In this document: one piece after another, positions 1 through 64,000 of the stretch | Layout of the letters: each line of letters begins with the position of its first letter | How positions within the stretch are numbered: position 1 is the first letter of the stretch | DNA from: an uncultured Dehalococcoidia bacterium | Lineage (GTDB): Bacteria > Chloroflexota > Dehalococcoidia > Lucifugimonadales > UBA826 | NCBI GenBank assembly: GCA_964500645.1 | Contig: CAZCOH010000006.1 | Coordinates: forward strand, 1,492 to 65,491 | DNA: 64,000 bases | Reading direction: 5' to 3' | Notes under the pieces: generated by a model | Database searches by the model: none | What the model saw: only the letters and a program-made list of their open reading frames with translations | What the model was told of the DNA's origin: nothing | Position numbers and translations under genes: made by a program

Positions 1-1
1 C

Positions 2-2161
2 AACACACCAACTGGATCACTAGATCCTAACAGTGACACCGGATCTTCTAATTCAGACAACAACACCGCTGATAATACGCCCAGTTCAATAGGAACAGCG
101 GAAGCTAATTCTTCAATTTCTATCTGGCTCGGTAATAGTATTGTTGATACCTCGGTGGTTGATGGTTCAGGCAACTGGATCTATACATTGTCTCCTGCTG
201 TAACGGATGGATATTATCCCCTTGTAGTTAAAGCGACTGACGCAGCAGGAAATGTGAGCAATAGCTCCTCTGTTATTGGCATCACCGTAGATACTCAATC
301 TCCCGGTGTTCCGACTGCCCCAGATTTACAACCTTCCAGTGATTCGGGCATTTCTAACACTGATGATTTAACTAATGTTTCCAAACCTACCTTCTCGGGA
401 TCCACGCAGGTTGGATTTAAGGTAAATCTTACTCTTGGCGGAATGTTAGCTTTGGGAGAGAGCACTGCCGATGGCAGTGGGGCATGGAGCATACAGTCTT
501 CAGCGACTTTGAATGATGCAACTTATCCAATAGGTATTACTGTCACGGATCTTGCAGGAAATGTGAGTGCTATATCCCCGTATACATCTTTGACCGTTGA
601 TACTATTGCTCCGTCAGTACCTTCTATGCCTGATCTCATTGCTGCTTCTGACACTGGTGAGTCGAACACTGACGACATTACTTTTGATACCACTCCTTAT
701 TTATCCGGGACTGCAGATGCAAATGAGGCAATAACAATCCAGATTGGAGCTTCAGCTATAGGATCAGGGCAGGTTGATGGCCAGGGGAATTGGTTGCTGG
801 AAACCTCGTTACTTACTGAAGGGACCAGATCAATAACAGCATTTTCTACCGATTCTGCAGGTAACCAGAGTACAGCTGGCGTGGCAATATCCCTCAACAT
901 TGATACGACTTCGCCATCGGTAGGTAATCCCGATCTTTCCGTTCAGAGTGACTCGGGATTGTCTAGTAGTGACAATGTCACCAATGACCGAACCCCAACA
1001 TTCACAGGTACTTCTGAAAGTAATATCTCATTAAGTCTACTGGCGAACGCAATTTCGATGGGTAGCATGAATTCTAACGGGTCGGGTAATTGGACATTCA
1101 CCCCTTCAGGTCCTATGTCAGATGGGACTTATTCCGTAATGGCGAGCGCAACAGACACCGCGGGAAACACATCTAATTCTTCTTCTATTAATGTAAATAT
1201 TGATACAGTAGGACCGAACTCTGGAAAGCCCGATCTTATTAGTTCTAGTGACTCAAACGTTTCTAATGACAATATCACGATAGACAGAACTCCATCTTTT
1301 TCTGGAACATCTTCAGAAAATGGGACTGTGAATCTCTACGGAAATTTTGTTGAAATTGGGACAACTGCTATATCCTCAAATAATTATTCGTTTACTTCAC
1401 CACAGCTCTCTGATGGTCTTTATAGAATAGAGGCGGTGTCTACTGATATCGCTGGAAACAGAGGATCTACCTCGACTCAAATGATCATGTATGTTGATAA
1501 TTCTCCACCGGTTGTCGGTAATTTTTCTCTTCCGCCCGCACTTGAGGGAGATGAAGTTAATGTCTCAGTTCAATTTGCAGACTCCTCTCCTCAATCGCAG
1601 ACTCACTCATCCATAATCGACTGGGGTGATGGGACACAGAGCGCAGGAGTTGTTGCTGGAGGATATGTAACAGGTGCGCATGCATTTAGTGATAATGGTT
1701 TCTACAATGTAACTGTTATTGTAACGGATGCCGAAAATATGAATGACTCGAGTTCATCGGCTGCAACTATACTAAATGCGAACCCTACAGTAATAATTGA
1801 AAGTTCTACGAAGGTTTTGGTAGCTGGTCAAAATTCTATGAGTGCAATTAACTTTGTCGATGCATCAGGAGATACCCATACCGCGACAGTCGATTGGGGG
1901 GATGGGACAATTTCTTCTGCGAATGTCCGCAGGAGTCACATAGAAGCATCACATACCTACCAGGTAGCTGGAACATATAACTCTGTTATTACTGTCTTGG
2001 ATGACGATGGCGGAGAGTCGTCAGGATTGTTAACATTCGTTGTTAGTCAGCCGGAAGCCACTATATCTATTCCGTCGTTATCTGGCTGGGGGATAGCGGT
2101 TTTTATTATCCTTGTCGGGTCTGTTTCAGTGATCAGAAGATATAAAGCCGTAAGAAGCTAA
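2..2161 (+). CDS. Surface/adhesin-like protein (5'-partial): tandem Ig-like repeats, two PKD-like modules, C-terminal TM anchor
   Basis: The frame is open from nt 2, so the track's GTG at 155 is internal. About 100-aa units recur 4-5 times, each starting (V/I)DTxxPxxxxPDLxxxSD(S/T)GxSxxDxxTNxxxPTFSGT. Two DWGDGT modules follow. The protein ends in the helix GWGIAVFIILVGSVSVI plus the basic tail RRYKAVRS. Confidence 0.75.
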   Translation, partial: NTPTGSLDPNSDTGSSNSDNNTADNTPSSIGTAEANSSISIWLGNSIVDTSVVDGSGNWIYTLSPAVTDGYYPLVVKATDAAGNVSNSSSVIGITVDTQSPGVPTAPDLQPSSDSGISNTDDLTNVSKPTFSGSTQVGFKVNLTLGGMLALGESTADGSGAWSIQSSATLNDATYPIGITVTDLAGNVSAISPYTSLTVDTIAPSVPSMPDLIAASDTGESNTDDITFDTTPYLSGTADANEAITIQIGASAIGSGQVDGQGNWLLETSLLTEGTRSITAFSTDSAGNQSTAGVAISLNIDTTSPSVGNPDLSVQSDSGLSSSDNVTNDRTPTFTGTSESNISLSLLANAISMGSMNSNGSGNWTFTPSGPMSDGTYSVMASATDTAGNTSNSSSINVNIDTVGPNSGKPDLISSSDSNVSNDNITIDRTPSFSGTSSENGTVNLYGNFVEIGTTAISSNNYSFTSPQLSDGLYRIEAVSTDIAGNRGSTSTQMIMYVDNSPPVVGNFSLPPALEGDEVNVSVQFADSSPQSQTHSSIIDWGDGTQSAGVVAGGYVTGAHAFSDNGFYNVTVIVTDAENMNDSSSSAATILNANPTVIIESSTKVLVAGQNSMSAINFVDASGDTHTATVDWGDGTISSANVRRSHIEASHTYQVAGTYNSVITVLDDDGGESSGLLTFVVSQPEATISIPSLSGWGIAVFIILVGSVSVIRRYKAVRS
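290..1500 (+). repeat. In-frame tandem coding repeats (about 300 nt / 100 aa period) of the Ig-like module
   Basis: Repeat boundaries are seen at VDTQSPGVPTAPDL, VDTIAPSVPSMPDL, IDTTSPSVGNPDL, IDTVGPNSGKPDL and VDNSPPVVGNF, roughly every 100 residues. Confidence 0.6.
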
Positions 2162-2207
2162 TCAGGTTCATGCTCAATAAGTTCGAGTTTTTATTAAGAG
2201 GATTTTT

Positions 2208-3032
2208 ATGCAAATAACTCAGCACGTTTTCAATATGCATATCGATGATGGTGCCACCGCTCATCCTGGAGGTAGCAATAATTTTTTTGTAGGAGATCCA
2301 TCCGATGAAATGATATTGATTGATACTGGGGATTATGAAAGAAAATGGACAAAATCAATTATTGATTACTATCGGGAACTTGGTAGTCCTAAAATAACAG
2401 CGATAGTTATTACCCACGGTCATGGAGATCATACGGGGGGGCTGGACAGAGTTCAGGAAGAGACCGGAGCCCAAGTTAGATGTCACCCAAAACTTGTCGA
2501 TAGGTTACGAAAAACACTCGACAATGATGAAATTGTTGTGCCATTGAAATCGAATGAACAACTCAAGACAGGTGGAGGGGTTTCATTGCTTGCATTGTTC
2601 ACCCCTGGACATGAGGTCGATCATGTGTGCTACTACCTGGCTGAAGATAGAGTTATGTTTACTGGTGATGCGGTGTTAGGCGCCAGTTCCACATCTGTTC
2701 GAGATCTGGCAGATTATTTCAAATCCTTGGAATTATTGACGGGATTTGAGCACGATACGGTTTGTCCAGCTCACGGACCCGTAGTTCCTCCGCCCAAAGG
2801 AGGAGGCTTGGTTCAGTGGCAGCTTGATCATAGAATAGGAAGGGAGAATCAAGTTCTTGAGGCATTGCGAAAGGGTCATAATTCTGTTTCAGATATAACT
2901 TCTGATATGTATCCCCCTGACCTTAATGAAAAGCTTAGACCATCCGCCGAAAACAATGTAACCACTCATCTAAAAAAGTTAATTGAAGATGGTGTTGTGG
3001 AAGAGATATCTTCTTCTTATTCACTTAAATAA
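2208..3032 (+). CDS. MBL-fold metallo-hydrolase
   Basis: HxHxDH motif (ITHGHGDHTGG) with downstream ligand-like TPGHEVDH, TGD and PAHG. SD-like AAGAGGA lies upstream of the ATG. Confidence 0.8.
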   Translation: MQITQHVFNMHIDDGATAHPGGSNNFFVGDPSDEMILIDTGDYERKWTKSIIDYYRELGSPKITAIVITHGHGDHTGGLDRVQEETGAQVRCHPKLVDRLRKTLDNDEIVVPLKSNEQLKTGGGVSLLALFTPGHEVDHVCYYLAEDRVMFTGDAVLGASSTSVRDLADYFKSLELLTGFEHDTVCPAHGPVVPPPKGGGLVQWQLDHRIGRENQVLEALRKGHNSVSDITSDMYPPDLNEKLRPSAENNVTTHLKKLIEDGVVEEISSSYSLK

Positions 3033-3050
3033 AAGGCATTGGTAACTATC

Positions 3051-3944
3051 ATGAAGTTTGGTTTTATAATTCCACATAATTACGGGTTAGATGATCCTCA
3101 GGACGTTGTTGACGTTGCATTGAGAGCAGAGGTCATGGGTTTTGATTCGGTCTGGGTTAATCATCATGTACTTCATGCTGGATATATTCTTGATAGATTG
3201 GGAGACAAACCTTATTACGATGCCCTTACGGTACTTACCTACGTTGCAGCACTGACAGAAAAAATACGTCTTGGAACAACCGTGTTAGTTCTTCCGTATT
3301 TGAATCCTTTGGTGCTTGCCAAGTCTCTTGCCACGTTGGACGTTATGAGTCGGGGTAGGTTAATTGTTGGGGCAGGTGTTGGTTCTCTTCAACATGAGTC
3401 CGAATCGCTTGGATCTGATTTTGAGAACAGAGGAGCTTACGCAGATGAGGCTATAGAGATAATGAAGAATCTCTGGATTGAAAATGAGCCTGAATATTCG
3501 GGTAAAAATTTTAATTATTCAGGTGTTAAATTTTCTCCAAAGCCTTTTCAAAAGCCACATCCTCCAATATACATAGGTGGTCAGAGTAGACCGGCAATGA
3601 GAAGGGCAGCGAAATATGGGAATGGTTGGCATCCTATTGGAGTGGGACCAAAAAAACTTTCAGAGAGGCTCTCTGAATTTAAACTTATGGTTGATAGGAA
3701 TAATAGAAAATACGAAGAAATGACTATAAGTGTTAGAGATGAGCTAGATGTGTTGGATTCACCAGCATCTAATTACTCGGGTTCCATGGTTGGGAATCAA
3801 GATCAATTGATAGAAACGATAGAAGAGTATATAGAGTTAGGTGTCTCAGAATTAGTGTTGTCAGTCAGCACTGATAATACTGAAAAAATTAAAATGGTTA
3901 TGGAAAATTTCTCTAAAGGTATTATGCCTAGATTTTCTGACTGA
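3051..3944 (+). CDS. LLM-class (luciferase-like) F420/flavin-dependent oxidoreductase
   Basis: Family pattern GFDSVWVNHH, LGTTVLVLPYLNPLVLAKSLATLDVMSRGRLIVGAGVG and HPPIYIGGQS. The track start is TTG 3039; ATG 3051 (MKFGFIIP) is preferred. Confidence 0.8.
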   Translation: MKFGFIIPHNYGLDDPQDVVDVALRAEVMGFDSVWVNHHVLHAGYILDRLGDKPYYDALTVLTYVAALTEKIRLGTTVLVLPYLNPLVLAKSLATLDVMSRGRLIVGAGVGSLQHESESLGSDFENRGAYADEAIEIMKNLWIENEPEYSGKNFNYSGVKFSPKPFQKPHPPIYIGGQSRPAMRRAAKYGNGWHPIGVGPKKLSERLSEFKLMVDRNNRKYEEMTISVRDELDVLDSPASNYSGSMVGNQDQLIETIEEYIELGVSELVLSVSTDNTEKIKMVMENFSKGIMPRFSD

Positions 3945-4021
3945 CCAGGTAGATGTTAATCTCGCTTCTTGATTAGGAACGTTTTTGATAGTAACAGGAA
4001 CCGGAACTGAAGGTTTGTAAG

Positions 4022-4966
4022 ATGGAATTTGGATTTTATCTCCCAACATTTGGGTCTCTTGCGAAAAGGGAACCTCTCTTGAAAATTGCAGGATATGCGG
4101 AGTCTCTCGGCTATGACTCGATGGTGGTTAGTGACCACGTTGTAGCTCCTATAGATCCGAAATCTCAATACCCTTATTCAGTAGGATCAGAAGTTCCCTG
4201 GGGGAGCACTGGAGAACATCTTGAACTTATATCTGAATTAGCGTTCCTCTCAGCTGCTACCGAAAAAATAAAGCTGGTTTCCAGCGTGATGATTATTCCG
4301 CACAGGAATCCAGTCCTTACAGCGAAAATGTTGTCGACAATTGACGTGTTGTCTAATGGACGCTTAATTGTGGGAGTGGGGGTCGGTTGGTTGGAAGAGG
4401 AATTCGTTGCTTTAGACACCAGACCATTTAAGGAACGAGGTAAGGTGTCTGACGAATATCTGAGTATTTTTAAAACATTATGGACAGAAGAAACTCCAAG
4501 CTATTCGGGCGAATATTACGAATTCAATCCTCTTCAATTTGCTCCCAAACCTATTCAAGAACCAGGGCCACCAATATGGGTAGGAGGGCAAAGTAAGCCA
4601 GCCATTAGACGAGCCGTTAATTTTGGTGATGCCTGGCATCCAGTGGGAGCTAATCCGGCATCCCCACTTGAGCCAAAACAACTAAAAGAAGACCTTGGAT
4701 ATATGGAAGACTATTGCAAGAAAGTTGGGCGTGACTATGCTGAATTGACAGTAGCAATGAAGGCTCCTGTCTATGACAAAGAATTAGAGACTGATGGTGA
4801 GAGAAGAAGATTTTCAGGTAGCCCGGATCAAATTATTGATGATGTTAAGACATACGCTGACCTAGGGGTCAGCCATTTAATTCTGGACACAAGGTCAGCA
4901 GACCTCAACCAGTTCATGGAAAAGATGGCTTGGCTGATGGAACAGGTGATTACTCCATTAAGGTAA
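4022..4966 (+). CDS. LLM-class F420-dependent oxidoreductase (paralog of previous)
   Basis: GYDSMVVSDHV, KLVSSVMIIPHRNPVLTAKMLSTIDVLSNGRLIVGVGVGW and GPPIWVGGQS. The architecture parallels 3051..3944. Confidence 0.8.
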   Translation: MEFGFYLPTFGSLAKREPLLKIAGYAESLGYDSMVVSDHVVAPIDPKSQYPYSVGSEVPWGSTGEHLELISELAFLSAATEKIKLVSSVMIIPHRNPVLTAKMLSTIDVLSNGRLIVGVGVGWLEEEFVALDTRPFKERGKVSDEYLSIFKTLWTEETPSYSGEYYEFNPLQFAPKPIQEPGPPIWVGGQSKPAIRRAVNFGDAWHPVGANPASPLEPKQLKEDLGYMEDYCKKVGRDYAELTVAMKAPVYDKELETDGERRRFSGSPDQIIDDVKTYADLGVSHLILDTRSADLNQFMEKMAWLMEQVITPLR

Positions 4967-4986
4967 AAATTCCTAAATCAACATTT

Positions 4987-6159
4987 TTATTCGTGGACAC
5001 CGCCGGGATTCAATATCTCTCTTGCGATCAACATCTTTTGAACCTCTGTAGGTCCTTCACCTATTCTTCTAATTCGGGCTTCTCTGTACCATCTTTCCAG
5101 TGGTAGCCATTCGGTAACGCCTAATCCGCCATGGATTTGGATAGCATTGTCTACTACTTTTCCTAGAGTGTCGGCTGAATGTAATTTCGCCACTGAGGCG
5201 GCTTGTCTAAAATCTTCACCGTTATCAAATTGCCATGCAGCCTCCCAGATTAACCATCTACAAGCTCTGATTTCAATTTCATTTTCTACTAACATCCATT
5301 GAATGGCCTGTCTTGTTGAAAGAGGAGCACCGAAAGTCTCTCTGGTTTTTGAGTATTCAATTGCCATCTTATGAGCAGCTACCGCTACCCCTAGATTGGC
5401 TGCAGAGTAGGGAATCCTTGCTCTAGCAAGCAACTTGTTAGCAAGTAAGTCCCATCCTTTGTTGACCTCTCCTAGAACGTTTTCACTGGGTACTCTTAAT
5501 TCGTCGAAAAATAATTGGCCTGGGTAATATGCCCTCATAACCGGCACAGGATCTACAGTTAGGCCGGGCCAGTCGTTTTCAACAACGAAAGCAGTTACAC
5601 CGCGCCGGGTCTTGGGGTCAGTCCTGGCGAAAACTATTCCCCAGTCACCCCATGGCGAACCACTTATAAAAATCTTGCTTCCATTTATAATCCAGTCGTC
5701 GCCATCACGTCTCGCAGTAGTTTGGATAGCTCTTGCGGGATCGGAGCCACCACTGGGCTCTGTTATTGCAAACCAACCTTTTTTAGTACTCTCTACGGTG
5801 GGGACTCCATACTTTTGGCTTAAATAATCGCTTCCTGCCCATATGATTTCTGGGGGAGGTGTTCCCATTGTTCCGTATGCCGGGCAGTAAAGCCCTGCAG
5901 CATGCTGAACCATTTCTTCGCTTATTACTACGTTTGCAAATAAAGATAGACCTGCACCACCGTATTCTTCATCGACTCCAGTACACCAGACTCCCAGTTC
6001 TTTTGAAAGTTTGGAAAGTCTTTCAAAATCGTCATCGGGTATTGTTATCGAATCGTGAGGTATTTCTCTTTCTAGAGGGACTATCTCATTTTTTACAAAA
6101 TCTCTTATTAAGTTTCTCGTGAGTCTTAATTCTTCCGGCAATTCGTATTGTTCGGTCAT
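4987..6159 (-). CDS. Acyl-CoA dehydrogenase
   Basis: ACAD pattern FAITEPSGGSDP, DDWIINGSKIFISG, IHGGLGV and RIRRIGEGPTEVQ. Confidence 0.85.
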   Translation of the reverse strand: MTEQYELPEELRLTRNLIRDFVKNEIVPLEREIPHDSITIPDDDFERLSKLSKELGVWCTGVDEEYGGAGLSLFANVVISEEMVQHAAGLYCPAYGTMGTPPPEIIWAGSDYLSQKYGVPTVESTKKGWFAITEPSGGSDPARAIQTTARRDGDDWIINGSKIFISGSPWGDWGIVFARTDPKTRRGVTAFVVENDWPGLTVDPVPVMRAYYPGQLFFDELRVPSENVLGEVNKGWDLLANKLLARARIPYSAANLGVAVAAHKMAIEYSKTRETFGAPLSTRQAIQWMLVENEIEIRACRWLIWEAAWQFDNGEDFRQAASVAKLHSADTLGKVVDNAIQIHGGLGVTEWLPLERWYREARIRRIGEGPTEVQKMLIAREILNPGGVHE

Positions 6160-6187
6160 TTTCCCCTCTTTTGATTAAGTAGAGTTG

Positions 6188-6961
6188 CTATTTTCCCTGG
6201 AAATTAGCTTTTCTTTTCTCTGAAAAAGCTCTTGGCCCTTCTTTGGCGTCATCAGTAGTTTTCAAAATTGATTGCATCATGAATTCCATACGTAAACCTT
6301 GCTCTAAAGACATTGATTGGCTTCTGACTGCCAATTCTTTTATTGCTCTTACGGCAAGTGGCCCATTTTGGCATATTACATGTGCCCTTTCTTCCGCTTC
6401 CTCCAAAAGTTTTTCCATAGGCACTATCGCGTTTATAAGTCCATGTTGAAGAGCCTCTTCAGCGCCTATCCTTTCTCCGCTAAGTAGCAGCCACATAGCC
6501 ACCGGGTAGGGGAGTTGCCTTATCGTCCTTTGTGTTCCCCCGTTACCGGGTAATATCCCTCTTTTTGCCTCCGATAGCCCAAATGTTGCGTGTTCAGCAG
6601 CTATTCTTATATCTGTTGCTAAGAGAAGCGTCATTCCTCCCGCAAGGCAATATCCATTAACCGCCGCAACTACTGGTTTCCAAACTTCTAATCCCCTATT
6701 CAAGATTTGTTCTTCTTGAGTCTGCCAGAGTTCCCATTTTTCAGGTTCACGTGGAATGGTTTTCTTCAGGTCAGCTCCAGCAGAAAAAGATTTCTCCCCG
6801 GCTCCCGTGACTATGGAGCACCAGACTTCTGGATCGTCCCTAACTTCTATCCATGCTTGTGATAGCTCGCTGTACGTTTCCGGGTCCATTGCATTCATTG
6901 CTTCAGGTCTGTTTATAGTTATATATGCAATATGATTTTTCTTTTCAAATATAAGTGCCAT
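6188..6961 (-). CDS. Enoyl-CoA hydratase/isomerase (crotonase) family
   Basis: ITINRPEAMNAMD, TGAGEKSFSAGADLK, AAVNGYCLAGG and GLSEAKRGILPG. Confidence 0.85.
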   Translation of the reverse strand: MALIFEKKNHIAYITINRPEAMNAMDPETYSELSQAWIEVRDDPEVWCSIVTGAGEKSFSAGADLKKTIPREPEKWELWQTQEEQILNRGLEVWKPVVAAVNGYCLAGGMTLLLATDIRIAAEHATFGLSEAKRGILPGNGGTQRTIRQLPYPVAMWLLLSGERIGAEEALQHGLINAIVPMEKLLEEAEERAHVICQNGPLAVRAIKELAVRSQSMSLEQGLRMEFMMQSILKTTDDAKEGPRAFSEKRKANFQGK

Positions 6962-6996
6962 GTATTTTTCTCCTTGAGGTGAAGGTCAGGGTGTTT

Positions 6997-8241
6997 TTAG
7001 CTGTATACTCTGTCTATCGGTACATCCGGTGTGGTCCCTGACTCAGTCAAAGACTTAATTGTCGATGTACGAATTCCAAGTAGATCAGCTAGCACCCATT
7101 GCCTGTGCTCGGCAAAAAGGGGAGCCCGTGTACCTTCAACTGAGTCCATTGTTGAAAATTGGAATGGCAGACCTGGATTTGAAGAAGGCCCCGCATCAGG
7201 ATGATCAAACTGATCGATATATTTTCTGGATCTTAATTGAGGATCTTCCAAGAGATCTGATGCTTTTGAAACAGTCCCTGCCCGTACTCCATCATTTTGA
7301 AGTTGATGCATCGCATCGTTTCTAGTCCTTTTAGATGTCCATGCTTTTATAGCCTCATCTATAGTGGGACTATCCTCTCTTCTATTGCTGACATTGAGGT
7401 ATTTTGTGTCGGTCAAAAAGTCCGTCAAGTCCATGGCAGTACATAGTTTTTCCCACTCGTCATTTGATTCAATGGATATAGCAATCCAAGAATCTTTTCC
7501 TTTACATGGATATATGCCATGCGGGTAGAAATTTAAATCCTCATTACCCATCCTCTTGGGTTCTCTACCTGTGAGTTGATAGGAAATAAACTGTTCTCCA
7601 ATTACTGACATGGTAGCTTCTCTCAGGACTATTTCTATATGTTGCCCTTCACCTGTAATAAATCTTTTATAAAGTGAGGCCATTATGCCTGTTGTCACAT
7701 GGAAGGCGGAGTTGTGATCCGCATAAAAATTACCTGGTTTGTGAGGTGGACCGTCCTGATATCCAGTAACGGACGACAGTCCGCTTAATGCGTCTGTTCC
7801 TGGGCCGAACGATATGTATTGGTTCCAAGGGCCTTCCAATCCAAGAGCTGGCATGGAGATCATTATTATGTCAGGTTTGACTGATCGAAGGTTTTCATAA
7901 TCTAATCCGAGGTTGGCCATCACTCTGGGGCTATAATTCTGTATGACTATGTCACTTATACTGACAAGTTCAAGGAAAGCTTTTCTACCCTCTTCATGAG
8001 TGAGATCCATAGCTATACTTTTTTTAGCTCTGTTGACTTCATTGAATGATGTGACCTGATTATAGGGTCTGTCTCCACTTCCACTGGCGTGCATGGTAAT
8101 GTTTCCTATTGCTCGTCCCCAGGGTAATTCGACTTTTATTACCTCAGCACCGAGTTGAGCCAGAACCCTGGTTGAAACAGGACCTGCTATAACATTTGTG
8201 AGATCCGCTATCCTAACCTTTCCTAATGCGAGATCTGCCAT
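6997..8241 (-). CDS. Family-III (CaiB/BaiF) CoA-transferase, type A1
   Basis: N-terminal GVRIADLTNVIAGPVSTRVLAQLGAEVIKVE and central IIMISMPALGLEGPW. The start abuts the stop of 8242..9468. Confidence 0.85.
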   Translation of the reverse strand: MADLALGKVRIADLTNVIAGPVSTRVLAQLGAEVIKVELPWGRAIGNITMHASGSGDRPYNQVTSFNEVNRAKKSIAMDLTHEEGRKAFLELVSISDIVIQNYSPRVMANLGLDYENLRSVKPDIIMISMPALGLEGPWNQYISFGPGTDALSGLSSVTGYQDGPPHKPGNFYADHNSAFHVTTGIMASLYKRFITGEGQHIEIVLREATMSVIGEQFISYQLTGREPKRMGNEDLNFYPHGIYPCKGKDSWIAISIESNDEWEKLCTAMDLTDFLTDTKYLNVSNRREDSPTIDEAIKAWTSKRTRNDAMHQLQNDGVRAGTVSKASDLLEDPQLRSRKYIDQFDHPDAGPSSNPGLPFQFSTMDSVEGTRAPLFAEHRQWVLADLLGIRTSTIKSLTESGTTPDVPIDRVYS

Positions 8242-9468
8242 TTATATAATCCTGTTCTCGGAGAGATTTTTGTATTCTTCTTCAGGCAATTGAAGAGTAT
8301 CCATATAAATTTCCTGATTATGTTGGCCAAGTAGTGGGGGAGATTCAGTCATCCATTCAGTGGTCCTTAATCTGAAAGGCGAGGTTGGGTATTTCAGTGT
8401 CCCAGCGTGTGAATGATCAATGTCTACAAAAAAATTCCTGTAGGAGTTTTGCGGGTCATTCAGGGTTTCATCAATACTCTGAACCATCGTGAACGGGACT
8501 CGTACTTCTTGCGCTAGAGTTTGTATTTCTTCCCTCGTATGGTTTGAGAGCCATGTCGTTAATAATTCATCTATCTCGTCTGCATGACCCATCATTTCTC
8601 CCAATACTTCGTCCTCGGCCAATCTTTCTGAGCCCGTGAGAAAGGCGAGACCTTCAGGGTTACTGGGAGAATAGTGGACATGCACCCATCCGTCCTTACA
8701 AGGTAACAATCGTGATGGATAGGCAGCAGAAGGTTCTCTTGCTATGAGACGTGTGCCTGCTCTTAAAGGCTCTATTCCACTTCTTTCATATGTTCGGAAA
8801 TATCCAACGCCATCAAAGGTACTTGTGAGAGATTCGGTAGCGGATACGTCTATATATTGTCCTTTGTTGCTAAATAATCTGCCTATTAACGCTGCAACAA
8901 TTGAGAGAGCACCCGATAGTCCACATTGATATTCTGATTGTCTTCCTCCTGCTTTAAGAGGCTCTCTATCTTCGTCTCCTGTTAAATACATATACCCACT
9001 CAGCGCATAAGATGTGATATCTGAACCGAGGTACTCTTTGTATGGTCCTTCCTGACCATAATGGGTCAAAGAAGCCATTACAATTTTTGGATTTAATTCA
9101 GACAGGGTTTCATATGAAATTCCTAGAGCTTTCATTGTTCCGGGGTGAAAGCTTTCCACGATAATGTCAGATGTTGAAACCAAGCCCTTGATAATTTCCA
9201 CAGCTTTGGGGTCGTATACGTCTAGAGTAACGCTTTTTTTCCCGGCATTTAAGTAGAGGAATGGGGCACTGGTTTCAATATTTGGTTCGTCGTTTAAGAA
9301 AGGGCCATATTGTCTTGTTACATCACCGGTTTCGGGGGATTCGACTTTGATTACAGTCGCTCCGAGATCCCTTAGTATTTTTGTGCAATATGAGCCAGCA
9401 TAACCTACGGATAGATCTATTACTTTCAAATTATTTAAGGCGGCTGAGCTTTCCTGAGTCACGTGCAT
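8242..9468 (-). CDS. Family-III CoA-transferase, type B1
   Basis: LKVIDLSVGYAGSYCTKILRDLGATVIKVESP, KKSVTLD and IVMASLTHYGQEGPY. Confidence 0.85.
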   Translation of the reverse strand: MHVTQESSAALNNLKVIDLSVGYAGSYCTKILRDLGATVIKVESPETGDVTRQYGPFLNDEPNIETSAPFLYLNAGKKSVTLDVYDPKAVEIIKGLVSTSDIIVESFHPGTMKALGISYETLSELNPKIVMASLTHYGQEGPYKEYLGSDITSYALSGYMYLTGDEDREPLKAGGRQSEYQCGLSGALSIVAALIGRLFSNKGQYIDVSATESLTSTFDGVGYFRTYERSGIEPLRAGTRLIAREPSAAYPSRLLPCKDGWVHVHYSPSNPEGLAFLTGSERLAEDEVLGEMMGHADEIDELLTTWLSNHTREEIQTLAQEVRVPFTMVQSIDETLNDPQNSYRNFFVDIDHSHAGTLKYPTSPFRLRTTEWMTESPPLLGQHNQEIYMDTLQLPEEEYKNLSENRII

Positions 9469-9639
9469 ATCCCGGTAGTGTAATTCATATTTTTCATGGG
9501 GATTATATCTGGGTTTTGGTTACTTGGGTTTCATTAGTTTATTGAGTAGAGTATTCCTGATATACAATCCTTTCTAGTCCAGGTTAGCTCACTTTTCCCC
9601 ATTACCTGTACGAGTAATTGATGGGTGGATATATAGACC

Positions 9640-10815
9640 ATGTATGAAAACTTACAAATTTTAGAAATTGGCGGAGGTATTTCAGTACCGTACTGTGGAA
9701 AACTCATGTCTGGGTTTGGATGTGAAGTTATTAAGTTAGAGGAACCCGCAGGAGATATATCCAGAAAAATGGGTCCCTTTAAGAAAGGTGACGATCATTC
9801 CGAAAGTGGTTTGTTTATAGCTTTAAACAATGGTAAGAAAAGTGTGTGTCTTGATCTGGATACGGATGAAGGAGAGCAAGATTTTCAGAAATTATTAAGG
9901 AATGCAGACATAGTTATTGAAGGAGGCGTTTTTAAACGCTGTATTGAAAAAAAATATTCCTATACATATCTCAAATCCATAAATAAGGAATTGATATATC
10001 TGGAGGTTTCAGATTTTTTTCATAATGGTCCGCGCTCTAAATGGGTATCCACGGATTTGACCATTTTTCACATGAGTGGAAACGCTCATGGGGTTTTAGG
10101 GCCAGTTGAAGATCCTCAAAATAACCCTCCGGTGAGGGCAGGAGGGTACCAGTCAGAATTTCTGTCGGGAATGACTGCTTGTACCGCGCTGATGATGGCT
10201 CTTTATCGCAAGAATATGACCGGTTTAGGAGGTCATGTAGAGGTTCCGAAATATGAAGCATTAGTCACGCAAACGATAGCAGGTTTGGCAAATATGGCAT
10301 TCGGCAAACCTGCTCCTGTAAGGGATCTGTCCAAAGTTGAAGAGGCATCAGTTGGGGGAATGGTGGGAGCTGTTGGTGGTGTTTTGCCAACAAATGATGG
10401 TTATGTGGCTATTTCACCCAGAGAGGATGATCAATGGAAGAGATGGATTGATCTCATGGGTTCACCTGAATGGGCCAGTGAAGATCGCTTCAGTTCAAGA
10501 TCAGGTAGGCAGTCTAACTTTGAAGATTTATGGGATTTGGTGTCAAACTGGACTAGAAATTATTCAAAGCACTACATAGCTCAGAAAGGGCAGGAAAATC
10601 ATATTCCTTGCTTTCCTGTTAACACGATAGAGGATCTTTTTGAGGACGATCAATTTCAGTACAGAAAATTTTTCGTAGATTCTAAACATCCTGATTATGG
10701 CACTTTGAGATTGCCTGGTGTCCCATATGACATTTCGAATATGGAACTTAATTTAATTAGTTCTCCGGCTCCGTTTTTAGGAGAACATAATTCTGAACTG
10801 TTGGGGAGTTACTAG
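9640..10815 (+). CDS. Family-III CoA-transferase, type B2
   Basis: LQILEIGGGISVPYCGKLMSGFGCEVIKLEEP and KKSVCLD. The N-terminus most resembles 8242..9468. Confidence 0.85.
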   Translation: MYENLQILEIGGGISVPYCGKLMSGFGCEVIKLEEPAGDISRKMGPFKKGDDHSESGLFIALNNGKKSVCLDLDTDEGEQDFQKLLRNADIVIEGGVFKRCIEKKYSYTYLKSINKELIYLEVSDFFHNGPRSKWVSTDLTIFHMSGNAHGVLGPVEDPQNNPPVRAGGYQSEFLSGMTACTALMMALYRKNMTGLGGHVEVPKYEALVTQTIAGLANMAFGKPAPVRDLSKVEEASVGGMVGAVGGVLPTNDGYVAISPREDDQWKRWIDLMGSPEWASEDRFSSRSGRQSNFEDLWDLVSNWTRNYSKHYIAQKGQENHIPCFPVNTIEDLFEDDQFQYRKFFVDSKHPDYGTLRLPGVPYDISNMELNLISSPAPFLGEHNSELLGSY

Positions 10816-11972
10816 TGGAAGTATTACCTCTTGACGGAGTGAGAATAGTGGATTTGAGTTGGATTATTGCTGGCCCAACCGCTACCCGCCATATGGCGAT
10901 TATGGGAGCGGAAGTCATAAAGGTTGGTAGTTCCAAGAGACCTGACCCTTCGTATTCGGGCCCGGCATTTCATTCCTATAATCAATCAAAGCAATATGTG
11001 AGCGTTAATCTAGCATCTACTGAGGGAATAGAGATAGTTAAAGATTTGGTGGCTATATCAGATGTTGTTATAGAGAATTTTGCTACTGGAGTTATTGAAA
11101 GGAGAGGACTGGGATACGATGTTTTATCTTCTGTGAATCCCAGCATTATTATGATTTCATCATCTGGTGTTGGCCATTCTGGTCCTAAAAAGGATCAGGT
11201 AGCTTATGGAAGTTTACTTCAACATTACACCGGGTGGAACAGCCAGTCGGGATACAAAGATTCAGAGCCAGTAAAAGGAGGTCTTTGGGCGGATCCGTGG
11301 GTCGGAATGGAACTGGCAATGGTGACAACTGCATGTCTGAATTACAGAATGTCTACAGGGCTGGGACAATATGTAGATTTTTCAATGGCAGAGGCACTAT
11401 TAGGGTCTATGCCTATAACCATACTCAATCATCAACTTAATGGTTCCCCGTCTGAAAGTATAGGTAATGAAGATGACTTGGACCTGATGAGTGAGCTTTT
11501 TCGCTGTAAAGGAGAAGATAGTTGGCTGGCGTTGTCTATCACATGTGAAGGACAGTGGAATATGCTGTGTGAATTGTTGGGAAGAACGGATCTCAATGTA
11601 CGTGGGAGGGTAGAAAAATCTATAAAGGACGAACTGAGATCTGTTATAAGTAAATGGATTCAGGGCAAAACAGATTTGGAAGCTGTAAATCTTTTGCAAA
11701 GTTATGGAATAGCAGCTTCGCCTTCGTGGAGTATAGACGACGTATATCGTGACGATGTTCTGAGAAAAGACAATTATATGGTGCCAATGGAGACTAATGA
11801 TGGGGAGAGAAGGTTTATGCCCGGAGTTCCATGGCATTTTTCACAAGGACCTGACCCCATCATCGGAACTGCTCCAAAACTAGGTCAGGATAATCATAAA
11901 ATATTTAGAGAATTGATGGGTATAGAGCACTCTAAATATGAAAAATTATTGACTGGCGGAGTGCTGAAGTGA
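10815..11972 (+). CDS. Family-III CoA-transferase, type A2
   Basis: GVRIVDLSWIIAGPTATRHMAIMGAEVIKV and IIMISSSGVGHSGP. The GTG start overlaps the upstream TAG by 1 nt. It most resembles 6997..8241. Confidence 0.85.
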   Translation: MEVLPLDGVRIVDLSWIIAGPTATRHMAIMGAEVIKVGSSKRPDPSYSGPAFHSYNQSKQYVSVNLASTEGIEIVKDLVAISDVVIENFATGVIERRGLGYDVLSSVNPSIIMISSSGVGHSGPKKDQVAYGSLLQHYTGWNSQSGYKDSEPVKGGLWADPWVGMELAMVTTACLNYRMSTGLGQYVDFSMAEALLGSMPITILNHQLNGSPSESIGNEDDLDLMSELFRCKGEDSWLALSITCEGQWNMLCELLGRTDLNVRGRVEKSIKDELRSVISKWIQGKTDLEAVNLLQSYGIAASPSWSIDDVYRDDVLRKDNYMVPMETNDGERRFMPGVPWHFSQGPDPIIGTAPKLGQDNHKIFRELMGIEHSKYEKLLTGGVLK

Positions 11973-11981
11973 ATCCTAAGG

Positions 11982-12896
11982 CTATTCTATAGTTTTTCTA
12001 ATTTCCATCAGTCTTTCCCACTCTGCATCGTCCAATTCTGGATATTGATCCCCTTTTGTTCTTATCCCTCCCGTAAAGTGAGGCTCTCTTTTTTCCAGGA
12101 AAGCAGCCCTACCTTCGTCACCATCGGTAGTCATCTGTGTTAACAGGGCATTCATGAGGGTTTGCACTCTCCATGCTTCCGTCACGGGGGTTTCTCTAAA
12201 TCTGGTTACAAATTCTTTCATCATCCTGACGGCTATTGGAGGTTTATTAGCAATTTGAGATGCGACTTCCTCAGCTCTTTCAATTAATTTGTCGTGTGGA
12301 ACAACTTCATTGATGAGGTTGATTCGTAGAGCTTCTTCAGCATCAAATGGTTCATCTGTGAGTAATATTTTCATTGCATCTGAGTAGGATATTTGACGAG
12401 GCAAATAAGTAGCTCCTGGACCTGATCCTACCCAACCTTGGCTGGTTAATGCGAATTTGAACCGTGCATTTTCCTTTGAAGCTATTCTTATGTCAGTTGA
12501 TGTCAACATTAGATAGAAACCGGCTCCCGCTGCCCAGCCGTTTATAGCACCAATTACGGGTTTGTTGATTTGAGGGTAGTGGTCTCCCAAGTTCCCTGAA
12601 GCACCTATACGAGCCCCGTTGACGGTACCTGAAAGGGGCCAGAACACGCTTTCTGAACGCATACGTTGTCTTTCTTCTTCGGTCACGTCGGGGGGAGGCG
12701 CTAAGTTGTGGCCCGCGCAGAAATATTTGTCTCCTGAACCGGTAAGTATGATTGCCCTTATATTCCTGTCTTCCCACATTTCTTTCCAGGCTTCGCTGAT
12801 TTCATCAGAAGTCTGACGGTCCAATATATTTGCCTTAGCAGGATTGTCTATGGTGATATACGCAATGTTTTTTTTCTTCTCAAGAATCAAACTCAT
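11982..12896 (-). CDS. Enoyl-CoA hydratase/isomerase family
   Basis: ITIDNPAKANILD, TGSGDKYFCAGHNL and GAINGWAAGAGF. Confidence 0.8.
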   Translation of the reverse strand: MSLILEKKKNIAYITIDNPAKANILDRQTSDEISEAWKEMWEDRNIRAIILTGSGDKYFCAGHNLAPPPDVTEEERQRMRSESVFWPLSGTVNGARIGASGNLGDHYPQINKPVIGAINGWAAGAGFYLMLTSTDIRIASKENARFKFALTSQGWVGSGPGATYLPRQISYSDAMKILLTDEPFDAEEALRINLINEVVPHDKLIERAEEVASQIANKPPIAVRMMKEFVTRFRETPVTEAWRVQTLMNALLTQMTTDGDEGRAAFLEKREPHFTGGIRTKGDQYPELDDAEWERLMEIRKTIE

Positions 12897-12958
12897 CTAT
12901 TTAACCTCTCATTCGTTTTGATCCAATATCATGGTATTTTCACCAGTTTGTGACTGGA

Positions 12959-13912
12959 TCAGTTGTTTATGACTCTCACAGGGTTACCTTCGAGAAACTT
13001 CTTTATGCATTCTACAGTCTGAGAATAATAGATCTCGTATCCCTCTTTTGTGACATAACCAATGTGGGGGGTTATAAGTACATTTTTTAACGAGAGTAGA
13101 GGGTTTTTTTCGTCAAGAGGTTCATAATCAAATACATCTAATCCCGCTCCGGCTATATTGTTATTTTTGAGAGCATTTATCAGAGATTCCTCTTCCACGA
13201 TAGGACCTCTAGAGGTATTTATCAGAAAACTACTTTCCTTCATCAAACTGATTTCTTGTTTCCCGATAAGGTTTCTAGTTCTTTCACTTAGAACAGTGTG
13301 AATTGTCAGGAAATCCGAGCGTTTCAAAAGATCTTCAAATGATACAAGTGTAGCCATTTGGGTTGATGCTAACTGCTTGGTTAAATTCTGACTCCACGCT
13401 AAAACATTCATCCCAAATGCATTTCCTATTTTAGAGACTTGAGATCCGAGATTTCCCAGACCTATTATGCCAAGGGTTTTACCTTTAAGATCTACACCAA
13501 GGCTTGTTTGCCATCTACCTTGTTTTGTAGCCTCATTTTCCTGGTGTATTTTTCTGGCTAATGAAATGATAAGTCCCCAGGTGAGTTCCGCGGTGGGATG
13601 TCCTAGTCCTTCTGTACCACAAACAGTTATTCCAAGATTTGATGCATGCTTTAAGTCAATGGAAGCATTTCGCATACCTGTTGTTATTAAGAGTTTTAAA
13701 TTTGGAAGATTGTCTAGTAGGGCCTTTGGGAAAGGTGTGCGTTCTCGCATAGCACAGACTATCTGATATTTATGGAGCCTTTGTACGATATCTGGCGTAT
13801 GGATCAAATGGTCTTTAAATATGGTCAGGTGGGTGTCTTTAGGAAGTGTTTCCCAATCTGCGAGAGATAGTGCGACTCCTTGATAATCATCTAGTATGGC
13901 TACCTTGTTCAT
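12959..13912 (-). CDS. D-isomer-specific 2-hydroxyacid dehydrogenase
   Basis: NAD fold GKTLGIIGLGNLGSQV, a catalytic-region-like SDFLTIHTVL..T..LI, and LDVFDYEPL...LITPHIGY. Confidence 0.85.
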   Translation of the reverse strand: MNKVAILDDYQGVALSLADWETLPKDTHLTIFKDHLIHTPDIVQRLHKYQIVCAMRERTPFPKALLDNLPNLKLLITTGMRNASIDLKHASNLGITVCGTEGLGHPTAELTWGLIISLARKIHQENEATKQGRWQTSLGVDLKGKTLGIIGLGNLGSQVSKIGNAFGMNVLAWSQNLTKQLASTQMATLVSFEDLLKRSDFLTIHTVLSERTRNLIGKQEISLMKESSFLINTSRGPIVEEESLINALKNNNIAGAGLDVFDYEPLDEKNPLLSLKNVLITPHIGYVTKEGYEIYYSQTVECIKKFLEGNPVRVINN

Positions 13913-14063
13913 AGTCGGGATCTCCTTTATGCTAATTTAAGATAATAAATAACATTTCTATAAAAATTTTGTGATATTGAGGATTAGTGATGTGAATTTA
14001 TGATAGCTGAAGTGCTAATATCTGACCGCTATATAAAAGTGCAAGGTTTCTAGGAGATTTATT

Positions 14064-14825
14064 ATGACAAAAAAGGTTTTAGTGACAGGGATGAGTGGGT
14101 TAATCGGAGGATTATTAAAAGACCATCTAATACAGAGCGGAAATTATGAACTTTCCGCTCTCAATCGCAGTCACGTTGAAGGGGTAACGAATTTTCAGGC
14201 GGACATTTCGGACTTAGAAGCGATTCAACCAGCCTTTGAAGGTCAAGATGTTGTTGTCCACCTTGCTGCTTATCTAGGTTCACAAGACTGGGAAGGGCAA
14301 CACGCTGGAAATGTGCTTGGAACATACAATGTTTTTGAGGCAGCTCGTAAAGCCGGGGTTAAACGAGTTATATTTGCATCAAGCGGCAACGCAATTAGAG
14401 GATTTGAGAGAGTCTCTCCATACCTTGAAATTTCAGAAGGGAAATATGATGAAGTACCTGAGAATTTCCCTATGATAACGCATGAGCAGATAAGACCTGA
14501 GGCTCTATATGGAGCAGCTAAAGTTTGGGGAGAAGCTCTTGGAAGACATTTTTCAGATGATTATGGTATGTCCGTGATTTGTGTAAGAATCGGATCTGTT
14601 CATAAAGAAAACAAGCCTTTGAGCGTCCGAGAAAATGCCATATACCTAGGACATAGAGATATATGCCAGATGCTCAATCTCTGTATTGATGCCTCTGAAG
14701 ATATTAAATACGATGTTGTGTTTGCTGTATCCAATAACAAGTGGAACTATCGTGATATATCTCATGCGAAAGACCTACTTGGTTACAACCCGGTTGATTC
14801 AGCAGATGACAATTTCTTTAGTTAA
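14064..14825 (+). CDS. NAD-dependent epimerase/dehydratase (extended SDR) family
   Basis: Rossmann VLVTGMSGLIGGLL and a YxxxK-like YGAAKVWGE. SD TAGGAGA lies upstream. Confidence 0.75.
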   Translation: MTKKVLVTGMSGLIGGLLKDHLIQSGNYELSALNRSHVEGVTNFQADISDLEAIQPAFEGQDVVVHLAAYLGSQDWEGQHAGNVLGTYNVFEAARKAGVKRVIFASSGNAIRGFERVSPYLEISEGKYDEVPENFPMITHEQIRPEALYGAAKVWGEALGRHFSDDYGMSVICVRIGSVHKENKPLSVRENAIYLGHRDICQMLNLCIDASEDIKYDVVFAVSNNKWNYRDISHAKDLLGYNPVDSADDNFFS

Positions 14826-14845
14826 AATTGTAGGGGATTAATTTA

Positions 14846-16231
14846 ATGATACTAAATGACCTCCAGTCCCGGTTAAATGAAACCAACGTGCTTCAAATTT
14901 CTGCACCGGGTGACATTGATGAGGTTGCCCTTACGATAACAGATGCCTCTAATACCAACACGCCTATTTCTGTGGCGGGGGCTCTTCATTCTATGGGAGG
15001 TCAACAATTTGCTGACGCAAGCATATCTCTTTCCTCACGTAATATTAATAAAATTGAATCCTTGGATCAGGAAAGACGTCTCGTTAAGCTGCAATCAGGG
15101 GTTACATGGCCTGATTTAGTCCGTTGGTTGAAAGAAAACCAGAGAGATTCGGAACAAGAGCTTGGCATCATTCAAAAACAAACTGGCGCTGATGATTTAA
15201 CCATAGGTGGGGCACTTTCATCGAATATTCATGGGAGAGTGCTAACACGCAAGCCAATTGTAGATGATGTAGAGGGGTTTCACATAATCACCGCTGATGG
15301 ACGAAGATCATATTGCAGTAGATCTGAAAATGCAGATTTGTTTGGCGCTGTAATTGGAGGGTACGGACTGTTTGGGTTTATAGATTCAGTAGATCTAAAG
15401 TTGACTGAGAGGGTGAAACTCAAGAGAACGGTTTCAGAAAATTCTTTGGATGAAGTAATACCAGCTTTAGAAGAACGAATTGTAAATGGGGCGACGTTTG
15501 GAGATTTTCAATACATGACAGATGAAAAAGCAGATGGATTCCTTTCCAAGGGAGTTTTATCTACATATTCACCTGTGGACTCTAAATTGACGATACCTGA
15601 TACCCAACTGGGGCTGACTATGGATGATTGGAAGAAATTATTTGTGTTGGCTCACACCGACAAGAAACAAGCATATGAGTTGTATCTTGGTCACTATATA
15701 CAGACTAACGATCAAATCTATTGGTCTGATGAACATCAATTTAGTACGTATCTTCCTGAGGCAGGTGATATGTTGAACCAACAGTTGAAATGGGACCCTT
15801 ATGCTTCCCTGATGATTTCAGAATTGTATGTCCCAAGAGATAACTTTGTTGATTTCATGAGAGACGCTAGGGAAGGTTTGCTGAAGACTAGTGCTAACGT
15901 AATTTATGGAACAGTCAGGCTTATAAAATCTGAAAAGGAAACCTTTTTGAATTGGGCGAAAGATGACTTCGCTTGTATCATATTTAACCTTCTCGTTGAA
16001 CATTCTCCCAACGGTATAGAAAATGCTAAGGGACAGTTTAGAATGCTTATAGATTGTGCCCTAAATTATGGGGGCTCTTATTATCTCACCTATCATAAGT
16101 GGGCTCGAAAGGACCAGGTAGAGGCTGCATATCCTCAATTCACCAATTTTCTAGAAAAGAAAAACTACTATGATCCGTCCAGTGTGTTTACTAGTAATTG
16201 GCATCGACACTACGCTGATATGTTTTCTTAA
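14846..16231 (+). CDS. FAD-binding (PCMH/FAD_binding_4-type) oxidoreductase
   Basis: ISVAGALHSMGGQQFA, TIGGALSSNIHG and GGYGLFGFI are typical of vanillyl-alcohol/aldonolactone oxidase-type flavoproteins. Confidence 0.65.
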   Translation: MILNDLQSRLNETNVLQISAPGDIDEVALTITDASNTNTPISVAGALHSMGGQQFADASISLSSRNINKIESLDQERRLVKLQSGVTWPDLVRWLKENQRDSEQELGIIQKQTGADDLTIGGALSSNIHGRVLTRKPIVDDVEGFHIITADGRRSYCSRSENADLFGAVIGGYGLFGFIDSVDLKLTERVKLKRTVSENSLDEVIPALEERIVNGATFGDFQYMTDEKADGFLSKGVLSTYSPVDSKLTIPDTQLGLTMDDWKKLFVLAHTDKKQAYELYLGHYIQTNDQIYWSDEHQFSTYLPEAGDMLNQQLKWDPYASLMISELYVPRDNFVDFMRDAREGLLKTSANVIYGTVRLIKSEKETFLNWAKDDFACIIFNLLVEHSPNGIENAKGQFRMLIDCALNYGGSYYLTYHKWARKDQVEAAYPQFTNFLEKKNYYDPSSVFTSNWHRHYADMFS

Positions 16232-16271
16232 TGTTGTTGATTTGACCTGATTAGTATCTTGTTTTACGTCT

Positions 16272-17495
16272 TCATAAGGATTTTTCTCGGTGCAATAATT
16301 GAGGCCAGATTACCAGAGTAACTGCGATCAGTAACAATCCCACGATCCCGTTCAAAATCAGTGTTGTTCCTATCCCTACGTTTTCAGCTAGCAGGCCTGA
16401 AATTGTCAATCCAAATGGTAGAGCTCCTACCGCGAGTTGTCTCAACCCCATAATTCTTCCTCTAAGTTCTGTAGGGGTCATGTCTAGGATCATGCTTGCC
16501 ATCAATACAACGGTGACAGACTGACCAAAACCCGAAACGAATAGTATCGGGTATGCTAAATTTTCTGAATTAACTAGTGCCATTAAGAATACGGTTAAAT
16601 GCCAAATTATTGACCCAATAACAAGAAGCCTACCTTTCTGTTCCTGGTATAGATTGCTACCCATAGCAATAGAACCAGTTGCGGCCCCTGCAGAATAGAT
16701 TCCTAATAAAATTCCGAGACCACCGGATGTGGTCTCAAGTATTTCTTTAGCTACAACGGCAGTCAAAGAAAAATATAGAGGGAAAGCCGTAAGATTAATT
16801 ATTACCGCTAATGTCATCAGTGAAGAAAGATGTGGCATTTTCGCGACATATTTGATTCCTTCAAAAATATTAATCAATAAGTTTATTCCACGGGTCTTTT
16901 TTCTTCCTGTATCAAATTTTTCCGGTGGGTCAATTGTTATCATCACAGATGCAATCGTTGATGTAGCGTAAAATATTGCCACCATTCCGTAACTAACCGC
17001 CATACCAGAAAAACTAAGGAGAAATCCTCCAATTATTGGCGCAAATATTTGACTCAGGTCGCTTCCTGCCCTCTCTAACGCGACACCGTTTTTCACTTGA
17101 GATTTTTTCAAAATGTCTGGCACCAGTGATTGTCTAACTATCATTTCTGATGTTTTAGATAGACCCAAGAATGCTGCCATTATCAATATTTTCCAGACAT
17201 TTAGAATTCCCAATATGGATAAAGATAGGCCAACAATGGAATTTAATAAAAAGGAGATTCTTACTGTTATCAGCATTTTCTTTCTTCCAACTGTGTCAGC
17301 AATCAAGCCGATCACAGGTGCAATTAGTGTGCCTCCAAATCTTAAAGCTCCATAAATGCCAAGAATGAATGGAGAATTGGATTCCGCCAATATAAACCAC
17401 GAAAGAATCACCAGTTCCATATATTCTGCCCAGTGTAAAATCGATACGGATCCCCAGAGGTATCTGTAATTGCGATTTTTAAAACTTTCGATCAA
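16272..17495 (-). CDS. MFS transporter
   Basis: About 12 hydrophobic helices and an MFS loop motif GLIADTVGRKKM. Confidence 0.8.
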   Translation of the reverse strand: MIESFKNRNYRYLWGSVSILHWAEYMELVILSWFILAESNSPFILGIYGALRFGGTLIAPVIGLIADTVGRKKMLITVRISFLLNSIVGLSLSILGILNVWKILIMAAFLGLSKTSEMIVRQSLVPDILKKSQVKNGVALERAGSDLSQIFAPIIGGFLLSFSGMAVSYGMVAIFYATSTIASVMITIDPPEKFDTGRKKTRGINLLINIFEGIKYVAKMPHLSSLMTLAVIINLTAFPLYFSLTAVVAKEILETTSGGLGILLGIYSAGAATGSIAMGSNLYQEQKGRLLVIGSIIWHLTVFLMALVNSENLAYPILFVSGFGQSVTVVLMASMILDMTPTELRGRIMGLRQLAVGALPFGLTISGLLAENVGIGTTLILNGIVGLLLIAVTLVIWPQLLHREKSL

Positions 17496-17582
17496 TCTGG
17501 TGTCACTCTTTGACCTGTGGATTTCAGAAAATGTTTTTAAGTATAGGGCACTTGTTAATCTATAATCGTAAGTAAAGCTAGT

Positions 17583-18812
17583 CTAATTTTTAAGGCTGGG
17601 ATGCACTGGTTTCTTAGTAAATATAAATATTAGGCTACCCAAAAAGCATATGACTCCGATTAACAAAAATGCATTTGTGTAATCTCCATATTTGTCGAAC
17701 ATCGAACCGGCTATAATTGGCCCAGCCATAGTCAACGCCATCATGGGAGCAGAGGAGATTCCCATGATTTTACCGAACGCTTTTCTTCCGAAGTAATCCC
17801 CTCTCATGGCTGTGGTTATTGGTGCACGTGCACCAAAACCTATTCCATAGATAACGGCGAAGATTAATGCTGTTGGTATTGACCGCACCATAACAGCCGA
17901 CATAACACCTATGGATTGTAAGCATCCGAAGAGGCATACAGCATATCTTTTTGGTACACGGTCTCCGATCACTCCCCCAAACAATTGAGACAATCCACCT
18001 ATACCCATAGAAACTCCCCATACAACAGCGGCAACTTCAAGAGACAACCCTTGCTGATTCAGGGCTAGAATCAAATGTACCATCATAGTAGCTGTTAACA
18101 TCGAAGAAGCACCATGGCCTATTGATATAGTCCAGAAAACCTTTTCTCTTAGAGCCTCTCCTATACTGAAGTCAGGATCATTAGACACATTTGTGATTGT
18201 ATTTTTATGGCTTGGATTACCTTCGGGTAGTTTATTCCCCTTGCCGTCAGGTATCTCTCCAATATCCTCCGGATTATTATGAATTATTTTCCAAATGGGG
18301 ATAATTACTACTAGGAATACAACTGACAATACCAAGGCTGTATTTCTCCATCCGAGACTCTCAGGTGAGATTATTATGGCCATAAGTGGGACAATCGCGA
18401 ATGTGCCCATGGAAAACCCAACTGCACCTATTGCCATAGCAAAACTTCTATTTCTATGGAACCAATTGTTTATTATTACAGTCATTGGAATCCATCCACC
18501 TAGACTGACACCCAGCATAGTTAGCATGTACGCTATATAAAACATCAAGGGATCGTTCCATTCAGATACCCCTGGAGTAAATGCTTGTACTTGATTAAGA
18601 CAAAGATATCCAATAGATGCGACACAGACACCCAAGATGGCCATTTTTTTGCCGCCATATTTATCAATTAGGTAACCGACAATTGGTGCTGCTATGCTGG
18701 ACTCTAACTGTCCGAGCGAAAAGGCAAAAGACAACTGGCTTCTTGACCAACCAAAGTCTCTCTCAAGAGAATCAATCCACAGACCTGCTCCGCCAAAACC
18801 AGGACCCGACAA
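17583..18812 (-). CDS. MFS transporter (oxalate/formate antiporter-like); the true start is probably upstream (about 18884)
   Basis: GYLIDKYGGKKM loop with multiple TM helices. The track start is TTG. The in-frame upstream sequence encodes a TM1-like segment (YIFYGWWVAITALFVNAIL) but contains no ATG/GTG/TTG. Confidence 0.75.
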   Translation of the reverse strand: MSGPGFGGAGLWIDSLERDFGWSRSQLSFAFSLGQLESSIAAPIVGYLIDKYGGKKMAILGVCVASIGYLCLNQVQAFTPGVSEWNDPLMFYIAYMLTMLGVSLGGWIPMTVIINNWFHRNRSFAMAIGAVGFSMGTFAIVPLMAIIISPESLGWRNTALVLSVVFLVVIIPIWKIIHNNPEDIGEIPDGKGNKLPEGNPSHKNTITNVSNDPDFSIGEALREKVFWTISIGHGASSMLTATMMVHLILALNQQGLSLEVAAVVWGVSMGIGGLSQLFGGVIGDRVPKRYAVCLFGCLQSIGVMSAVMVRSIPTALIFAVIYGIGFGARAPITTAMRGDYFGRKAFGKIMGISSAPMMALTMAGPIIAGSMFDKYGDYTNAFLLIGVICFLGSLIFIFTKKPVHPSLKN

Positions 18813-19037
18813 AATGGCATTTACGAATAGTGCGGTGATAGCAACCCACCAACCGTAGAAAATATATCGATTTAGAATTTTAATGGTCCAATCACCGGTT
18901 ATACGGTATAGGGTACTTTTTCTAACACGTGAGTGTGAATGTTAACGATTTCTAAACAAGATTAGCAATACAAAAAAAGGTAAATTTGAGAATTATGTGA
19001 TGTAATGTAGTCGTATTATGTACATTGACATATAAGG

Positions 19038-19060
19038 TTGATTCGTCTGAGACGAACCAA
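19038..19060 (-). terminator. Imperfect hairpin downstream of the Fe-S gene (possible terminator)
   Basis: TTGATTCGTC-tga-GACGAACCAA forms a 10-bp stem with one mismatch. There is no clear U-tract. Confidence 0.25.
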
Positions 19061-19166
19061 GACTTATTCCAAAACAAAATTACTGAGTTTTTCCAAGTCG
19101 TGGAAAATCAAATATGAATTGGTGTGTTCATAGTCATTTATGTGAAGTTTAGGTTGGGGCTAGGTT

Positions 19167-20423
19167 CTATTCGTCTCCCCTGGAACTGTCCTCAATCTCC
19201 ATTATCTTGCTCAGGTTTGCTCCAAACTCTGACAAGCTTTCTGAATCAATTCCACCCTTTTCTGTAACTTTTTCTTTAAATTTGTCGAAAAGCCAGTCTT
19301 CGCTTCTACCTTTTGGTATTTCAAAGAATTCTGAATCAAATTTCGGTAGTTCTCCAGGACCGAAATATCCGCCTCTGTCTTCAAAAGCATATCCCTCAAG
19401 ATTATCAGTATTTTTGCCGAGTATTTCTCCTGTTTCCACGAAGTGAGTCATCACAGGTTCCATACCATATCTCTGTATTGGGCAGACTTTCATGCATACA
19501 CCACAACCTTCGTATTTTGCCATTACAGGGCGGCATCGTTCATACATCAGCTTGTGTTTTTCAGCGCCTCTCCACCATACTTTTTCTCTGACTAGAGCTC
19601 TTCCTGGACACCTATTTACACAAACTTGGCATAGTTCACAAAATTTATGAATTCCATAATCTATTGGGTTGTCATATATCACTGGAGCATCTGTGGTGAT
19701 TATCATAAGTCGTGACCTGGATCCAAAGTGCGGTGACAAAAGTTGTCCGTTTGCACCTAGCTGTCCTAAGCCTGCTTCGACAAACATAGGAATGTAGGGT
19801 GCGCTATTGTCATTGGGGCTATGTATCTGTGCTCTGTATCCTAGTTCCCTTATATGTTCAGCAAGTAAAATACCCTGCTTGTTCTCTTCTTCGTAGGCGC
19901 CGTAATGAGCGTATTCAGCTTCCATGCTAGGAATGGTTTGGGTCTGCCAGTAATCCTGCTCGTAGGCCAAACAGATGGCATGTTCAAATTTCACCCAACC
20001 TTTTTTGACCTTGAATGTGTATCTTCGGTCATACCGTGTAAATCCTACTTCACCAAAGCCAAGTTCACGTGCTTTAATTCTTATTTCTTCGGTGATATCT
20101 GAGGTTGGATCGGGGATACCAGTAGGTTCAAGGTTTGCAGACTTTTCAGCTATATCAACCATTGGTTTAGTAGCGTTAATATGGTGAGTTAGATATTCTG
20201 CCACTTCTTCTGAGAACACAGACCATGTCCAAGCTCTGTCAGCAGTTTTTTCAATGGATTGACTTTCAAGGGGCTGGGTCCTTGCATAAAAAGAGACATC
20301 TACTTCTCTTTTTGGTATTCCCGGAGTAGTGACAAGTTCCTCTGCTATAGGGATCGATACAGACCTCGTACCTAAGCTAGTTCCCGGTCGATTGACAATG
20401 TGGCTAACTTTCTTAAAAACCAT
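19167..20423 (-). CDS. Reductive-dehalogenase / epoxyqueuosine-reductase (QueG) superfamily 4Fe-4S protein, no Tat leader
   Basis: Two ferredoxin-type clusters, CELCQVCVNRCP and CGVCMKVCP. Also the family core EAGLGQLGANGQLLSPHFGSRSRLMIITTD and ITEEIRIKARELGFGEVGF. Confidence 0.6.
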   Translation of the reverse strand: MVFKKVSHIVNRPGTSLGTRSVSIPIAEELVTTPGIPKREVDVSFYARTQPLESQSIEKTADRAWTWSVFSEEVAEYLTHHINATKPMVDIAEKSANLEPTGIPDPTSDITEEIRIKARELGFGEVGFTRYDRRYTFKVKKGWVKFEHAICLAYEQDYWQTQTIPSMEAEYAHYGAYEEENKQGILLAEHIRELGYRAQIHSPNDNSAPYIPMFVEAGLGQLGANGQLLSPHFGSRSRLMIITTDAPVIYDNPIDYGIHKFCELCQVCVNRCPGRALVREKVWWRGAEKHKLMYERCRPVMAKYEGCGVCMKVCPIQRYGMEPVMTHFVETGEILGKNTDNLEGYAFEDRGGYFGPGELPKFDSEFFEIPKGRSEDWLFDKFKEKVTEKGGIDSESLSEFGANLSKIMEIEDSSRGDE

Positions 20424-20555
20424 TCCGGTATCTCCTCACAGGCTAAAATTACTATATGTAACTAGCCGAAACTAAAAACCAAACTTTCAACTGCGTTGAT
20501 CATAATTATATATATGCCAAATAGTCAAGATAGTTGATTAAGATAAAGTGTTAGC

Positions 20556-22007
20556 TTATTTAAGTCTACTTAACGGACCTACTGGGGCCGTACGAAGAGT
20601 CGGGTAGTTACTATTCAAAAGAGTTGTGTCTCCGACCCTATCAACTTCCTCCCACATTTTGGTAGCCATTGATATAAGTACAGGCTTGTTAACCTCATCG
20701 GGCGCTAAGTTGTTCATTTCAAAAGGATCAGCTTTCAGGTCGTAAAGTTCATCCACTCCCCCTGGGTTAAATATGTATTTCCAGTTGTCTTCCCAAGTGA
20801 TTCTTTGAGTATACATGTATCTCTGAGAGAAGAATTCTGAATGACATCTTTTCCATTCTTGTGGGTTGTGATTATTTTCGAGAACACATTTTAAACTTTT
20901 ACCATGAATTTCATTCCGATATTTTAATCCAGCGTATTCAAGTAATGTAGGAGCGATGTCGACAGTACTTACCTTTATATTTTCCGTTTCGTCTACGTGA
21001 CCTCCATGTGGAGGTTTTATTATCAAAGGGATGTTGTAGACTTCCTCATACCCGGTTGCAACACCTTTTGTTAGTAGTCCGTGGGCACTTAGCATATCAC
21101 CGTGGTCACTAGTAAAAATGATCAGAGTATCTTCGTAGACGTTATTGTCTTTGAGTAAGTTCACTACTCTCTCTACTTGACTGTCAATGTACGTTACGGA
21201 CGAATAATAAGATGCCAGAATTCTTTTCCATTGATAATCACTTAATCCTGACCACACTGAATGCATTCTCTTTAAAACTTCTGGTTTTGTATCTAGGGTA
21301 TCGTTGAAACTGGGGCTTAAGGAAATTTGGTCAATATCGTATGTGTCAATAATCTCTTCTGGGGCAAGATATGGATCATGAGGCTCCAATACAGAAATAA
21401 AACAAGTGAATGGCACATCACGGCCTTTATCATTCAAGTGATTTTCAATAAAGGAAATACCTTCATTAAATGCGGGATGAGATATATTGGACTCCCCTGA
21501 TATGTCAGCTGATAGCAACATGTCTTCGTACCCGTCGGTTTGTAGAGTGATCTGGTTTTTGAGAGTGACTTCTTCGTGATAGCCTTCCTCACCCAATTTC
21601 CTGCGATCCAACATCAAGTTGTTTACTGAAACGTTGTATTCGTGCCATCCAAAATTGGACAAATCATCGCTTTGCTCAACATGCCATTTTCCAAAATAAC
21701 CGTTGTTGTATCCTGCATCTGAAAGTAGATCTGCAAAGTGAGTAAACCTACCAGCTGGTGCGTCAATCCATTCTGGAGTATGGGCGTGGGTCACGTCCCA
21801 AATGCCATGGGTGGAAGGATATAGACTTGTCATTAATGAAGCTCTTGCAGGCGAACAAATTGCGTTGGTAGTGTGACAATTTTCAAATTTAGTGCCTTCT
21901 GAACTTATTAAATCTAGTGTAGGAGTTCTGCACTGACTATTGTCACGTAGAGAATTAGCATTAGCGTGATCAGCCATAATTATTAATATATTAGGTTTTT
22001 TAGTCAT
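20556..22007 (-). CDS. Sulfatase (formylglycine-dependent), no signal peptide
   Basis: PNILIIMADH, the CxPxR motif CSPARASLMTSLYPSTHG, and the late motif FTSDHGD. Confidence 0.85.
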   Translation of the reverse strand: MTKKPNILIIMADHANANSLRDNSQCRTPTLDLISSEGTKFENCHTTNAICSPARASLMTSLYPSTHGIWDVTHAHTPEWIDAPAGRFTHFADLLSDAGYNNGYFGKWHVEQSDDLSNFGWHEYNVSVNNLMLDRRKLGEEGYHEEVTLKNQITLQTDGYEDMLLSADISGESNISHPAFNEGISFIENHLNDKGRDVPFTCFISVLEPHDPYLAPEEIIDTYDIDQISLSPSFNDTLDTKPEVLKRMHSVWSGLSDYQWKRILASYYSSVTYIDSQVERVVNLLKDNNVYEDTLIIFTSDHGDMLSAHGLLTKGVATGYEEVYNIPLIIKPPHGGHVDETENIKVSTVDIAPTLLEYAGLKYRNEIHGKSLKCVLENNHNPQEWKRCHSEFFSQRYMYTQRITWEDNWKYIFNPGGVDELYDLKADPFEMNNLAPDEVNKPVLISMATKMWEEVDRVGDTTLLNSNYPTLRTAPVGPLSRLK

Positions 22008-22032
22008 CGGCTGATATATCCTTTTTTAATAG

Positions 22033-22067
22033 CAAAGGGGACCCAGCATTAAACTAGGTCCCCTTTG
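22033..22067 (-). terminator. Perfect 11-bp stem-loop between the NHL and sulfatase genes (terminator/attenuator or processing structure)
   Basis: CAAAGGGGACC-(13 nt)-GGTCCCCTTTG. It is flanked by T-rich sequence on the + strand and A-rich sequence on the - strand. Confidence 0.35.
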
Positions 22068-22086
22068 CCCTTTCTTTGAATTAACC

Positions 22087-23115
22087 CTATACGGTTGTTA
22101 AAGAGTGGTTTCTCATGGGAGGAGCGATACTATTTTCGTCAAGCTCTATAGACTCTTTTTGATACACTTGAAGTCTGTAAGAATGATGGTCCGCAACACA
22201 AATTCTGAACTTATTGTCAACCCTTACCGATGTTGGACTCCTGAAGTATTTCTCTTCTTCTAAGTTTGTCATCTCTCGTAGCCTATTGGCATAGGCATTG
22301 GTCATCATGTAATCCCTCGCTACTCTGGAGAGCGTAGCGTCGCCAGAAAATTTCCATACGTACCTACCAGTGCTATCGTAAACTATGACTCTGTCGTTGT
22401 TCCAATCTGTGGTGTAAATGTCGCCATGTAGGTCGACTGATACGCTAGTTGGCCTACTAATGCATACTCCATCTGGGGTTTCGCCTTTAAGGCTCATTTT
22501 AAGATCGCCTTCGTGCGAATACCGTTGTATTCTGTCATTTCCCCAGTCAGCCACATAAATGTCACCAAGTTCATCCACATGTAGACCCCATGGATTCTTT
22601 AATTCAGAATCGCCTTCTCCCTCTGAGCCGAATTCACTGACAAACTTACCATCAGGGCTATATTTTTGTATTCTGCTATTGCCAGAATCAGCCACAACAA
22701 TATTTCCTTCTGGGTCAAATGCGATTCCAGTCGGAGCGGTGAATTCCCCTTTACCGTTTCCCTCTGTTCCCCACCTGGACACAAATTTCCCATCAGGGTC
22801 GAATTTACTTATCTTGTGTGTTGCCTCATCACTAACGTATATATTTCCTTCACAGTCTGTAATAATTTGAACTGGCCATTGGAATTGGCCATCATCTGTA
22901 CCATAGCCACCTATTTGAACAAGGTCATCTGTTAATCTTTCCGCATCATCAAACGTCCAGACTCGGATGAAGGCTCCCCCAGATGTGCGGCATAGGATAA
23001 ATATTTTTTCGTCTGGACCAAAGGCTATGTCATATGGATAGTTACAAACTCTTCTCATTCCAAGAGTTTTTAGGTATGGATAGCCAGCTCTCAAAAGCCC
23101 TAGTGGTCTGCTCAT
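22087..23115 (-). CDS. NHL-repeat beta-propeller protein
   Basis: Six repeats of the type G.F..P.GIA.D..GNI.VAD..N.RIQK(Y/F). Confidence 0.8.
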   Translation of the reverse strand: MSRPLGLLRAGYPYLKTLGMRRVCNYPYDIAFGPDEKIFILCRTSGGAFIRVWTFDDAERLTDDLVQIGGYGTDDGQFQWPVQIITDCEGNIYVSDEATHKISKFDPDGKFVSRWGTEGNGKGEFTAPTGIAFDPEGNIVVADSGNSRIQKYSPDGKFVSEFGSEGEGDSELKNPWGLHVDELGDIYVADWGNDRIQRYSHEGDLKMSLKGETPDGVCISRPTSVSVDLHGDIYTTDWNNDRVIVYDSTGRYVWKFSGDATLSRVARDYMMTNAYANRLREMTNLEEEKYFRSPTSVRVDNKFRICVADHHSYRLQVYQKESIELDENSIAPPMRNHSLTTV

Positions 23116-23146
23116 TTAATTTCCCCTTGCATCAGGATGGATCAAA

Positions 23147-24283
23147 TTAATTCAAAAATGGGTCTATTTGCTCGTAATGCCCTCTGACTATTGGTTTGGA
23201 TTCAACTCCTAGCCATTGCTCGAGCAGTGTGGCATAAATACCTCTGTAATCAATTGTGTGCTTCAGATCTTCACCATGTTCCCAATCTGCGGGGTCTAAA
23301 GAAGGATATTCGGAATAGAATCCTCCCTTGACGTTTTTTCCTATCAGGAAAGCACCACCGCCGGAACCATGGTCTGTACCACTACCATTGTCGCGCATCC
23401 TTCTTCCGAATTCAGTGAATACGAGTATTGCAACATCGTCTGCGGCATCATGCTCTTCAAGGTCATCCATGAAGTCCGCTATAGCACCCGAAAGATCTCT
23501 CATAAGGCCAGGGTGGGCTAGCATTTCATTTGCGTGATGATCATATCCACCGTGGTTGGTATAAAAAACTCTAGTCCCTAGGCCAGCAAGATGTATTCGG
23601 GCCACATCCTTTAGGCTCTTGGCAATCGGATTATCTGCATATTCCACGCTAGAAGTGTAGGAATCAGCCACGTCGGAAAGCATATCTGCTCCCTTTAATA
23701 TATCGATTCCTGTTTTTCCAATATATTCTGAAACCGGACCGGTTCCGATTGCTTGTCCGTATATGTTTTTGAATGCCTGTATGGACCTATCTCTCAGCTG
23801 AGCTTTTTCAATATCATTCATCACGCCGTAACCATCAATGTCACCTATTGACGTGACAGGAACTCCGGCCACGGACATAGCGCGAGGTAATCCTCTACCT
23901 ATATTGACACCGGTCAGTACATTTTCCTGGTTTGGATCCAGTTCTTTCACCGCCAATCCTAACCAACCTTCTGTACCAATCTTGTCTGGCTCGCAAGTGT
24001 GCCATATGTCCATTCCTCGGAAGTGTGAACGGTTAGAATCTGGATATCCTATCCCCTGTATTATTCCCAGTTTTCCATTATCAAACAAAGGTTTTAAAGC
24101 CGCATTATTTGGATTAAATGCTAGGGTGTCATTGATTGGAATAACTTCATCTTGTTTTATAACAACTTTTTTTCGCGCGTCGTAATAGTGCCCATTTGTG
24201 TACGGGACTATAGTGTTCATAAAGTCGTTTCCCCCAGTGAGTTGGATTACTACTAGGACTTTTTCCTTATTTTCTGTAACCAT
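23147..24283 (-). CDS. DUF1501 (sulfatase-like) protein, no Tat/Sec leader
   Basis: VVIQLTGGNDFMNT, DSNRSHF, GYDHH and FTEFGRR...GTDHG are typical DUF1501 blocks. Confidence 0.8.
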   Translation of the reverse strand: MVTENKEKVLVVIQLTGGNDFMNTIVPYTNGHYYDARKKVVIKQDEVIPINDTLAFNPNNAALKPLFDNGKLGIIQGIGYPDSNRSHFRGMDIWHTCEPDKIGTEGWLGLAVKELDPNQENVLTGVNIGRGLPRAMSVAGVPVTSIGDIDGYGVMNDIEKAQLRDRSIQAFKNIYGQAIGTGPVSEYIGKTGIDILKGADMLSDVADSYTSSVEYADNPIAKSLKDVARIHLAGLGTRVFYTNHGGYDHHANEMLAHPGLMRDLSGAIADFMDDLEEHDAADDVAILVFTEFGRRMRDNGSGTDHGSGGGAFLIGKNVKGGFYSEYPSLDPADWEHGEDLKHTIDYRGIYATLLEQWLGVESKPIVRGHYEQIDPFLN

Positions 24284-24330
24284 TCTTCCCTTGCTCCCGT
24301 TTTAGGTTATAAATCTGATGCTAATTGTAA

Positions 24331-25692
24331 TCAGGCGTATTGGTAATCTACGGTGGAGACTATCATTTTTATCAAGTCCGTCATATCTGAAGATTCATCG
24401 GATGTTTTTAGTCCTGATACATATTCCACTAATTCGCCGTGAGTGTTTTGGCTTACTTGTACTCCACCAAGTAGGTCCAAACATCTATCCACTAATTGTT
24501 TAGGATCATCATCAAGACTTCCTGCTCTGTCAATTAATTCCCTGACTCCAGGGCTTTCGTCGTCACTGAATTCAGTTGACGCAAAATTTATTCTCTCGCT
24601 TAAAGTACCGGAATCGATCCATTCGGTACCCGTATGCCAGCCTTCAACTGTGGGAGGGTTCAGCAGACTTTGTCCCATCACCGTAAGCGCCCCTATATAG
24701 GATTCTAGCCCAGGCTTAATTTCCCTGAAATTGCCTACCTGTTTTATTACCCCTGCCACTAGTTCCGTAGGACTTTTTACCTTGTTTTTATTTATGGATT
24801 CTTTGAACTCTTCAGAATTGAATAGTTCTTTAAGTACTGATCGCATATTTCCATCTGAATCAGCAAAAGTCTTAGCCAAATGATTTACAAGGTCTGGGCT
24901 TCTGGGAGGCTCTATATTCCAAGCTGGAACCTGTGGTTCATCTTCTACAAAGAAATTGCAAAGATGACGTGATACAAATTTGGCGGTAGCATCCCGTTTG
25001 ACTATGATGTCGATGATATCTTCGCCATTGAAATTTCCTTTCTGTCCCAGAAATGTTTTTTCGTCGTTGTCATGGTCATCAGGGTGAAATTCGAACCTAG
25101 CAGGATAATGTCCCTGAGGATAAATTGGTATAGGTTGGCTGAATGTCCAGCCAGTGAATGCTCTGGAAGCATTCTTTATGTCGTCTTCAGTGTAATTCCC
25201 CACTCCCATCGAGAACAATTCAAGTAGCTCTCTTCCGTAATTCTCATTTATTTCTGATTTATGATTTTCATTATTATCAAGCCAATAAATCATGGCCGGA
25301 TCTTTTGATAATTCGACGAGTATATTTCTAAAATTGCTTAGTCCAACTCGTCTAAACATATCAATCTCTGTAAATATTGATGGTCCATGTTCACTTTTCC
25401 CCCATGCGACAGGGAATATATGGTGGAGGAATAGGGCCATTTTTTCTTCTAGTGGTCTCTTTGTATTGATCATTCTAAAAAGCCATTTTCCAACATATGG
25501 CGGAACACCTTCACCCGAGTAGTATCTATTTATGAATCTGTCATCTATCTCCTCGGTATTTTCTGGGTTCACGAGTTCTTCTACGATGCTTTCGTAGGTC
25601 CTGTTTTGTGTGAAATAGTCCAGTTCAGATGGGGTTGCTCCAAAACCGGCTCTTCTCATCAGATGGGCAACTTGGGCTCTGTCAGACTTCAT
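24331..25692 (-). CDS. DUF1800 protein
   Basis: N-terminal AHLMRRAGFGATPSE and NENYGRELLELFSMGVGNYTEDDI. The adjacency to DUF1501 is canonical. Confidence 0.8.
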   Translation of the reverse strand: MKSDRAQVAHLMRRAGFGATPSELDYFTQNRTYESIVEELVNPENTEEIDDRFINRYYSGEGVPPYVGKWLFRMINTKRPLEEKMALFLHHIFPVAWGKSEHGPSIFTEIDMFRRVGLSNFRNILVELSKDPAMIYWLDNNENHKSEINENYGRELLELFSMGVGNYTEDDIKNASRAFTGWTFSQPIPIYPQGHYPARFEFHPDDHDNDEKTFLGQKGNFNGEDIIDIIVKRDATAKFVSRHLCNFFVEDEPQVPAWNIEPPRSPDLVNHLAKTFADSDGNMRSVLKELFNSEEFKESINKNKVKSPTELVAGVIKQVGNFREIKPGLESYIGALTVMGQSLLNPPTVEGWHTGTEWIDSGTLSERINFASTEFSDDESPGVRELIDRAGSLDDDPKQLVDRCLDLLGGVQVSQNTHGELVEYVSGLKTSDESSDMTDLIKMIVSTVDYQYA

Positions 25693-25712
25693 TTGACATT
25701 CCTCCTATCGTC

Positions 25713-25733
25713 CTATGATGTTCAACATCATAG
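25713..25733. promoter_or_regulatory. 21-bp perfect palindrome upstream of the DUF1800 SD (candidate operator)
   Basis: CTATGATGTT-C-AACATCATAG (10-1-10). It ends about 7 nt upstream of the AGGAGG SD and 20 nt upstream of the start codon at 25692. Confidence 0.35.
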
Positions 25734-25761
25734 CCTTTATCACTTAAGTAGTGTTTTGTAT

Positions 25762-26409
25762 TCAGCCTAACTTTGAAAGTACATCTGCAGGTGTTGTCCG
25801 TGTTATTACCAGAATAGCTACAGATACGATACTTGCTGCAACTAAACTGTTAATAGTCCCCACCTTTCGAAGACAAAATTTATCATAACTTGCGATCAAA
25901 ATACAGAATATTGCAGATACTAATGCCCCGGCGAATAACCCAGTTGCACCGGTAATTATTACTGTTCTGGGTACAAGGATCAGTGCCCTGAAAAAGCCAT
26001 CCACAATAGCCTCAATGGTTCCAAAATTACTTGCAGAGACTCCCATGAAGTAAACGGCTAATGGCAGCATCGCTCCTGTGATTAATGGTAGGCCTATTGT
26101 TACTGAGAAAAACACAATGACCCAAAAGACTTTACCTCTGTCATTGTCGGAATTTCGGCTAATCCACTGAACTAGTAAATGACCAATAATAATCCCCCCG
26201 ACACCACCTGCAAAACCGAAGAATATTGCTGACCTCAATGGGAGATGAACAGGGGTATATATTAATTCGTTAACCCTAGTAAGGGCGATGATAAAGACTA
26301 GGGAGATTCCCAAGGAAAACATTATTGGCAATATGACTAGCCGTAGTTTCAAAACTTCTAGCTTATAAGCTTGTAGGCGTTCTATTGCGTTGGAATTCGT
26401 TTCCTGCAT
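25762..26409 (-). CDS. Hypothetical polytopic membrane protein
   Basis: About 6 hydrophobic helices. It is co-directional with, and 40 nt downstream of, the ABC ATPase genes. Confidence 0.5.
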   Translation of the reverse strand: MQETNSNAIERLQAYKLEVLKLRLVILPIMFSLGISLVFIIALTRVNELIYTPVHLPLRSAIFFGFAGGVGGIIIGHLLVQWISRNSDNDRGKVFWVIVFFSVTIGLPLITGAMLPLAVYFMGVSASNFGTIEAIVDGFFRALILVPRTVIITGATGLFAGALVSAIFCILIASYDKFCLRKVGTINSLVAASIVSVAILVITRTTPADVLSKLG

Positions 26410-26449
26410 TTTTGTATAAAGTTAGAGTTAAATTAAATAAACCTTATTA

Positions 26450-27490
26450 TTAAGCGTCTGCCACACCGGCTAAATCGATTTCTCCGGCAAAATGGCATTT
26501 TGCAAAACTGCCGTCTCCCACTGCCTTGAAAGGGGGATCTTCAGTTTTACATTTTTCCTCTGCAAAAGGGCATCTCGGATGGAAATAACACCCGGTGGGT
26601 GGATTTGAAGGGTCTGCAACCTCGCCTTCCAATACCCTATTTCCACTTTCTACATTAGGATTTGCTATTGGGATAGCGTCTAGCAAAGCCTGTGTGTAGG
26701 GATGTTTTGGTTCGGTAAATAGTTTTTCAGTAGGTGCGAGTTCAACTATTTTACCTACATACATCACAGCCACTCTGTGACAAATATATTGAACCACGCT
26801 CAGGTCATGACTTATGAATACATATGTCAACCCGAGGTTAGACTGTAAATCTTGCATGAGGTTAAGTATTTGTGCCTGTACAGAGACATCAAGAGCTGAG
26901 ACAGGCTCGTCCGCAATGACCAGCCGTGGATTCATTATTAATGATCTGGCAAAACCAATTCTCTGTCTTTGTCCTCCGCTGAATGCATGAGGATACCTTC
27001 GGGATAGTTCAGGTGCCAATCCCACCGTTCGTAATAGTTGACTCACGGTGTCTTCTAATTCTTGGCCTGAAGCTACGTTGTTTACTCTTAGAGGATCTGC
27101 AACTATGTCAAAAACTGTCATTCTGGGATTCAGAGATGCAAAAGGGTCTTGAAATACTATTTGCATTTCTTCCCTTACATTTTTGAGTTCGCTTGATGGC
27201 AAAGTCGCTACATTTACGACGTCACCATCTCTTTTCTGGAACATCACATCTCCAGAAGTTGGGTCAACTGCCCTCATAATCGCGCGTCCAGTGGTTGTTT
27301 TGCCACAACCACTTTCCCCAACAATGCCTAATGTCTCTCCTTCAATCACTGAGAAGCTGACGTCATCTACCGCCTTAACATGACCAGTCGTTCTCCTAAG
27401 GAACCCACTAGTAATAGGGAAATGTACCCTCAGATTGTTTACTTCAAGAATATTTTTTGACGATTCTGTTTCGGCTACCAAGTTGCTCAC
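26450..27490 (-). CDS. ABC transporter ATP-binding protein (Dpp/Opp F-type)
   Basis: Walker A GESGCGKT, signature FSGGQRQR, Walker [13 protein letters not shown], and a C-terminal oligopeptide-type CYFHPRCP tail. Confidence 0.9.
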
Positions 27491-27518
27491 TTATTTATTA
27501 ACTTTTTATGGATATTTG

Positions 27519-28529
27519 TTAATTTTCTTCATACAAAAGGCAAGATACTATTCGTCCATCTTCCAATTCCATTTGCGTCGGTTCTATAACATCACACTTG
27601 CCCATCATTGCCTGGGGACATCTTGGATGGAATGTACAACCACCTGGCCTTGCAAAAGGAGGGGGAACGCTGCCGTTTATGGCATTAAGCCTTTCTGTGG
27701 ATCTTTCCCTGCTTAGTTTAGGAATAGATCTAAGTAATTCCTGGGTATATGGATGTTTTGGGTCGTTGAAGAGAGTTTTAGTATCTGCCATTTCAACGAT
27801 CTTTCCCAAATACATGACAATGATCTTGTCCGCCATCTGGGCAACAACTCCAAGGTTGTGTGTTATCAGCATCATACCCATTCCGAACTCAACTTGTAGG
27901 TCCTTCATTAGCTGAAGAATCTGGGCCTGAGTAGTTACATCCAAAGCGGTTGTAGGTTCGTCTGCAATCAAAAGGCCAGGATTGCATGCAAGTGCGAGTG
28001 CAATCATGGCTCTCTGTCTCATTCCACCGCTCAGTCTGAATGAATATTCGTCTATCCGTTGCTCTGCGTTTGGTATTCCAACTTTTTCTAGCAGGTCAAT
28101 TACCTGCTCTCTTGCTTCCTGTTTTGTTACGTCACTGTGGAGCAATATGGCTTCAGTTATTTGATCTCCGATTGTGTGGACGGGGCTGAAGGACACCATC
28201 GGTTCCTGAAAAACCATGGAGATTTGTCCTCCCCTGATTTCTCTCATCATTTTGCTATTTTGGCCCAGTGATAGAAGATCCAACCCGTCTTCGTCTTTTG
28301 GGTAATAACGCAGGTCTCCTTCTATAGTTTCACCAGGAGGTTGAACTATACCCATAATGGAGCGAGCGAGAACACTTTTCCCACAACCACTTTCTCCAAC
28401 AATACCTACCACTTCCTGTCTAGATATAGAAAAGCTAACGCCGTCTACCGCACGCACAGTTCCTTCTTCTAGAAAGAAGTGAGTCTTAAGCTTATCAACT
28501 TCAAGAAGTTTTTCTTGTTCCGTAGTCAT
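27519..28529 (-). CDS. ABC transporter ATP-binding protein (Dpp/Opp D-type)
   Basis: Walker A GESGCGKS, signature LSGGMRQR, Walker B LLIADEPTTALD, and CTFHPRCP. Confidence 0.9.
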   Translation of the reverse strand: MTTEQEKLLEVDKLKTHFFLEEGTVRAVDGVSFSISRQEVVGIVGESGCGKSVLARSIMGIVQPPGETIEGDLRYYPKDEDGLDLLSLGQNSKMMREIRGGQISMVFQEPMVSFSPVHTIGDQITEAILLHSDVTKQEAREQVIDLLEKVGIPNAEQRIDEYSFRLSGGMRQRAMIALALACNPGLLIADEPTTALDVTTQAQILQLMKDLQVEFGMGMMLITHNLGVVAQMADKIIVMYLGKIVEMADTKTLFNDPKHPYTQELLRSIPKLSRERSTERLNAINGSVPPPFARPGGCTFHPRCPQAMMGKCDVIEPTQMELEDGRIVSCLLYEEN

Positions 28530-28554
28530 TAGTGTTCCACCAACCTTGAAAAAT

Positions 28555-28619
28555 CCCGTATGCTACACAAAGTAAGCATCGTAGAAAGAGCCCGTATGCT
28601 ACACCAAATAAGTATCGTA
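28555..28619. repeat. Two 29-bp direct repeats (26/29 identical, 36-bp period) in a divergent intergenic region
   Basis: CCCGTATGCTACACAAAGTAAGCATCGTA at 28555 and CCCGTATGCTACACCAAATAAGTATCGTA at 28591. Confidence 0.6.
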
Positions 28620-28750
28620 ATACCAGAGGCGTCGATTGTATCATCTATGCTGCAACTGAGGTGTTGATTTCTACAATGTGATGAGAGATCGAAATTTGAA
28701 GATTAATTTGTAGTCTTGGTTAGACAATTGTAATAAAGAGTTTTTGTGAC

Positions 28751-31700
28751 TTGGGTTATTTTACATTTGATACAGATATAAAAAAACGAAGGTTAGTTGG
28801 CGGCATAGTCATTCTGATTATTTTGGCAGCCTTTCTTTTGCTCAATAGGTTTCCCAAAATAGACACCATTGACGCAGATCTGGCTATAGCCGTGTCTCCT
28901 GGAGCACAGTGTTTCCAGGGGTTTTGTATTGAAGATTTAGAACACCGCCCTTTATTGGAACGCTGGTGGGAATTTTCGCTGGAGTATTTGAAGAACGTTT
29001 CGATAGGAATGTTATTTGCATTTGTGATGGCAGGGCTTACTGAAGCATTTATTTTCCCTCCTGATAGAAGGGAGAGGTTTTTCGGAACCGGATTTAGAGG
29101 AGTACTTAGGGGGGTGGTTATAGGCCCGGTTGTCAATCTTTGTTCTGCCTGTATTGTTCCAATTGCTAATGGCTTTAGAAGAACTGGATCTAGCCTTGAA
29201 ACTACTGTAGCCATAACCCAAAGTTCTTCGACACTGAATTTGTTGGCTTTGGTAATGGCTGCCATTGCGTTTGCCCCAACAATTAGCATAACCAGAATAT
29301 CGTTGAGTGTCATAGGATCTCTTTTTCTTGGCCCTCTTGTTGCCTGGGTATCTCGAAAAGAAAACTCATCTGATACGGGAGATCAACCTTTTGACAACAC
29401 ACTTAACTCAGAATTAAATGAATTACCTGATGAAGTTACATGGAGAGAATCTCTTTATACAGCTTCCCTGCAATTTGTAAGAGCGACTATCGGATATTTC
29501 CTGAGACTAGGTCCACTTATGGTGATTGCTGGGTTTGCTAGTGGGTTTGTCATTCAGTGGATCAGTCCACAAACGGTTACTACCTGGATAGGCGATGATG
29601 TGCTTGGAGTTATAGTCGCATCGACGATAGGGGTATTGATAAATGTGCCGTTGATGTTTGAAATACCTCTCGTAGCGGCTATGTTACTTGCTGGTATGGG
29701 AACGGCTCCAGCGGGGGCTCTTCTTTTTACTGCCGCCGCAGGCGGCCCTATAACCTTTTGGGGACTTTCCAAGGTTATGCCAAAAAGAGGAGTAATAACA
29801 CTTTTTATTTCAACGTGGGGCCTTGGTGTAGTTGGGGGATTGGTGCTACTTTTCGTCACTTCAATTTTAGAAGAAGACAGAAATTTCACTTTTAGAGAGA
29901 ATTATTCAGCGTCCGCGTCTGTCCCAATAGATACAGCGCCTCCGGCGCCCCGGGTGCCAGCCGGAGCTAAACTTGAGCCAATATCGTTCCCAGATGACGA
30001 TGGAGAAGGAGATGTAAAGAATGCTATTGAGAAATCTACAGCGGTAAATCTGGAAATACCAAAAAGTATGATCAAACCGTTCACCAATATATCTGCTTCC
30101 GCAAGCAGTGGACTAGTTCCTCATCTGGAGAATGATCTTCCCGGAGTTGTAATCTTTGATTATGACAGGGATGGTGATCAAGATTTATTTTTCACACAAG
30201 CGGAAGGACATCCTAATCTTTTGTTTGCTAATCTAGGAGACGGGAAATTTTCTGAACAGGCTACATCACTTGGCGTTGATTCTCCTAAAAGTGGTTCAAC
30301 GGGGGCCGTGGCGTGTGATATGGACAATGACGGATTTCAGGATCTCTACGTAGCGTCTCAGGGTAGGATAGGAGACGGTAAAAATTATAAAGACGCTCTC
30401 ACGGATAAAGACTTAAGAGATGTCCATTCGGACAGGATATTCCATAACATTGGTGGCACCAAGTTTGTGGACGTAACGGATGCAGCGGTAGGTGACGAAG
30501 CAAACTTAAGGACTGGATCAAGCGTTGGATGTGCGGATGTTAATAATGATGGACTGGTAGATATCTATGTTGCTAATCGACAGGATATGGATACCTTCCA
30601 TATTGATGAACCGACGAATGGTAATCTAAATGTTTTGTATTTGAATCAAGGCGATATGAAATTCTCGGAGGTTGCATTAGAAGCCAATGTACGTGGTGAT
30701 AAGACCGTGACCTGGGCAGTTTTATTTCATGACTTTGATGATGATCTTGATATGGATCTTTGGACTGCTGAAGATGGCGGCAAATTGCAGGTATATCGTA
30801 ATGACACATCCGGTAACGATTTAAAGTTTGTTCCTGTTGAAAGGGCTATGGGTATTGATAAAGTAGGGTCTTGGATGGGATTTGCTGTAGGGGATTACGA
30901 TCTGGACGAAGATCTGGACGTATTTGTAACTAACATTGGATATCATCCCAAGACGAGACCGCAGCCTTTTGAAGGAAGTAGGGATTGTGCGTTCGTACAA
31001 AGATATGAATGGGGTACCTGTGATCATTTTTTATTGAAAAATAATGGACTCCGTTATGCGCAGTCATTTGGGGTAATAGGGTCATATGTTGATGTTGCGG
31101 CTTCAACAATGGTTTCACCAAGCTCCGTGATTCCGCCTTATTCTCTAGATCCTCTCAGAATTCTTTATGAGTGGCAGGTACCGACCGGCCTAGCGGCGTA
31201 TGATTTTGGATTCGGGACATCTTTTCTGGATATCGAAAATGATGGTGACCAGGACTTGTACTGGCTAGGATCTGCACTTGGACGGGGAGAATCCAGACTT
31301 GGTAAAGCATTTCCTTCTGCTGGGAGGATGCTTAGAAATAAAGGAAATGGAACTTTCGAAGACATCACTGTAGAGACACATCTACTAGCCATTATGGATG
31401 TCGACTATTCAGTAACTAATCCAAGCGATTCCCAATTCGACCGAAATAAACAGAGACTAGATGTCAGATTCCACGAAAACGGAAAAGGATTGGCTGTCGG
31501 AGATATAAATCAAGATGGCTATGTCGATATTGTGGCCACTAATAGTAAGGGAGAATATCAGGGAGAGTCTGGGGAATTAGACATCAAACCCGGCCCGATT
31601 TTCACTTGGATAAACCCAGGTGGGGATCACAATTGGGTGCAATTTAGATTGATAGGAGGGGGCGTAGGGATGACAAATTCAGATGCAATAGGTGCGAAAA

Positions 31701-31927
31701 TTTTTGTCAGTGCTGACCTTAATCTAGACGGGGAATTAACAACCCAAGTGTCAGAGATTACCGCTAGTTCTAGTTTTCTTTCTATGAGTAGTCTTGATCA
31801 ACATTTTGGCTTGGGACTAGCCGAAGAAGTGTCAGAGGTTGTTATTGTTTGGCCTAGCGGGCTTCAACAAACTCTTTACGATCTTCCTGTCAATACGATC
31901 ACAGAAATTAGAGAGCCCTCTAAGTGA
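28751..31927 (+). CDS. Fusion protein: N-terminal ArsP_1/DUF318-type predicted permease plus C-terminal CRTAC1-like FG-GAP/VCBS repeats and UnbV/ASPIC domain
   Basis: The N-terminal 370 aa is polytopic, with NLCSACIVPIANGF and a second half INVPLMFEIPLVAAMLLAGMG. The C-terminus carries at least 7 DxDxDGxxD loops (e.g. DYDRDGDQDLFF, DMDNDGFQDLYV, DINQDGYVDIVA) and NSDAIGAKIFV...SSSFLSMSSLDQHFGLG. The start is TTG. Confidence 0.75.
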   Translation: MGYFTFDTDIKKRRLVGGIVILIILAAFLLLNRFPKIDTIDADLAIAVSPGAQCFQGFCIEDLEHRPLLERWWEFSLEYLKNVSIGMLFAFVMAGLTEAFIFPPDRRERFFGTGFRGVLRGVVIGPVVNLCSACIVPIANGFRRTGSSLETTVAITQSSSTLNLLALVMAAIAFAPTISITRISLSVIGSLFLGPLVAWVSRKENSSDTGDQPFDNTLNSELNELPDEVTWRESLYTASLQFVRATIGYFLRLGPLMVIAGFASGFVIQWISPQTVTTWIGDDVLGVIVASTIGVLINVPLMFEIPLVAAMLLAGMGTAPAGALLFTAAAGGPITFWGLSKVMPKRGVITLFISTWGLGVVGGLVLLFVTSILEEDRNFTFRENYSASASVPIDTAPPAPRVPAGAKLEPISFPDDDGEGDVKNAIEKSTAVNLEIPKSMIKPFTNISASASSGLVPHLENDLPGVVIFDYDRDGDQDLFFTQAEGHPNLLFANLGDGKFSEQATSLGVDSPKSGSTGAVACDMDNDGFQDLYVASQGRIGDGKNYKDALTDKDLRDVHSDRIFHNIGGTKFVDVTDAAVGDEANLRTGSSVGCADVNNDGLVDIYVANRQDMDTFHIDEPTNGNLNVLYLNQGDMKFSEVALEANVRGDKTVTWAVLFHDFDDDLDMDLWTAEDGGKLQVYRNDTSGNDLKFVPVERAMGIDKVGSWMGFAVGDYDLDEDLDVFVTNIGYHPKTRPQPFEGSRDCAFVQRYEWGTCDHFLLKNNGLRYAQSFGVIGSYVDVAASTMVSPSSVIPPYSLDPLRILYEWQVPTGLAAYDFGFGTSFLDIENDGDQDLYWLGSALGRGESRLGKAFPSAGRMLRNKGNGTFEDITVETHLLAIMDVDYSVTNPSDSQFDRNKQRLDVRFHENGKGLAVGDINQDGYVDIVATNSKGEYQGESGELDIKPGPIFTWINPGGDHNWVQFRLIGGGVGMTNSDAIGAKIFVSADLNLDGELTTQVSEITASSSFLSMSSLDQHFGLGLAEEVSEVVIVWPSGLQQTLYDLPVNTITEIREPSK

Positions 31928-32015
31928 CGGAAACAAAGTTTAACGAACAGTTATTATTCTGGAAATATTAATACTAATTTTATATCTCTAGAAACTACGA
32001 TATATACGTATAATC

Positions 32016-33191
32016 CTACGCGTATGGGTCCGCTGCATCTCTCAAGCCATCTCCCATAAAGTTCATACACAATATAGAAACCAGGACAAACAATCCAGGT
32101 ATCATTAACCAGCCTGCTTTTGCTACCGCTTGTAACGTTTGTGCTTCGAACAACAGTACTCCCCAGCTTATTGCAGGGGGCCTGATGCCTAGTCCAAGGA
32201 AACTAAGAGCGGTTTCTGAAAGTATGATGGCAGGGATCGCTAAAGTTGTGGAAGCTATGATATGGCTGTAGAAAGAGGGAAGCATCTGCCTAAATATGAT
32301 CCTTATTTCACTACTGCCATACAGTCTCGACGCAACTACAAAATCTTCTTCTCTCATGGACAAAAATCGGCCTCTGACTTCTCTGGCGAGCCTGGTCCAT
32401 TCTATTAGAGATATGATTATTGTTATTGCAAAGTATATTTTCAATACTCCCCAGTCGGCCGGTACAGCTGCTGCTAACGCCAACCATAGGGGTATGGTAG
32501 GGATCGCACGCAGAAATTCGATTATCCTTTGTATAATCAGGTCGGTCATACCTCCCCGAAGGCCAGAAAGACCTCCAAGTAGAATGCCCAAGAACATCAT
32601 CAAAACCACGGCAACTAGTCCGATGGACATTGAGACTCTGGTTCCGTACATAATACGGGACCAGACATCCCTTCCCATTCGGTCTGAGCCGAAGATATAT
32701 AGTGGTATGGGATCTTTTTTCCCAACCTCGTAATCGAGACCAAACAAGTGAGTGTTTGATGAAATCAATCCAAACCATTTGTATTCGTGTCCATCAGTGA
32801 AGTATTTGATGGTACGTTTTACTTCTTTGTCAGCCTTCCATTCCATTGCCCTTGTTTCCAGGTTGCGTTCTCCCTTAAGGCCATAGACATAAGGTAACTG
32901 GGGCTTCCAACCATCAAAGAAATGTATTCCTTGCGGCGGTATATAGGCTCTTGTAGATTCTTCTGACCTGGGTTCGTGTACTGACAAAAATTCAGGCATC
33001 AGACAAATCAGGTAGAAGAACACAACCACAGAAGTCGCGATGAGTGCTAACTTATGTCGTCTAAACCTCCACCACATTAATTGCCATTGACCGGCGACAA
33101 ACAATTCCGATTCTTCTAGATTGGTAGGAGTAGGACGAGCTTCCTCAAGACTGTCTGCTAATGATGACAGTGGTTTTTGGTCTTCTGACAT
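32016..33191 (-). CDS. ABC transporter permease (Dpp/Opp C-type)
   Basis: BPD_transp_1 core with GTRVSMSIGLVAVVL and SRLYGSSEIRIIFRQMLP. ATG 33191 (MSEDQKP) lies 1 nt after the upstream stop. The track start 33230 overlaps the upstream gene. Confidence 0.85.
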   Translation of the reverse strand: MSEDQKPLSSLADSLEEARPTPTNLEESELFVAGQWQLMWWRFRRHKLALIATSVVVFFYLICLMPEFLSVHEPRSEESTRAYIPPQGIHFFDGWKPQLPYVYGLKGERNLETRAMEWKADKEVKRTIKYFTDGHEYKWFGLISSNTHLFGLDYEVGKKDPIPLYIFGSDRMGRDVWSRIMYGTRVSMSIGLVAVVLMMFLGILLGGLSGLRGGMTDLIIQRIIEFLRAIPTIPLWLALAAAVPADWGVLKIYFAITIIISLIEWTRLAREVRGRFLSMREEDFVVASRLYGSSEIRIIFRQMLPSFYSHIIASTTLAIPAIILSETALSFLGLGIRPPAISWGVLLFEAQTLQAVAKAGWLMIPGLFVLVSILCMNFMGDGLRDAADPYA

Positions 33192-33192
33192 A

Positions 33193-34179
33193 TTAGCCCC
33201 CCATCCTGATTCTAGGGTCCATGAGGGCAAGTATGATGTCAGAAATTAAGACTCCTAGAAGCGTTAACACCGTGAGTATCATAACGATAGAACCCGCCAT
33301 GTACATGTCCTGTGATAGAAGAGCTCTGAGTAGTAATGGTCCTAAAGTAGGAAGACTCATTACTGTTGCGACTATGAGGCTACCTGATATCAACCTTGGT
33401 AGTTCAAGCCCTGCGGAACTGACAAACGGGTTGAGGGCCAACCTAACAGGATATTTCAGTAGAACCTTCCATTCCGGCAAACCTTTAGCTCTGGCAGTTT
33501 CAACGTATGGTCTCGACAATTCATCAAGAAGATTAGCTCTCACAATTCTTGTGAAGCGAGCCGCTCCGTCTGTGCCGAGTATAATCATCGGCACCCAAAT
33601 GTGTTTCAACATGTCTATGAATTTTCCGAATGACCAGCCTTGATCCATGTATTCTGATGAGAAAAGTCCAGTAATTCTCCATCCGAACCAGTCATAAACA
33701 AAAAACATTATAACCAGGGCAAGTAGGAAATTCGGTGTGCCAACCCCAAAATATGATAGTACGGTGAAAAAATAGTCAATGAAGGAATATTGTTTCCAGG
33801 CGGAGATTATGCCTATTGGGATCGCCATAGTCCATGTGAATACAATGGTGAACAATCCAAGGGCCAACGTCATAGCTAATCTATCATTAACCAGATCAGT
33901 AACAGGCCTGCGGAATTCAATGGAAAGACCTAGATCCCAGGTAAAGAATCCACTAGCCCATTTGTAATATTGAACGTATATGGGCTGATCAAGACCATAT
34001 CGTTTTTTGAGTGCCAGTATTTCGGATTCGTCAACCATCTCTCCGGCTGACGCGAGTTGGGCGATATAGTCGGTTAAAAAGTCTCCAGGTGGCGCCTGGA
34101 TAATGGCAAATGACACTATCGACATTACGAATAGCATCGGTATAAAAAGACCTAACCTGCGTACTAAAAATTGAAGCAT
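33193..34179 (-). CDS. ABC transporter permease (Dpp/Opp B-type)
   Basis: N-terminal MLQFLVRRLGLFIPMLFV..SFAII and YVETARAKGLPEWKVLLKY. Confidence 0.85.
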   Translation of the reverse strand: MLQFLVRRLGLFIPMLFVMSIVSFAIIQAPPGDFLTDYIAQLASAGEMVDESEILALKKRYGLDQPIYVQYYKWASGFFTWDLGLSIEFRRPVTDLVNDRLAMTLALGLFTIVFTWTMAIPIGIISAWKQYSFIDYFFTVLSYFGVGTPNFLLALVIMFFVYDWFGWRITGLFSSEYMDQGWSFGKFIDMLKHIWVPMIILGTDGAARFTRIVRANLLDELSRPYVETARAKGLPEWKVLLKYPVRLALNPFVSSAGLELPRLISGSLIVATVMSLPTLGPLLLRALLSQDMYMAGSIVMILTVLTLLGVLISDIILALMDPRIRMGG

Positions 34180-34262
34180 ATGTTATTTGCCACTTCTTAT
34201 ACCTTGAAAAATTAAAGGCTCTGAAGTTTATTCTACAAAAAACCCCAAGGCCAAAAAATTAC

Positions 34263-34304
34263 TACCAGTCGACCCCCCCCCTGTAAGAGGGGAGCCAACT
34301 GGTA
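34263..34304 (-). other. Intercistronic stem-loop after the SBP gene; contains a C9 tract
   Basis: Outer stem TACCAGT/ACTGGTA (7 bp), inner CCCC/GGGG pairing, and a C run at 34273-34281. Confidence 0.4.
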
Positions 34305-34328
34305 GGTCTTAATGTGACTGGGTGTGGT

Positions 34329-36470
34329 TTACTTGCTAAAGTACCACTGCTCTGGGAAGCCTGTGTTAGGCGTTCTTAGAGGCCAGTCATTTCCAGCTTT
34401 GTCAGGAACGTTGTTAAGGTTACTGTTTTTCACAATTACACCCTGGACCATAGGACTAAGTCCAACGATACCAATAGCGTATTGCTCCTGAACAAGCTCT
34501 GTATATAGTTCTCGAGCTAGAGCATCTGCCTCTTCTTTCGGAAGAGTTGCACCTAAGTTGTGCTTCATGCTCCATTCGTAGTGACCTCCCAGGCCGACCG
34601 AGTATGGGTCTAGACCTGATTCACCGCCAGTTCGTACCCACTCGCAAACGAGGGGAGCGGGGTAGCAGTCCGGATGTCCGAGGGCTACAGTTCTCTTAGT
34701 TGTGCTAGTGAATGTCCAGCCAGAAGTGTCTTCATTCCAGACAAACACTGCTAGTTCGTTAGCAGCTTTCTTGGAGAACACAAGACTTCTGGTCATTACC
34801 TGTAAGTCTGTACCAAGTCCAACGTCGTTCCAATATCCTGATACCTGCTCAGCAATGTCTGGCCAAGGACCAAACGCAGCAGTCACCCCAATTGTGATGA
34901 CAATCTTCTCTCCGTTGAGGGTCCTGTATCCGTCTCCGTCCTTGTCTGGTAGCACGCTGTCTAGCAATGCATTGGCTGCATCCACGTCTTGTGCGACCCT
35001 GAGCTGGGCGATTGCATCACCAGGATAGTGATCGTGGCCAGGTCCAGGTACTCCTTGCCGTGGTATGCCTAGTCCAAGGAAGCTTATGTCATTAATTGCG
35101 TCTCTATCGATAGCAAGAGACATAGCTTGTCGTACTTCAGCGATTCTAAGAGCTTCTCCTGTTACACCGGGGTAGCTCATGTTGGGCCAGAATGCTACGT
35201 CAGCTCCATTAGATGATTCCCAGGTTATGAGGTCATATCCACCTTTTTCCTCGCCTTCTTTTAAGACGGGGTAGTCAGGTAACTGGATGTGTCGACCCTG
35301 GAAGTCAATTTCACCCTGGAGGGCTTTTAATCCCCCGACTGATGGGCTTTCAACAAGTGTATAAGTGTGTGCATCTATGTAAGGAAGCTGATTACCGTCT
35401 GGGTCTACTGCCCAGAAGTATGGGTTCCTTTCAGCTCTCACAACAGCGTCACCTAACACAGATTCAAAGTGCCATGGTGTGATTGCAGGCTTGTCCGGGT
35501 TGTTGTTGTAAGACGCTTTGTCGTCATATAACTGCAACCAGTCATCGAAACCTTCGGACTTTGCAAGTTCACCCACATTAGGGTTGGTGTCGATGTGGAA
35601 TTGCCTCATGTAATGCTCAGGTGCAAACGTTGTATTTCTAGTAGAGCCGTAGCAGGCTTCGTCAGCCTGAGCAACTGTTTCTAGGAATAGATAGTTTGGA
35701 TTCGGAAAGATGAACTTGATTGTCGTATCGTCCACCTTAGCCATAGAGCCGAACCCGTCTCCGCTCGCGAGGAATGGAGGTGGGCCTGCTGTCAGGTCTG
35801 TATTCATGATGACGTCATTGTATTGCCACATGAAGTCATCAGCGTTGAAGTCATCACCATCGGACCACTTCATGCCTTCCCTGAGGAAGAATGTCCATTC
35901 ACTTCCATCGTCGTTAACTTCCCATCCTCTGGCAACAGACGGAACGAACGAGAATCCATCCGTAGCGTACCTGACCAGAGAAGCCCTAGAAAGCCTGAAG
36001 AAGTTACATCCGTCAGCTGGGCCGATGTAGAAACGTCGGAGTGTTCCTCCATAGCTTCCAGTTTGACCAAACGTTGGTATCACCATAGGCTGCTCGGGTA
36101 ACCTCTCTTCAACAGGAGGAAGAACTCCACCCTGGACGAGCTGTGTCAATTGAGGAGCTTCGCCATACGAGGAGAAAACCTTCTCTACTTCAACTACAAC
36201 AGGTACTTCAACGACCCTATCTACGGGTACTTGAACCTGCTCAATTTTAATTACTTCTTTCTCGACTACGACCTCTTTGACGACTTCAATTACTTCGCCT
36301 TTTTCGGTCACAATCTTTTCGACAACCTTCTCTACTGGGACTTCTTTTACAACTTCTTTCTCGACCACAACTTCCTTTTCGACCGTTACTATCTCGGTCT
36401 CTCCGGAACATGCGACGAAAAAGGCTCCCAGGAAGATAGCCAAGACTATGGACATCAATCCTTTTCGCAT
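34329..36470 (-). CDS. ABC transporter substrate-binding lipoprotein (family 5, peptide/nickel type) with a long repetitive linker
   Basis: MRKGLMSIVLAIFLGAFFVAC has a lipobox-like signal, and AGGAG lies 9 nt upstream of ATG 36470. An EKEVV-rich linker of about 80 aa follows, then an SBP_bac_5-like body. The track start 36506 is probably too long. Confidence 0.85.
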   Translation of the reverse strand: MRKGLMSIVLAIFLGAFFVACSGETEIVTVEKEVVVEKEVVKEVPVEKVVEKIVTEKGEVIEVVKEVVVEKEVIKIEQVQVPVDRVVEVPVVVEVEKVFSSYGEAPQLTQLVQGGVLPPVEERLPEQPMVIPTFGQTGSYGGTLRRFYIGPADGCNFFRLSRASLVRYATDGFSFVPSVARGWEVNDDGSEWTFFLREGMKWSDGDDFNADDFMWQYNDVIMNTDLTAGPPPFLASGDGFGSMAKVDDTTIKFIFPNPNYLFLETVAQADEACYGSTRNTTFAPEHYMRQFHIDTNPNVGELAKSEGFDDWLQLYDDKASYNNNPDKPAITPWHFESVLGDAVVRAERNPYFWAVDPDGNQLPYIDAHTYTLVESPSVGGLKALQGEIDFQGRHIQLPDYPVLKEGEEKGGYDLITWESSNGADVAFWPNMSYPGVTGEALRIAEVRQAMSLAIDRDAINDISFLGLGIPRQGVPGPGHDHYPGDAIAQLRVAQDVDAANALLDSVLPDKDGDGYRTLNGEKIVITIGVTAAFGPWPDIAEQVSGYWNDVGLGTDLQVMTRSLVFSKKAANELAVFVWNEDTSGWTFTSTTKRTVALGHPDCYPAPLVCEWVRTGGESGLDPYSVGLGGHYEWSMKHNLGATLPKEEADALARELYTELVQEQYAIGIVGLSPMVQGVIVKNSNLNNVPDKAGNDWPLRTPNTGFPEQWYFSK
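36161..36401 (-). repeat. Low-complexity coding repeat (V/E/K heptad-like EKEVVVEKEVVKEV...) forming the SBP tether
   Basis: ETEIVTVEKEVVVEKEVVKEVPVEKVVEKIVTEKGEVIEVVKEVVVEKEVIKIEQVQVPVDRVVEVPVVVEVEK. Confidence 0.7.
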
Positions 36471-36620
36471 ACAATTTCTCCTCATATTAAACGGCTTTAA
36501 CGCCACATTGCATGGCGCATTGGATGGGGATGTTAAAGAATTATGATTGAATATGTCAATAGGGAAGTTTAATTACCGACATAAAAATCATTACTTTAGT
36601 CAGGATTTTATAATCAACAA

Positions 36621-39600
36621 ATGTTCTCATTTTTAAAAAGAAGATACCAAGAGTACTGGAAGACTCATCTGTTGGTATTTTTGTTGCTTACACTAATCTC
36701 TGGTTTACTGTCATCAATTCCCTACCAGAGAGAAATTTTCTCTCGAGTAGGTTTTACGGATCAGGTGAAAGGGGCAGGGGTTCAGGCCGATTCAATTTTA
36801 TTGAGTGCGAATCATGTGCCTTTTGGTGCCGTTGACTCCTACAGTCCACCCGAGGACCTTCACAAGCTTTTGTCAGGAACCCTTCAGGATTTATACAGTG
36901 ATGTTAGGACCTCTATTAAGAGTGAGAACTGGTATCTTGATCCGCAGGCTACTTTTCCCGATCAACCCTCTTTAGTAATGAGAGTCGCTCAGACTGATGA
37001 AGAACTCAAAATCAAGCTTGAAAATATATATGGATACAAGGAGGTTTATTCGCTCATTGATGGAGCATTTCCAGGTCATGAAGTTTTGAGAGACGATAGC
37101 CTTTATGCGTTGCCTAGGGTTGAGGTCGCTCTAGTGGTCAATAATGAGGACATTAATGCACCGAAAATTGAAATAGGTGACACTTTCATTGTAGACAGTC
37201 TTGCCGATGTACAAGAAGCCCGAGTGGTCTCTGGCACAAGTGAATATCTTAGGATTAGTCTTGAGAGTCTCAAATCGAGATCTAACAAGGCCTATCAAAA
37301 ATTGGAAGAACTTGGAATTAGACCTTTAGATGAAGATGGCAACCTGGTCAGTTTTATAAGCATAGTACAAGGCTTGAAATTCTCTAATGCGGAGATAGGA
37401 GACTACAGGACGATTTTCGGCCGCAGGAGAGGGGAATTCTTTTTTAATTTAATGTCTAATGATTCGGAGAATGTTTTTGAATTGGCAGAGTCTTTGGATT
37501 CCAAGGTTCCTAAATCTAACCAAGCATCTGCAAATTACCTCGGTAATCGGGACAGCATTAGGGTCGACGTGGTGGGAATTGTGAGTGTGTCTGACTCTTT
37601 GGAAATCGGATTTGTTAATGGCAAAAATGTGAATGTTCAGCACCGGTTCTTGATTGACCCTGTTGCAGCGGAAAAATTGCCAAAGCGGTATGTATTACCA
37701 AGTCGCTACAAATATAACTTTTCAACGGTTTACACCTCGGATCAAATTGACCTGTTCACAGACGTTGTAGATGGCAGATTCCCTCAGGAATCTGATCTAG
37801 ATAATGTTGCAGGAAGTCCTTACGAATGCGCAATTGGTAAAGAGATTTCCAAGTACACGCAAAAAAATGTAGGAGATTCTCTTTATATAACCCCCAACGT
37901 AGATGGAGTTTATGGAATTTATTGTACGGTCACAGGGATATTGCAAATGAAGGTTGGGGCTTCAACTTTGCGCTTCCCCGAGTTGATGGAGATCTTAGAG
38001 TTAGATGACCAGGTTAGTACACCTGTGGTGCCTATTCTTATGAGAGAAAAAGATTTCTCAAAAGCCATAAATACTCATTTTTTAGAAAGAAAGGGGAAAA
38101 TATTCTGGAATGTTAATCTGGATCTTGATAAAGCGGCCTATGTGAGTCCAGCTCAGACTATTGACAGAATTAGAGAATTGGAATTAGGACTGGCAGAATT
38201 ATACTCTGGAGCTAATGTGATTTCTGGACTACGACAGATGGCATTGGAGTCTGATTCTCGTTCAGGTACTGCATTTGCTCCAATTATTATGGTTTCGATA
38301 TCTCTGGTAACCTCTTTTTTAGCCGTTACTACTATGGTTTTATGGAATGTTCTTCGAGAAAACATTAGAGATATTAGAGTTATGCGGCAAAGAGGGTTTG
38401 GGGTTCTTAGGCTGGTACGTTTTTATTCTCTAGAGTTTTTGGTATTCCTTCCAATAACTGCTGTGTTTGGCTTATTTGTTGGTATGGGTCTTTCGCTCTT
38501 TACAATTTTAACTATTGATACCGGTGATTTTGGACAGTGGCTTGTAGTCCTTAGGGCTGGATTTCTGCAATCCCTAGGATTAATTGGTGTGTTTTTTAGT
38601 TGTTATTTCATAGCTCTCATCCTGGTTGTGTTTTTTCTTTGTTCAAAAATGAATATTATTCGGTCGTCCCGGACTTCTTCAGGTGGGATAAGAAACATTA
38701 AGGCTTATATGGCGGCGGGAGCTCTGGCGAGTGTCGTCGCTGTCCTACTTGGTCTGCTGCTAAAAGAAGCCCTTTTAAACACAAATGCTGATGGTGTTGA
38801 TTTCAGAAAAGACTCAATCATATTTGCTGCGCCTTCATTACTATTGATTCTAGTCTCATTTCTAGGATTGATTTTGAGTAAAATGATTTACACGGGCATT
38901 CACGCGCTTTTCTATATGGTTAATGGGTTTTCCCCTTTTCACTCTGCTTTAATAAGATTATCTAGAGATGTTACTCATGGAGGGTTGCCCGTTTTTATGT
39001 TGGCCCTTCTGACCGGAATCGTTACCTTTACAGTAGTGATTTCAAATGGATTAGATTCTTACTTTCTTCGTACATCTGAAAATATCGTAGGGTCAGATGT
39101 GAGGGTTAAAGGTTTTAAGAGTACTGAATTAGTGGAAACCAATTCTATCGCTGTCCAACAAATTGATTTTGTTAAAAGTGTTTCGGCCTTGCACGTGTCA
39201 GATGCAAATGTGCAGGATGGCAATACCAAGATATATGACCCTAAAGAACAATTTGAGTTTGTGTCTGTTGATCCAGAATCCTTCAAGGAAGTTTTGAATA
39301 ATAATCAAAAGTCTGATATGTCAGAGATAAGCAAGGCTTTAAATCAGACAATTTCTAAAACCATTGCATTGACGGAAAAGGATCAAGTTTTTCATTTCGT
39401 CAGTAGATTATCTGAGAATTCCCCACCTATTGATGCTTCCTTGGTAATTAAAAATAAACTGACAAACGACTATCACTTTGTCGAAATAGGGAAGATATAT
39501 GAGAAAAAATGGGTACATTTATCTACGAAAATCCCTCAGGGCTTTTTGGACGGTAATCATTTCATAGCTGGTTTGAAAGTTGATTTTCTTACTCGAATAG

Positions 39601-40640
39601 CTGGAATAGAAGGAAGTATTGAAATAAAAGAAATGCGCCTAAGTTCTAAGGAAGACAATTTAGGAGGTTCTTATTTTCTTGAAGGTTTCTCACGTTGGGT
39701 ACCATTGTCCGAGAACAATTTATTGGAAACAAGTAAATTACAAGATATATCAGGGCAAAACGACTATGTTACATACAGATTCCTTAAGGGAAGAGAAGAA
39801 GCGGTGGCGGGTCTGTATTTTTCAGGCCATGAAAAACGCATTTCAGTTTTGTCGTCCAGATCATTTTTAGAATCTCATCCTAATCTTGGGAATAACTTCA
39901 CAATAAATTTAGAAGGAAGAAATTTAAATGTGAATAGAATAGGTACGATCGCTAAAATGCCGGGGACGTCGGACTCATCAAGAGGGTTTATATTTGCGAA
40001 CATAGAAGTTGTGGGATCACATTTAAATTCATGGGATACAAATAATTTCAGAACTTTCGGTCCTAATGAAATTGTTATAAAACTCGTAAAAGACACTGTT
40101 TACAACAAGGAAATCATTGATGGTGCATTGTCTTCAGGGACAGTTGTTATCACGAAAAATGACGTTATAAGGTCGCTTTCTCCATTCGCAGAGCTTCAAT
40201 TAAAAGGTTGGAAATTTCAAGGGTTAATGGCAATCATAATCAGTTTTTTCGTTGTTTGCGTTTTTAGTTTGCTCTATGAGATAAGGGATTTTAATCAAAA
40301 CAAGGTCAGTGTTTTCGTAATGCATTCTCTGGGTTTCAATAAGATCTCAGCTGTTTTACAAAAAATTATAGAAGGGATATTTAACGGGATTTTGGGGATA
40401 TCATTTGGAGTCGTATCAGCTATGTTACTCACTCATATTACTCTGCCTTCAATAGTCAAAGGATTAGGGATTCCTGTCGATACTGGGTTGCTTTTTGATG
40501 GGGTATATAGTTCTTGGATCAACATCGCTGTAATAACTTTTTGCTTGGTATTTTTGTCTCTTACGGTTCGCGCAACTTTCACTTATTTAAAAATGAGGAA
40601 TCTGCATACGTCTTCTTTCAGGTTTGATTTAGAGGCCTAG
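36621..40640 (+). CDS. Giant ABC-type permease with two FtsX/MacB-like modules (1339 aa)
   Basis: An N-terminal TM is followed by an extracytoplasmic region of about 520 aa. FtsX block 1 is VLRENIRDIRVMRQRGFGVLRLVRFYSLEFLVF, and extra TMs follow. A second large loop of about 400 aa is followed by the C-terminal FtsX block FVMHSLGFNKISAVLQKIIEGIFNGILG. Confidence 0.7.
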   Translation: MFSFLKRRYQEYWKTHLLVFLLLTLISGLLSSIPYQREIFSRVGFTDQVKGAGVQADSILLSANHVPFGAVDSYSPPEDLHKLLSGTLQDLYSDVRTSIKSENWYLDPQATFPDQPSLVMRVAQTDEELKIKLENIYGYKEVYSLIDGAFPGHEVLRDDSLYALPRVEVALVVNNEDINAPKIEIGDTFIVDSLADVQEARVVSGTSEYLRISLESLKSRSNKAYQKLEELGIRPLDEDGNLVSFISIVQGLKFSNAEIGDYRTIFGRRRGEFFFNLMSNDSENVFELAESLDSKVPKSNQASANYLGNRDSIRVDVVGIVSVSDSLEIGFVNGKNVNVQHRFLIDPVAAEKLPKRYVLPSRYKYNFSTVYTSDQIDLFTDVVDGRFPQESDLDNVAGSPYECAIGKEISKYTQKNVGDSLYITPNVDGVYGIYCTVTGILQMKVGASTLRFPELMEILELDDQVSTPVVPILMREKDFSKAINTHFLERKGKIFWNVNLDLDKAAYVSPAQTIDRIRELELGLAELYSGANVISGLRQMALESDSRSGTAFAPIIMVSISLVTSFLAVTTMVLWNVLRENIRDIRVMRQRGFGVLRLVRFYSLEFLVFLPITAVFGLFVGMGLSLFTILTIDTGDFGQWLVVLRAGFLQSLGLIGVFFSCYFIALILVVFFLCSKMNIIRSSRTSSGGIRNIKAYMAAGALASVVAVLLGLLLKEALLNTNADGVDFRKDSIIFAAPSLLLILVSFLGLILSKMIYTGIHALFYMVNGFSPFHSALIRLSRDVTHGGLPVFMLALLTGIVTFTVVISNGLDSYFLRTSENIVGSDVRVKGFKSTELVETNSIAVQQIDFVKSVSALHVSDANVQDGNTKIYDPKEQFEFVSVDPESFKEVLNNNQKSDMSEISKALNQTISKTIALTEKDQVFHFVSRLSENSPPIDASLVIKNKLTNDYHFVEIGKIYEKKWVHLSTKIPQGFLDGNHFIAGLKVDFLTRIAGIEGSIEIKEMRLSSKEDNLGGSYFLEGFSRWVPLSENNLLETSKLQDISGQNDYVTYRFLKGREEAVAGLYFSGHEKRISVLSSRSFLESHPNLGNNFTINLEGRNLNVNRIGTIAKMPGTSDSSRGFIFANIEVVGSHLNSWDTNNFRTFGPNEIVIKLVKDTVYNKEIIDGALSSGTVVITKNDVIRSLSPFAELQLKGWKFQGLMAIIISFFVVCVFSLLYEIRDFNQNKVSVFVMHSLGFNKISAVLQKIIEGIFNGILGISFGVVSAMLLTHITLPSIVKGLGIPVDTGLLFDGVYSSWINIAVITFCLVFLSLTVRATFTYLKMRNLHTSSFRFDLEA

Positions 40641-40644
40641 GGAA

Positions 40645-43600
40645 GTGTCTAAGATGTTCCCCCTTTTTCCCCTGGTCCTAAAATGGACACGCTTCAATGG
40701 GGGCCTGGTTGCATTGATTGCCATTGGGCTTATGGTGTCAGCTGTTTTATCTGCAACTGCAGTAGTTCTTTGGGGCACTTTAAGGGAGGCATCACTTTCA
40801 GAGTTACTGGATACTTCTGGACAAGATAATCCTAACGTTGCATTGATGGTTACTGAGGTTCCGACTAATTTACTTTTTTTTAGTGATCTCAAGAATGAAA
40901 TACTCTCTATAATCGATTCAAAATCGGAGGGTTTGGTTCAACAGAAATCATGGGCTGTTCGCTCTGAAACACTGAATTTCAAGGAGGAATCTTCAAGCAA
41001 GATCAAAGATCGAAGATCATTTCTTTTCTCTTCGGATTCTGATCTTGGTGAAGAACACCTTAGTCTTATTGGCAAGTATCCCTCATCGGGATTCGTTGAA
41101 ATTGAAGATGGGATTTCGATTGAAGGTCTAATCAGTAATGGCGACGCTGTGAAATTTGCGATTTCAGTGGACGACGAAATTTTTCTTGAAACGCAATCTG
41201 GGGCCATGATTCAAGTAAAGGTTTCAGGAATTTACCGGTCCGTCGAATCAACGGATCCGTTTTGGGTTATGTATGACGAAAACCTTATGTCCGGTAATAC
41301 TGAAACTGTCGCCACTTTACCGTTCTTGATTTCCAAAGACACTTATTTCAATGTTGGTTCTAACGAAAAATTTGTATTTAAGTCATCTTATGTTTCCAAG
41401 ATGATGATATCGAGAGATGTGATTCGCGCAGAAACATTTGAACTGTTCGTCGATGAGATAATTTCCATCCACAACGAATTAACCATTAAATACCCAACTG
41501 CCAGCCTTAAAACTTCACTTCTTAATGTCCTTAATGATTTCAGAGGAAAGTTGATTGATTCTAAGGTGTCAATGTCTACTTTGCTTTTTTTGTTCGTTGT
41601 TTTTACCTTCATATATGTGTTTTCGGTTACGAACATTTTGTATGAACGTCAATCTGCTTACTATGATCTTCTGAGATTAAGGGGTTCAGGGCGTTTTATG
41701 CCTATGCTAGTTATCTCTTTGCCCATCTTATTGAGTTGCTTTATTGCGGCAGTATTTGGTCCCATTGGGTCTTATGTAATGTTTAAAATTGTGGCTTTTA
41801 TATTGGGATTGGGGGATCTTTTCAGTGATATTCCTATCGGTTTATATTTTACCCAACAGACTTGGTTGGCGAGTGGAAGTGCGGCGCTTTTTGGGTTCCT
41901 GATACTGGCCATACGGCTGATTTCTAAAGGATTTTTGGAGGATAGATCTGTTTCAATTTTTGACAGAGCTGAGAATAGTCGTGTTTTGAGTATTTTATTT
42001 ACTCCATCAAATGCAATTATTTTTGTACTTCTTTTAGCATTTTGGACAAGTGGTGGATTGGATAATCCTATATGGACCTCGTTGGGTGGAGATTCTAATT
42101 TGGGAGGAGTTTTAGGGGTTTTTGTCCCAATTATTTTTTTGATAATTGCTAGCGTATTATCTTCACGACTGTTGCCAATAATTTTATTGCCGATTGATTT
42201 GATTTTTTCCAAAAATCTTAGCCCCTCTATTGCTCTTGCACTGAAGTTTTTGTTAAGAGCTCCCGGAAATTATTCCGGGGTTTTATTAATGGTTTCGGTG
42301 ACGGTTGCAATATCGGTTGTTTCAGTCAGTTTTATCAAGACACTCGAAGTAAATGAAAAGGAACAGATAAGCTATCAAGTTGGTAGTGACGTTAGATTAG
42401 AGGGAGTAGTGCTCGAGGAAAGCAGATTTTCAAGTTCAGCTGAACAGAATTATACGGATTTACCTTGGATATATGATGTGACACCGGTGTATAGAGAGAC
42501 CGCTTATGACGTTGATAATCCATCGTTAAATCCATATGAAGTGATGGCAATAGATATAGAAAAAACTGACGTTGTTTCATTAATTCGGGAAGATTTTTTC
42601 GAAGGCAGCTTAGAATCGATTAAAGATTTATTGAAGGCCAGCAGGGAATCAGGATTGGAATTGCCTGACGACGGCAGGACGATAGCTTTGAACATAAAGC
42701 CTGATAAGCCTATGCCACATGTTCAGGTCCATGTAAAACTTATCGATGCAGCGGGTAGATTCTATACTCACAGAGTTGGGTGGTTGGGCATGTCAGACTA
42801 TCTCGGTAATTTACGGGAACCTGAATGGATGACATTGTACTCACCGTTGAAGCCACTTGCGAAGGAATACAGGCCTTATAGCCTGATGTCAATCGGATTC
42901 AGTAGTGACTCTCAAGTTGAAGGTATGGAGAGAGGCGGAATATCTCTGGAATCTATATCCTCCACGGTGGTGAATAAGTTGCCCGATGGAGGAAGTAGCG
43001 TTGATACCATAGTTGTTGAAGATTTTTCGGATGAGCATCAGTGGATTGAAATGTTGGGGTCAACACCTCCTGAAGCTGTCATTGTGTCTGAAGATCAACT
43101 AGAAAAGTCATTATATTTTTCATGGCCTAGAATGGGTATTTATCAGACCCAAGGCGTTCGACATTCGGCCAAATTAGGTAGCGTACCAGCTTTGATAAGC
43201 AGGAATATGACACAGGCACAAGATTATCAGGTTGGAGATACTTTTCTGGCGAAATTAGAAGGGACTATTGTGGACTTTAAAGTTATGGGGATATTAAATT
43301 ACTTCCCTACTGTAAATACTAATTTTGATGATCTTGTCTTGGTTGATTTGGATACTTTGAGATTCCATTTGAATCTAGATCCAATAGCGAATTCTGGAAA
43401 TATTAGTGAAATGTGGATCGATGTAGATGAAACAGAAATTAGAGACGATATTCCGATCAATTCTTTGAAATATAAGCCTTTTGAAACTCAATATTTATAT
43501 GATCAAGGCCAAATGACAGCTGGTTTTGCACAAGATCCATTAAGGACAGCTGGATGGAGAATTTTGTTTACCGTTTCACTGATATCTCTAGCATTCCTTA

Positions 43601-43986
43601 CGACCTTATATTTTTGGACTCGAACTGTAAACATTTGTAAATTGAGGCTTAGCCAATCTGGGGCCTTAGAAAATCTTGGGATGACTAAAAAGTCGATCAA
43701 TTTAATCCAATGGGTTGAATCTATCACTGTACTTTTAATCGGTTCATTGTTTGGATTGTGGATCGGTGGATTTATCGGTCAATTAATCATGCCGGTTTTA
43801 GGCAAACACGAAAATGGACAGACAATCATGCCACCGTTTCAATTTGTTTACTCCTGGGGTCCGGTTTTAGTTTTGATAGTGTTTCTTGTTGTTTTTTGTT
43901 CTCTTTCTCTTGTCGTAGCGCATAGGTTCTACGCTAGATATTCGCCGGCTGAAACATTGAGGTCATCGTCAGAAATCCAACACTAG
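40645..43986 (+). CDS. Giant ABC-type permease with two FtsX/MacB-like modules (1113 aa), paralogous architecture
   Basis: FtsX blocks are YERQSAYYDLLRLRGSGRFMPMLVISLPILL and LENLGMTKKSINLIQWVESITVLLIGSLFG. It starts 4 nt after the upstream stop (GTG 40645, or ATG 40654). Confidence 0.7.
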   Translation: MSKMFPLFPLVLKWTRFNGGLVALIAIGLMVSAVLSATAVVLWGTLREASLSELLDTSGQDNPNVALMVTEVPTNLLFFSDLKNEILSIIDSKSEGLVQQKSWAVRSETLNFKEESSSKIKDRRSFLFSSDSDLGEEHLSLIGKYPSSGFVEIEDGISIEGLISNGDAVKFAISVDDEIFLETQSGAMIQVKVSGIYRSVESTDPFWVMYDENLMSGNTETVATLPFLISKDTYFNVGSNEKFVFKSSYVSKMMISRDVIRAETFELFVDEIISIHNELTIKYPTASLKTSLLNVLNDFRGKLIDSKVSMSTLLFLFVVFTFIYVFSVTNILYERQSAYYDLLRLRGSGRFMPMLVISLPILLSCFIAAVFGPIGSYVMFKIVAFILGLGDLFSDIPIGLYFTQQTWLASGSAALFGFLILAIRLISKGFLEDRSVSIFDRAENSRVLSILFTPSNAIIFVLLLAFWTSGGLDNPIWTSLGGDSNLGGVLGVFVPIIFLIIASVLSSRLLPIILLPIDLIFSKNLSPSIALALKFLLRAPGNYSGVLLMVSVTVAISVVSVSFIKTLEVNEKEQISYQVGSDVRLEGVVLEESRFSSSAEQNYTDLPWIYDVTPVYRETAYDVDNPSLNPYEVMAIDIEKTDVVSLIREDFFEGSLESIKDLLKASRESGLELPDDGRTIALNIKPDKPMPHVQVHVKLIDAAGRFYTHRVGWLGMSDYLGNLREPEWMTLYSPLKPLAKEYRPYSLMSIGFSSDSQVEGMERGGISLESISSTVVNKLPDGGSSVDTIVVEDFSDEHQWIEMLGSTPPEAVIVSEDQLEKSLYFSWPRMGIYQTQGVRHSAKLGSVPALISRNMTQAQDYQVGDTFLAKLEGTIVDFKVMGILNYFPTVNTNFDDLVLVDLDTLRFHLNLDPIANSGNISEMWIDVDETEIRDDIPINSLKYKPFETQYLYDQGQMTAGFAQDPLRTAGWRILFTVSLISLAFLTTLYFWTRTVNICKLRLSQSGALENLGMTKKSINLIQWVESITVLLIGSLFGLWIGGFIGQLIMPVLGKHENGQTIMPPFQFVYSWGPVLVLIVFLVVFCSLSLVVAHRFYARYSPAETLRSSSEIQH

Positions 43987-44011
43987 ATATTCATAGATGA
44001 AAGGATAGAAA

Positions 44012-45328
44012 ATGAAATATGCTTTGGTAGGAACTGGATCACGTTCAGAACTTTTTATATCGGCGCTCACGAATAAATACGGAGCTAACCATGATCTGGT
44101 CGGTATATGTGATACGAATCCCCAGAGAATCCGATATTATCAAGATTTTATAGCTCGTCAAAAATTCAATAGAGAAACTCCGGGGTTTTTGGCACAGGAT
44201 TTTGACGATATGATTTTAACTACCCGTCCTGATTTTGTGATAGTTACGACTGTAGATGCTCTACACCACGAATACATAATTCGATCTTTGCGATTGGGGT
44301 GTAATGTGATAACCGAAAAACCTATGACGACTTCCGGGGCTAACTGCAGGGAGATTATAAAAGCTGTTGACGAGACAGGGTTGGACGTCAAGGTTGCTTT
44401 TAATTATAGATGGGGTAGTGGGGTGAGTAGGGTAAAAGAGCTTCTTCAAGACTCCACTATAGGCCCTATTCACCATGTGAGCCTTCAATATTTACTCGAC
44501 ACCGATCACGGAGCAGATTACTTCAGAAGATGGCATCGGAGTCGAGAAATGTCTGGGGGACTCATTATTCACAAAGCTACACATCATTTCGACTTGGTAA
44601 ACTGGTGGATAGATTCGGTTCCTTCAACGGTCTATGGGGCCGGTAAACTAGCCTTTTATGGAAACAACAGTGGTCCATCAGAAATATACGGAGAAGACAG
44701 AAATTATGATGACGGTAAAGAGACTTCTAATCCATTCAACATAGATTTAGCGTCTTCAAACAAATTAGATGGGCTGTACTTGAAGGCTCAACGACATGAT
44801 GGATATAGAAGGGATCAAGATGTTTTTAGTGAAGGGATAAGTATTGAAGATACCATGAGTTTAATAGTCAAATATAGAAGTGGAGTTCATTTAAGTTATT
44901 CGTTGGTCGCGTATTCATCTATGGAAGGATTTGTTGTGACATTTCATGGAGATAGAGGTCGACTCCACTATGAAGAGATACATCGCCAAAGAACTCGTAT
45001 AGATAAAGCAGGTCGGGCAATCGATACTGATAATGATCAATGGTCATCTAAAATAACCGTACAGAAAATTTTTGAGCCTGCGGCTGAGGAAATCGTGGAA
45101 TCTTCGGAAGGAGGTCATGGGGGAGCTGATCCGCAAATGCTCGATTATCTTTTTGCTGACTCTAAGGTTGATGATCATTTAGGTAGGAATGCCGGACATC
45201 AACAGGGAGCTGCGTCGATGTTAATTGGTGATGCAGCGAATAAATCTTTCCAGGATGGCCGAGAACATGCTATAGGAGATATATGCCCCGAGTTAGGCAC
45301 TAGCGTGCGTCTATCTGAACTAGTTTAA
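44012..45328 (+). CDS. Gfo/Idh/MocA-family oxidoreductase
   Basis: N-terminal Rossmann MKYALVGTGSRS, the EKP motif (VITEKPM) and a C-terminal alpha/beta domain. Confidence 0.8.
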   Translation: MKYALVGTGSRSELFISALTNKYGANHDLVGICDTNPQRIRYYQDFIARQKFNRETPGFLAQDFDDMILTTRPDFVIVTTVDALHHEYIIRSLRLGCNVITEKPMTTSGANCREIIKAVDETGLDVKVAFNYRWGSGVSRVKELLQDSTIGPIHHVSLQYLLDTDHGADYFRRWHRSREMSGGLIIHKATHHFDLVNWWIDSVPSTVYGAGKLAFYGNNSGPSEIYGEDRNYDDGKETSNPFNIDLASSNKLDGLYLKAQRHDGYRRDQDVFSEGISIEDTMSLIVKYRSGVHLSYSLVAYSSMEGFVVTFHGDRGRLHYEEIHRQRTRIDKAGRAIDTDNDQWSSKITVQKIFEPAAEEIVESSEGGHGGADPQMLDYLFADSKVDDHLGRNAGHQQGAASMLIGDAANKSFQDGREHAIGDICPELGTSVRLSELV

Positions 45329-45349
45329 AAACACGAGCAATTCGAGAAT

Positions 45350-46807
45350 TTAACGGACTCTGTTAATTGCTTTCTTTTTAATAGAGGTCAGCATTCCTCT
45401 GAAGATAACTGCGTGAAGGGGATATAGCATTATCCAGTATAAGCACCCGAAAATAGTATTAGTATGGAATGAAGCTGTTTGTGTAAGTTTGGTTTGATTT
45501 GCAGTTTGATCCAACGTGAATGATAGTGTTGCTTTTCCTGGTAGTCTCATCTCCGCCGTTAGTTCTACCATAGCGAGGTCAATGACTTTGGAAATCCTCC
45601 ACCAGTCAAGCGTGTCACCGACGACGAACTTGTCGCTAAACATCCTAGTTCTTCTCATGCCTACTCCCCCAAGTACCAAGTCGATCCAACCTCGTATTTT
45701 CCACAGATAATTGGCGAAATACCATCCGTTTCGCCCTCCAATATTATTCAAGGTTTTGAAAATTTCCTTTTTGGTGGCCGCTAGTTCGACGTTCCTGTGA
45801 TCTTCGAATTTGTATTTATAAATAATTTCTGGTTTATTAGAGCCTTTACCACCCGAAGATAAAGCGTCAAACCATCGACTGTGACCTGTATGTTTTTCAT
45901 CAGATTTAATTGCGTATTTTATGGCTTCCCTGTATGAGATAGGATTTATATTGAAGAGGTTTTGTCCCTCTCGATCAGTAACTATGCTGTCACTGGTGAG
46001 GCTGTCTATAAGCTTTCTTCCCGCACGTGCATATGCGGGCGTCACGAGGCCTAACCAGAGACTTGATAATCTTGGGGTAAGAACCGGTACGGATATCATG
46101 GCTCTTTTGTACCCAGCTTGTCTGCCAAATTCCTTCATCAATTCTTTATAAGAAATTTGATCTGGGCCACCTATTTGTATTATTCGGTCTGTCTCCATGA
46201 CTAGCTTTATTGATTGGGCGAGATATTCAATGACATCATCTACGCCAATTGGTTGTGAAAGGGAACTTACCCATTTAGGAGTTATCATTGCAGGCAATCT
46301 TTTGACCAAACTTTGTATTATTTCGAAAGAAAGCCCTCCTGATCCAATTATTATTGAGGCTTGGAATTCTAAACAAGGTATGTCCGACGATCTCAATACG
46401 TTACCGACCTGCATTCTGCTATCTAAGTGTTGAGATAGAACATCTTCCCCAGATGCTAACCCTCCTAGATAAACGATTTTCTTCACCTTGTTCGCTACAC
46501 ACGCCTCTAGAAAATTCTTAGCGCATATCAATTCTTTTTCTCGGAAATCCTTACCAGAATTTAAAGAATGTACTAAATAATAGGCAACGTCTACGCCTTC
46601 AAAATGATTGTTAACTGTTTTCTTTTCTAACAGGTCGCATTTCCTGATATCTAAGTCAAGGAAGCTATTTTTATTCATAAGGTATTCTGGATTTCGGGCG
46701 ATACACCTGACGTTAATTGACTCTTTTGACAACCTTACTAGCAGCCTTGAACCTATATAACCAGTTGCACCCGTTAATAGAACCGTTTTTAGATGTTGAG
46801 TTTCCAT
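45350..46807 (-). CDS. NAD(P)-binding SDR (NmrA-like) fused to a DUF2867-like C-terminal domain
   Basis: VLLTGATGYIGSRLL Rossmann motif. The C-terminal 170 aa (WYFANYLWKIRGWIDLVLGGVGMRR...) matches my recollection of DUF2867. Confidence 0.65.
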   Translation of the reverse strand: METQHLKTVLLTGATGYIGSRLLVRLSKESINVRCIARNPEYLMNKNSFLDLDIRKCDLLEKKTVNNHFEGVDVAYYLVHSLNSGKDFREKELICAKNFLEACVANKVKKIVYLGGLASGEDVLSQHLDSRMQVGNVLRSSDIPCLEFQASIIIGSGGLSFEIIQSLVKRLPAMITPKWVSSLSQPIGVDDVIEYLAQSIKLVMETDRIIQIGGPDQISYKELMKEFGRQAGYKRAMISVPVLTPRLSSLWLGLVTPAYARAGRKLIDSLTSDSIVTDREGQNLFNINPISYREAIKYAIKSDEKHTGHSRWFDALSSGGKGSNKPEIIYKYKFEDHRNVELAATKKEIFKTLNNIGGRNGWYFANYLWKIRGWIDLVLGGVGMRRTRMFSDKFVVGDTLDWWRISKVIDLAMVELTAEMRLPGKATLSFTLDQTANQTKLTQTASFHTNTIFGCLYWIMLYPLHAVIFRGMLTSIKKKAINRVR

Positions 46808-46812
46808 TTTGA

Positions 46813-48225
46813 CTATTTTAGTCCCTTTTTATATTCAAATAAGGCCTTTTTTCTTGCTTCATTTAAATCCACAACGGGATTTGGGTATAGATCATCTACA
46901 ACCCTTTTACTTTTCCCGTTTGATGATCCGCGGCCTTGGTATTGCCAAGGTTCATGAATGGCCTCCATTGGCGTGCTGGATAACTCGGGTATCCATTTCT
47001 TTATGTAGCAGCCTTTTGGATCAAACTTTTTTGCTTGAATCGTCGGATTGAAAATCCTGAAATATGGTGCTGAATTTAAGCCACATCCAGTTACCCATTG
47101 CCAGTTAAATGAATTAGCAGCGAGGTCGAAATCAACTAAATAATCTTTGAAGTGATTAGCTCCATGTGTCCAATGAATTAATAGATGCTTCACCAAAAAA
47201 GAGGCACATATCATACGTGCTCTATTATCAATATTGCCGGTGAGGAGTAATTTCCTCATGGAGGCATCCACTATCGGATATCCAGTCATTCCATTCTTCC
47301 ACAGTTCTAGCTTTGTTTGATCTTCACTCCAGTTTATGTATTCAAATCTTTTGTCGATAGAGACAGTGTCCATATTAGGATTCAACTTCATGCAGTGGCG
47401 AGCGAACAGTCTCCAGCCTATTCCACGCTTTATATTTTGAATATGAGGGTATTCCTGGTTGTCGGCAAACGCATAAATTTCTTTTAAAATTTTTAATGGT
47501 TCTATTGCCCCAGCGCTTATACAGGATGACAAATCGGACCTAAAACTTGTTTCTAAAGAGATTCCTTCCTCGGACTTCAAAGGTATTTCTGAACGAAGGG
47601 AATTATTAAGATATTGTACGCCGCCAGGTTCGCAGCTTTTATTGCATGAAGTTTCGTGATTGTTCTTAAAAGAAACTTCAGTTTCTTTTAAGAAGCTAGT
47701 AAGTTTGCAGGTAATGTTTTTATTTTGGTGGTGGGGTTTTTGGGATACCCAATTTTTGAGGATAAGGGATTCCAATTGATGCCAAAAGCTTTTAAATGTT
47801 TTAAACGGTCTGTCTAAGCCTTGAATTAGAATTAATTCTGAGTTTTCTTCTACGTGTGATTGTATGCCCTCTTTAGACAAGTTTAGGCTTAGGCGATTTT
47901 CTTCATTGCGTACAAGTAAATCTGAAGATGAATTCCAATGTACGTTTCTTATTTTTCTGATTTTGCATATTTTAAGTAATGCATCCATGGAGTCGACTTC
48001 TAGGAATGAAGCCGACTCGGTGTTGCGCAACCTGTTTTCTAGACAATGTAAAGCTTTGGCCTTCCAACTTGCTACATTTTTGTTGGCATGTAGATTGAAG
48101 GGTTCATAATTCACAACTAGTATTATTTCGGATTCCTTGAACGCACTTATAATACACGGATTGTCTTCTATTCTCAGACTCTGATTTATTAGCACAATCG
48201 AGGGTATATTTGGCTCTGCCGTCAT
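46813..48225 (-). CDS. Deoxyribodipyrimidine photolyase / cryptochrome family flavoprotein
   Basis: C-terminal FAD domain TGYPIVDASMRKL...NRARMICASFLVKHLLIHW...DFDLAANSFNWQWVTGCGLNSAPYFRIFNPTIQAKKFDPKGCYIKKWIPEL. Confidence 0.85.
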   Translation of the reverse strand: MTAEPNIPSIVLINQSLRIEDNPCIISAFKESEIILVVNYEPFNLHANKNVASWKAKALHCLENRLRNTESASFLEVDSMDALLKICKIRKIRNVHWNSSSDLLVRNEENRLSLNLSKEGIQSHVEENSELILIQGLDRPFKTFKSFWHQLESLILKNWVSQKPHHQNKNITCKLTSFLKETEVSFKNNHETSCNKSCEPGGVQYLNNSLRSEIPLKSEEGISLETSFRSDLSSCISAGAIEPLKILKEIYAFADNQEYPHIQNIKRGIGWRLFARHCMKLNPNMDTVSIDKRFEYINWSEDQTKLELWKNGMTGYPIVDASMRKLLLTGNIDNRARMICASFLVKHLLIHWTHGANHFKDYLVDFDLAANSFNWQWVTGCGLNSAPYFRIFNPTIQAKKFDPKGCYIKKWIPELSSTPMEAIHEPWQYQGRGSSNGKSKRVVDDLYPNPVVDLNEARKKALFEYKKGLK

Positions 48226-49346
48226 GCTACAAGTGTTTTTTGGTCTATGTAACTAGATCTAAATCCAAGGTTCTCTTCGTGAACAATCAAGTTTGATGAA
48301 GAAGTGTTTTCTATCTGAGAAAGTGCGTTGCCTACAATTCGATCCAGTAATCTAGGGTATTCATAATATTTAGGTAGAATAACTATCTCAGCTGACTCTT
48401 TTGATGCTACGTCCATTAGTGTTTGCAAGCCGTGCTGAGGAGCTAATAATGCTTTGCAGTTAACACCTTTGTTGGTAAACCGTTCCATCTGATTTGCTAA
48501 ATGAACTCTTCCTATGTTTCTTATTGTGTTTTGGTCTAGAGGCATTTTGGTCAGCTCACCACTCCCGGGAGGACCTGGCTTTACAAAATAGGAGGCAGCA
48601 GAAATGTCATACAGCATTGCCTCTGCATTTAATTCAAGGCACATGTCTATAGCGTCGTTTATCAAAGATTCAGAAATCTCTGTTGATTCGTCAGCTGATT
48701 TATCCTGAGTGACTATGATAATTTTTTCTACGTCCCTGCCGATATTCCGTGCTATTTTTTCTGCTGTATCAGGTCCTTCAGCATTACCTAGTCTTACTGA
48801 ATCAAGATGCTGCATAAGTGATCTCACCACTCGTATGTCGGATGATGCGAATCCTTGAAATTTTTTGCCTGGGTCTGACAATTTTCCTTTAGCAAACAGG
48901 TCGTCTGAAATTTCCCAACCCACAAAAGCTATAGGTGACGGATTCTCTACTACTAGGAACCATTGATTTTCAACGTTCTCGGGGGATTCGCTGATTTTAG
49001 TCCAGTTATCTATAGCCGATGAATATTTTTCTGAAGCCTCGTTTATTCCGTAAGCGTTAATCCTAATACCCATACTACGTAATTCTTTGTAACGATTAAT
49101 TTCTTTGTCCAATTTGTCTATATTCTGAAAACCTACGTATAGTGTTACGTCGCTCGGATTTTTCTTGATTTCGTCTTCTATCTCGCGAGTTATTCCGAGC
49201 ATTTTTTTTGTGCTGTGGATGAACTCAAATCCTTCTATAGGGAGTCCGTCAGATCTAAGCGATTGGTCCATTCTCAATACCAATTCTCTGACTCCATTTT
49301 CCTCCTTTTCAGGCAGTTCTTTACTTAGTTTCCAATTGAAATACAT
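48222..49346 (-). CDS. Uncharacterised two-domain protein: N-terminal DICT-like sensor domain plus C-terminal USP-like alpha/beta domain (tentative)
   Basis: The N-terminal half has LYVGFQNIDKL..RYKEL...GIRINAYG...NQWFLVVENPSPIAFVGWE. The C-terminal half has KIIIVTQDKS...AEIVILPKYYEYPRLLDRIVGNAL...LIVHE. The stop overlaps the photolyase start (ATGA). Confidence 0.4.
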   Translation of the reverse strand: MYFNWKLSKELPEKEENGVRELVLRMDQSLRSDGLPIEGFEFIHSTKKMLGITREIEDEIKKNPSDVTLYVGFQNIDKLDKEINRYKELRSMGIRINAYGINEASEKYSSAIDNWTKISESPENVENQWFLVVENPSPIAFVGWEISDDLFAKGKLSDPGKKFQGFASSDIRVVRSLMQHLDSVRLGNAEGPDTAEKIARNIGRDVEKIIIVTQDKSADESTEISESLINDAIDMCLELNAEAMLYDISAASYFVKPGPPGSGELTKMPLDQNTIRNIGRVHLANQMERFTNKGVNCKALLAPQHGLQTLMDVASKESAEIVILPKYYEYPRLLDRIVGNALSQIENTSSSNLIVHEENLGFRSSYIDQKTLVA

Positions 49347-49700
49347 TTACTTTCCTTTTAGTACGCTTTTAAAAACTTCGATATTATTTATTTGCAAATG
49401 TGGTCCCGTGACTAACCTCGCTATAGTGCCAGGCTCAATATCAAAACCGATTCTTGCTATTACTTTCGACTCTTTTTTTATTAGGATAGTGAGTCCGAGT
49501 TTGGCGAGAATCGAGCCAAATTTTTTTATAGAGGCAAAACTTACGGGGATCTCAGAAAAACCTCTTATACTTCTGATTTCGAATTCCTTTATCTCCACCT
49601 CAATATATTTATCGTTAAATTCAATATTGCTTTTTAGGTAATCTGAATCAACTAATAATGAACCTGATACCGAAATTCCCGTTGTTTTTCTAGGTAGCAT
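49347..49700 (-). CDS. Hypothetical protein (117 aa)
   Basis: The ORF abuts the downstream start and overlaps the upstream ORF by 11 nt. No family was recognised. Confidence 0.4.
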   Translation of the reverse strand: MLPRKTTGISVSGSLLVDSDYLKSNIEFNDKYIEVEIKEFEIRSIRGFSEIPVSFASIKKFGSILAKLGLTILIKKESKVIARIGFDIEPGTIARLVTGPHLQINNIEVFKSVLKGK

Positions 49701-49917
49701 CTGGAGCTTCTGCTTTTTGAACTTCGGTGGTGCTTATACTGACCATTCCATTTATGCCCCAATCTGCTTTTTCTGAATTTTCGCCTGTGGTCTGAGGTAC
49801 TGATACCTTTAGGTCTTGGAATCGGTAATTAATGGTTGTTCCATTTCGGTTCAGAAATTCATACAGTCCTTCTGCGAGATCGATCCATGCTTTTAAAGAT
49901 GTTTTGTTAGAAGTCAT
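49690..49917 (-). CDS. Hypothetical protein (75 aa)
   Basis: The ORF lies 25 nt downstream of the zinc-ribbon ORF and is co-directional with it. No family was recognised. Confidence 0.4.
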   Translation of the reverse strand: MTSNKTSLKAWIDLAEGLYEFLNRNGTTINYRFQDLKVSVPQTTGENSEKADWGINGMVSISTTEVQKAEAPDAT

Positions 49918-49942
49918 TATTTAAGTTCCTTTATTTCGTTGA

Positions 49943-50092
49943 TTAAGCTGCTTTTTGTTTAGGTTCTTTCGTTTCTCTCGACACTATTTCTTTGAAACTT
50001 CTTCCGCACATAAGACATTTGTGTTCTATGCCCAAATGGCCGTCGAAATGAACGATATTACCCCCACATCTACTGCAATTGCCCATATGCAT
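49943..50092 (-). CDS. Small zinc-ribbon protein (49 aa), not in the ORF track
   Basis: AAGGAGGTG lies 7 nt upstream of the ATG. The protein is MHMGNCSRCGGNIVHFDGHLGIEHKCLMCGRSFKEIVSRETKEPKQKAA, with a CxxC...CxxC pattern. Confidence 0.5.
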   Translation of the reverse strand: MHMGNCSRCGGNIVHFDGHLGIEHKCLMCGRSFKEIVSRETKEPKQKAA

Positions 50093-50243
50093 ATTAATGC
50101 ACCTCCTTTACGTAATTTTCTTTATGACACAAATAATAACAATGTTTGTTAAAAAGCACAATAGTGTATTTTAAATCATTAATTACAAATAACAAAAGTC
50201 TATCTTAAGAGGTGATTGATAAAACTATTTTGATTGCTACGTG

Positions 50244-50993
50244 TTAATCAGACGAGATATTGAGGCGTCTTTTTTTACGCCATATAAATATTGATCCAGT
50301 GAAAAGGAAAATAAGAGCAATGGGGGACAAGACAGAAACATATTTAAGGTATTGAGGTTTATTTTGGGAAGTTATGTCTTTTTCTGCCAATAGAGAAGAA
50401 TGGAATTTTCTGACCTCGGTAATTGTACTCGGTAGCCTTCCCATATCCGATATCCCAAAACTCTCTTCTTTGCCTATAGCGACCCAGAGCTTACCAACCT
50501 TTATTTCGTCTTTAATGCTGACTAGGTAATAAGTACCATCTTCGGGAAGTTCCAGCGTGATTTCTCCAAAAACCCATGAATGGGTGTCTGAATAGGGTTC
50601 GTGAAATAACCTAGGGGTTTTTATTGAAGTATCAATCAATTTACTGGATGTTGAGGTAACCTCTTTTTTGGGTGAGGAGGGCTTTATTAGATATAGCGAG
50701 GGTCTGAAATCTTCTAGATCTAGTATCTTCGGTACGCCAATTTGCACATATAAATCTTCTTTTTTTGAGCCGTAAAATTTTATCCATGAAGTAGGTCTGG
50801 ATTCACTTAGTGTTTGGTAAATCGCTTTAGAAATGTGGATGTCGTTTATTGGCAACGCAGTCTCTGCCTCAAAATGTTCGTCTTTGGAAAGATAAGGGAT
50901 GTGAGCCTCTGAAGAGGTGTAGTTCATTGACACAAAGTATGCGACAGCTACAAATGTGGCGAGGAATACTTTGTGAAGGAGATTTGCTGGCAA
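50244..50993 (-). CDS. Exported protein with a C-terminal TM anchor, unknown function
   Basis: N-terminal signal-like VFLATFVAVAYFVSMNYTSSEA|HIPY. C-terminal helix VLSPIALIFLFTGSIFIW plus RKKRR. Confidence 0.5.
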   Translation of the reverse strand: MPANLLHKVFLATFVAVAYFVSMNYTSSEAHIPYLSKDEHFEAETALPINDIHISKAIYQTLSESRPTSWIKFYGSKKEDLYVQIGVPKILDLEDFRPSLYLIKPSSPKKEVTSTSSKLIDTSIKTPRLFHEPYSDTHSWVFGEITLELPEDGTYYLVSIKDEIKVGKLWVAIGKEESFGISDMGRLPSTITEVRKFHSSLLAEKDITSQNKPQYLKYVSVLSPIALIFLFTGSIFIWRKKRRLNISSD

Positions 50994-50994
50994 C

Positions 50995-51909
50995 TTACTC
51001 TCTCTTAGATGGGATTCTCAATCTATGTATAAAGCCGCGTGATGGCGATTCAAGATTATCAATATGCTTATCAGGTTTGCTATAGAAAGGGACTTTTAAG
51101 TGATGGAATAATTTATAAGCATGTTTCAGTATATTGATTTCGGTGAAAAGCACAGTTTTCATTATTGAAGGACAAATCTTCCAAAGGTTAAAATTTGTCA
51201 TTTGGACAAGCTTTGCTCTGAATAAGGTGGTGATCATTATTTCTGACCTTTGGTGAAGAGTGATCGTTATCTTTAGGTCATCAGGCGAGAGATGAAAATT
51301 GAACTCATATTCTCCAGTTCTTTCTAGAAAAGGGGATACGTGAAGTTTTTTTGACGACCAGTAATTTCCTTGAGATTGATCGAACTGAACTTCGTCAAGA
51401 TAATATAGATGAGACTCACTGAAAGTATTATTTACTTCAGCTATAACTGATTTTATATCATTGCACGAATTAACCACTAAATAGAAAACTATAGGGTTGA
51501 ATCCGTATCCAAAGACTGAAGGCGTGGTAAGTAGATATACTTTATCGTCCCTCGTAAATTGCGATGTTTTTTGGCTTAAGAAGTCCTCAATTTTTTGTTT
51601 AATAGAAGTGGTGGATTTGTCTATGTAGTTATCGTTTTTGATTGAAAGAAACCCAAATTTGGTTAATGGGAATTTCCAGCCAAAATCGCCCGTTGTAAGT
51701 AGATCTGCCTGGTCTATGAGCAACATCGTATGTGTTGACTTAAACGTGTTCTGCACTGGGTAGAACCGACTATGAATCAATTCCCCGCGAGCTATAGAGG
51801 AGTCTACTAACTTGACTATATTATTACCTCTGCGTTTATCATATCTGCCACTTGTTGACCTGACCTGAATCCATCTTCGTGAAATCCGTATCCTGTGTAG
51901 GCTCCACAA
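50995..51909 (-). CDS. DUF1365 protein (UfaO-like); start uncertain
   Basis: ARGELIHSRFYPVQNTFKSTHTMLLIDQADL and FGYGFNPIVFYLV match the DUF1365 pattern. The track TTG start overlaps the upstream gene by 94 nt. Confidence 0.7.
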   Translation of the reverse strand: MWSLHRIRISRRWIQVRSTSGRYDKRRGNNIVKLVDSSIARGELIHSRFYPVQNTFKSTHTMLLIDQADLLTTGDFGWKFPLTKFGFLSIKNDNYIDKSTTSIKQKIEDFLSQKTSQFTRDDKVYLLTTPSVFGYGFNPIVFYLVVNSCNDIKSVIAEVNNTFSESHLYYLDEVQFDQSQGNYWSSKKLHVSPFLERTGEYEFNFHLSPDDLKITITLHQRSEIMITTLFRAKLVQMTNFNLWKICPSIMKTVLFTEINILKHAYKLFHHLKVPFYSKPDKHIDNLESPSRGFIHRLRIPSKRE

Positions 51910-53072
51910 AATTTGATTGCTTTGTGAGAGTTAATACTTTGGATAACTCTAAATGATTCTTTTTCTGTCTTATCCAGTATTGGATGGCTATATTCGGTCG
52001 AGTATATAGTTTTAGTTATTTGGGGTATTTTAGGAGGATTAAGCGAAACGAAATAATTAGTTTTTGAACAAATATTTTGGAGTTTGTTCATGTAGTAAGT
52101 AATGTAGGTTGCGGACGATTCGTTGGAGTCATGTGTACGTATGACATTCCATGATGCCCATGCTCGCTTCATAGGTGGCATGAATTTTCGGTCTGTATGC
52201 AAATAAACTTTGTTTTTGGTGTATTTGAAAGATTTCAGAATGATATGTATGTTGGGAAAGTCCTTTTTTACAAGGTTGGCTGCGGTATCGGCATGTGTTG
52301 CAACAATGACCCGGTCGAATGCCTCAGACTGATTTCCATTAATCGTCAAGCTTGAGGATTCTTCACCCTTGTTTATATGAGTGACTTTGGTGTTGAGACG
52401 AATTCTCCCATTGAATGATTTTTTAAAGGATTCGATGTAGCTTATGGAGCCATCACTGATGGTTTGCCATGAAGGCCTATTCTTGACTCGGAAAAGGCCA
52501 TGGTTATTAAAAAAACTCACGTATGTTGATGCCGGTATTTTACTTGCACTTAATATGCTGCAAGACCAAATCGCAGCAGCAATGGGTAGGAAATAATCCT
52601 CGATTACATAATTTGGGCATCCAAGCATTCTAAGGTATTTGGAGATAGAATCAGAATTGCTTGGGGATATATGGCTGTTTGAAAGCTTCTTGGAGTATTT
52701 GTAAATCGCTAAAAGAGTGTGCCAGTGTCGGTATTCAAATATCTTTTTTTTGTTTGGAAATAATCCCCCAACGGAACCTGCATAACAAGTATTATTTACT
52801 TCATCATGAAAAGAGAAAGACATATTAGATGGGTTTCTGTCTATACCTAGTTTTTCTAAAAATTCATTGAAGAGGGGATAATTTTTTTCATTGAATACTA
52901 TGAAGCCTGTGTCTATGTATCTTATTGTACGATCAATATCTTTTGTGATTACGGTGTTTGTATGTCCACCTAGGCGGTCTTGTTCTTCAAATAAAGTCAC
53001 ACGGTGGAGGCCTTGTAAATTGAATGCCGCAGAAATGCCAGAGATTCCGCTTCCTATTACCGCTATTTTCAT
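51816..53072 (-). CDS. FAD-dependent amine-oxidase/desaturase-like oxidoreductase (UfaD-like)
   Basis: Dinucleotide fold MKIAVIGSGISGISAAFNL...LFEEQDRLGGHTNT and C-terminal FCGAYTGYGFHEDG. Confidence 0.8.
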   Translation of the reverse strand: MKIAVIGSGISGISAAFNLQGLHRVTLFEEQDRLGGHTNTVITKDIDRTIRYIDTGFIVFNEKNYPLFNEFLEKLGIDRNPSNMSFSFHDEVNNTCYAGSVGGLFPNKKKIFEYRHWHTLLAIYKYSKKLSNSHISPSNSDSISKYLRMLGCPNYVIEDYFLPIAAAIWSCSILSASKIPASTYVSFFNNHGLFRVKNRPSWQTISDGSISYIESFKKSFNGRIRLNTKVTHINKGEESSSLTINGNQSEAFDRVIVATHADTAANLVKKDFPNIHIILKSFKYTKNKVYLHTDRKFMPPMKRAWASWNVIRTHDSNESSATYITYYMNKLQNICSKTNYFVSLNPPKIPQITKTIYSTEYSHPILDKTEKESFRVIQSINSHKAIKFCGAYTGYGFHEDGFRSGQQVADMINAEVII

Positions 53073-53079
53073 AATGACT

Positions 53080-54108
53080 CTAATTTCTCTTTTTAAAAAG
53101 GTAGTGAATTATGTACCATTCACCGCCGTCTCTGTAATTGAATAGCTCGGAGCAAAAAATTAGAAATAGCTTGTAACGATTGAAATGCTTTGCTCTTTCT
53201 TTTCCATAACCGTTCTCATCCATGTCTCTTAATATGATCTTTTTATTCAATTTGAAATTACTTAACCAGGATTCCAGACTCCGGTGATAATTGTGGCCAG
53301 ATAATTTCCAGACCTCAATGTTTTCAAGGTTAGAATTTAGTTTTTTATAAAACCCGTCATATGGCATCATTCCTCCTGTAAAGAAATTTTTCGACATCCA
53401 GGAGGTTTTTTGGTTATCGAAATACTGCGGGTACACTTTATGTGAGAAAACCTGAATAAATAAGGTTCCCCTCGAATTTAGCCAACCGTCTATTCTACTC
53501 ATTAAGGTTTTGGGGTTCCTGATATGTTCGAACATTTCAATAGAAATTATTCGATCATACTTACGCGTAGGTACATATTGATTGATATCGCATTTCACAA
53601 CTTCTAGGTTGTATAAATTTTGTTGAGAAGCCTTTTGCTCTATGTATTGTTTTTGGGTTGTAGAGTTTGTAACTGCTGTTACAAACGTTTTTTTATATAA
53701 GCTTGCAATTTCTAGCGATAAAGATCCCCATCCGCATCCTAGTTCCAAAACTGAATCACCGTCTGCAATACGACATTTATTGATGTAGTTTCGTAGTGTT
53801 TGAAAGTCTGCTTCCTTTAGGTCGTAAGAGTCACTGGACCATTCTGAGCCACTGTATTTCATGGAAGGACCTAAAAAGTATTCGTACACTGAGGAACTCA
53901 TCTCATAGTGTTGGTGATTCGCCTCTTCAGTATTAATGGCTATTTCTGAATTTGAAGAGGTTAATTTGAATGCTTGTCTTATCTTATGCAGTTCGTTATT
54001 GCTGAGTTCTAAAATTCTAGATTCATATTTTTTTAGTCCCAGGCGGACAAACAACCTTAGTACACGTTCAGGAACCAACCCGCTGTCTATGATTGACTCA
54101 TACCACAT
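53080..54108 (-). CDS. CFA-synthase-family SAM-dependent methyltransferase (second paralog)
   Basis: HYEMSSSVYEYFLGPSMKYS, SAM motif VLELGCGWGSL, and ISIEMFEHI. Confidence 0.8.
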   Translation of the reverse strand: MWYESIIDSGLVPERVLRLFVRLGLKKYESRILELSNNELHKIRQAFKLTSSNSEIAINTEEANHQHYEMSSSVYEYFLGPSMKYSGSEWSSDSYDLKEADFQTLRNYINKCRIADGDSVLELGCGWGSLSLEIASLYKKTFVTAVTNSTTQKQYIEQKASQQNLYNLEVVKCDINQYVPTRKYDRIISIEMFEHIRNPKTLMSRIDGWLNSRGTLFIQVFSHKVYPQYFDNQKTSWMSKNFFTGGMMPYDGFYKKLNSNLENIEVWKLSGHNYHRSLESWLSNFKLNKKIILRDMDENGYGKERAKHFNRYKLFLIFCSELFNYRDGGEWYIIHYLFKKRN

Positions 54109-54112
54109 GTCG

Positions 54113-55303
54113 TTATTTCTTCTTAAAGGAGAATTGAAAATTACTTATGTGACCTGACTTAAACGCACCTGCACAATATGAAAAATAGTAGAAAAAACGT
54201 CGGTAGTCATTATCATCGAATCCTAAGTCATGAATAAGTTGCCGGTTTTTTTCTAGGGTTTTCTGCCAAGTAATCAACGTCTTTGGATAATGACTACCGA
54301 TCTCGCTTTCTCTGTATATCTCAAATCCACAATCCGAAGCTGACTGCTTTATTAGTCCGGTTGGAAGTAGGAGTCCTCCGGGGAATATGTATTTTTGAAT
54401 GAAGTCACAATTTTTTCTATACGATTCGTATCTTTCATCTGGTATTGTTATAACTTGGAGTTGTAGGGTGCCATCAGTCCTAAGTAATGTGGCACATTTA
54501 GAGAAAAAATCACTGATTCCTTTGTGGCCAATCGCTTCTACCATTTCCACGGAGAAAATATGATCATATTTTCCGGATAAGTCTCTGTAATCCAGTAATT
54601 GGATGTCTATTGCATCATTAAGCCCAAGGTTTGCGAATTTTCCTTTGCTGTAATTGTGCTGGCTTTCAGAAAGAGTAATAGCTGAAACTTTTGCCCCGTA
54701 GTCCGATGCAGCAATTATTGGGAGGTTACCCCAGCCGGAACCGATATCAAGGATATGGTCATCAGCCTTCACAGGAGCAGACTTCATCATCACATTGATT
54801 TTTTCGGCTTGTGCCTCTTCTAAGGAATCGGAAGTCTCGTTATAGATCGCGCAGGAGTATGTAAGAGAGGGGTCCAAAAAGCAGGAAAAAAATTCGTTAC
54901 TAATGTCGTAATGGGATTTTATGTTGTTTCTGGATTGTTTTCTTGTGTTACGGACTCTAAAGGATTGAATAATTTTAGAATAAATTTTCAGAGGGGCAAT
55001 TTTTGAAATAAGTTGACGTTTCTCTTGCCCTGACGTTATGGAAATATATTCAAATAATTCTGTTAAATCAGAGTGAGTCCATTTGCCGTCGATATATGAC
55101 TTTGCGAAACCCAAATCATAGCCGTATACAAGGTCAGTAAAAAAAGACCAATCATTCACCTGTATTGGATCTACGGATCTATTGCCGTTATCGAATACGT
55201 GACGAATCCCATCTGGTGTCGTTATAGGAATGCCTGCTTTACTAAAGTTAGATAGGACTTTTTTGTAAAGTAGCTTTCCGATATACGTACTAATAGTATT
55301 CAA
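54113..55303 (-). CDS. Cyclopropane-fatty-acyl-phospholipid-synthase-family methyltransferase
   Basis: HYDISNEFFSCFLDPSLTYSCAIY, ILDIGSGWGNL, SVEMVEAIG and FIQKYIFPGG. Confidence 0.8.
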   Translation of the reverse strand: MNTISTYIGKLLYKKVLSNFSKAGIPITTPDGIRHVFDNGNRSVDPIQVNDWSFFTDLVYGYDLGFAKSYIDGKWTHSDLTELFEYISITSGQEKRQLISKIAPLKIYSKIIQSFRVRNTRKQSRNNIKSHYDISNEFFSCFLDPSLTYSCAIYNETSDSLEEAQAEKINVMMKSAPVKADDHILDIGSGWGNLPIIAASDYGAKVSAITLSESQHNYSKGKFANLGLNDAIDIQLLDYRDLSGKYDHIFSVEMVEAIGHKGISDFFSKCATLLRTDGTLQLQVITIPDERYESYRKNCDFIQKYIFPGGLLLPTGLIKQSASDCGFEIYRESEIGSHYPKTLITWQKTLEKNRQLIHDLGFDDNDYRRFFYYFSYCAGAFKSGHISNFQFSFKKK

Positions 55304-56395
55304 CTAAAGACTCTGTAATTTAATTTTCGTAGGTTCCTGAGAGAAATCTTTTAAATAACCCTCAATGTTCATTTTTTCCGTAACCCATCTTTTTAGGATG
55401 GTCCTAAATCTGTACTCTATAAGCTCGGGGAATGTCATTGGACTCAGACCTTCGCTCGACTCTAGGCCCAAATGTTCTAATACTATTTCTCCGACTAAGC
55501 CGTGGCCACCTCTGATGTTTCCAAGCGCCTTTGAGACAAAAACGTTTGGGACGTATCTTAGAAACCTTTTTTCCTTCAAGGAAGCGTATCCTACAATCAA
55601 TTCACCGAGTTTTGCTTTGTCTTGAAGCATTTCGTTAATATTTCCTATTATTCGTACTAAAAGTGCCGTAATGTCCCCATTCATTCTAGGTATCCATTTT
55701 TGAGTTTTGGACTCTATATTTGCGACCAAAGGTATGTGGTTTGAAGGCATTTGAAAGTTTGATATGGCGTGGGTTATCTGTTTCATTAACCCGGGATCTG
55801 ATTCAAGTTGTATAGCAGTTAAATTTCTGAACTGAACTGTGTGTAGGGCTTCTCTCCCTTTGACTTTGCTAAGAATCTTAGTAGTGTTACTTTCCTCGGG
55901 GAAAAATCCACGTTGAAGTTCGTACCAATAGTCTGTTATGCATTCCTGTATCATTCCGTAGGTGGTAAGTTCAATAGGGTGATATCCAGAGCTATGAACC
56001 TCCTGATAAGATACACTGTCGAATGCTTCCTGAACCTGTTGTTCAAGTTCCGATTTATCAATACCGAAGTCTACTAAGATATTTTTAAACGGGTCGGCAT
56101 GTCCTCTTTCATCCGGGGCCCAAAATCCCGTGACATAGTTGCTTAGCCAGAATGCACCATGATCTTTAGCTCCTGCTAAGTAGGTGTCTGCGTATTGTTC
56201 AGTTAAGGATTCGGTGATAAAAGAAAGCTTGAAAGTGTCCACTAGGTCTGAGGCAGACATCTTACTCTGAGCAATAATTTCTTCTGGTTTATAGGTCTCA
56301 AACATTGAATCTAAGTCACTTTGATTTACTGTTTGTAACTTAGGTATTTGTTTGTTTACGTACGACTCCAGTATTTTGGTCGTTACATCATCCAT
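55304..56395 (-). CDS. Ferritin-like diiron protein resembling soluble acyl-ACP desaturases
   Basis: The pattern is E...ExxH...E...ExxH: SLTEQY, WAPDERGHAD (compare WTAEENRHGD of acyl-ACP desaturases), IQECITDYW and GREALHTVQF. Confidence 0.5.
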   Translation of the reverse strand: MDDVTTKILESYVNKQIPKLQTVNQSDLDSMFETYKPEEIIAQSKMSASDLVDTFKLSFITESLTEQYADTYLAGAKDHGAFWLSNYVTGFWAPDERGHADPFKNILVDFGIDKSELEQQVQEAFDSVSYQEVHSSGYHPIELTTYGMIQECITDYWYELQRGFFPEESNTTKILSKVKGREALHTVQFRNLTAIQLESDPGLMKQITHAISNFQMPSNHIPLVANIESKTQKWIPRMNGDITALLVRIIGNINEMLQDKAKLGELIVGYASLKEKRFLRYVPNVFVSKALGNIRGGHGLVGEIVLEHLGLESSEGLSPMTFPELIEYRFRTILKRWVTEKMNIEGYLKDFSQEPTKIKLQSL

Positions 56396-56419
56396 TAGTG
56401 TTTATTCCTGATTAGTCTT

Positions 56420-56899
56420 CTATTTACATCTGGATTCAAAATCTTTTGCCTTAGAAAGTATGGTTCCGTAGTCAGGAGCGTCACCAGGGTGTTTTCCAAC
56501 CCACTCAAATAACACATGACCTTCAGAATCGGTAAAGAAAACTGCTCTATTTGCCGACCTATAGTTCTCTACTCCTCCAAGCCCCTTAAATTCGACTTCA
56601 AATTGATCTATTAAACGTAGTTCATGATCACTTAGAAGGTCAAAATCGATTGCGTAATCATTCTTCCATTTTTCTAATACGAAGGTGGAATCCACGGTTA
56701 TTCCTGTAACTTTTGTGATTCCGGGATCAAGCTCATCCAAGTACAGGTTGAATTCTGTGAGTCCTAAATTGCATAAATCTGTGAAAGCTCCCGGGAAGAA
56801 GCAGACGATGTTTAAAGGAAAATCTGTATCAATTACAGGACGGGATTTTCGATTTTGATTATATAAATGTATTGGATCAATTTGCTTTCCAATTACCAT
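56420..56899 (-). CDS. Peroxiredoxin-like (AhpC/TSA, BCP-type) protein
   Basis: Universal PxxxTxxC motif as PGAFTDLC. The size of about 160 aa fits a thioredoxin fold. Confidence 0.65.
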   Translation of the reverse strand: MVIGKQIDPIHLYNQNRKSRPVIDTDFPLNIVCFFPGAFTDLCNLGLTEFNLYLDELDPGITKVTGITVDSTFVLEKWKNDYAIDFDLLSDHELRLIDQFEVEFKGLGGVENYRSANRAVFFTDSEGHVLFEWVGKHPGDAPDYGTILSKAKDFESRCK

Positions 56900-56914
56900 G
56901 TTTTAAACCTCTTT

Positions 56915-57454
56915 CTAAGTTTTGTGAAAAAAAATGACCCATAAAATTGCATCCATAATGAGACAGTGAAATGTTATGGCAGCTAGTCCTGCAAGCGCCA
57001 CAATTTTTTCCGTAGACGAAAAATCACTGCCGTCGTAAGTTGCCACACCCAAACATAAAAGTATAAGAGACAATGCCGTAATCCACAAAACTACAACGGT
57101 TAATATCCACCAAAAGTTGCTTCCTGAAATTATGTAAGTCAGCAAAAATGGCATCCAGCAGGCTGCTGATAACAAGAAAATAGCAGCAAGAATCGTTATT
57201 GAATGATTTCCAAGTAGCCAGTCATGACTGAAATGCGTCGCCCCGTCCTTAAATACTGCCATGTAACAAAACATTAAGTAGCCAATTGCGGCTATCAACA
57301 TTGATACAACAATTGCTTGTCGCCAGCTCGCACTTACTCCGCCCCACAAAGAATTTCTGTGTTCTGGGAAGTTTCCTATGCCAATAGCATACCCCCCTAA
57401 AACCAAGATGCCGCCAATGATGTTTACTAAAATGAAAGTCATCTGTGGGGACAT
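56915..57454 (-). CDS. Hypothetical membrane protein (about 5 TM), first gene of the long minus-strand cluster
   Basis: Hydrophobic helices. SD TGGAGT lies 9 nt upstream of the ATG. Confidence 0.5.
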   Translation of the reverse strand: MSPQMTFILVNIIGGILVLGGYAIGIGNFPEHRNSLWGGVSASWRQAIVVSMLIAAIGYLMFCYMAVFKDGATHFSHDWLLGNHSITILAAIFLLSAACWMPFLLTYIISGSNFWWILTVVVLWITALSLILLCLGVATYDGSDFSSTEKIVALAGLAAITFHCLIMDAILWVIFFHKT

Positions 57455-57494
57455 TTTTCTACTCCAAAAAGTGAGGTGAATTTTTAAAAGGTAT

Positions 57495-57512
57495 ATGTGT
57501 TATGATACACAT
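57495..57512. promoter_or_regulatory. Inverted repeat ATGTGT-TATGAT-ACACAT in the divergent promoter region (candidate operator overlapping a -10-like hexamer)
   Basis: The 6-bp arms are perfect and the 6-bp spacer TATGAT resembles a -10 box. It lies about 41 nt upstream of the start at 57454 and 149 nt upstream of the start at 57661. Confidence 0.25.
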
Positions 57513-57660
57513 GAGATTGCTTAAACACAAACAAATGGTTTTCCAATTATCTGGTTTAGTAACTGCTTGAATAAAGTGATTGAGACGCAGTAGACAAGCT
57601 ATAAGGCCAGAAACTGACGCATAAACATAGTTAGGTAGAGTAAAGGATCCAGAAGTACAT

Positions 57661-59091
57661 ATGAACGTTTTGATGGTAGGTAGCACCGGGTTTATAGGTA
57701 GAGCCACCCTTGCTTATTTACAGGGGAAAGGACACCGTGTAGCAGCGTGGGTTAGAGATTCTGAAAAAGCAAGAGATCTGTTAGGTGAAGGGATTAGAAT
57801 TCTCGGACCATTTGTAAACCCGACGGACCTTAGAAAAGAATTGGAATGGGCAGACTGTGTTGTGAATCTTGCCGGGAGACCTTTGGCCGGGGTGAGATGG
57901 ACCAAAAAAAAGAAGAAAGATTTTGAGGACAGTAGAATTGGATTAACCAACATCATTACTGAGGAAATCTCGAATTGCCAAAATCCTCCTAGTGTGTTCG
58001 TGTCAGCGAGCGCGGTTGGGTACTATGGAGATCGAGGATCGGAAGTTCTTACGGAAAGATCATCAAAAGGTGAAGATTATCTTTCCGATCTCTGCTCCAG
58101 TTGGGAAGAATCTGCGCATAAGGCAGAAAAATATGGGGTGAGGGTATGCACCTTAAGATTGGGGATAGTTTTGGGCAGGGAAGGCGGAATACTTAAACAA
58201 GTATTACCGGGATTTGAAATGGGTCTTGGAACTTACACTGGGGATGGTAACCAGCAACTATCATGGATACATCTTGCGGACGTGGCACGAGCTATAGAAT
58301 TTTGTATTTCTGATGAACGGGTCACAGGCCCGGTGAATATTACCTCTCCCAAACCTAGCACTAGCAAGCAATTTGCCTTAGAACTTGGTAGTGTGACAAA
58401 TGCGAAGATTGTACTTCCAATCGGATCTTTTCCTCTAAGAGTGATTTTCGGTGAAGGAGCCACGGTACTAACGAATAGTCAAAAAGCTATTCCACAAAAA
58501 TTGCAAGACCTTGGATTCGAATTTATCTACACAAGTTTGAATGATGTTTTCAAAGACGAAGTAACCCCTGATTCTGTGATTATTCAAAGGGTCAAAGATC
58601 ATGATTTGCTCCCTAAAGGAATTAAGGGGGATTACATATTAGAAACCGAAGTCTCTTTAAAAACTGGTTCTGAAGAGACTTTCGGGTTTTTCTCCTCACC
58701 GCTCAATCTGGGTCTATCTACTCCTTCTTGGGTCGGATTTAAAATAAAAGAAATGCCTAATGAGGTGAGAGAAGGTTCAGTAATTACATATCGTATTAAA
58801 GTTGGACCTATCCCACTGAAATGGAAGACGGTTATATGGGAATGGAATCCCAACGACTCATTTATTGATTTTCAGGAAAAAGGTCCGTACAAAGTGTGGC
58901 ATCACGAACATGAAATCATACCCAATGGACCTGGCGCCTCTATTATGAAGGATTCAGTCACATACACCATACCGGGAGGGCTTGTGGGCAGAATAATTCA
59001 TTCTATTTTCATAAAGAAAACTCTAATCCGTATATTTGGGTATAGAAGAAGGGTAATTCAACTGAGGTTCGAGAGGGAAATATATGCCTAG
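57661..59091 (+). CDS. TIGR01777/SDR39U1-type epimerase-family protein (with DUF1731) fused to a C-terminal SRPBCC domain
   Basis: MNVLMVGSTGFIGRA; SQKAIPQKLQDLGFEFIY (DUF1731-like); C-terminal GPYKVWHHEHEI...DSVTYTIPGGLVGRII...IFGYRRRVI. Confidence 0.75.
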   Translation: MNVLMVGSTGFIGRATLAYLQGKGHRVAAWVRDSEKARDLLGEGIRILGPFVNPTDLRKELEWADCVVNLAGRPLAGVRWTKKKKKDFEDSRIGLTNIITEEISNCQNPPSVFVSASAVGYYGDRGSEVLTERSSKGEDYLSDLCSSWEESAHKAEKYGVRVCTLRLGIVLGREGGILKQVLPGFEMGLGTYTGDGNQQLSWIHLADVARAIEFCISDERVTGPVNITSPKPSTSKQFALELGSVTNAKIVLPIGSFPLRVIFGEGATVLTNSQKAIPQKLQDLGFEFIYTSLNDVFKDEVTPDSVIIQRVKDHDLLPKGIKGDYILETEVSLKTGSEETFGFFSSPLNLGLSTPSWVGFKIKEMPNEVREGSVITYRIKVGPIPLKWKTVIWEWNPNDSFIDFQEKGPYKVWHHEHEIIPNGPGASIMKDSVTYTIPGGLVGRIIHSIFIKKTLIRIFGYRRRVIQLRFEREIYA

Positions 59092-59980
59092 TAAGAGCAA
59101 TGATGAAAAAGATTTACTAACAAACAAAATATGTGAAGAATTAGTAGAGGCGATGTTGGAGGCGGATAGAAATCGCTGTGAGTCCCTTATAGAAGGAGCT
59201 TTACTTAATAATTTGACGCCAGTTCAGATTTTTGATTCTGTAATTTCAGTCGCTCTTAACCGGATTGGGGCACTATGGCACAAAGGATCTATTACTATTG
59301 CTCACGAGCACGGTGCAAGTGAGATAGCACAGAATCTTATTGATTTTGTTTCTGATAAAACTCCTCATTTATCATCAAATGGCCTTACTGCTGTAGTGGC
59401 GGGAGTGGAGGGGGAACAACATGTTTTGGGCGCCAAGTTCTTTTCCGCCTTGCTGGAAGTGGAGGGATGGATTGTGCACTATTTAGGTTCCTCATTACCC
59501 AGTGATGATCTGGTGCAATATGTCGTTGAAAAAAACGTAGATGCGATTGTGCTGACTATAGTTCTACCTGACAATATTGATCATGCAGAACAATGCCTAA
59601 AAAAATTGCAGAAATTAGACTCTCCCCCGGTTGTGTTAGTTGGAGGTGGGGCTGTGATAGGAAAGGAACTAGAAGGAGCTGTAGTTGCAGAGAATTTGGT
59701 GTCTGGTCTCACCTTGCTAGAGTCAAATTTTGGAATGGGTAGTTCTATGTTCACACTAGACGACATTCTTTTGGGTATAGGACAAAACATACAAGACATT
59801 AGAAAATCTAGAGGCATGAATCAGGGTCAATTAGCCGAGGCAGCAGGCGTTGATAGAGCGTACATAAGTTTAGTTGAAAATGGTAAACAGAACCTGACAT
59901 TAGCTGCTTTAGTAAGGCTATCAGAAGCATTGTCGGTTCCCGTATCTGGAGTCATACCTGTTTCCACCTATAGACGTTGA
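59084..59980 (+). CDS. Cobalamin-binding (CarH-like photosensory signature) protein with a C-terminal XRE-family HTH
   Basis: W65-x9-E75-H76 (ALWHKGSITIAHEH), E111-x-H113-x-x-G116 (GEQHVLG), and a Rossmann-like B12 domain. The C-terminal HTH_3 is RGMNQGQLAEAAGVDRAYISLVENGKQNLTLAALVRLSEAL. The ATG overlaps the upstream stop by 8 nt. Confidence 0.8.
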   Translation: MPSKSNDEKDLLTNKICEELVEAMLEADRNRCESLIEGALLNNLTPVQIFDSVISVALNRIGALWHKGSITIAHEHGASEIAQNLIDFVSDKTPHLSSNGLTAVVAGVEGEQHVLGAKFFSALLEVEGWIVHYLGSSLPSDDLVQYVVEKNVDAIVLTIVLPDNIDHAEQCLKKLQKLDSPPVVLVGGGAVIGKELEGAVVAENLVSGLTLLESNFGMGSSMFTLDDILLGIGQNIQDIRKSRGMNQGQLAEAAGVDRAYISLVENGKQNLTLAALVRLSEALSVPVSGVIPVSTYRR

Positions 59981-60020
59981 ATTTAGGATTATTTGATTTC
60001 CCTAGGGAGTCTAAATAACT

Positions 60021-60479
60021 ATGGACTCAGAATTTTTTTTGCCGCTGATAGCCTTGGTGAATGTTTGCATATCTTGGTTCATGGTTGGCCTCATCTGGAT
60101 AATACAAATTGTCACTTATCCGATTTTTTCGTCTGTTGGCGGTTATAAATATGACAAGTTCCATTCAAAGCACGTCTCGTTGATCACTCCTCTGGTTGCA
60201 CCTTTAATGTTATTTGAATTGGCTGTAGCGGTAGTGTTATTGCTTGTGAGTGGACCGTATTGGAATTATGGATATTCTGTTGTAAATCTGGTTTTCCTAG
60301 CGATAATTTGGGCATCAACATTTCTAATCCAAATACCGTTGCACGTAAAATTGAGTGTTAAGTTTGAGAAAAAAAACCATACGAGGTTAGTCAGAACAAA
60401 TTGGATTAGGACATTTGCCTGGACAATGAAAGGACTTTTATCGACGATCCTAATTTTCAATCTGATTCAGAATACGTAG
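60021..60479 (+). CDS. Hypothetical 4-TM membrane protein
   Basis: Four hydrophobic helices. No family was confidently recognised. Confidence 0.45.
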   Translation: MDSEFFLPLIALVNVCISWFMVGLIWIIQIVTYPIFSSVGGYKYDKFHSKHVSLITPLVAPLMLFELAVAVVLLLVSGPYWNYGYSVVNLVFLAIIWASTFLIQIPLHVKLSVKFEKKNHTRLVRTNWIRTFAWTMKGLLSTILIFNLIQNT

Positions 60480-60480
60480 A

Positions 60481-61068
60481 TTAATTATCAGACAAATTTT
60501 GATATTGAAGTTTGAATTTTATTAACACTGCAGCGGATAATATGAATATGGTCACAGAAAGGAGTAAATCCATATATATCAGCCATCCAGCGACGATTGT
60601 GATGAAGAACGCTGATACACCAGTGTAACTAGGTTTTTTAGTAAACAATAAAATGAGGGCCGATGGTATTACCGACACTAAGGCTGCTATTGGGATAAGT
60701 CCAATACCAGAGCCCATAGCAGTAGCCATACCGGTGCCACCGGAATTTTTCAGGGGTAAACGAGCTTGATGTCCCAGCAACATAGAAATTGATGCAAAAC
60801 ATGAAATTACGGTTGGCATGTCGGTGAAGTTAGCAATCACGATAGGTATTAGCCCCTTTGCCACATCAAGGAAAAAAACTAATACGCCTAAAAATGGCCC
60901 GACTTCATTGAAAATGTTTGAAGCTCCTGGATTTCCTGTTCCTGAGGATCTGATATCGATTCCTACTCTTTTAGTCAGAATGTCGCCTATTTGGACTAGA
61001 CCTATCAGGTAACACATAAAAACACAAACAATTATTTGGAATATATGAATTATCGATGTATCTAACAT
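60481..61068 (-). CDS. plsY: Glycerol-3-phosphate acyltransferase PlsY
   Basis: The IDIRSSGTGNPGASNIF motif (GSGNxGATN-type), LDVAKG, and a polytopic protein of about 195 aa. Confidence 0.8.
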   Translation of the reverse strand: MLDTSIIHIFQIIVCVFMCYLIGLVQIGDILTKRVGIDIRSSGTGNPGASNIFNEVGPFLGVLVFFLDVAKGLIPIVIANFTDMPTVISCFASISMLLGHQARLPLKNSGGTGMATAMGSGIGLIPIAALVSVIPSALILLFTKKPSYTGVSAFFITIVAGWLIYMDLLLSVTIFILSAAVLIKFKLQYQNLSDN

Positions 61069-61098
61069 CTCATTAATTATTTTGGATGAATAGTTTCA

Positions 61099-61452
61099 AT
61101 GGATAAACACACAAAAGAAGATCTCATTAGAGATGTTGAATTAGTAGAAATGATATTTGGTATTTTACCTTTAATATTATCTTCTATTATCATCCACTCG
61201 GGGACGTTGGATGAACTAGACCAATTTTATTTGGATTACCCAAAATATGTTTGGAACACAATTTTTATATTGTTGCCAATAGGTTTTTGGGCATCAGGTT
61301 TAGCTTACATCGTTTCCAAAGTAAACTACATGAGGATCAGGAATTATAGAGCAGTTAATTTACATTTATTAGTTCCAAACTTTTTGGGAATTGCCGCTAT
61401 TTTATTATTTACATGCGTAAACATATTCCTTTTCTACAGGTTTTATCTGTGA
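61099..61452 (+). CDS. Hypothetical membrane protein
   Basis: Three hydrophobic helices. No family was recognised. Confidence 0.4.
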   Translation: MDKHTKEDLIRDVELVEMIFGILPLILSSIIIHSGTLDELDQFYLDYPKYVWNTIFILLPIGFWASGLAYIVSKVNYMRIRNYRAVNLHLLVPNFLGIAAILLFTCVNIFLFYRFYL

Positions 61453-61463
61453 ATCATTTTAAT

Positions 61464-61841
61464 ATGAAAATTTTTGGCGTATACAATGCTCGCTCTGGTC
61501 TCGTTGGAGAGGCAAGCTATTTGCTAGGGAAGCTTTTAGGCACAACACATTGTTCATTTTGTGACATAACTCACTCTATTTTTACAAAAAAGAAAGAATG
61601 GAAAAATTTTATACAGGATTTTGAAATTCCTATATTAGCTATTCACATTAATGAGCAAAACGATGATATGAAGAAAATTACTTTAGGGAGAACCCCTTGT
61701 ATAGTTTTACAAGAAGAGGGAGATTATTTTTTGCTTATGGATGAATATTCTTTAACAGAATGTATTGGTGAAGTAAAAAGATTCAAAGAAAAGCTTCACG
61801 AGGCGATGAATAATTACAAACAATCTTCTAAAAATATATGA
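61464..61841 (+). CDS. Hypothetical protein with a CxxC motif
   Basis: MKIFGVYNARSG...THCSFCDITH. The internal ATG 61464 is preferred over the track start 61413, which overlaps the previous ORF. Confidence 0.4.
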   Translation: MKIFGVYNARSGLVGEASYLLGKLLGTTHCSFCDITHSIFTKKKEWKNFIQDFEIPILAIHINEQNDDMKKITLGRTPCIVLQEEGDYFLLMDEYSLTECIGEVKRFKEKLHEAMNNYKQSSKNI

Positions 61842-61867
61842 GAACTGAAGATAAGCTAGAAGATCTT

Positions 61868-63031
61868 TTAGTCTAGAATTGATTTTGCTAGAGCTTCAAG
61901 CGCTCTCGCTTCTATCGGAGGATTTGAGACTCCACTTCTGACATCTCTGAAGAACCTCTCAAGAGGTCTGTTTTTTTCCAGCCCAACGGCTCCTACAATT
62001 CGCATGGCGATGTCAGTAACACTTATCGCAGAGTCGACACAATTTACCTTAGTAATAAGAACCTCTGGGAGCAAGTCCTTGCGTTGACTTACGTAGTTCT
62101 CCCAGTCTTCTGAACAAGAAAAAAGCGATCTTTGTGCTACCAAAAGAAGAGACTCCATTTTGGCTATTTGTTCACGTATGTGAGGTATCTCCGATATTGT
62201 ATTTGCAGCACCACCTGGCCTACGGGTTCTTGCAAACTCAATTGCGTATGATCTAGCCGCATAAGCGATGCCCAAGTTTGCAGCACTTACTAATATAGGG
62301 AACCATGCAGCTCCATTAGGGCCATCATTGATGGGCTTATTTGTATTGGATCTGGAAATAAATTGATCACCAGAAAGGACAACGTTTTCAAAGACAATAT
62401 CGTGAGATCCACTCGATCTCATAGACATAGAATCCCATGTCTCTTCAATGGTTATGCCTTTCCCCGACATGTCCACTGATACTCGGGCGGTATCGTTAGT
62501 GCCGTCCTCTACTGCCGCATAGACAATTGCATTTCCAAGGTCTGGTGCTAAAGTTGACCAAGTTTTCCTCCCATTTAAGATCCATGTGTTCTTTTTATAT
62601 GGTTCTAATGTTGTTGATGGTCGGCCACCACCTCTAGGCGATCCTAATTCAGGTTCAGATGCTATGTTGTTAACTAAAATACCTTCTTTCGCAATTTTTT
62701 CAAAGATTCTCTTTCTTAGGCGACTTGGCCATTTTTCTGATTCAACTTCTGTGCCCACGACCATATGGTGCATTCCCACAGAAATAGCAGTGGCCCCATT
62801 CCCTTTTCCGATTTCAAATTGAGCAAGGGCTAAATCAGTCAAGCCATGGCCATTTCCCCCGAATTGTTTCGGGACAGATGCTTTTATATATCCTAAACTT
62901 TTCATTAAGGAAAAATGATCGTGAGGAAACGTTCCATCTCGGTCGTGTTTCCCGGCGGTCGAGGAAATTTGATCAGATATTTCTTTAGAAATTTTTATGA
63001 AATCTTCTTGTTGCTTATTCTTTGGCCACAT
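61868..63031 (-). CDS. Acyl-CoA dehydrogenase family protein
   Basis: ACAD-like three-domain pattern, with WILNGRKTWST and a C-terminal helical domain (ERFFRDVRSG). Confidence 0.8.
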   Translation of the reverse strand: MWPKNKQQEDFIKISKEISDQISSTAGKHDRDGTFPHDHFSLMKSLGYIKASVPKQFGGNGHGLTDLALAQFEIGKGNGATAISVGMHHMVVGTEVESEKWPSRLRKRIFEKIAKEGILVNNIASEPELGSPRGGGRPSTTLEPYKKNTWILNGRKTWSTLAPDLGNAIVYAAVEDGTNDTARVSVDMSGKGITIEETWDSMSMRSSGSHDIVFENVVLSGDQFISRSNTNKPINDGPNGAAWFPILVSAANLGIAYAARSYAIEFARTRRPGGAANTISEIPHIREQIAKMESLLLVAQRSLFSCSEDWENYVSQRKDLLPEVLITKVNCVDSAISVTDIAMRIVGAVGLEKNRPLERFFRDVRSGVSNPPIEARALEALAKSILD

Positions 63032-63143
63032 ATTTTCCTTATGGCATGAGAACCAATAATATTGATATATAAGGCTAAAAAATCCTGAATAATTATAAGT
63101 GAATCACAAGTATATAAATGTCATTCAAAAATGTTATTGATTT

Positions 63144-64000
63144 TTAGTCCGATCCGATAGCCTCAGAACTAACTAGATCGTCGAATTTTTGTTCTGTGTA
63201 GCCTAATAAATTTCTTATTATATGTGAGCTGTCTTCTCCTACTTCTCTCATAGCGTGCCAACTTACCTTGTCCCTTTGCTTGCCTGGTACGGATTGGCCG
63301 TCGTAGACGATTTCACCCCAATTTTTCTCCTTTAAATTTACAAAGTAGTCTTTATCTCTCAGGTGTTTGTTTTCTAAAAGTTCACGGTTGTTTAGAACTG
63401 GTCCCGCCGGTACCCCGCATTTCTGAAGAGATTGAACTATCTCGTCTCGCGGATTATTTATTGTCCAATTAGATATGGTTTTATTTATAAATAATTCTGA
63501 ATTTTTCCTTTCTTTTGCATCGTTTAGTTTTGGGTCATTAAGTTCATTCCCTGGATATACCTGTTTCAGGCCATTCCATTCCTCCAAATTTCTCACAGCG
63601 ATAGTGATCCACTTATCTTCATCTTTTGTAGGGAATGCATCATGTGGACAATGTTGAGGGTGTTTATTCCCATTAATCAGAGGTGCGTCTGCACCTCTAG
63701 ACGAAGCTGCAATAAATTCGCCTAATGCTCCCAGCGGACTTTCAGAAAGGGCTATATCTATATATGCTCCCTGACCTGACTTAACACGTTCTCTTGCATA
63801 TGCCATAACTGACCAGACCGAGTTTAGGCCAGATATGGGATCTGCATAAGACATGCCGGTTTGCAAGGGTCTGTTAGGATCATAACCAATCAGAGAGGAA
63901 GCTCCTGAAACCGCTTCAGCAGTAGAACCAAAAGCTGGATATTCAGAATATGGTCCATCTAGTCCAAATCCAGGCATTGAGCACATAATAATATTGGCGT
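63144..64000 (-). CDS. Family-III CoA-transferase (5'-partial; continues past the window end)
   Basis: The frame is open to nt 64000 (..ANIIMCSMPGFGLDGPY). It aligns with the middle of 6997..8241 (IIMISMPALGLEGPW), so the track's ATG 63986 is internal. Confidence 0.8.
   Translation of the reverse strand, partial: ANIIMCSMPGFGLDGPYSEYPAFGSTAEAVSGASSLIGYDPNRPLQTGMSYADPISGLNSVWSVMAYARERVKSGQGAYIDIALSESPLGALGEFIAASSRGADAPLINGNKHPQHCPHDAFPTKDEDKWITIAVRNLEEWNGLKQVYPGNELNDPKLNDAKERKNSELFINKTISNWTINNPRDEIVQSLQKCGVPAGPVLNNRELLENKHLRDKDYFVNLKEKNWGEIVYDGQSVPGKQRDKVSWHAMREVGEDSSHIIRNLLGYTEQKFDDLVSSEAIGSD

Follow-up and report, generated by a model that had tools for sequence, protein, structure and literature searches.

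Type VII ABC systems, such as MacB, LolCDE, FtsEX, BceAB, HrtBA and YbbAP, are envelope machines that perform mechanical work outside the membrane, and to our knowledge only a few model phyla have yielded the examples that are characterised. Three described types come closest to the gene pair reported here. LolC, LolE and MacB are 4-TM half-permeases that dimerise and carry Porter-Sabre external domains, and LolC together with LolE is a case of one ATPase type serving two different permease subunits. BceB-type permeases (BceAB, PsdAB; 7TCG, 8G3A, 9UGG), found in a monoderm-type envelope, are fused 10-TM double-FtsX proteins in which TM7 and TM8 flank a large external domain; BceB has about 640 aa and one large external domain, and is encoded together with BceA and the BceRS two-component system. 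In E. coli YbbP, a protein of about 800 aa, one chain holds 10 TM segments, two FtsX four-helix units joined by TM5-6 and two external domains, and it is encoded by a single permease gene beside ybbA (homodimer) and tesA (9GE6/9GE7; PMC12646458). Its coupling helices lie between TM2/3 and TM8/9, and the ATPase:permease stoichiometry is 2:1 (PMC12646458).

A tandem pair of giant permease genes, A and B, was analysed in a 64-kb stretch of DNA (the window) from a marine Dehalococcoidia of the SAR202 type. The ORFs and the topologies derived from hydropathy are as follows.

36621..40640, plus strand: gene A (FX1 orthologue), ORF with ATG start, 1339 aa
Residues of A, N-terminal half: TM1 17-35, ECD1 36-550, TM2-4 551-673, TM5-6 696-751
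Residues of A, C-terminal half: TM7 790-808, ECD2 809-1200, TM8-10 1201-1320
40645..43986, plus strand: gene B (FX2 orthologue), ORF with GTG start, 1113 aa
Residues of B, N-terminal half: TM1 24-42, ECD1 43-307, TM2-4 308-426, TM5-6 447-504
Residues of B, C-terminal half: TM7 546-564, ECD2 565-972, TM8-10 973-1092

A Kyte-Doolittle scan gave 10 TM segments in each protein, in the order TM1, ECD1, TM2-4, TM5-6, TM7, ECD2, TM8-10, with external loops of 515 and 392 aa in A and of 265 and 408 aa in B. An earlier reading of the letters alone (the sequence-only reading) had described a tandem pair built on one 10-TM plan with large external domains, and the ORFs and hydropathy agree with it. The 4-nt spacing that it gave holds for the ORFs as listed, but becomes 13 nt if B starts at an alternative ATG at 40654, which would yield a protein of 1110 aa. 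Since this ATG is preceded by GGGAAG, and the B orthologues at 90% and 82% identity both have 1110 aa, it is probably the true start of B.

The double-FtsX plan proposed for both proteins was only partly visible to Pfam. The FtsX family (PF02687) matched whole B at residues 979-1101 (E 1e-9; 38.8 bits vs a gathering score of 25.5) and the isolated C-terminal bundle of B at E 1.3e-11. The remaining three bundles gave end-to-end FtsX profile matches below threshold (E 0.009, 0.26 and 0.11), and whole A had no match in Pfam or NCBIfam. A formal FtsX match thus exists for B and not for A, and Pfam by itself would not establish the plan. By hhalign, the A and B families were aligned over 880 columns covering both bundles (probability 99.8%, E 2.4e-30), and relatives were each found to hold two FtsX stretches (E ~1e-12). 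An AF2 model of B (pLDDT 69, pTM 0.60) was compared with the PDB by Foldseek, and the best match was YbbP (9ge6_A/9ge7_A) over the full length (E 6e-18, 1121-1132 columns), followed by BceB, LolE, MacB, HrtB and YtrF; the probability was 1.00 for YbbP, BceB, LolE, MacB and HrtB. The B profile also reached LolF, BceB, HrtB, PsdB and LolC among PDB sequences, so that the BceB type is matched both by sequence profile and by fold; the A-family profile found nothing meaningful there. Because of the A-B alignment, the match of the B model to YbbP and the two FtsX stretches in the relatives, A and B are assigned as YbbP-like 10-TM fused double-FtsX (type VII ABC) permeases. The four-helix unit (TM1, a large external domain, TM2-4 and stalk helices) is present, with A linked to it through the hhalign alignment, and the two units of a chain are joined by a TM5-TM6 hairpin (TM order 1+3, 2, 1+3). 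Long helices flank the external domains of the B model at residues 19-57, 292-345, 540-579 and 965-1010. Unlike LolC, LolE and MacB, each gene of the window already encodes a fused pseudo-dimer, yet two of them are paired.

For the roughly 900 aa of external sequence per protein, the sequence-only reading had recognised no family. This did not hold for part of it, since ECD1 of B and the ECD2 core of both proteins are Porter-Sabre periplasmic domains of the MacB/LolE type. By sequence, MacB_PCD (PF12704) gave only sub-threshold matches (A ECD1, E 1.2e-4; B ECD2, E 0.004), and the fold was borne out by structure comparison. The AF2 model of B ECD2 (pLDDT 75.7, pTM 0.73) has a core that matches the LolE periplasmic domain 5udf in Foldseek with a TM-score of 0.59-0.63 and a probability of 1.00, and the model also matches MacB 3ftj. 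The host group is not known to have a Lol pathway, and a TolC partner is not to be expected. Two further segments lie outside the Porter-Sabre core, and for these the earlier statement stands.

42655..43200, plus strand: beta-sandwich insert, ~190 aa (residues ~671-852 of B), from the AF2 ECD2 model
36726..37742, plus strand: N-terminal ~340 aa of A ECD1, residues 36-374, with no counterpart in B

The insert sits within the Porter-Sabre core of ECD2, and its equivalent aligns in A at residues ~913-1050. Against the PDB it gave weak Foldseek matches only, to the pancreatic lipase C-terminal beta-sandwich (probability 0.6-0.77). Residues 36-374 of A matched no Pfam, PDB or internal profile, and hhalign detected no significant similarity to the rest of A or to B. 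The segment is nevertheless conserved in the A clade, with 41% identity to the orthologous locus L001 vs 35% for whole A. Compared with YbbP, therefore, the window has tandem paralogues of 1113 and 1339 aa instead of a single permease gene, an additional beta-sandwich in ECD2, some 340 aa more in ECD1 of A, and no adjacent TesA-like hydrolase; compared with BceB, it has no BceA or BceRS.

The pair is not the orphan oddity that had been implied. A search with the B profile returned 15,453 matches at E<=1e-3 and 2,886 clusters (50% identity) at E<=1e-30, and the members are mostly full-length proteins of about 1,100 aa. Tandem FX1-FX2 order was found in 35 of 42 loci. By phmmer, A matched only the first gene (FX1) of other pairs and B scored best on the second (FX2), and in an NJ tree the FX2 of the window grouped with SAR202 FX2. 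Two ATPase genes lie directly 3' of FX1-FX2 in 13 loci of the genome scan, and likewise in each of the six ABCa contexts examined. These ATPases were typed as LolD/MacB/FtsE/YbbA by NCBIfam, with best scores vs LolD and MacB; in complete operons ABCa (~290-355 aa) is extended at its C-terminus, and ABCb has ~225-245 aa. In its complete form the module is an operon of four genes, FX1-FX2-ABCa-ABCb, the last two of which encode LolD-type ATPases. The layout of one permease gene and one ATPase gene (2:1) was not found: two paralogous permease genes are paired here and family-wide, and the relatives have two different ATPase genes where YbbP has one. In the literature on FtsX with SAR202 or Chloroflexi, no description of the FX1-FX2 family was found.

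ATPase-linked pairs occur in Anaerolineae, in Chloroflexia and in some of the Dehalococcoidia; one such locus (L044) is from a 'SAR202 cluster bacterium' MAG. Complete operons (e.g. L024, L030, L044, L050) share with the window pair the family, the gene order and the 10-TM plan, and their permeases of ~1,100 aa have the enlarged ECD2. The window pair differs from them in having no ATPase genes, in being far more divergent and in an A (FX1) about 240 aa longer; it is a divergent, fast-evolving member of a large uncharacterised Chloroflexota family. A pair without ATPase genes also occurs in Ca. Lucifugimonas marina JH545 (NZ_CP046146.1, at about 833,990-840,750), and no LolD-type ATPase was found within 10 kb of about 20 SAR202-type loci. 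ATPase linkage has been lost in one SAR202 subclade, to which the window pair belongs; a metagenome scan for further members of the window clade gave two short fragments only.

The missing local ATPase, in turn, is real in the window and in the orthologous loci L001 and L004, none of which has a MacB/LolD-type ATPase. An ABC-NBD HMM was run on every window ORF with 120 aa or more, and the only ABC ATPases of the 64 kb were of the DppD/DppF type; no LolD-type ATPase lies within the 36 kb upstream or 20 kb downstream of the pair in the window. A cognate ATPase just outside the locus, which the sequence-only reading had named as a refutation, was not found in the inspected part: the ~2.7 kb past the right window end holds two CoA-transferases and no ATPase. 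The neighbouring genes of interest are the following.

26450-27490 and 27519-28529, minus strand: DppD/DppF-type ATPases (ABC_tran and oligo_HPY)
44012..45328, plus strand: Gfo/Idh/MocA-family oxidoreductase (Pfam), syntenic in L001 and L004

The Dpp/Opp assignment of the two ATPases in the sequence-only reading is supported by their domains and by the cognate permeases in the same block (permeases 32016-34179, binding protein 34329-36506; Opp/Dpp permease and SBP_bac_5 matches). The start of A lies 114 nt from the divergently transcribed binding-protein gene, and the block DppDF / ArsP-FG-GAP / DppCB-SBP / A / B / Gfo-type oxidoreductase is kept in L004 and in L001, where A is only 36% identical. 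From this neighbourhood it might be supposed that the pair is powered by the adjacent Dpp/Opp ATPases, or is an accessory of the Dpp importer through the shared divergent promoter region. We regard this as very improbable, because DppD/F carry the oligo_HPY extension and the block supplies them with permeases of their own (DppB/C), Dpp genes do not adjoin the other ATPase-less SAR202 pairs, all linked relatives use LolD-type NBDs, and the synteny may reflect recent common ancestry of the genomes, whose neighbouring genes are 69-91% identical. Coupling of the Dpp ATPases to A and B was rejected since they have cognate permeases of their own. On the other side of the pair, the Gfo/Idh/MocA gene starts 25 nt past B with its own RBS and no terminator-like site was found between them, so it is possibly a third gene of the operon; a promoter/terminator scan gave no more sites than shuffled sequence.

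Eight other SAR202 loci show the order FX1-FX2-DrrA-type ABC-permease-DrrA-type ABC-permease, and could be taken to mean that the ATPase-less pairs have switched to DrrA/GldA-type ATPases and that the window clade has lost even those. This is very improbable: behind each DrrA-type ATPase gene comes one for a 6-TM ABC-2 permease of its own, which makes a self-complete unit, and no DrrA-type genes occur in the window, L001, L015, L016, L021 or L022. Nor is any case known to us in which ABC-2-type NBDs drive FtsX-fold permeases. DrrA coupling to the FX pairs was rejected because each of these ATPases has a cognate permease.

Identity to L001 is ~36% for A and 50% for B, compared with 69-91% for the syntenic neighbours; A and B evolve 3-4 times faster than these, in TM and external regions alike. 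Measured against the 84-90% orthologue, A has a dN/dS of 0.20 and B one of 0.15 (0.05 for neighbours), which indicates that both are real genes under purifying selection; pseudogenisation was rejected in view of values well below 1 and of long ORFs that are intact at 36-50% divergence. The fast evolution, TM regions included, would fit some loss of constraint. In B, the putative ATPase-docking loops stand out by conservation.

41623..41703, plus strand: N-terminal coupling loop of B, residues 327-353, between TM2 and TM3, ...LYERQSAYYDLLRLRGSGRF...
43618..43722, plus strand: C-terminal coupling loop of B, residues 992-1026, between TM8 and TM9, ...LRLSQSGALENLGMTKKSINLIQWVES

The N-terminal loop has 78% identity to L001 vs 50% overall (97th percentile of all windows along the protein), and the C-terminal loop 74% (96.6th percentile). 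The R-x-RG[SA] motif of the former is common to ATPase-linked relatives, and L1011, G1012 and E1025 of the latter are invariant in B-family sequences that are ~20% identical. The coupling-loop motif reads LRLRGSG or ENLG. Putative coupling loops with a motif are present in all four FtsX units of A and B. Judged by sequence conservation, the putative docking loops are less conserved in A, at the 82nd percentile vs L001 and, for the C-terminal loop, at the 45th (about the protein average). TM4, TM8 and TM10 of A show just 11-16% identity to L001, and A is the most degenerate member of its Chloroflexota family.

These features, together with the SAR202-type loci that have no LolD-type ATPase nearby and the failure of A to match FtsX significantly, might mean that in the SAR202 subclade A and B are independent of ATPases, as a passive or differently energised envelope protein (for example a surface scaffold, receptor or anchor) for which the FtsX bundles are no more than a membrane anchor, or that A is a degenerate, non-coupling partner of B. 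We consider this unlikely. Conservation in B is highest in segments that include its coupling loops, other ATPase-less SAR202 pairs are best conserved in TM helices and coupling loops, and complete modules in SAR202 MAGs could supply ATPases; moreover, no protein of the FtsX fold is known to us that functions in the absence of an NBD. Similarly doubtful is the idea that the whole SAR202 subclade does without ABC ATPases and has reused the FtsX scaffold, for example as a surface machine, passive or energised in another way, with fast-evolving giant external domains that bind envelope or environmental ligands, or, in a weaker version, that several pairs time-share one ABCa/ABCb pair.

The simplest answer to the puzzle of a mechanotransmitter that lacks its motor is that one SAR202 subclade has lost the gene linkage, since SAR202 MAGs hold complete modules and the coupling loops of B are so well conserved. 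We prefer the reading, with a probability of roughly 0.6, that A and B form a type VII ABC mechanotransmission system using ATPases whose genes lie at other sites of the genome; most likely the motor is missing from the locus only and not dispensable. A and B would be the FX1 and FX2 permease subunits of a Chloroflexota-specific system, each a YbbP-like pseudo-dimer of two FtsX four-helix units, and additional modules would extend their MacB/LolE-type Porter-Sabre external domains. In the ancestral FX1-FX2-ABCa-ABCb system, two LolD-type ATPases would dock on the coupling helices (TM2/3 and TM8/9), and the ATP-driven closure of the ATPase pair would reach the external domains by way of the long stalk helices. 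If YbbAP-TesA, LolCDE, HrtBA and BceAB are a guide, the external domains may act at the outer face of the membrane on an envelope component that is membrane-anchored or lipid-like, and extract, expel or remodel it. In the SAR202 subclade, paralogous FX1-FX2 pairs, that of the window included, would have become unlinked from ATPase genes; the window pair most likely keeps the mechanism, with ATPases that are probably the ABCa/ABCb of a complete paralogous module. The fold, the family membership, the gene order, the distribution of linked and unlinked pairs, the purifying selection and the conserved coupling loops of B are results of the analysis; we infer the use of ATPases in trans, the assembly of FX1 with FX2 and the substrate class. 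No stand-alone ABCa/ABCb pairs were found, all six contexts examined being FX-linked, and this counts against ATPases acting in trans. So do the absence of an ATPase partner in the inspected 64 kb and ~2.7 kb, the failure of A in the Pfam FtsX search, the averagely conserved C-terminal coupling loop of A and the rapid evolution of the pair. As far as we know, ATPase sharing has not been documented in type VII systems. In other ABC systems there are precedents for shared ATPases, namely MsmK (PMC4519317), multitask NBDs (PMC7658222) and MceG (PMC9947336).

The analysis newly defines a large family of Chloroflexota, especially of the abundant deep-ocean SAR202, that comprises 2,886 or more clusters (50% identity). 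It has an unusual layout of two fused double-FtsX permeases and two different ATPases, and in one subclade the paralogous pairs stand without ATPase genes beside them. Sharing of ATPases in trans, if real, would extend the multitask-ATPase principle from importers to mechanotransmission systems, and with a time-shared ABCa/ABCb pair a shared-ATPase network would be seen for the first time in a type VII ABC system. If ATPases are absent altogether, it would no longer hold that an FtsX fold requires an NBD, and this would be the first FtsX-fold system without one. More speculatively, the family may have a part in the handling of hydrophobic substrates by SAR202 cells, or in the construction or remodelling of their poorly understood envelope.

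Genes A and B, the tandem giant permease genes, were found exactly at the ORF positions that the sequence-only reading had assigned to them:

36621-40640, + strand, gene A, ORF of 1339 aa
40645-43986, + strand, gene B, ORF of 1113 aa from GTG

The reported 4-nt gap holds if B starts at this GTG, but not if it starts at ATG 40654, which is probably the true start since GGGAAG lies 8 nt before it and 1110 aa is the length of the close orthologues. The shared membrane plan was borne out by hydropathy, which gave each protein 10 TMs in the order TM1, ECD1, TM2-4, TM5-6, TM7, ECD2, TM8-10, where ECD1 and ECD2 are the large external loops (515 and 392 aa in A; 265 and 408 aa in B). The proposed double-FtsX architecture was supported by Pfam HMMs only for the C-terminal bundle of B (one FtsX match, E 1e-9). 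No Pfam or NCBIfam match was obtained for A, no similarity between A and B was found by BLASTP, and the remaining three bundles, each scanned separately, matched FtsX end-to-end at sub-threshold values (E 0.009, 0.26, 0.11). For both proteins the matter was settled by profile and structure evidence. The A-family and B-family profiles aligned over 880 columns (probability 99.8%, E 2.4e-30), the B profile reached LolF, BceB, HrtB, PsdB and LolC in the PDB, and the AF2 model of B (pLDDT 69, pTM 0.60) had E. coli YbbP as its top PDB match (E 6e-18, ~1,120 aligned columns), followed by BceB, LolE, MacB, HrtB and YtrF. Therefore, A and B both belong to the type VII ABC class, as YbbP-like permeases with two fused FtsX units.

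The earlier statement that about 900 external aa per protein match no known family was only partly upheld. MacB_PCD matched weakly at the end of A ECD1 and the end of B ECD2. When B ECD2 was modelled separately (pLDDT 75.7, pTM 0.73), the model matched the periplasmic domains of LolE, LolC and MacB (TM-score 0.63 to 5udf), and ECD2 is thus a Porter-Sabre core with an inserted beta-sandwich of ~190 aa (B residues ~671-852). B ECD1 (~230 aa, alpha/beta) has the canonical size for MacB_PCD. The start of A ECD1 (residues 36-374, ~340 aa) matched nothing, other parts of A and B included; the ECD2 insert gave only weak and unreliable matches. In FX2 (second-gene) variants of ~1470-1496 aa (L021:13212-17684; also L011, L016 and L022), ankyrin repeats and DUF6810 (E 6e-41) lie within ECD2 at residues ~750-1011, so ECD2 seems to be a place where accessory modules are variably inserted. 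It would be unusual for ankyrin repeats to lie on the external face.

Few relatives were found by word-based searches. When the B profile was used in an exhaustive HMMER search, 15,453 proteins passed E<=1e-3 and 2,886 passed E<=1e-30, and the best 150 matches were nearly all full-length (~1,100 aa). A scan of GTDB species representatives gave 39 loci, mostly from marine Dehalococcoidia, and others from Anaerolineae and Chloroflexia; Ca. Lucifugimonas marina, a cultured SAR202 member, was among the Dehalococcoidia. Two giant FtsX genes stood in tandem at nearly all of them. Since A matched solely the first gene (FX1) of other pairs and B scored higher on the second, the FX1-FX2 order is ancestral. 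Pairing is not universal, as a single FX1-like gene (~1100-1130 aa) without a second giant permease occurs at L003, L017, L018, L028 and L031, in L017 and L028 despite 9-10 kb of downstream DNA. No description of this Chloroflexota family was found in the literature.

An NBD (ABC ATPase domain) HMM was run on every ORF of at least 120 aa in the window. As the sequence-only reading had said, only Dpp/Opp-type ATPases were found, grouped with their importer genes:

26450-27490 and 27519-28529, - strand, DppD/F-type ATPases (ABC_tran + oligo_HPY)
32016-34179, strand opposite to the gene at 28751-31927, DppB/C permeases
34329-36506, - strand, SBP_bac_5 binding protein, 725 aa

The ~2.7 kb past the right end of the window contained two CoA-transferases and no ATPase. 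Coupling of A/B to the adjacent Dpp ATPases is very unlikely, because these have their own cognate permease. A gene on the opposite strand (28751-31927, +) splits the importer genes. Its 1058-aa product joins an ArsP_1-type permease (residues ~84-366) to FG-GAP/VCBS repeats, with an ASPIC/UnbV domain at the C-terminus, and is kept in the orthologous locus L001 at 75% identity. In the binding protein, SBP_bac_5 begins only at about residue 187, after an N-terminal extension of ~170-185 aa.

In 13 genome-scan loci (L023-25, L029-30, L032-33, L035-38, L040-41) two ATPase genes come immediately after the pair, ABCa (~290-355 aa) and ABCb (~225-265 aa), both typed LolD/MacB/FtsE/YbbA-like by NCBIfam. 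All six context look-ups from an ABCa search fell within such an FX1-FX2-ABCa-ABCb operon; one was in a MAG named 'SAR202 cluster bacterium', and the surroundings of several loci were typical of SAR202. The SAR202-type loci of the genome scan had no LolD-type ATPase within 10 kb, and at L001, L015, L016, L021, L022 and the window no ATPase of any type was present in the available downstream DNA. At eight SAR202-type loci, two DrrA/GldA-type ATPases lie downstream, each with its own 6-TM ABC-2 permease directly after:

L002, L005, L007, L008 (e.g. L008:13094-16651), L009, L012, L019, L027: DrrA-type ABC, ABC-2 permease, DrrA-type ABC, ABC-2 permease after the FX pair

That the two transporter classes recur side by side suggests that they are functionally linked. 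Each such set is self-contained, and coupling of A/B to DrrA-type ATPases is very unlikely, because these have their own cognate permeases.

In a crude NJ distance tree with long branches, window-clade FX2 was sister to FX2 of other ATPase-less SAR202 pairs, and the complete modules formed a separate clade. In the ATPase-linked lineages (L023-25, L030/33, L032/36/38/29, L044, L046), FX1 and FX2 of one lineage grouped together instead of with their positional counterparts, a hint that duplication or gene conversion took place repeatedly, with long-branch artefacts possible. At least three MAGs carried two or more unlinked loci. The simplest history would be that a complete module was duplicated, ATPase linkage was lost once and the unlinked paralogues expanded. 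ABCa of complete modules carries a conserved C-terminal extension of ~60 aa (motif EY.[VIL][VL]D.AGR.QLP):

L024:8867-9745, L030:10464-11345, L044:10001-10939, L046:10001-10888: ABCa with C-terminal extension

Its weak MraZ/AbrB-like match (E 0.0033) suggests that one of the two NBDs bears a swapped-hairpin domain for regulation or dimerisation.

The DppDF / ArsP-FG-GAP / DppCB-SBP / A / B / Gfo-type oxidoreductase block is syntenic in L001 and L004. Identity to L001 was 69-91% for the neighbours, 36% for A and 50% for B, and dN/dS against L004 was 0.20 for A, 0.15 for B and 0.05-0.06 for flanking genes. These values mark A and B as genuine genes that purifying selection maintains, with constraint 3-4 times weaker than on the neighbouring genes. 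Divergence is not limited to the external domains, since TM4, TM8 and TM10 of A are only 11-16% identical to L001. Further downstream, ~11.5 kb (window ~45350-56900) is missing from L001, where the Gfo-type gene runs directly to the homologue of 56915-57454:

~45350-56900: DUF2867/NAD-binding protein, photolyase, DICT-domain protein, amine oxidase, two CMAS-type methyltransferases, AhpC-TSA protein

Together with a B12-binding/HTH regulator gene just past it (~59.1-60.0 kb), this block has the look of a gene cluster that responds to light or UV.

In YbbP, the ATPase docks on coupling helices between TM2/3 and TM8/9 (PMC12646458). In B, the equivalent loops share 78% and 74% identity with L001 versus 50% overall (~97th percentile). 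The motif skeleton R-x-RG[SA] and LR[ST][LM]G-like is common to ATPase-linked and unlinked clades, and its key residues are invariant among B relatives of ~20% identity. This conservation speaks for continued binding of a cytoplasmic partner, at least by B. The A loops are 47% (82nd percentile) and 35% (45th percentile) identical, and A may be a partly degenerate subunit. The main rival explanation, that the system is genuinely ATPase-independent or that A is degenerate, is considered rather unlikely. The best-supported reading, with a probability of roughly 0.6, is that A and B work by mechanotransmission as a type VII ABC system and would use ATPases from genes located elsewhere in the genome, the most plausible lender being a complete paralogous module. 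We know of no documented shared ATPases in type VII systems. Sharing of ABC ATPases has been documented in importers and Mce systems (PMC4519317, PMC7658222, PMC9947336).

By analogy with YbbAP-TesA, LolCDE, HrtBA and BceAB, action on a lipid-like envelope component is favoured; such a membrane-anchored component would be extracted or remodelled, and the extra modules of the external domains would bind the substrate or a partner. For the missing ATPase the mundane explanation, a gene elsewhere in the genome, is the likeliest. What is new in A and B is that YbbP-like permeases are paired and enlarged, and in one SAR202 subclade have lost linkage to their ATPase genes. Specialist attention is merited by how large the family is, by its arrangement of two permeases and two ATPases, and by how fast the window clade has diverged.

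Follow-up and report, generated by a model that had tools for sequence, protein, structure and literature searches.

The locus described here, from a marine SAR202/Dehalococcoidia (Chloroflexota) bacterium, is best read, with moderate confidence, as a light-response regulon under a CarH-like adenosylcobalamin photoreceptor with an XRE output, light induction itself being inferred. It carries a B12 light-sensor-type domain joined to an unusual XRE domain, beside putative furan-type lipid, peroxide-removing and photolyase genes. Within the window (the whole 64-kb stretch of DNA that was analysed), the ORF listing contains 14 minus-strand ORFs running from 57454 down to 45350, with successive gaps of 15, 24, 0, 4, 7, −94, 1, 151, 25, −11, 0, −4 and 5 nt. 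This run is faced by a plus-strand operon encoding an SDR-DUF1731/SRPBCC protein, a B12-binding/XRE regulator and a small membrane protein. The regulator gene (59084-59980) does not directly adjoin the cluster; it comes second in the divergent operon and shares 8 nt with the SDR-DUF1731 gene (57661-59091). It is conserved synteny, not the window alone, that shows the arrangement to be more than coincidence.

An earlier note, made from sequence alone, had claimed the 14 co-directional genes and their spacing, and this held. Its gene identities were likewise upheld, except for two weaker labels, "diiron" and "USP-like". It had also stated that this gene set is controlled by MerR-type regulators or sigmaE-ChrR in Proteobacteria, in agreement with the literature (PMC7380195, PMC5241685), and that both are absent here. 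Indeed, neither the locus nor the remaining window ORFs of at least 150 aa yielded a match to a MerR, sigma or anti-sigma family. Its description of a differently wired light-response system is supported, with light-dependent expression only inferred.

The 298-aa regulator matches the Pfam families B12-binding_2 (E = 3.5e-14), B12-binding (2.2e-13) and HTH_3 (3.6e-13). It consists of an N-terminal CarH-type cobalamin-binding module, comprising a four-helix bundle (residues 5-92) and a Rossmann domain (residues 102-215), and a C-terminal XRE/Cro-C1 helix-turn-helix (residues 225-290). The regulator and CarH have in common a light-sensing-type cobalamin domain with the same signature residues, but differ in the DNA-binding part, which in CarH is an N-terminal MerR domain. 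In the alignment, W65-H66, E75-H76 and H113 matched W131-H132, E141-H142 and H177 of TtCarH residue for residue, and G110xxH113 and G135xxxP139 also aligned with TtCarH (H177 and GxxxP). All residues of the published signature of light-responsive cobalamin domains, GxxW/EH/GxxH/GxxxP (PMC11796333), are present, and the signature residues are invariant or at least 90% conserved among 32 homologues. The best PDB folds for the AlphaFold model (pLDDT 87.8) were photocobilins, the CtMerR cobalamin domain and TtCarH, with TM scores of 0.82-0.84 (normalised to target) among the photocobilin and CtMerR matches. The top 12 fold matches were experimentally validated B12 photoreceptors, ranking above methionine synthase, and validated photoreceptors likewise outranked enzymes in the sequence search. 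Domain composition, signature residues and fold are shown by these data; cofactor identity and oligomeric state are inferred, without experiments. Source databases label the family "methanogenic corrinoid protein MtbC1/XRE" or "cobalamin-dependent protein".

A lack of conserved linkage between regulator and cluster had been named as grounds for refutation; we looked for the linkage and it holds. The divergent cluster was present in 12 of 15 SAR202/Dehalococcoidia genome loci with enough flanking sequence, and regulator and cluster were linked in the seven metagenome loci containing both. In SAR202/Dehalococcoidia genomes, regulators only 42-54% identical keep the same divergent arrangement, together with the genes for the membrane protein, the diiron protein, both CMAS methylases, the amine-oxidase-like protein, the DUF1365 protein and the 249-aa protein. 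Three related loci (L003, L007 and L008) contain the regulator without lipid genes; a probable assembly join perhaps explains L003. At 30-36% identity, regulators adjoin rearranged subsets of cluster genes: cluster-gene homologues or other light genes lie beside them in eight of nine loci, the neighbours being photolyase, SDR_DUF2867, heliorhodopsin, CMAS, amine oxidase, DUF1365, the 249-aa protein and SRPBCC. In four loci (P0072, L076, L077 and L078), CMAS/amine-oxidase/DUF1365 or photolyase operons immediately flank the regulator, without an intervening SDR-DUF1731 gene; in L073, only SDR-DUF1731 is beside it. No cobalamin-metabolism genes (transport, synthesis or B12-dependent enzymes) were found in the regulator neighbourhoods of relatives.

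The regulator's most constant partner is the SDR-DUF1731 protein, in which Pfam identified Epimerase and DUF1731 domains and which carries a C-terminal SRPBCC/polyketide-cyclase-like domain of ~170 aa. Its gene is directly upstream of the regulator in every genome locus that extends that far (L015 has no sequence there). Matches to its C-terminal part are separate proteins elsewhere: Polyketide_cyc proteins in L056 and L074, and free-standing proteins of 150-174 aa in L076 and L077. Beginning 40 nt past the regulator gene, a variable third gene (60021-60479, plus strand) is translated as a 152-aa multi-pass membrane protein; no Pfam family was matched, and a homologue occupies the same position in L001, L009, L013-L016, L036, L043 and L049.

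Missing from the earlier note was the reading of the CMAS, amine-oxidase and DUF1365 genes as a furan fatty acid pathway. That pathway combines a CFA-synthase-type methylase (UfaM), an FAD desaturase (UfaD) and a DUF1365 protein (UfaO); in two bacteria these three are enough to make furan fatty acids, and in R. sphaeroides the genes belong to the singlet-oxygen regulon (PMC7380195). The corresponding families are adjacent here on the minus strand: a UfaM/CFA-synthase-like SAM methylase of the CMAS family (54113-55303; PF02353, 5.6e-82), a UfaD-like FAD amine-oxidase/phytoene-desaturase-like protein (51816-53072; PF01593, 4.2e-27) and a UfaO-like DUF1365 protein (50995-51909; PF07103, 7.6e-52). 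In all lineages examined, genes of the three families lie next to each other or are joined in a DUF1365::CMAS fusion. Family membership and clustering are the only basis for the furan fatty acid assignment, and the lipid product is inferred. A divergent paralogue (53080-54108, minus strand; PF02353, 2.2e-35) is a candidate second methylase, and the two methylases are kept as a pair across related loci. Every match of the methylases to the NCBIfam CFA synthase models was below cut-off, and the amine-oxidase-like protein matched HpnE, phytoene-desaturase and protoporphyrinogen-oxidase models weakly. The −94 overlap between the amine-oxidase and DUF1365 genes depends on a TTG at 51909; the start-codon check found no canonical DUF1365 start near the amine-oxidase stop, and the true start is uncertain.

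Four further genes, all on the minus strand, lie upstream of the 151-nt gap. The first cluster gene in all related loci encodes a 179-aa polytopic membrane protein of no known family (56915-57454). The peroxiredoxin (AhpC/TSA, BCP/PrxQ-like; 56420-56899; Pfam 2.2e-14) is accessory: its position varies between loci and is elsewhere in most relatives, and NCBIfam thiol peroxidase models were all below cut-off. The "diiron" label for the next protein (55304-56395) is weaker than had been stated. The Pfam match was sub-threshold (FA_desaturase_2, 18.7 bits vs a cut-off of 22.7) and this family was matched in only one of 11 orthologues. Support comes from the invariant residues E62, E96xxH99, E151 and E182xxH185 and from an AlphaFold model (pLDDT 78) whose 14 best PDB matches were all acyl-ACP desaturases, albeit modest ones (TM 0.39-0.48, E 2e-3 to 3e-2). 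We describe it as a diiron-carboxylate protein distantly like soluble acyl-ACP desaturases; it is an orphan family found only in SAR202/Dehalococcoidia and, at 55-63% identity, the best-conserved cluster protein. Finally, a 249-aa exported, C-terminally anchored protein of unknown family (50244-50993) has no Pfam or PDB relative. The orthologue alignment predicts its mature N-terminus at the invariant His31, and its gene also adjoins distant B12-XRE genes in L056 and L074.

The other minus-strand genes lie past the gap. The first encodes a 49-aa Zn-ribbon (CxxC...CxxC, basic tail; 49943-50092); in L076 (E = 0.002) and L072 (E = 0.05), a homologue heads the genes transcribed divergently from a distant B12-XRE gene. 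It is followed in the ORF listing by proteins of unknown function of 75 aa (49690-49917), 53-66% identical in L009, L033, L039 and L043, and 117 aa (49347-49700), for which L033 and L043 have putative counterparts judged by ORF size and position alone. The next protein (374 aa; 48222-49346) had been called DICT-like/USP-like. The DICT half held (Pfam 1e-7; found in five of five orthologues, best E = 6.9e-12), the C-terminal half is uncharacterised and USP had no family support; DICT is predicted to have a light-response role (cited in PMC8612252). A CPD photolyase of class I/III type (46813-48225; Pfam FAD_binding_7, 8e-73; best PDB sequence matches 4u63, 6e-54, and 1dnp) precedes the last gene, a Pfam-supported SDR (NAD_binding_10/NmrA) fused to DUF2867 (45350-46807), which adjoins photolyase and distant B12-XRE genes in L072, L076 and L077. 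In L033, L039 and L043, the three other lineages reaching that far, the lipid genes are followed by the Zn-ribbon, 75-aa, 117-aa, DICT and SDR_DUF2867 genes, without a photolyase between the last two. The 117aa-DICT-photolyase-SDR_DUF2867 block, a 4.09-kb indel between close relatives, is missing from an 89%-identical relative. The absence of the photolyase from the cluster of other lineages and of the distal block from this relative count against the full regulon. The claim of one 14-gene unit held only in part: around a conserved core, the photolyase block is accessory, the photolyase itself is lineage-specific at this position, the peroxiredoxin position varies, and the 14 genes are not one fixed unit.

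The divergent intergenic region contains a conserved, locus-specific DNA motif. The candidate operator O1, TGTGTTATGATACA (57496-57509), is a 14-bp near-palindrome of the form TGT-N8-ACA. It includes a −10-like hexamer preceded by a TG, and 42 nt separate the site from the first cluster gene's start codon. At 20.5 bits, it is the sole site above 13 bits in the window and the sole exact IUPAC match. A weaker second site, O2, ATTGCTTAAACACA (57516-57529), keeps a 20-bp register with O1 across a 6-nt spacer. Every locus containing the equivalent intergenic region, including metagenome loci outside the motif training set, had a site of at least 15 bits there, and stray matches numbered ~6 (five related loci, one control) in ~0.9 Mb of fetched loci. 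In nearly all 21 aligned loci, a second site ending in ACA lay exactly 20 bp upstream or downstream of the strong one, the exceptions being one or two loci, L008 and L006. The anchor site of L006 is itself in an atypically long gap. Across loci, the motif kept a conserved distance of 34-49 nt from the first cluster gene and a variable one of 25-170 nt from the SDR gene. The strong motif contains a TGnTATAAT-type extended −10, in every case directed towards the operon of the regulator itself; the motif could possibly be mainly a promoter element, which would leave autoregulation as the only supported link.

Control of the whole run by the regulator is only partly supported, the strong operator being confined to the divergent promoter and a weak copy lying in the 151-nt gap. 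There, a weak operator-like pair, TGATTTAAAATACA-CTAT-TGTGCTTTTTAACA (50147-50178, minus strand), overlaps the −10 of a promoter-like site, TTGTTA-16-TAAAAT. The pair scored 8.8 bits, as compared with 95th and 99th percentiles of 6.2 and 10.4 in random 170-nt windows. L029, L033, L039 and L043 have the same weak arrangement in front of the Zn-ribbon gene; in all, a degenerate operator copy is on the internal promoter in five loci. The SAR202-type motif was not found at distant regulator family members. There are no binding data, and the role of O1 and O2 as regulator binding sites is inferred.

In the model that we propose, by analogy with CarH, the B12-loaded regulator would oligomerise in the dark as a dimer of dimers and occupy the two 14-bp sites 20 bp apart (57496-57509 and 57516-57529), which would overlap the −10 region common to two back-to-back promoters. 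The bound oligomer would repress both its own operon (SDR-DUF1731/SRPBCC, regulator and 152-aa membrane protein) and the opposing one, with the weaker copy of the element sitting on the putative internal promoter at 50147-50178. Near-UV to green light would cleave the Co-C bond, dissociating the oligomer and allowing transcription of the operons. The diiron desaturase-like enzyme may then supply a cis-unsaturated acyl chain, from which the UfaM-like methylase, UfaD-like desaturase and UfaO-like DUF1365 oxygenase would build a furan fatty acid; the second methylase would possibly yield a dimethyl furan fatty acid. Fatty acids of the furan type scavenge singlet oxygen and radicals within membranes. 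In the source lineage, additional products would be the peroxiredoxin, the CPD photolyase, SDR-DUF2867 and the small or sensory proteins (Zn-ribbon, 75 aa, 117 aa and DICT). Dark repression and light induction are inferred.

We considered four other explanations. In one, which we regard as unlikely, the regulator is a light sensor for its own operon only, the 14-gene run answers to an unlinked regulator such as an oxidative-stress sensor, and the adjacency is merely inherited gene order. In its favour, the strong motif in every locus reads as an extended −10 in the direction of the regulator operon; SDR-DUF1731 is the sole invariant neighbour, being kept without lipid genes in L003, L007 and L008 and standing alone beside the regulator in L073; and the internal-gap element is weak. 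However, it is the motif-to-cluster distance that is conserved (34-49 nt) and the motif-to-SDR distance that varies (25-170 nt), the regulators of P0072, L076, L077 and L078 directly adjoin lipid or photolyase operons, and other regulator families were not found in the window. We consider it less likely still that the regulator senses the availability or form of cobalamin in the dark, as a nutrient or redox signal. Its fold is common to non-photoreceptor corrinoid proteins, which are also among the matches (MetH, MtbC-like), the database family names are corrinoid or cobalamin-dependent, and many SAR202 may be B12 auxotrophs. Against this, every residue that marks light-responsive domains is conserved, among them the W-H and E-H pairs that surround the adenosyl group, the sequence and fold searches both rank validated photoreceptors above enzymes, and the neighbours are photolyase, heliorhodopsin and photo-oxidative lipid genes, never B12 genes.

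A real possibility is that regulation is as proposed and the product is not furan but a cyclopropane, mid-chain methyl or methyl-diene fatty acid, or a modified isoprenoid. Both methylases are generic CMAS-family proteins below every NCBIfam equivalog cut-off; the weak HpnE, phytoene-desaturase and protoporphyrinogen-oxidase matches fit this view; and the orphan diiron, 179-aa membrane and 249-aa exported proteins are not reported for the proteobacterial pathway. On the other hand, UfaM, UfaD and UfaO suffice in two bacteria (PMC7380195), and their families are adjacent or DUF1365::CMAS-fused here. Finally, the "supercluster" could be a chance string of unrelated same-strand operons with no common function, as might be suggested by the 4.09-kb indel between close relatives, the 151-nt gap whose promoter-like site splits the run, and a peroxiredoxin and photolyase that move or vanish. 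This is highly improbable: modules (SDR-DUF1731/SRPBCC with the 249-aa protein, CMAS/amine-oxidase/DUF1365, photolyase/SDR_DUF2867, and the Zn-ribbon) separately adjoin distant B12-XRE genes, and in L033, L039 and L043 the lipid genes are succeeded by the Zn-ribbon, 75-aa, 117-aa, DICT and SDR_DUF2867 genes.

Some findings on SAR202 weigh against the light-response reading. Cofactor supply for the regulator is uncertain: no B12 uptake gene, adenosylation gene or cobalamin riboswitch was found in the window, and reports of B12 synthesis are limited to some euphotic SAR202 clades (PMC11994032). A diel metatranscriptome detected no SAR202 periodicity, with SAR202 transcripts only at 125 and 250 m (PMC6769238). 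The title of one locus-bearing single-cell genome indicates 505 m. In favour of it, light inhibits or kills cultured strains of SAR202 group I (PMC10444878), and the pairing of regulator and cluster offers a testable light switch for bacteria known to be harmed by light.

The putative regulator, encoded on the plus strand at 59084-59980, is a 298-aa protein with a cobalamin module (Pfam B12-binding_2, E 3.5e-14; B12-binding, E 2.2e-13) and, C-terminal to it, a helix-turn-helix domain (HTH_3, E 3.6e-13; HTH_3/HTH_31 at residues 233-288). Pfam returned no MerR match in this protein, hereafter B12-XRE. Its gene is the second of a plus-strand operon and overlaps the first, an SDR-DUF1731 fusion (57661-59091), by 8 nt. 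The operon possibly extends into the gene for a 152-aa membrane protein.

Light-responsive cobalamin domains are parted from enzymatic ones by the signature GxxW, EH (Wx9EH), GxxH, and GxxxP, which was validated by spectroscopy and crystallography in a 2024 study (PMC11796333). The signature residues of B12-XRE are IGALW65-H66, E75-H76, G110EQH113, and G135SSLP139. A HMMER alignment matched them one-to-one with W131-H132, E141-H142, and H177 of Thermus thermophilus CarH, and the signature positions were invariant or at least 90% conserved among 32 homologues with identities down to 34%. The top PDB sequence matches were the photocobilins 8j2x and 8j2w (E ~1e-19), the CtMerR cobalamin domain, and CarH; corrinoid methyltransferase proteins and methionine synthase ranked below the photoreceptors. 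The helix-turn-helix part matched C.BclI, C.AhdI, and SinR. An AlphaFold model (pLDDT 87.8) consisted of a four-helix bundle, a Rossmann domain, a short linker, and a five-helix HTH (residues 225-290). The 12 best PDB fold matches were all validated B12 photoreceptors, with target-normalised TM scores of 0.82-0.84 for the CtMerR domain and 0.8-0.84 for the TtCarH and CtMerR cobalamin domains together.

Facing this operon, 14 successive minus-strand ORFs run from 57454 down to 45350, separated by 15, 24, 0, 4, 7, -94, 1, 151, 25, -11, 0, -4, and 5 nt. An earlier note on this stretch had described a 14-gene run with such gaps, and the ORF table confirmed both the run and the gap sizes exactly. 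Most of the identities it proposed also held: Pfam supported the peroxiredoxin, two methylases of the CMAS (cyclopropane-synthase-type SAM methylase) family, the amine-oxidase-type flavoprotein, DUF1365, the DICT protein, the photolyase, and the SDR-DUF2867 fusion. The first gene encodes a 179-aa polytopic membrane protein, and a 49-aa gene encodes a CxxC...CxxC zinc ribbon. The labels "diiron" and "USP-like" proved softer; no evidence was found for the latter, applied to part of the DICT protein, and it was dropped. The note's claim that neither a MerR regulator nor sigmaE-ChrR is present held within the scope of the search: MerR, sigma, and anti-sigma families were absent from the locus and from window ORFs outside it down to a length of 150 aa, shorter ORFs there being unscanned. 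Scanning the whole window for Rfam families and tRNAs gave no hits, and there is therefore no cobalamin riboswitch. Homologues of heliorhodopsin, DCC1, and DUF378 were also not found in the window.

The overlap of the DUF1365 ORF with the amine-oxidase gene spans 94 nt (51816-51909). Near the amine-oxidase stop, no canonical start codon is available for DUF1365 (GTC, AAG, TTA, GTA), and comparable overlaps of 40-91 nt occur in four related loci (L006, L017, L029, and L055; L and P numbers denote fetched loci of relatives). Whether 51816-51909 reflects the true DUF1365 start or possibly some mechanism of translational coupling is unresolved.

Elsewhere, the window contains paralogous luciferase-like monooxygenases, four CoA-transferase III genes, acyl-CoA dehydrogenases, MFS transporters, and a sulfatase, a content in keeping with a SAR202-type genome. 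Among public contigs, the closest, at ~91% nucleotide identity, belongs to a MAG of an uncultured marine Dehalococcoidia bacterium. A 9-kb segment at 3039-11972, comprising two luciferase-like monooxygenases, four CoA-transferase family III paralogues, an acyl-CoA dehydrogenase, and an enoyl-CoA hydratase, resembles the catabolic paralogue expansion described for SAR202. At 36621-43986, a 1339-aa ORF without a Pfam match is followed by a 1113-aa ORF in which only FtsX/MacB-like C-terminal domains were recognised.

To evaluate linkage among close relatives, one genome per species was scanned using peptide patterns specific to the close clade, and window proteins were compared with the homologue loci by tblastn. 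The scan yielded 18 full-length regulator homologues, all from SAR202, Dehalococcoidia, or Chloroflexota MAGs/SAGs. SDR-DUF1731 was directly upstream of the regulator wherever a genome locus holds upstream sequence. The divergent run (membrane protein, diiron protein, two CMAS, amine oxidase, DUF1365, and 249-aa protein) was present in 12 of the 15 loci with enough flank, the exceptions being L003, L007, and L008. Seven more loci that hold regulator and cluster together came from a metagenome scan for which the 249-aa family was the seed.

At ~8290-8320 of L003, just upstream of the operator region, a poly-G run is followed by GC-rich low-complexity sequence; this is probably an assembly join, which would account for the seeming absence of the cluster there. 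In nearly all related loci, PlsY (acyl-phosphate:glycerol-3-phosphate acyltransferase; window 60481-61068) and the regulator operon converge, and a phospholipid-synthesis gene is thus kept beside the fatty-acid-modifying cluster. One carrier of regulator and cluster, SAG AC-647-P02 (L004), bears the title "OGT_505m"; going by this title, at least one such cell may have come from below the sunlit layer.

Gene content was less constant past the 151-nt gap. The 75-aa, roughly 117-aa, DICT, and SDR_DUF2867 genes occur there without photolyase in L033, L039, and L043, preceded by the Zn-ribbon gene in L033 and L039. No recognised cluster gene follows the 249-aa gene in L049, and a peroxiredoxin replaces the distal genes in L051, L052, and L011. 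In L029 (~89% DNA identity), window position 49627 is joined directly to 45537 and the whole block of 117-aa, DICT, photolyase, and SDR_DUF2867 genes is absent; at this identity, the distal half is therefore a recent indel. Based on the variation across loci, the cluster thus comprises a conserved core and accessory modules. The 4.09-kb block (45538-49626) is missing at L029 4005-4013, where the 75-aa gene abuts a GFO/IDH/MocA oxidoreductase gene.

Reading of orthologous spacers revealed a 14-bp near-palindrome, TGTnnTATAATACA, that a repeat finder did not report at default settings. Using a matrix built from 15 sites, the sole site above 13 bits in the 64 kb was 57496-57509 (TGTGTTATGATACA, 20.5 bits), and an IUPAC search of the window gave one exact match. 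Sites of at least 15 bits occurred in the SDR-DUF1731/membrane-protein spacer of every locus having the spacer, including metagenome loci outside the training set; about six stray sites of this strength were found elsewhere in about 0.9 Mb of fetched loci. A second site lies at an exact 20-bp register in all but one or two of the 21 aligned loci, the weaker window copy being at 57516-57529. The element's distance is 34-49 nt to the first cluster gene's start and 25-170 nt to the SDR gene. A five-helix HTH_3 domain and a conserved TGT-N8-ACA near-palindrome in the promoter region are thus both present, as for an XRE/Cro-C1 regulator, in the absence of binding data.

The motif may be largely a promoter element. 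It contains a TGnTATAAT extended -10 toward the regulator operon and a TATCAT-like hexamer on the opposite strand. Against this reading, it is missing from all other promoters in the 64 kb, which argues that 57496-57509 is not a generic promoter, and conservation of the TGT and ACA at its flanks exceeds any -10 consensus. In the operator reading, the same overlap with -10 elements on both strands means that a bound protein would occlude both promoters; this has no binding data behind it. Nothing was learned from scans of 44800-61200 for generic sigma-70 promoters and terminators, which found fewer sites there than in shuffles.

Within the 151-nt gap, a degenerate pair of sites, 50178-50165 (TGATTTAAAATACA, 8.8 bits) and 50160-50147 (TGTGCTTTTTAACA), separated by CTAT, overlaps the -10 of a TTGTTA-16-TAAAAT promoter-like site. 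L029, L033, L039, and L043 have the pair too, ahead of the Zn-ribbon gene. This element is suggestive, not strong, and control of the distal half remains a weakly supported possibility.

The core of the cluster resembles a known lipid pathway. For furan fatty acids, UfaM is a CFA-synthase-type methylase acting on cis-vaccenate, UfaD is an FAD protein resembling phytoene desaturases that yields the methyl-diene, UfaO is a DUF1365 protein whose insertion of O2 leads to the furan ring, and a second methylase makes the dimethyl form; the ufa genes are within the sigmaE-ChrR singlet-oxygen regulon of Rhodobacter sphaeroides (Lemke et al., PMC7380195). In the window, the UfaM, UfaD, and UfaO families are side by side with a second methylase. 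The two methylases matched PF02353 (E 5.6e-82 and 2.2e-35), the match to UfaM being at the family level only; the UfaD-type (PF01593, E 4.2e-27) and UfaO-type (PF07103, E 7.6e-52) genes are adjacent and overlapping. The pathway assignment, and with it the lipid product, is inferred from family and context only. In addition, a diiron desaturase-like enzyme would supply the unsaturated acyl substrate. Proof is lacking for this step and for any role of the 179-aa membrane protein, the 249-aa exported protein, SDR-DUF1731/SRPBCC, or SDR-DUF2867.

The "diiron" label held in part. The protein belongs to an orphan SAR202/Dehalococcoidia family without a Pfam domain: FA_desaturase_2 was touched by the window copy only, below the gathering threshold (one of 11 orthologues), and a Pfam scan of all orthologues did not strengthen the desaturase call. 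The ligands E62, E96xxH99, E151, and E182xxH185, which follow the six-ligand diiron pattern E...ExxH...E...ExxH, are invariant. A model based on an alignment from a second homologue search was of fair quality (pLDDT 78), and its 14 best PDB folds were plant acyl-ACP desaturases (TM 0.39-0.48, E 2e-3 to 3e-2), then R2-like oxidases, with modest TM scores. Profile searches of the PDB gave no sequence match for this family and nothing significant for the DICT and 249-aa families.

The photolyase has a DNA_photolyase N-terminal domain (E 1.9e-11) and FAD_binding_7 (E 7.9e-73) by Pfam and is of the class I/III CPD type, with 4u63 and 1dnp as the best PDB sequence matches. Its NCBIfam score was 219 bits, under the equivalog cut-off of 506. 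Blue light induces photolyase-family operons and a CFA synthase in Vibrio cholerae via ChrR-sigmaE and MerR (PMC5241685), which supports the earlier note's background claim that such a gene set is controlled by these regulators in Proteobacteria.

The 249-aa protein (50244-50993) has a signal peptide and a C-terminal anchor. Throughout its family (L056 9854-10642; L074 7985-8686; L057-L071), a His directly after the signal peptide (..SEA|HIP..) is invariant, as are FHEP, GKxW, and a C-terminal FH ahead of the membrane anchor. Judging from the sequence alone, this pattern is possibly reminiscent of a histidine-brace metal site. The family has no relatives in Pfam or the PDB. About a dozen metagenome loci that lack the cluster also carry a member, at 28-33% identity.

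Of 1.84 billion representative proteins searched with a profile, 875 matched B12-XRE at E 1e-30 or better. Among the top 150, almost all were 280-330 aa long and covered the cobalamin and HTH domains, and every named member was from Dehalococcoidia or SAR202. We inspected nine loci with regulators 30-36% identical to that of the window. In the P0072 locus, the regulator is followed by MFS, DUF1295, CMAS, amine oxidase, and a DUF1365::CMAS fusion; L078 has the same set, convergent. In L056, a divergent 249-aa protein, SDR-DUF1731, and a separate SRPBCC protein are followed by DUF1722, SDR, DUF2878, amine oxidase, and DUF1365::CMAS. L074 has DUF378, a 249-aa-like protein, SDR-DUF1731, and SRPBCC; L073 has SDR-DUF1731 only. 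In L076, from an abundant Tara lineage, the genes are a divergent Zn-ribbon, two small membrane proteins, an SRPBCC-like protein, amine oxidase, DUF1365, SDR, Polyketide_cyc2, DCC1, photolyase, and SDR_DUF2867. The regulator of L077 is followed by heliorhodopsin, with small ORFs/DUF378, SDR_DUF2867, and photolyase divergent; in L072, a divergent Zn-ribbon, small ORF, heliorhodopsin, DCC1, photolyase, and SDR_DUF2867 are found. Nothing recognisable adjoins the regulator in L075. Thus, in eight of nine loci the regulator is linked with one and the same functional set, arranged in several different gene orders; no other evidence argues as strongly that the family governs a light response. No cobalamin metabolism genes were found in the nine loci. 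The SAR202-type operator matrix found no sites at distant members; a recurring TGTCAA there was set aside as probably merely a -35 box.

Three features of these loci bear mention. In three lineages (L056 16931-18892, L078 11048-13081, and P0072 15490-17562), one protein of 650-690 aa combines DUF1365 with CMAS, a Rosetta-stone link of the UfaO-like step to the methylase step. Heliorhodopsin lies directly beside a distant B12-XRE, with photolyase and a DCC1-like protein, at L077 9960-10763 and L072 2357-3142. The Zn-ribbon pattern with a basic tail, CxxCGG[ND]...GxExxC[LIF][MQ]CG[RH], recurs at window 49943-50092, L076 8710-8901, and L072 3568-3717. Since a homologue of the 49-aa Zn-ribbon immediately neighbours the regulator in both L076 and L072, it is probably an integral component; it could be a co-regulator or anti-repressor.

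CarH/LitR proteins (T. thermophilus CarH, Myxococcus xanthus CarH, Bacillus megaterium LitR) share with B12-XRE the four-helix bundle and Rossmann module and the W-H, Wx9EH, and lower-axial His residues, and are its closest folds after the photocobilins. The candidate operator of B12-XRE likewise overlaps promoter elements of photoprotective genes, and a dark-state oligomer on the repeated sites is plausible by analogy. However, CarH/LitR proteins carry an N-terminal MerR winged helix, whereas B12-XRE carries a C-terminal XRE/Cro-C1 helix-turn-helix, reversing the domain order. The CarH operator consists of tandem 11-bp direct repeats; unlike these, the candidate operator is a pair of 14-bp palindromes at 20-bp spacing. 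CarH/LitR targets carotenoid genes, whereas the putative targets here are lipid-modification and photolyase genes, and the host phylum, Chloroflexota, differs from those of the CarH/LitR examples. We infer that B12-XRE works like CarH, yet do not file it under CarH/LitR because the defining N-terminal MerR domain is absent; no data exist on cofactor binding, photochemistry, or DNA release. The photocobilins, the best matches of the cobalamin module by both sequence and fold (PMC10979010; PMC11796333), bear a globin-like domain that binds biliverdin, and what they control is enzymes rather than DNA binding, whereas B12-XRE carries an HTH. Fusions of light-responsive cobalamin domains to HTH domains at either terminus, with DICT among the associated domains, were reported in the signature-mining study (PMC11796333).

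The Proteobacterial sigmaE-ChrR/MerR regulons (R. sphaeroides RSP1087-1091 with ufaM; V. cholerae under blue light) have effector families in common with the cluster: the CFA-synthase-type methylase, FAD amine-oxidase-like UfaD, DUF1365 UfaO, SDRs, and CPD photolyase. The inferred purpose, protection from light-generated singlet oxygen, is also the same. In contrast, their input is an anti-sigma factor or a MerR protein sensing reactive oxygen species, whereas the proposed input here is direct, via a B12 photoreceptor, and the cluster adds the orphan diiron protein, the 179-aa membrane protein, the 249-aa exported protein, the Zn-ribbon, and the DICT protein. The heliorhodopsin-linked neighbourhoods of monoderm bacteria, in which a DICT gene was noted once beside heliorhodopsin (PMC8612252), recall L072 and L077, where a distant B12-XRE adjoins heliorhodopsin and photolyase. 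In the window, the candidate sensor and transcription factor is a soluble B12 photoreceptor and not a rhodopsin.

A full-text literature search found no description of CarH with XRE, of SAR202 with CarH, or of a photoreceptor combining cobalamin and XRE. In the literature searched, no XRE-fused light-type cobalamin protein had been named, characterised, given a regulon, or placed in SAR202, and the supplement of the signature-mining paper names none. SAR202 group I isolates are inhibited or killed by light, with heliorhodopsin proposed as the sensor, a proposal made for strain JH545 (PMC10444878); neither cobalamin nor B12 comes up in that report. In a 2025 study of euphotic SAR202, no photoreceptor is mentioned and B12 synthesis is reported for some clades only. 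A published diel study yielded no usable SAR202 signal. What is known is thus the photochemistry and logic; the output domain, phylum, and regulon are new.

We consider it likely that B12-XRE is a photoreceptor-type B12 protein functionally tied to the cluster genes. The integrated explanation, a light-response regulon controlled by B12-XRE, is held with less confidence: on balance we favour it, as an inference from sequence with nothing experimental behind it and limited by the unknown source of the cofactor. A bolder reading, which we regard as unlikely, is that B12-XRE proteins serve marine Dehalococcoidia, SAR202 among them, as their main transcriptional light switch. They would use scavenged adenosylcobalamin as a consumable chromophore in a multi-component photosensory circuit with co-inherited Zn-ribbon and DICT proteins, controlling furan-lipid synthesis, photolyase, and, in some lineages, heliorhodopsin. 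If true, heliorhodopsin would be downstream of a B12 photoreceptor, not upstream as a sensor; light tolerance in these very abundant bacteria would depend on B12 supply, and the death of cultured SAR202 in light could be explained.

The regulon reading would extend CarH-type photoregulation to an XRE scaffold and a new phylum, in a sizeable family (875 representatives at E 1e-30 or better). It predicts furan fatty acids in Chloroflexota membranes, and optogenetics would gain a compact light-controlled repressor-operator pair. SAR202 bacteria rank with the most abundant in the ocean, and why light inhibited or killed the first cultured strains is unknown (PMC10444878). With a proposed soluble B12-based photoreceptor-repressor, a defined candidate operator, and a defined regulon, the locus is a concrete alternative to the heliorhodopsin sensor that is testable in SAR202 cultures, and it would link the marine B12 economy with light tolerance.

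Follow-up and report, generated by a model that had tools for sequence, protein, structure and literature searches.

The question raised by this locus is whether the block of lipid-modifying genes at 50995-55303 encodes the synthesis of furan fatty acids (scavengers of singlet oxygen and radicals), and whether the block is controlled by light. The window analysed (64,000 nucleotides) lies in an NCBI MAG labelled Dehalococcoidia, consistent with the putative Chloroflexota host of a sequence-only reading, and the host is a Dehalococcoidia bacterium of the surface ocean, with SAR202 as a relative. The four-gene block described in that reading was recovered as four consecutive minus-strand open reading frames at 50995-51909, 51816-53072, 53080-54108 and 54113-55303 (ORF list), and the Pfam families were confirmed. 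All four genes are intact and their lengths match those of homologues. The gaps at the last three junctions are 4, 7 and about 8 bp, indicating one operon, and gaps are 0-8 bp throughout the five core genes from the diiron protein to the DUF1365 protein. The operon is larger than the four genes noted before, and also includes a membrane protein, a peroxiredoxin, a diiron protein and a 249-aa protein:

56915..57454, minus strand: multi-pass membrane protein, 179 aa, first gene of the operon (homologues in the same position)
56420..56899, minus strand: BCP/PrxQ-like peroxiredoxin, 159 aa (AhpC-TSA at E 2.2e-14)
55304..56395, minus strand: clade-specific diiron-carboxylate protein, 363 aa (invariant ligand residues, fold match)
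54113..55303, minus strand: UfaM-like full-length CFA-synthase-family SAM methylase, 396 aa (Pfam CMAS, 275.6 bits, E 5.6e-82)
53080..54108, minus strand: FufM-like methylase of the coclaurine-N-methyltransferase/LIME branch, 342 aa (Pfam CMAS at E 2.2e-35)
51816..53072, minus strand: UfaD-like FAD-dependent amine-oxidase/phytoene-desaturase-type protein, 418 aa (Amino_oxidase 4.2e-27, NAD_binding_8)
50995..51909, minus strand: UfaO-like DUF1365 protein, ORF of 304 aa (Pfam DUF1365 at E 7.6e-52, 176.7 bits, profile positions 2-234 of 235)
50244..50993, minus strand: conserved 249-aa protein with hydrophobic segments at the N- and C-termini, last gene of the operon (homologues in the same position)

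Marine contigs, some of which are named SAR202 or Chloroflexi by NCBI, preserved the order CMAS397-CMAS344-AmOx-DUF1365 with identities of 38-51%. In all related contigs the gene of the 342-aa methylase had the UfaM-like gene on one side and the UfaD-like gene on the other, and the methylase genes were immediately preceded by the diiron gene in L004, L036-L040, L049 and L091. A homologue of the 179-aa protein (40-48% identity) was likewise the first gene in L006, L036-L040, L049 and L091, and homologues of the 249-aa protein (38-43% identity), whose gene starts 1 bp past the DUF1365 end, occupied the same position in L006, L036, L039, L040, L049 and L091. Neither the 179-aa nor the 249-aa protein matched a Pfam or NCBIfam family. 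The family of each protein, the structure of the operon and the conservation of the arrangement as a whole are directly supported.

In Proteobacteria, Acinetobacter pYUSHP14-1 carries desaturase-FADox-DUF1365-CFA-DUF1295-second methylase, Ralstonia wenshanensis p56D2 carries the same genes together with a MerR regulator, photolyases and a TIGR01777 gene, which adjoins a photolyase in the ufa locus, and in Shinella the second methylase is located behind sigmaE-ChrR, near DUF1365. Relatives of the second methylase at 34-39% identity were found in or beside DUF1365/FAD/CFA clusters at all three proteobacterial loci inspected.

The closest characterized system is the methylated furan fatty acid pathway of Cereibacter (Rhodobacter) sphaeroides and Rhodopseudomonas palustris, where UfaO is RSP1090, a DUF1365 protein as the sequence-only reading had correctly proposed, UfaD is the NAD/FAD phytoene-desaturase-like RSP1091, and UfaM and FufM are SAM methylases (Lemke et al. 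2020, PMC7380195). This agrees with the earlier description of UfaD as a flavoprotein desaturase and FufM as a second methylase, and the window proteins belong to the same four families, likened by family and description. As in ufaD-ufaO, the FAD gene is immediately upstream of DUF1365; a CFA-like gene lies in the cluster, which also holds for R. palustris and for Halomonas, where the CFA-like gene adjoining ufaD and ufaO proved to be UfaM (PMC12089945); and photo-oxidative stress genes are associated. Unlike the published system, in which fufM of R. palustris is unlinked, the window has its FufM-like gene within the operon, in the order methylase-methylase-FAD-DUF1365; the operon lacks an SDR, DUF1295 or DUF2177-type accessory gene, carries extra genes for the peroxiredoxin, the diiron desaturase-like protein and the two membrane proteins without a family match, and is not controlled by sigmaE-ChrR; and the sequences are distant.

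The 396-aa methylase aligned end to end with the CFA synthases 5z9o (1.3e-51) and 6bqc (9.4e-42) in the PDB. It shared 35.6% identity (234 bits) with the CFA-family gene beside the Acinetobacter DUF1365 gene, and 32% identity (154 bits) with E. coli Cfa. Glu239 and Tyr317 of CFA synthases are retained, and the bicarbonate ligand His266 of Cfa is replaced by Gln, with a 2-residue insertion. Only this weak similarity ranking and the His266-to-Gln change set a putative UfaM-type activity apart from a cyclopropane- or methylene-forming one.

The 342-aa protein had been described as another methylase of the CFA-synthase family; both methylases do belong to the CMAS superfamily, but this one is of the coclaurine-N-methyltransferase (CNMT)-like branch and is not a CFA synthase. 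Its top PDB match was CNMT 6gkv (1.7e-53, 185 bits), with CFA synthases at 1e-23 or weaker, and its AF2 model (pLDDT 94.7) gave a TM of 0.94 to CNMT (rmsd 1.7 Å, 31% identity) and 0.65-0.69 to CFA synthases. Like plant CNMT and LIME1 (AT4G33110), the latter of which we take to be CNMT-like, it has the full CNMT architecture and keeps the E-x-x-E-H catalytic stretch (IEMFEH); unlike them, it comes from a bacterium and shares an operon with lipid-modifying enzymes, and it would be expected to methylate a carbon of the furan ring in an acyl chain rather than an alkaloid nitrogen. It is 27% identical to the neighbouring 396-aa methylase, mirroring the 26% reported between FufM and UfaM (PMC7380195), and 37-39% identical to the second methylase of the proteobacterial ufa clusters. 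FufM is 37.9% identical to the Arabidopsis LIME1 methyltransferase (PMC10940516).

The FAD protein carries GSGISG at its N-terminus, has weak matches to the HpnE and CrtI families, and is 34-35% identical to the Acinetobacter FAD oxidoreductase adjoining DUF1365 and to that of Shinella, which is about 5 kb from the DUF1365 gene. The DUF1365 protein is identical to NCBI MFL2784455.1; its best matches beyond its own lineage are at most 33% identical, and it shares 25% identity with the Acinetobacter and Shinella DUF1365 proteins. Its functional start is ambiguous, with homology running from about residue 35 of the 304-aa ORF, near 51807, where the sister lineage has a TTG start and the window has TTA-GTA. 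Canonical starts in the window are TTG 51909, which gives a 94-nt overlap with the upstream gene, TTG 51780 and ATG 51726.

In the diiron protein, E62, E96-x-x-H99, E151 and E182-x-x-H185 are invariant (26 sequences). Its score against FA_desaturase_2 was 18.7 bits, under the cut-off of 22.7; the top PDB folds for its AF2 model (pLDDT 81.6) were the castor stearoyl-ACP desaturase (E 1.6e-3) and then R2lox, and its family profile reached proteins passing PF03405, pointing to a remote relative of the soluble acyl-ACP desaturases. A fatty acid desaturase also precedes the Acinetobacter cluster, but there it is a membrane acyl-CoA desaturase. The peroxiredoxin has the PxxxTxxC motif as FPGAFTDLC (read from the translation) and is within the operon only in the window lineage, the sister lineage having a 40%-identical copy a few kb off.

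An ordinary cyclopropane fatty acid synthase, standing beside unrelated oxidoreductase and unknown-function genes that share no pathway with it, would fit the full-length alignment of the 396-aa protein to solved CFA synthases, its Glu239 and Tyr317, and the label "CFA synthase" given by NCBI and JGI to genes like it. This is highly improbable: chance adjacency is ruled out by gaps of 0-8 bp and the identical order across lineages just 38-58% identical, His266 is replaced in all in-cluster homologues, and the gene set recurs in Proteobacteria. Also unlikely is a product that has no furan ring, namely mid-chain methyl-branched or methylated unsaturated fatty acids (e.g., 10- or 11-methyl), the CFA-like methylase and the FAD protein forming a methylation/redox pair and DUF1365 having another or no catalytic role. 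CMAS product specificity is unreadable from sequence, and 10-methyl C16:0 and C18:0 are among the major fatty acids of the only cultured SAR202 strain, Ca. Lucifugimonas marina, with no furan fatty acids reported in MIDI analysis of dark-grown cells (PMC10444878). Such 10-methyl acids are made by the CFA-like methylase BfaB and the adjacent FAD enzyme BfaA (PMC5660069, PMC7791843), a tuberculostearic-type system resembling the window genes in pairing a CFA-family methylase acting on phospholipid monoenes with a flavoenzyme. However, bfaAB is described by its authors as separate from the ufaA1-type cluster, with BfaA called an "FAD oxidase", unlike the UfaD-like amine-oxidase/phytoene-desaturase type of the window; BfaA/BfaB require no DUF1365 partner and include no second methylase; the only FAD_binding_4 gene of the window (14846-16231) has no adjacent methylase; and the strictly conserved DUF1365 and second methylase would be left unexplained.

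It is possible, though doubtful, that the pathway goes no further than a monomethyl furan fatty acid or some other intermediate and that the 342-aa enzyme has a different methyl acceptor, for example a quinone-like molecule, an amine or another lipid head group, which would make the dimethyl prediction wrong. Its close solved relatives are all alkaloid N-methyltransferases, and FufM is the only member with a demonstrated lipid substrate (PMC7380195) in a very large family (at least 7998 matches at E <= 1e-10); against this stand the fixed position of its gene in all related contigs, the proteobacterial relatives in or beside DUF1365/FAD/CFA clusters (3/3 loci), and the LIME1 likeness and 26% identity to UfaM reported for FufM, which match its own profile. 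Conversion of membrane phospholipid acyl chains to methylated furan fatty acids is a fairly likely function of the operon, and the pathway is probably a light-controlled one leading to mono- or dimethyl furan fatty acids. Counting against this reading are the strong divergence of DUF1365, the SAR202 fatty acids, the N-methyltransferase relatives, the non-conserved photolyase linkage, and the dispensability for furan fatty acid synthesis of the in-operon CFA-like gene RSP1089 in R. sphaeroides (PMC7380195).

Modelled on Rhodobacter and Rhodopseudomonas, we infer the substrate, reaction order and product as follows. A cis-monounsaturated acyl chain would be supplied, in which the diiron desaturase-like protein may take part; it could supply or position the double bond, or act in a further O2-dependent step. 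The 396-aa methylase would methylate this chain with SAM as the donor, producing an allylic methyl-branched trans-olefin (UfaM step), the FAD protein would introduce a second, conjugated double bond (UfaD step), the DUF1365 protein would close the furan ring by inserting one oxygen atom from O2 (UfaO step), and the 342-aa CNMT-type methylase would add the second ring methyl to yield a dimethyl furan fatty acid (FufM step). Accessory roles would fall to the peroxiredoxin and to the two membrane proteins without a family match.

The following features flank the operon:

57455..57660, no strand: divergent promoter region (conserved core, palindrome)
57661..59091, plus strand: NAD-dependent oxidoreductase, TIGR01777 (YfcH-type), extended at its C-terminus by about 175 aa (TIGR01777 3.5e-87, Epimerase, DUF1731)
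59084..59980, plus strand: regulator with an N-terminal CarH-type cobalamin photosensor module and a C-terminal XRE domain (B12-binding_2, B12-binding, HTH_3)
48222-49346, co-directional with the photolyase: DICT-domain protein of the photolyase gene group (DICT 1.4e-07)
46813..48225, minus strand: CPD-type DNA photolyase (FAD_binding_7 7.9e-73, DNA_photolyase)
45350-46807, co-directional with the photolyase: NmrA/DUF2867 protein of the photolyase gene group (DUF2867 5.1e-27)

The tie to a photolyase and a B12 sensor proposed earlier was found in part: both are adjacent, and linkage to the regulator is conserved, but the photolyase group, a second co-directional group, is linked to the operon in L001 and not in the sister lineage. 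The TIGR01777 and regulator genes are transcribed divergently from the operon; in related contigs the former is always accompanied by the regulator, which adjoins the operon, in this same divergent arrangement, in 9/9 related marine contigs with enough flank.

The supposed novelty of the module was overstated, since Ufa homologues are reported across the bacterial phylogeny (PMC7380195), light induction of phrB and ufaM through LitR-family regulators has been published for Pseudomonas (PMC9758184), as has ufaM-phrB under sigmaE-ChrR control (PMC7380195), replicons of Ralstonia and Acinetobacter already have the gene set annotated together with photolyase, TIGR01777 and a MerR-type regulator, and the genes are in public MAGs. 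Like these proteobacterial regulons (Pseudomonas LitR PplR/PmlR, PMC9758184; p56D2; pYUSHP14-1), the window combines FAD oxidoreductase, DUF1365, CFA-family and second methylase genes with a photolyase, TIGR01777 and a CarH/LitR-lineage regulator. Unlike them, its host phylum is Chloroflexota, and its regulator has a C-terminal XRE instead of an N-terminal MerR domain and keeps the full B12 photoreceptor motifs, whereas class II LitR does not use B12.

The regulator motifs W65-x9-E75-H76 and E111-x-H113-x-x-G116 are kept in the window and L006/L007, and its top PDB matches were the cobalamin-binding proteins 8j2x/8j2w, then CarH; against the NCBIfam CarH model it scored 75 bits (cut-off 400). 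It resembles the CarH/LitR adenosylcobalamin photoreceptor repressors in its B12-binding_2 and B12-binding module with Wx9EH and ExHxxG, and in lying beside photoprotection genes and a promoter with a palindromic element, but its domain order is reversed and its DNA-binding domain is HTH_3/XRE, not MerR. Transcription would probably start from the promoter shared with the divergent genes, and the operon would be repressed in the dark by the B12-binding XRE regulator and released in the light, as with CarH. The promoter core TGTGyTATrrTACA (57496-57509) occurs once in the window, a count not significant by itself, and lies within the palindrome ATGTGT-N6-ACACAT (57495-57512). Across an alignment of 8 intergenic regions, drawn from three lineages, the core does not vary, and core and palindrome together form a candidate extended -10 element plus operator.

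Four consecutive genes had been claimed at 50995-55303 from the sequence alone, and the open reading frames on the minus strand matched these coordinates exactly, each of them intact. The spacing at the three junctions was 4, 7 and about 8 bp, indicating that the four core genes fit one operon. The operon exceeds these four genes, with three more upstream (gaps of 0-24 bp) and one downstream, and the cassette comprises eight genes in the window lineage and seven in the sister lineage, whose peroxiredoxin gene lies outside it. Family membership, operon structure and synteny were observed directly.

Genes of the operon, the regulator and the photolyase group (coordinates, strand, description)
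45350-46807, minus: NmrA/DUF2867 fusion, third gene of the photolyase group
46813-48225, minus: photolyase, its gene start overlapped by 4 nt by the DICT-domain gene
48222-49346, minus: 374-aa protein with a weak DICT sensory domain, preceding the photolyase
50244-50993, minus: conserved 249-aa protein, 1 bp downstream of DUF1365, no family match
50995-51909, minus: DUF1365 protein; Pfam DUF1365 (PF07103), E 7.6e-52, 176.7 bits, profile 2-234 of 235
51816-53072, minus: FAD protein; Pfam Amino_oxidase (4.2e-27) and NAD_binding_8
53080-54108, minus: 342-aa methylase; Pfam CMAS (2.2e-35)
54113-55303, minus: 396-aa methylase; Pfam CMAS (5.6e-82, 275.6 bits)
55304-56395, minus: diiron protein with conserved ligands; no Pfam match above cut-off
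56420-56899, minus: BCP-type peroxiredoxin with PxxxTxxC motif, upstream part of the operon
56915-57454, minus: 179-aa membrane protein, upstream part of the operon, no family match
59084-59980, plus: regulator, 298 aa; B12-binding_2 and B12-binding, followed by HTH_3

Scanning metagenomes for the regulator gave full-length relatives on 16 contigs, seven of them with enough flank (the marine contigs L036-L040, L049 and L091). The same arrangement was present in 9/9 contigs with enough flank, namely these seven and two further marine contigs, L006 and L007. The operon order was unk249 <- DUF1365 <- FADox <- CMAS342 <- CMAS396 <- membrane protein, and the divergent side consisted of TIGR01777 -> B12/HTH regulator -> 152-aa ORF with plsY adjoining. 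In the scan set (7/9 contigs) the diiron gene separated CMAS396 from the gene for the membrane protein, and it was absent from L006 and L007; where present, it was directly upstream of the ufa-like methylase genes. The order CMAS(397)-CMAS(344)-amine oxidase-DUF1365 was kept at 38-51% identity in marine contigs, some of which are named SAR202 or Chloroflexi at NCBI. The putative assignment of the host to Chloroflexota agrees with the depositor's classification, as the 304-aa DUF1365 ORF is 100% identical to NCBI MFL2784455.1 (JBJLGU010000074.1, GCA_045564695.1) from a MAG labelled Dehalococcoidia bacterium, and close relatives come from TARA and other marine metagenomes. Membrane-associated proteins of 249 and 179 aa bracket the operon in every lineage with enough flank. 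Proteobacterial clusters have DUF1295, DUF2177 or DUF2878 accessory genes whereas the window operon is without these, and the 249-aa and 179-aa proteins may stand in their place.

In the published pathway, UfaM (RSP2144) methylates cis-vaccenate to 11Me-12t-18:1, UfaD (RSP1091), an NAD/FAD protein resembling phytoene desaturases, makes 11Me-10t,12t-18:2, the DUF1365-containing UfaO (RSP1090) converts 11Me-10t,12t-18:2 into the monomethyl 9M5-FuFA in an O2-dependent reaction, and FufM (RPA0924, Q6NBA4), 26% identical to UfaM, turns 9M5-FuFA into the dimethyl 9D5-FuFA (PMC7380195). The sequence-only reading had placed UfaO in the DUF1365 family, correctly, since this is stated in the same paper (PMC7380195). 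Homologues of the pathway as far as the monomethyl product are spread throughout the bacterial phylogeny and also exist in eukaryotes, with FufM homologues in a subset (PMC7380195).

The DUF1365 gene of the window is directly downstream of the UfaD-type FAD gene in the same transcription unit, and the FAD-then-DUF1365 order was also found in the marine contigs L004, L006, L036-L040, L049 and L091, as well as in Acinetobacter and Ralstonia. The DUF1365 protein is strongly divergent, with at most 33% identity to anything beyond its own lineage and 25% to the proteobacterial examples, and the PDB sequence search gave no match for this family without a solved structure. Its true start codon is uncertain and appears degraded in the window lineage. 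Homology to relatives starts near residue 35 of the 304-aa ORF; at this onset the sister lineage has a TTG start right behind the stop codon of the FAD gene, where the window and L001 (the window lineage) have TTA-GTA. The canonical starts remaining are TTG 51909 (94-nt overlap with the FAD gene), TTG 51780 and ATG 51726, and near-identical genes were called as 243, 261, 270 or 304 aa by gene callers. The FAD protein carries GSGISG at residues 7-12 as its N-terminal GxGxxG motif, showed weak similarity to HpnE and the CrtI family in profile matches, and shared 34-35% identity with the FAD oxidoreductases encoded at the Acinetobacter and Shinella loci that contain DUF1365. An exact-match look-up of this protein returned no record. 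By sequence it thus has the predicted Rossmann NAD/FAD-binding fold and the phytoene-desaturase/amine-oxidase similarity of UfaD.

For the two methylases, the claim that both belong to the CFA-synthase family stood in that both are CMAS proteins, but the 342-aa one sits in a branch resembling coclaurine N-methyltransferase (CNMT); the two are 27% identical. The 396-aa methylase is of the full-length CFA-synthase type including the N-terminal domain, is encoded together with the ufaD- and ufaO-like genes, and aligned end to end with CFA synthases in the PDB (5z9o, 1.3e-51, residues 9-393; 6bqc, 9.4e-42). It matched the CFA-family gene beside DUF1365 on an Acinetobacter plasmid at 35.6% identity and 234 bits, and E. 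coli Cfa less well, at 32% and 154 bits. In an alignment with three other in-cluster homologues (two marine contigs and Acinetobacter), all four carried Gln in place of the Cfa bicarbonate ligand His266, together with a 2-residue insertion, while Glu239 and Tyr317 of Cfa were retained. Both comparisons bear on whether the enzyme forms a methyl-branched trans-olefin, as UfaM does, or a cyclopropane or methylene product. In the R. sphaeroides operon the CFA-like RSP1089 is dispensable and is not UfaM, whereas the in-cluster CFA-like gene is UfaM in R. palustris (RPA2569; PMC7380195) and in Halomonas (PMC12089945), and the in-cluster place of the 396-aa gene parallels the latter two.

The best PDB match of the 342-aa methylase was by far the plant CNMT 6gkv (1.7e-53, 185 bits), compared with 1e-23 at best and no more than 86 bits for CFA synthases. 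Its model (pLDDT 94.7) superposed on CNMT with a TM of 0.94 and an rmsd of 1.7 A, and on CFA synthases with a TM of 0.65-0.69. For FufM and the Arabidopsis methyltransferase LIME1, AT4G33110, an identity of 37.9% is reported (PMC10940516). Placement in the CNMT branch, together with this identity, gives the 342-aa methylase the profile expected for a FufM-type enzyme. Since we take LIME1 to be CNMT-like, the 342-aa methylase can be set beside FufM indirectly, through published figures and the CNMT/LIME1 branch, and the predicted dimethyl product is likewise supported only indirectly. The 21-mer start of fufM from published cloning primers (ATGAGCGGGCTCGCCTCGCTG) was also tried as a probe and was rejected, with 20 matches (L008-L027) and none in Rhodopseudomonas. 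Sixteen of these 20 matches fell in one frame of a conserved stretch, 'TGG.PVPS.MSGLASL*', all in Chloroflexia/Chloroflexi MAGs, and they probably stem from a conserved gene, unrelated to FufM, that is read here on its other strand or in a different frame.

The diiron protein scored 18.7 bits against the Pfam family FA_desaturase_2 (PF03405), under the gathering cut-off of 22.7, and PDB sequence searches with the single sequence and with a profile gave no match. In an alignment of 26 sequences, E62, E96-x-x-H99, E151 and E182-x-x-H185 were invariant, corresponding to the classical six ligands (E, ExxH, E, ExxH). The best PDB folds for its model were castor stearoyl-ACP desaturase followed by R2-like oxidases, both weak (TM about 0.45-0.49). 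The family profile found 103 cluster representatives among 1.84 billion proteins and reached more distant members that pass PF03405; the named members were all from SAR202 or Dehalococcoidia MAGs and labelled only 'hypothetical protein'. The six ligands are shared with the soluble acyl-ACP desaturases (PF03405), but the relation is remote and its links are only transitive. The Acinetobacter cluster is preceded at the corresponding place by a membrane acyl-CoA desaturase not homologous to the diiron protein, from which we infer a possible desaturase-type role for the latter.

Related gene sets were inspected in three proteobacterial loci. The Acinetobacter pYUSHP14-1 locus reads lipocalin-desaturase-FADox-DUF1365-CFA-DUF1295-second methylase, and the Ralstonia wenshanensis p56D2 locus reads MerR regulator-folE-FADox-DUF1365-CFA-DUF1295-second methylase, with lipocalins, cryptochrome/photolyase, TIGR01777 and photolyase behind the second methylase; the Shinella locus reads sigmaE-ChrR-DUF1295-second methylase with DUF1365 nearby. 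The gene set, two methylases, photolyase and TIGR01777 included, thus recurs as a photo-oxidative-stress module for which proteobacterial annotations exist. The expectation that such a module in a putative Chloroflexota genome, tied to a photolyase and a B12 sensor, would be new went too far, as the pathway, its families, their wide distribution and the links to photolyase and to light or singlet-oxygen regulators have been published or annotated. As pathway chemistry this would be nothing new, the gene set is annotated in Proteobacteria, and the window genes are already public with machine annotation. Judged from sequence, the variant features worth note are the fufM-like gene inside the operon, the clade-specific putative diiron partner and the B12-XRE regulator.

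The link to a B12 sensor held up, as a regulator with CarH motifs is divergent from the operon and this arrangement is kept in all nine contigs. The regulator contains the CarH photosensor motifs W65-x9-E75-H76 (Wx9EH, upper face) and E111-Q-H113-V-L-G116 (E/DxHxxG, lower axial His); Wx9EH and ExHxxG were also kept in the homologues of L006 (3542-4432, 44% identical) and L007, and further homologues were found in L036-L049. Its best PDB relatives were the cobalamin-binding proteins 8j2x/8j2w, presumably photocobilin-type light sensors, followed by CarH. The N-terminal MerR winged helix of CarH/LitR was not found in the regulator, which has HTH_3/XRE at residues 233-288 instead. Relative to CarH the architecture is inverted, with the B12 photosensor module N-terminal and XRE/HTH_3 C-terminal. 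Because of this XRE-type C-terminal DNA-binding domain and a score of 75.3 bits against the NCBIfam CarH model (cut-off 400), the regulator falls, by sequence criteria, outside the CarH family as strictly defined. A literature search found no paper mentioning CarH, a B12-binding domain and XRE together. The regulator gene always stands behind the TIGR01777 gene and overlaps its end by 8 nt. The TIGR01777 (YfcH-type) oxidoreductase (57661-59091, plus) has an extra C-terminal part of about 175 aa without a Pfam match; the family also occurs beside photolyase in the Ralstonia ufa locus and so seems a usual component of such regulons.

In the divergent intergenic region, the core TGTGyTATrrTACA was invariant across three lineages with proteins sharing only about 45% identity, and in the window it lies within the perfect palindrome ATGTGT-N6-ACACAT (57495-57512). 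Core and palindrome together look like a candidate extended -10 element set in an operator. As a regulon marker the motif gave one site in the window, a count not above the shuffled expectation, and once per locus, and its weight comes solely from conservation across lineages; a generic promoter/terminator scan of the window gave fewer sites than shuffled sequence did and carried no information. Light control of the operon through the regulator is suggested by analogy with Pseudomonas, where phrB and ufaM are light-induced through LitR-family regulators (PMC9758184), and with Rhodobacter, where the ufa genes are under sigmaE-ChrR control (PMC7380195). The proposed tie to the photolyase was retained in part: the photolyase is co-directional and downstream in the window lineage, but the linkage is missing in the sister lineage. 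The DICT-photolyase-NmrA/DUF2867 group possibly forms a second photo-response unit; it was seen in the window lineage alone.

We propose with moderate confidence that the operon encodes a light-derepressed route to furan fatty acids, and hold a dimethyl furan fatty acid as end product with somewhat less confidence; chemistry, reaction order and regulation are inferred as follows. The 396-aa enzyme would methylate a phospholipid-bound monoene, the FAD protein would desaturate the methylated chain to a conjugated diene, the DUF1365 protein would cyclise the diene with O2, and the 342-aa enzyme would add a further methyl on the furan ring. The part of the diiron protein would be to provide or modify the double bond, that of the peroxiredoxin to deal with lipid hydroperoxides, and light would derepress the whole operon through the B12-XRE regulator.

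Methyl-branched, non-furan lipids as the operon product are considered unlikely, although the cultured SAR202 strain JH545 has 10-methyl C16:0 and C18:0 as major acids (PMC10444878) and in the known route to 10-methyl acids a CFA-like methylase works together with a flavoenzyme (PMC5660069, PMC7791843). This reading leaves DUF1365 and the second methylase unexplained, and the 10-methyl (bfaAB) genes are described as distinct from the ufa-type cluster; BfaA is termed an 'FAD oxidase' or 'FAD-binding oxidoreductase', and bfaAB is said to differ from ufaA1 (PMC5660069, PMC7791843). In the BfaAB system, which does not require DUF1365, a CFA-like methylase lies beside an FAD oxidase of BfaA type, as judged from the published descriptions; the methylase neighbour in the window is amine-oxidase-type. 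BfaA is, we assume, of the FAD_binding_4 type, and a bfaAB-type origin was rejected as leading explanation because the FAD_binding_4 gene of the window pairs with an epimerase, not a methylase. This pair (14064-16231, plus), an epimerase-family gene followed by a 461-aa FAD_binding_4 protein, resembles DprE2/DprE1 and has no adjoining methylase.

Slightly more room, though still little, is given to the 342-aa CNMT-like enzyme acting on a different substrate, for its solved relatives are N-methyltransferases; its gene is, however, fixed within the operon in every related contig, and the second methylase was linked to ufa genes in 3/3 proteobacterial loci inspected. That the window merely holds a plain Cfa gene in chance adjacency is highly improbable, being excluded by the conserved arrangement.

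Under the furan reading, SAR202-related Dehalococcoidia, with their complete and conserved gene set, are predicted as candidate furan fatty acid producers among abundant ocean bacteria. To our knowledge, bacterial producers, of dimethyl furan fatty acids especially, have been demonstrated in few organisms only. Our literature search gave no paper in which DUF1365 or genes for furan fatty acids are linked to SAR202/Dehalococcoidia genomes; furan fatty acids were reportedly found in Dehalococcoides lipids in 2005. Furan fatty acids are potent scavengers of singlet oxygen and radicals and occur in fish, plants and some bacteria (PMC7380195), and the SAR202 clade is found throughout the ocean, with cultured members killed by light (PMC10444878). 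For the lineages carrying it, the operon would be a candidate photoprotective trait as well. A more specific possibility, put forward only tentatively and at low probability, is a SAR202-type light-switched cassette in which the diiron protein and the UfaM/UfaD/UfaO/FufM types make a dimethyl furan or a related undescribed oxygenated lipid under a new B12-XRE photoreceptor class; if true, dimethyl furan fatty acids that build up in marine food webs would have an abundant bacterioplankton group as one source. The unannotated diiron protein tied to the pathway and the B12-XRE regulator with a defined candidate operator offer experimental handles.

Elsewhere in the window, several CoA-transferase family III, acyl-CoA dehydrogenase and enoyl-CoA hydratase genes were found at 4987-12896 and 61868-63031, and a sulfatase gene at 20556-22007. 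This paralogue-rich catabolic gene content is typical of SAR202 descriptions.
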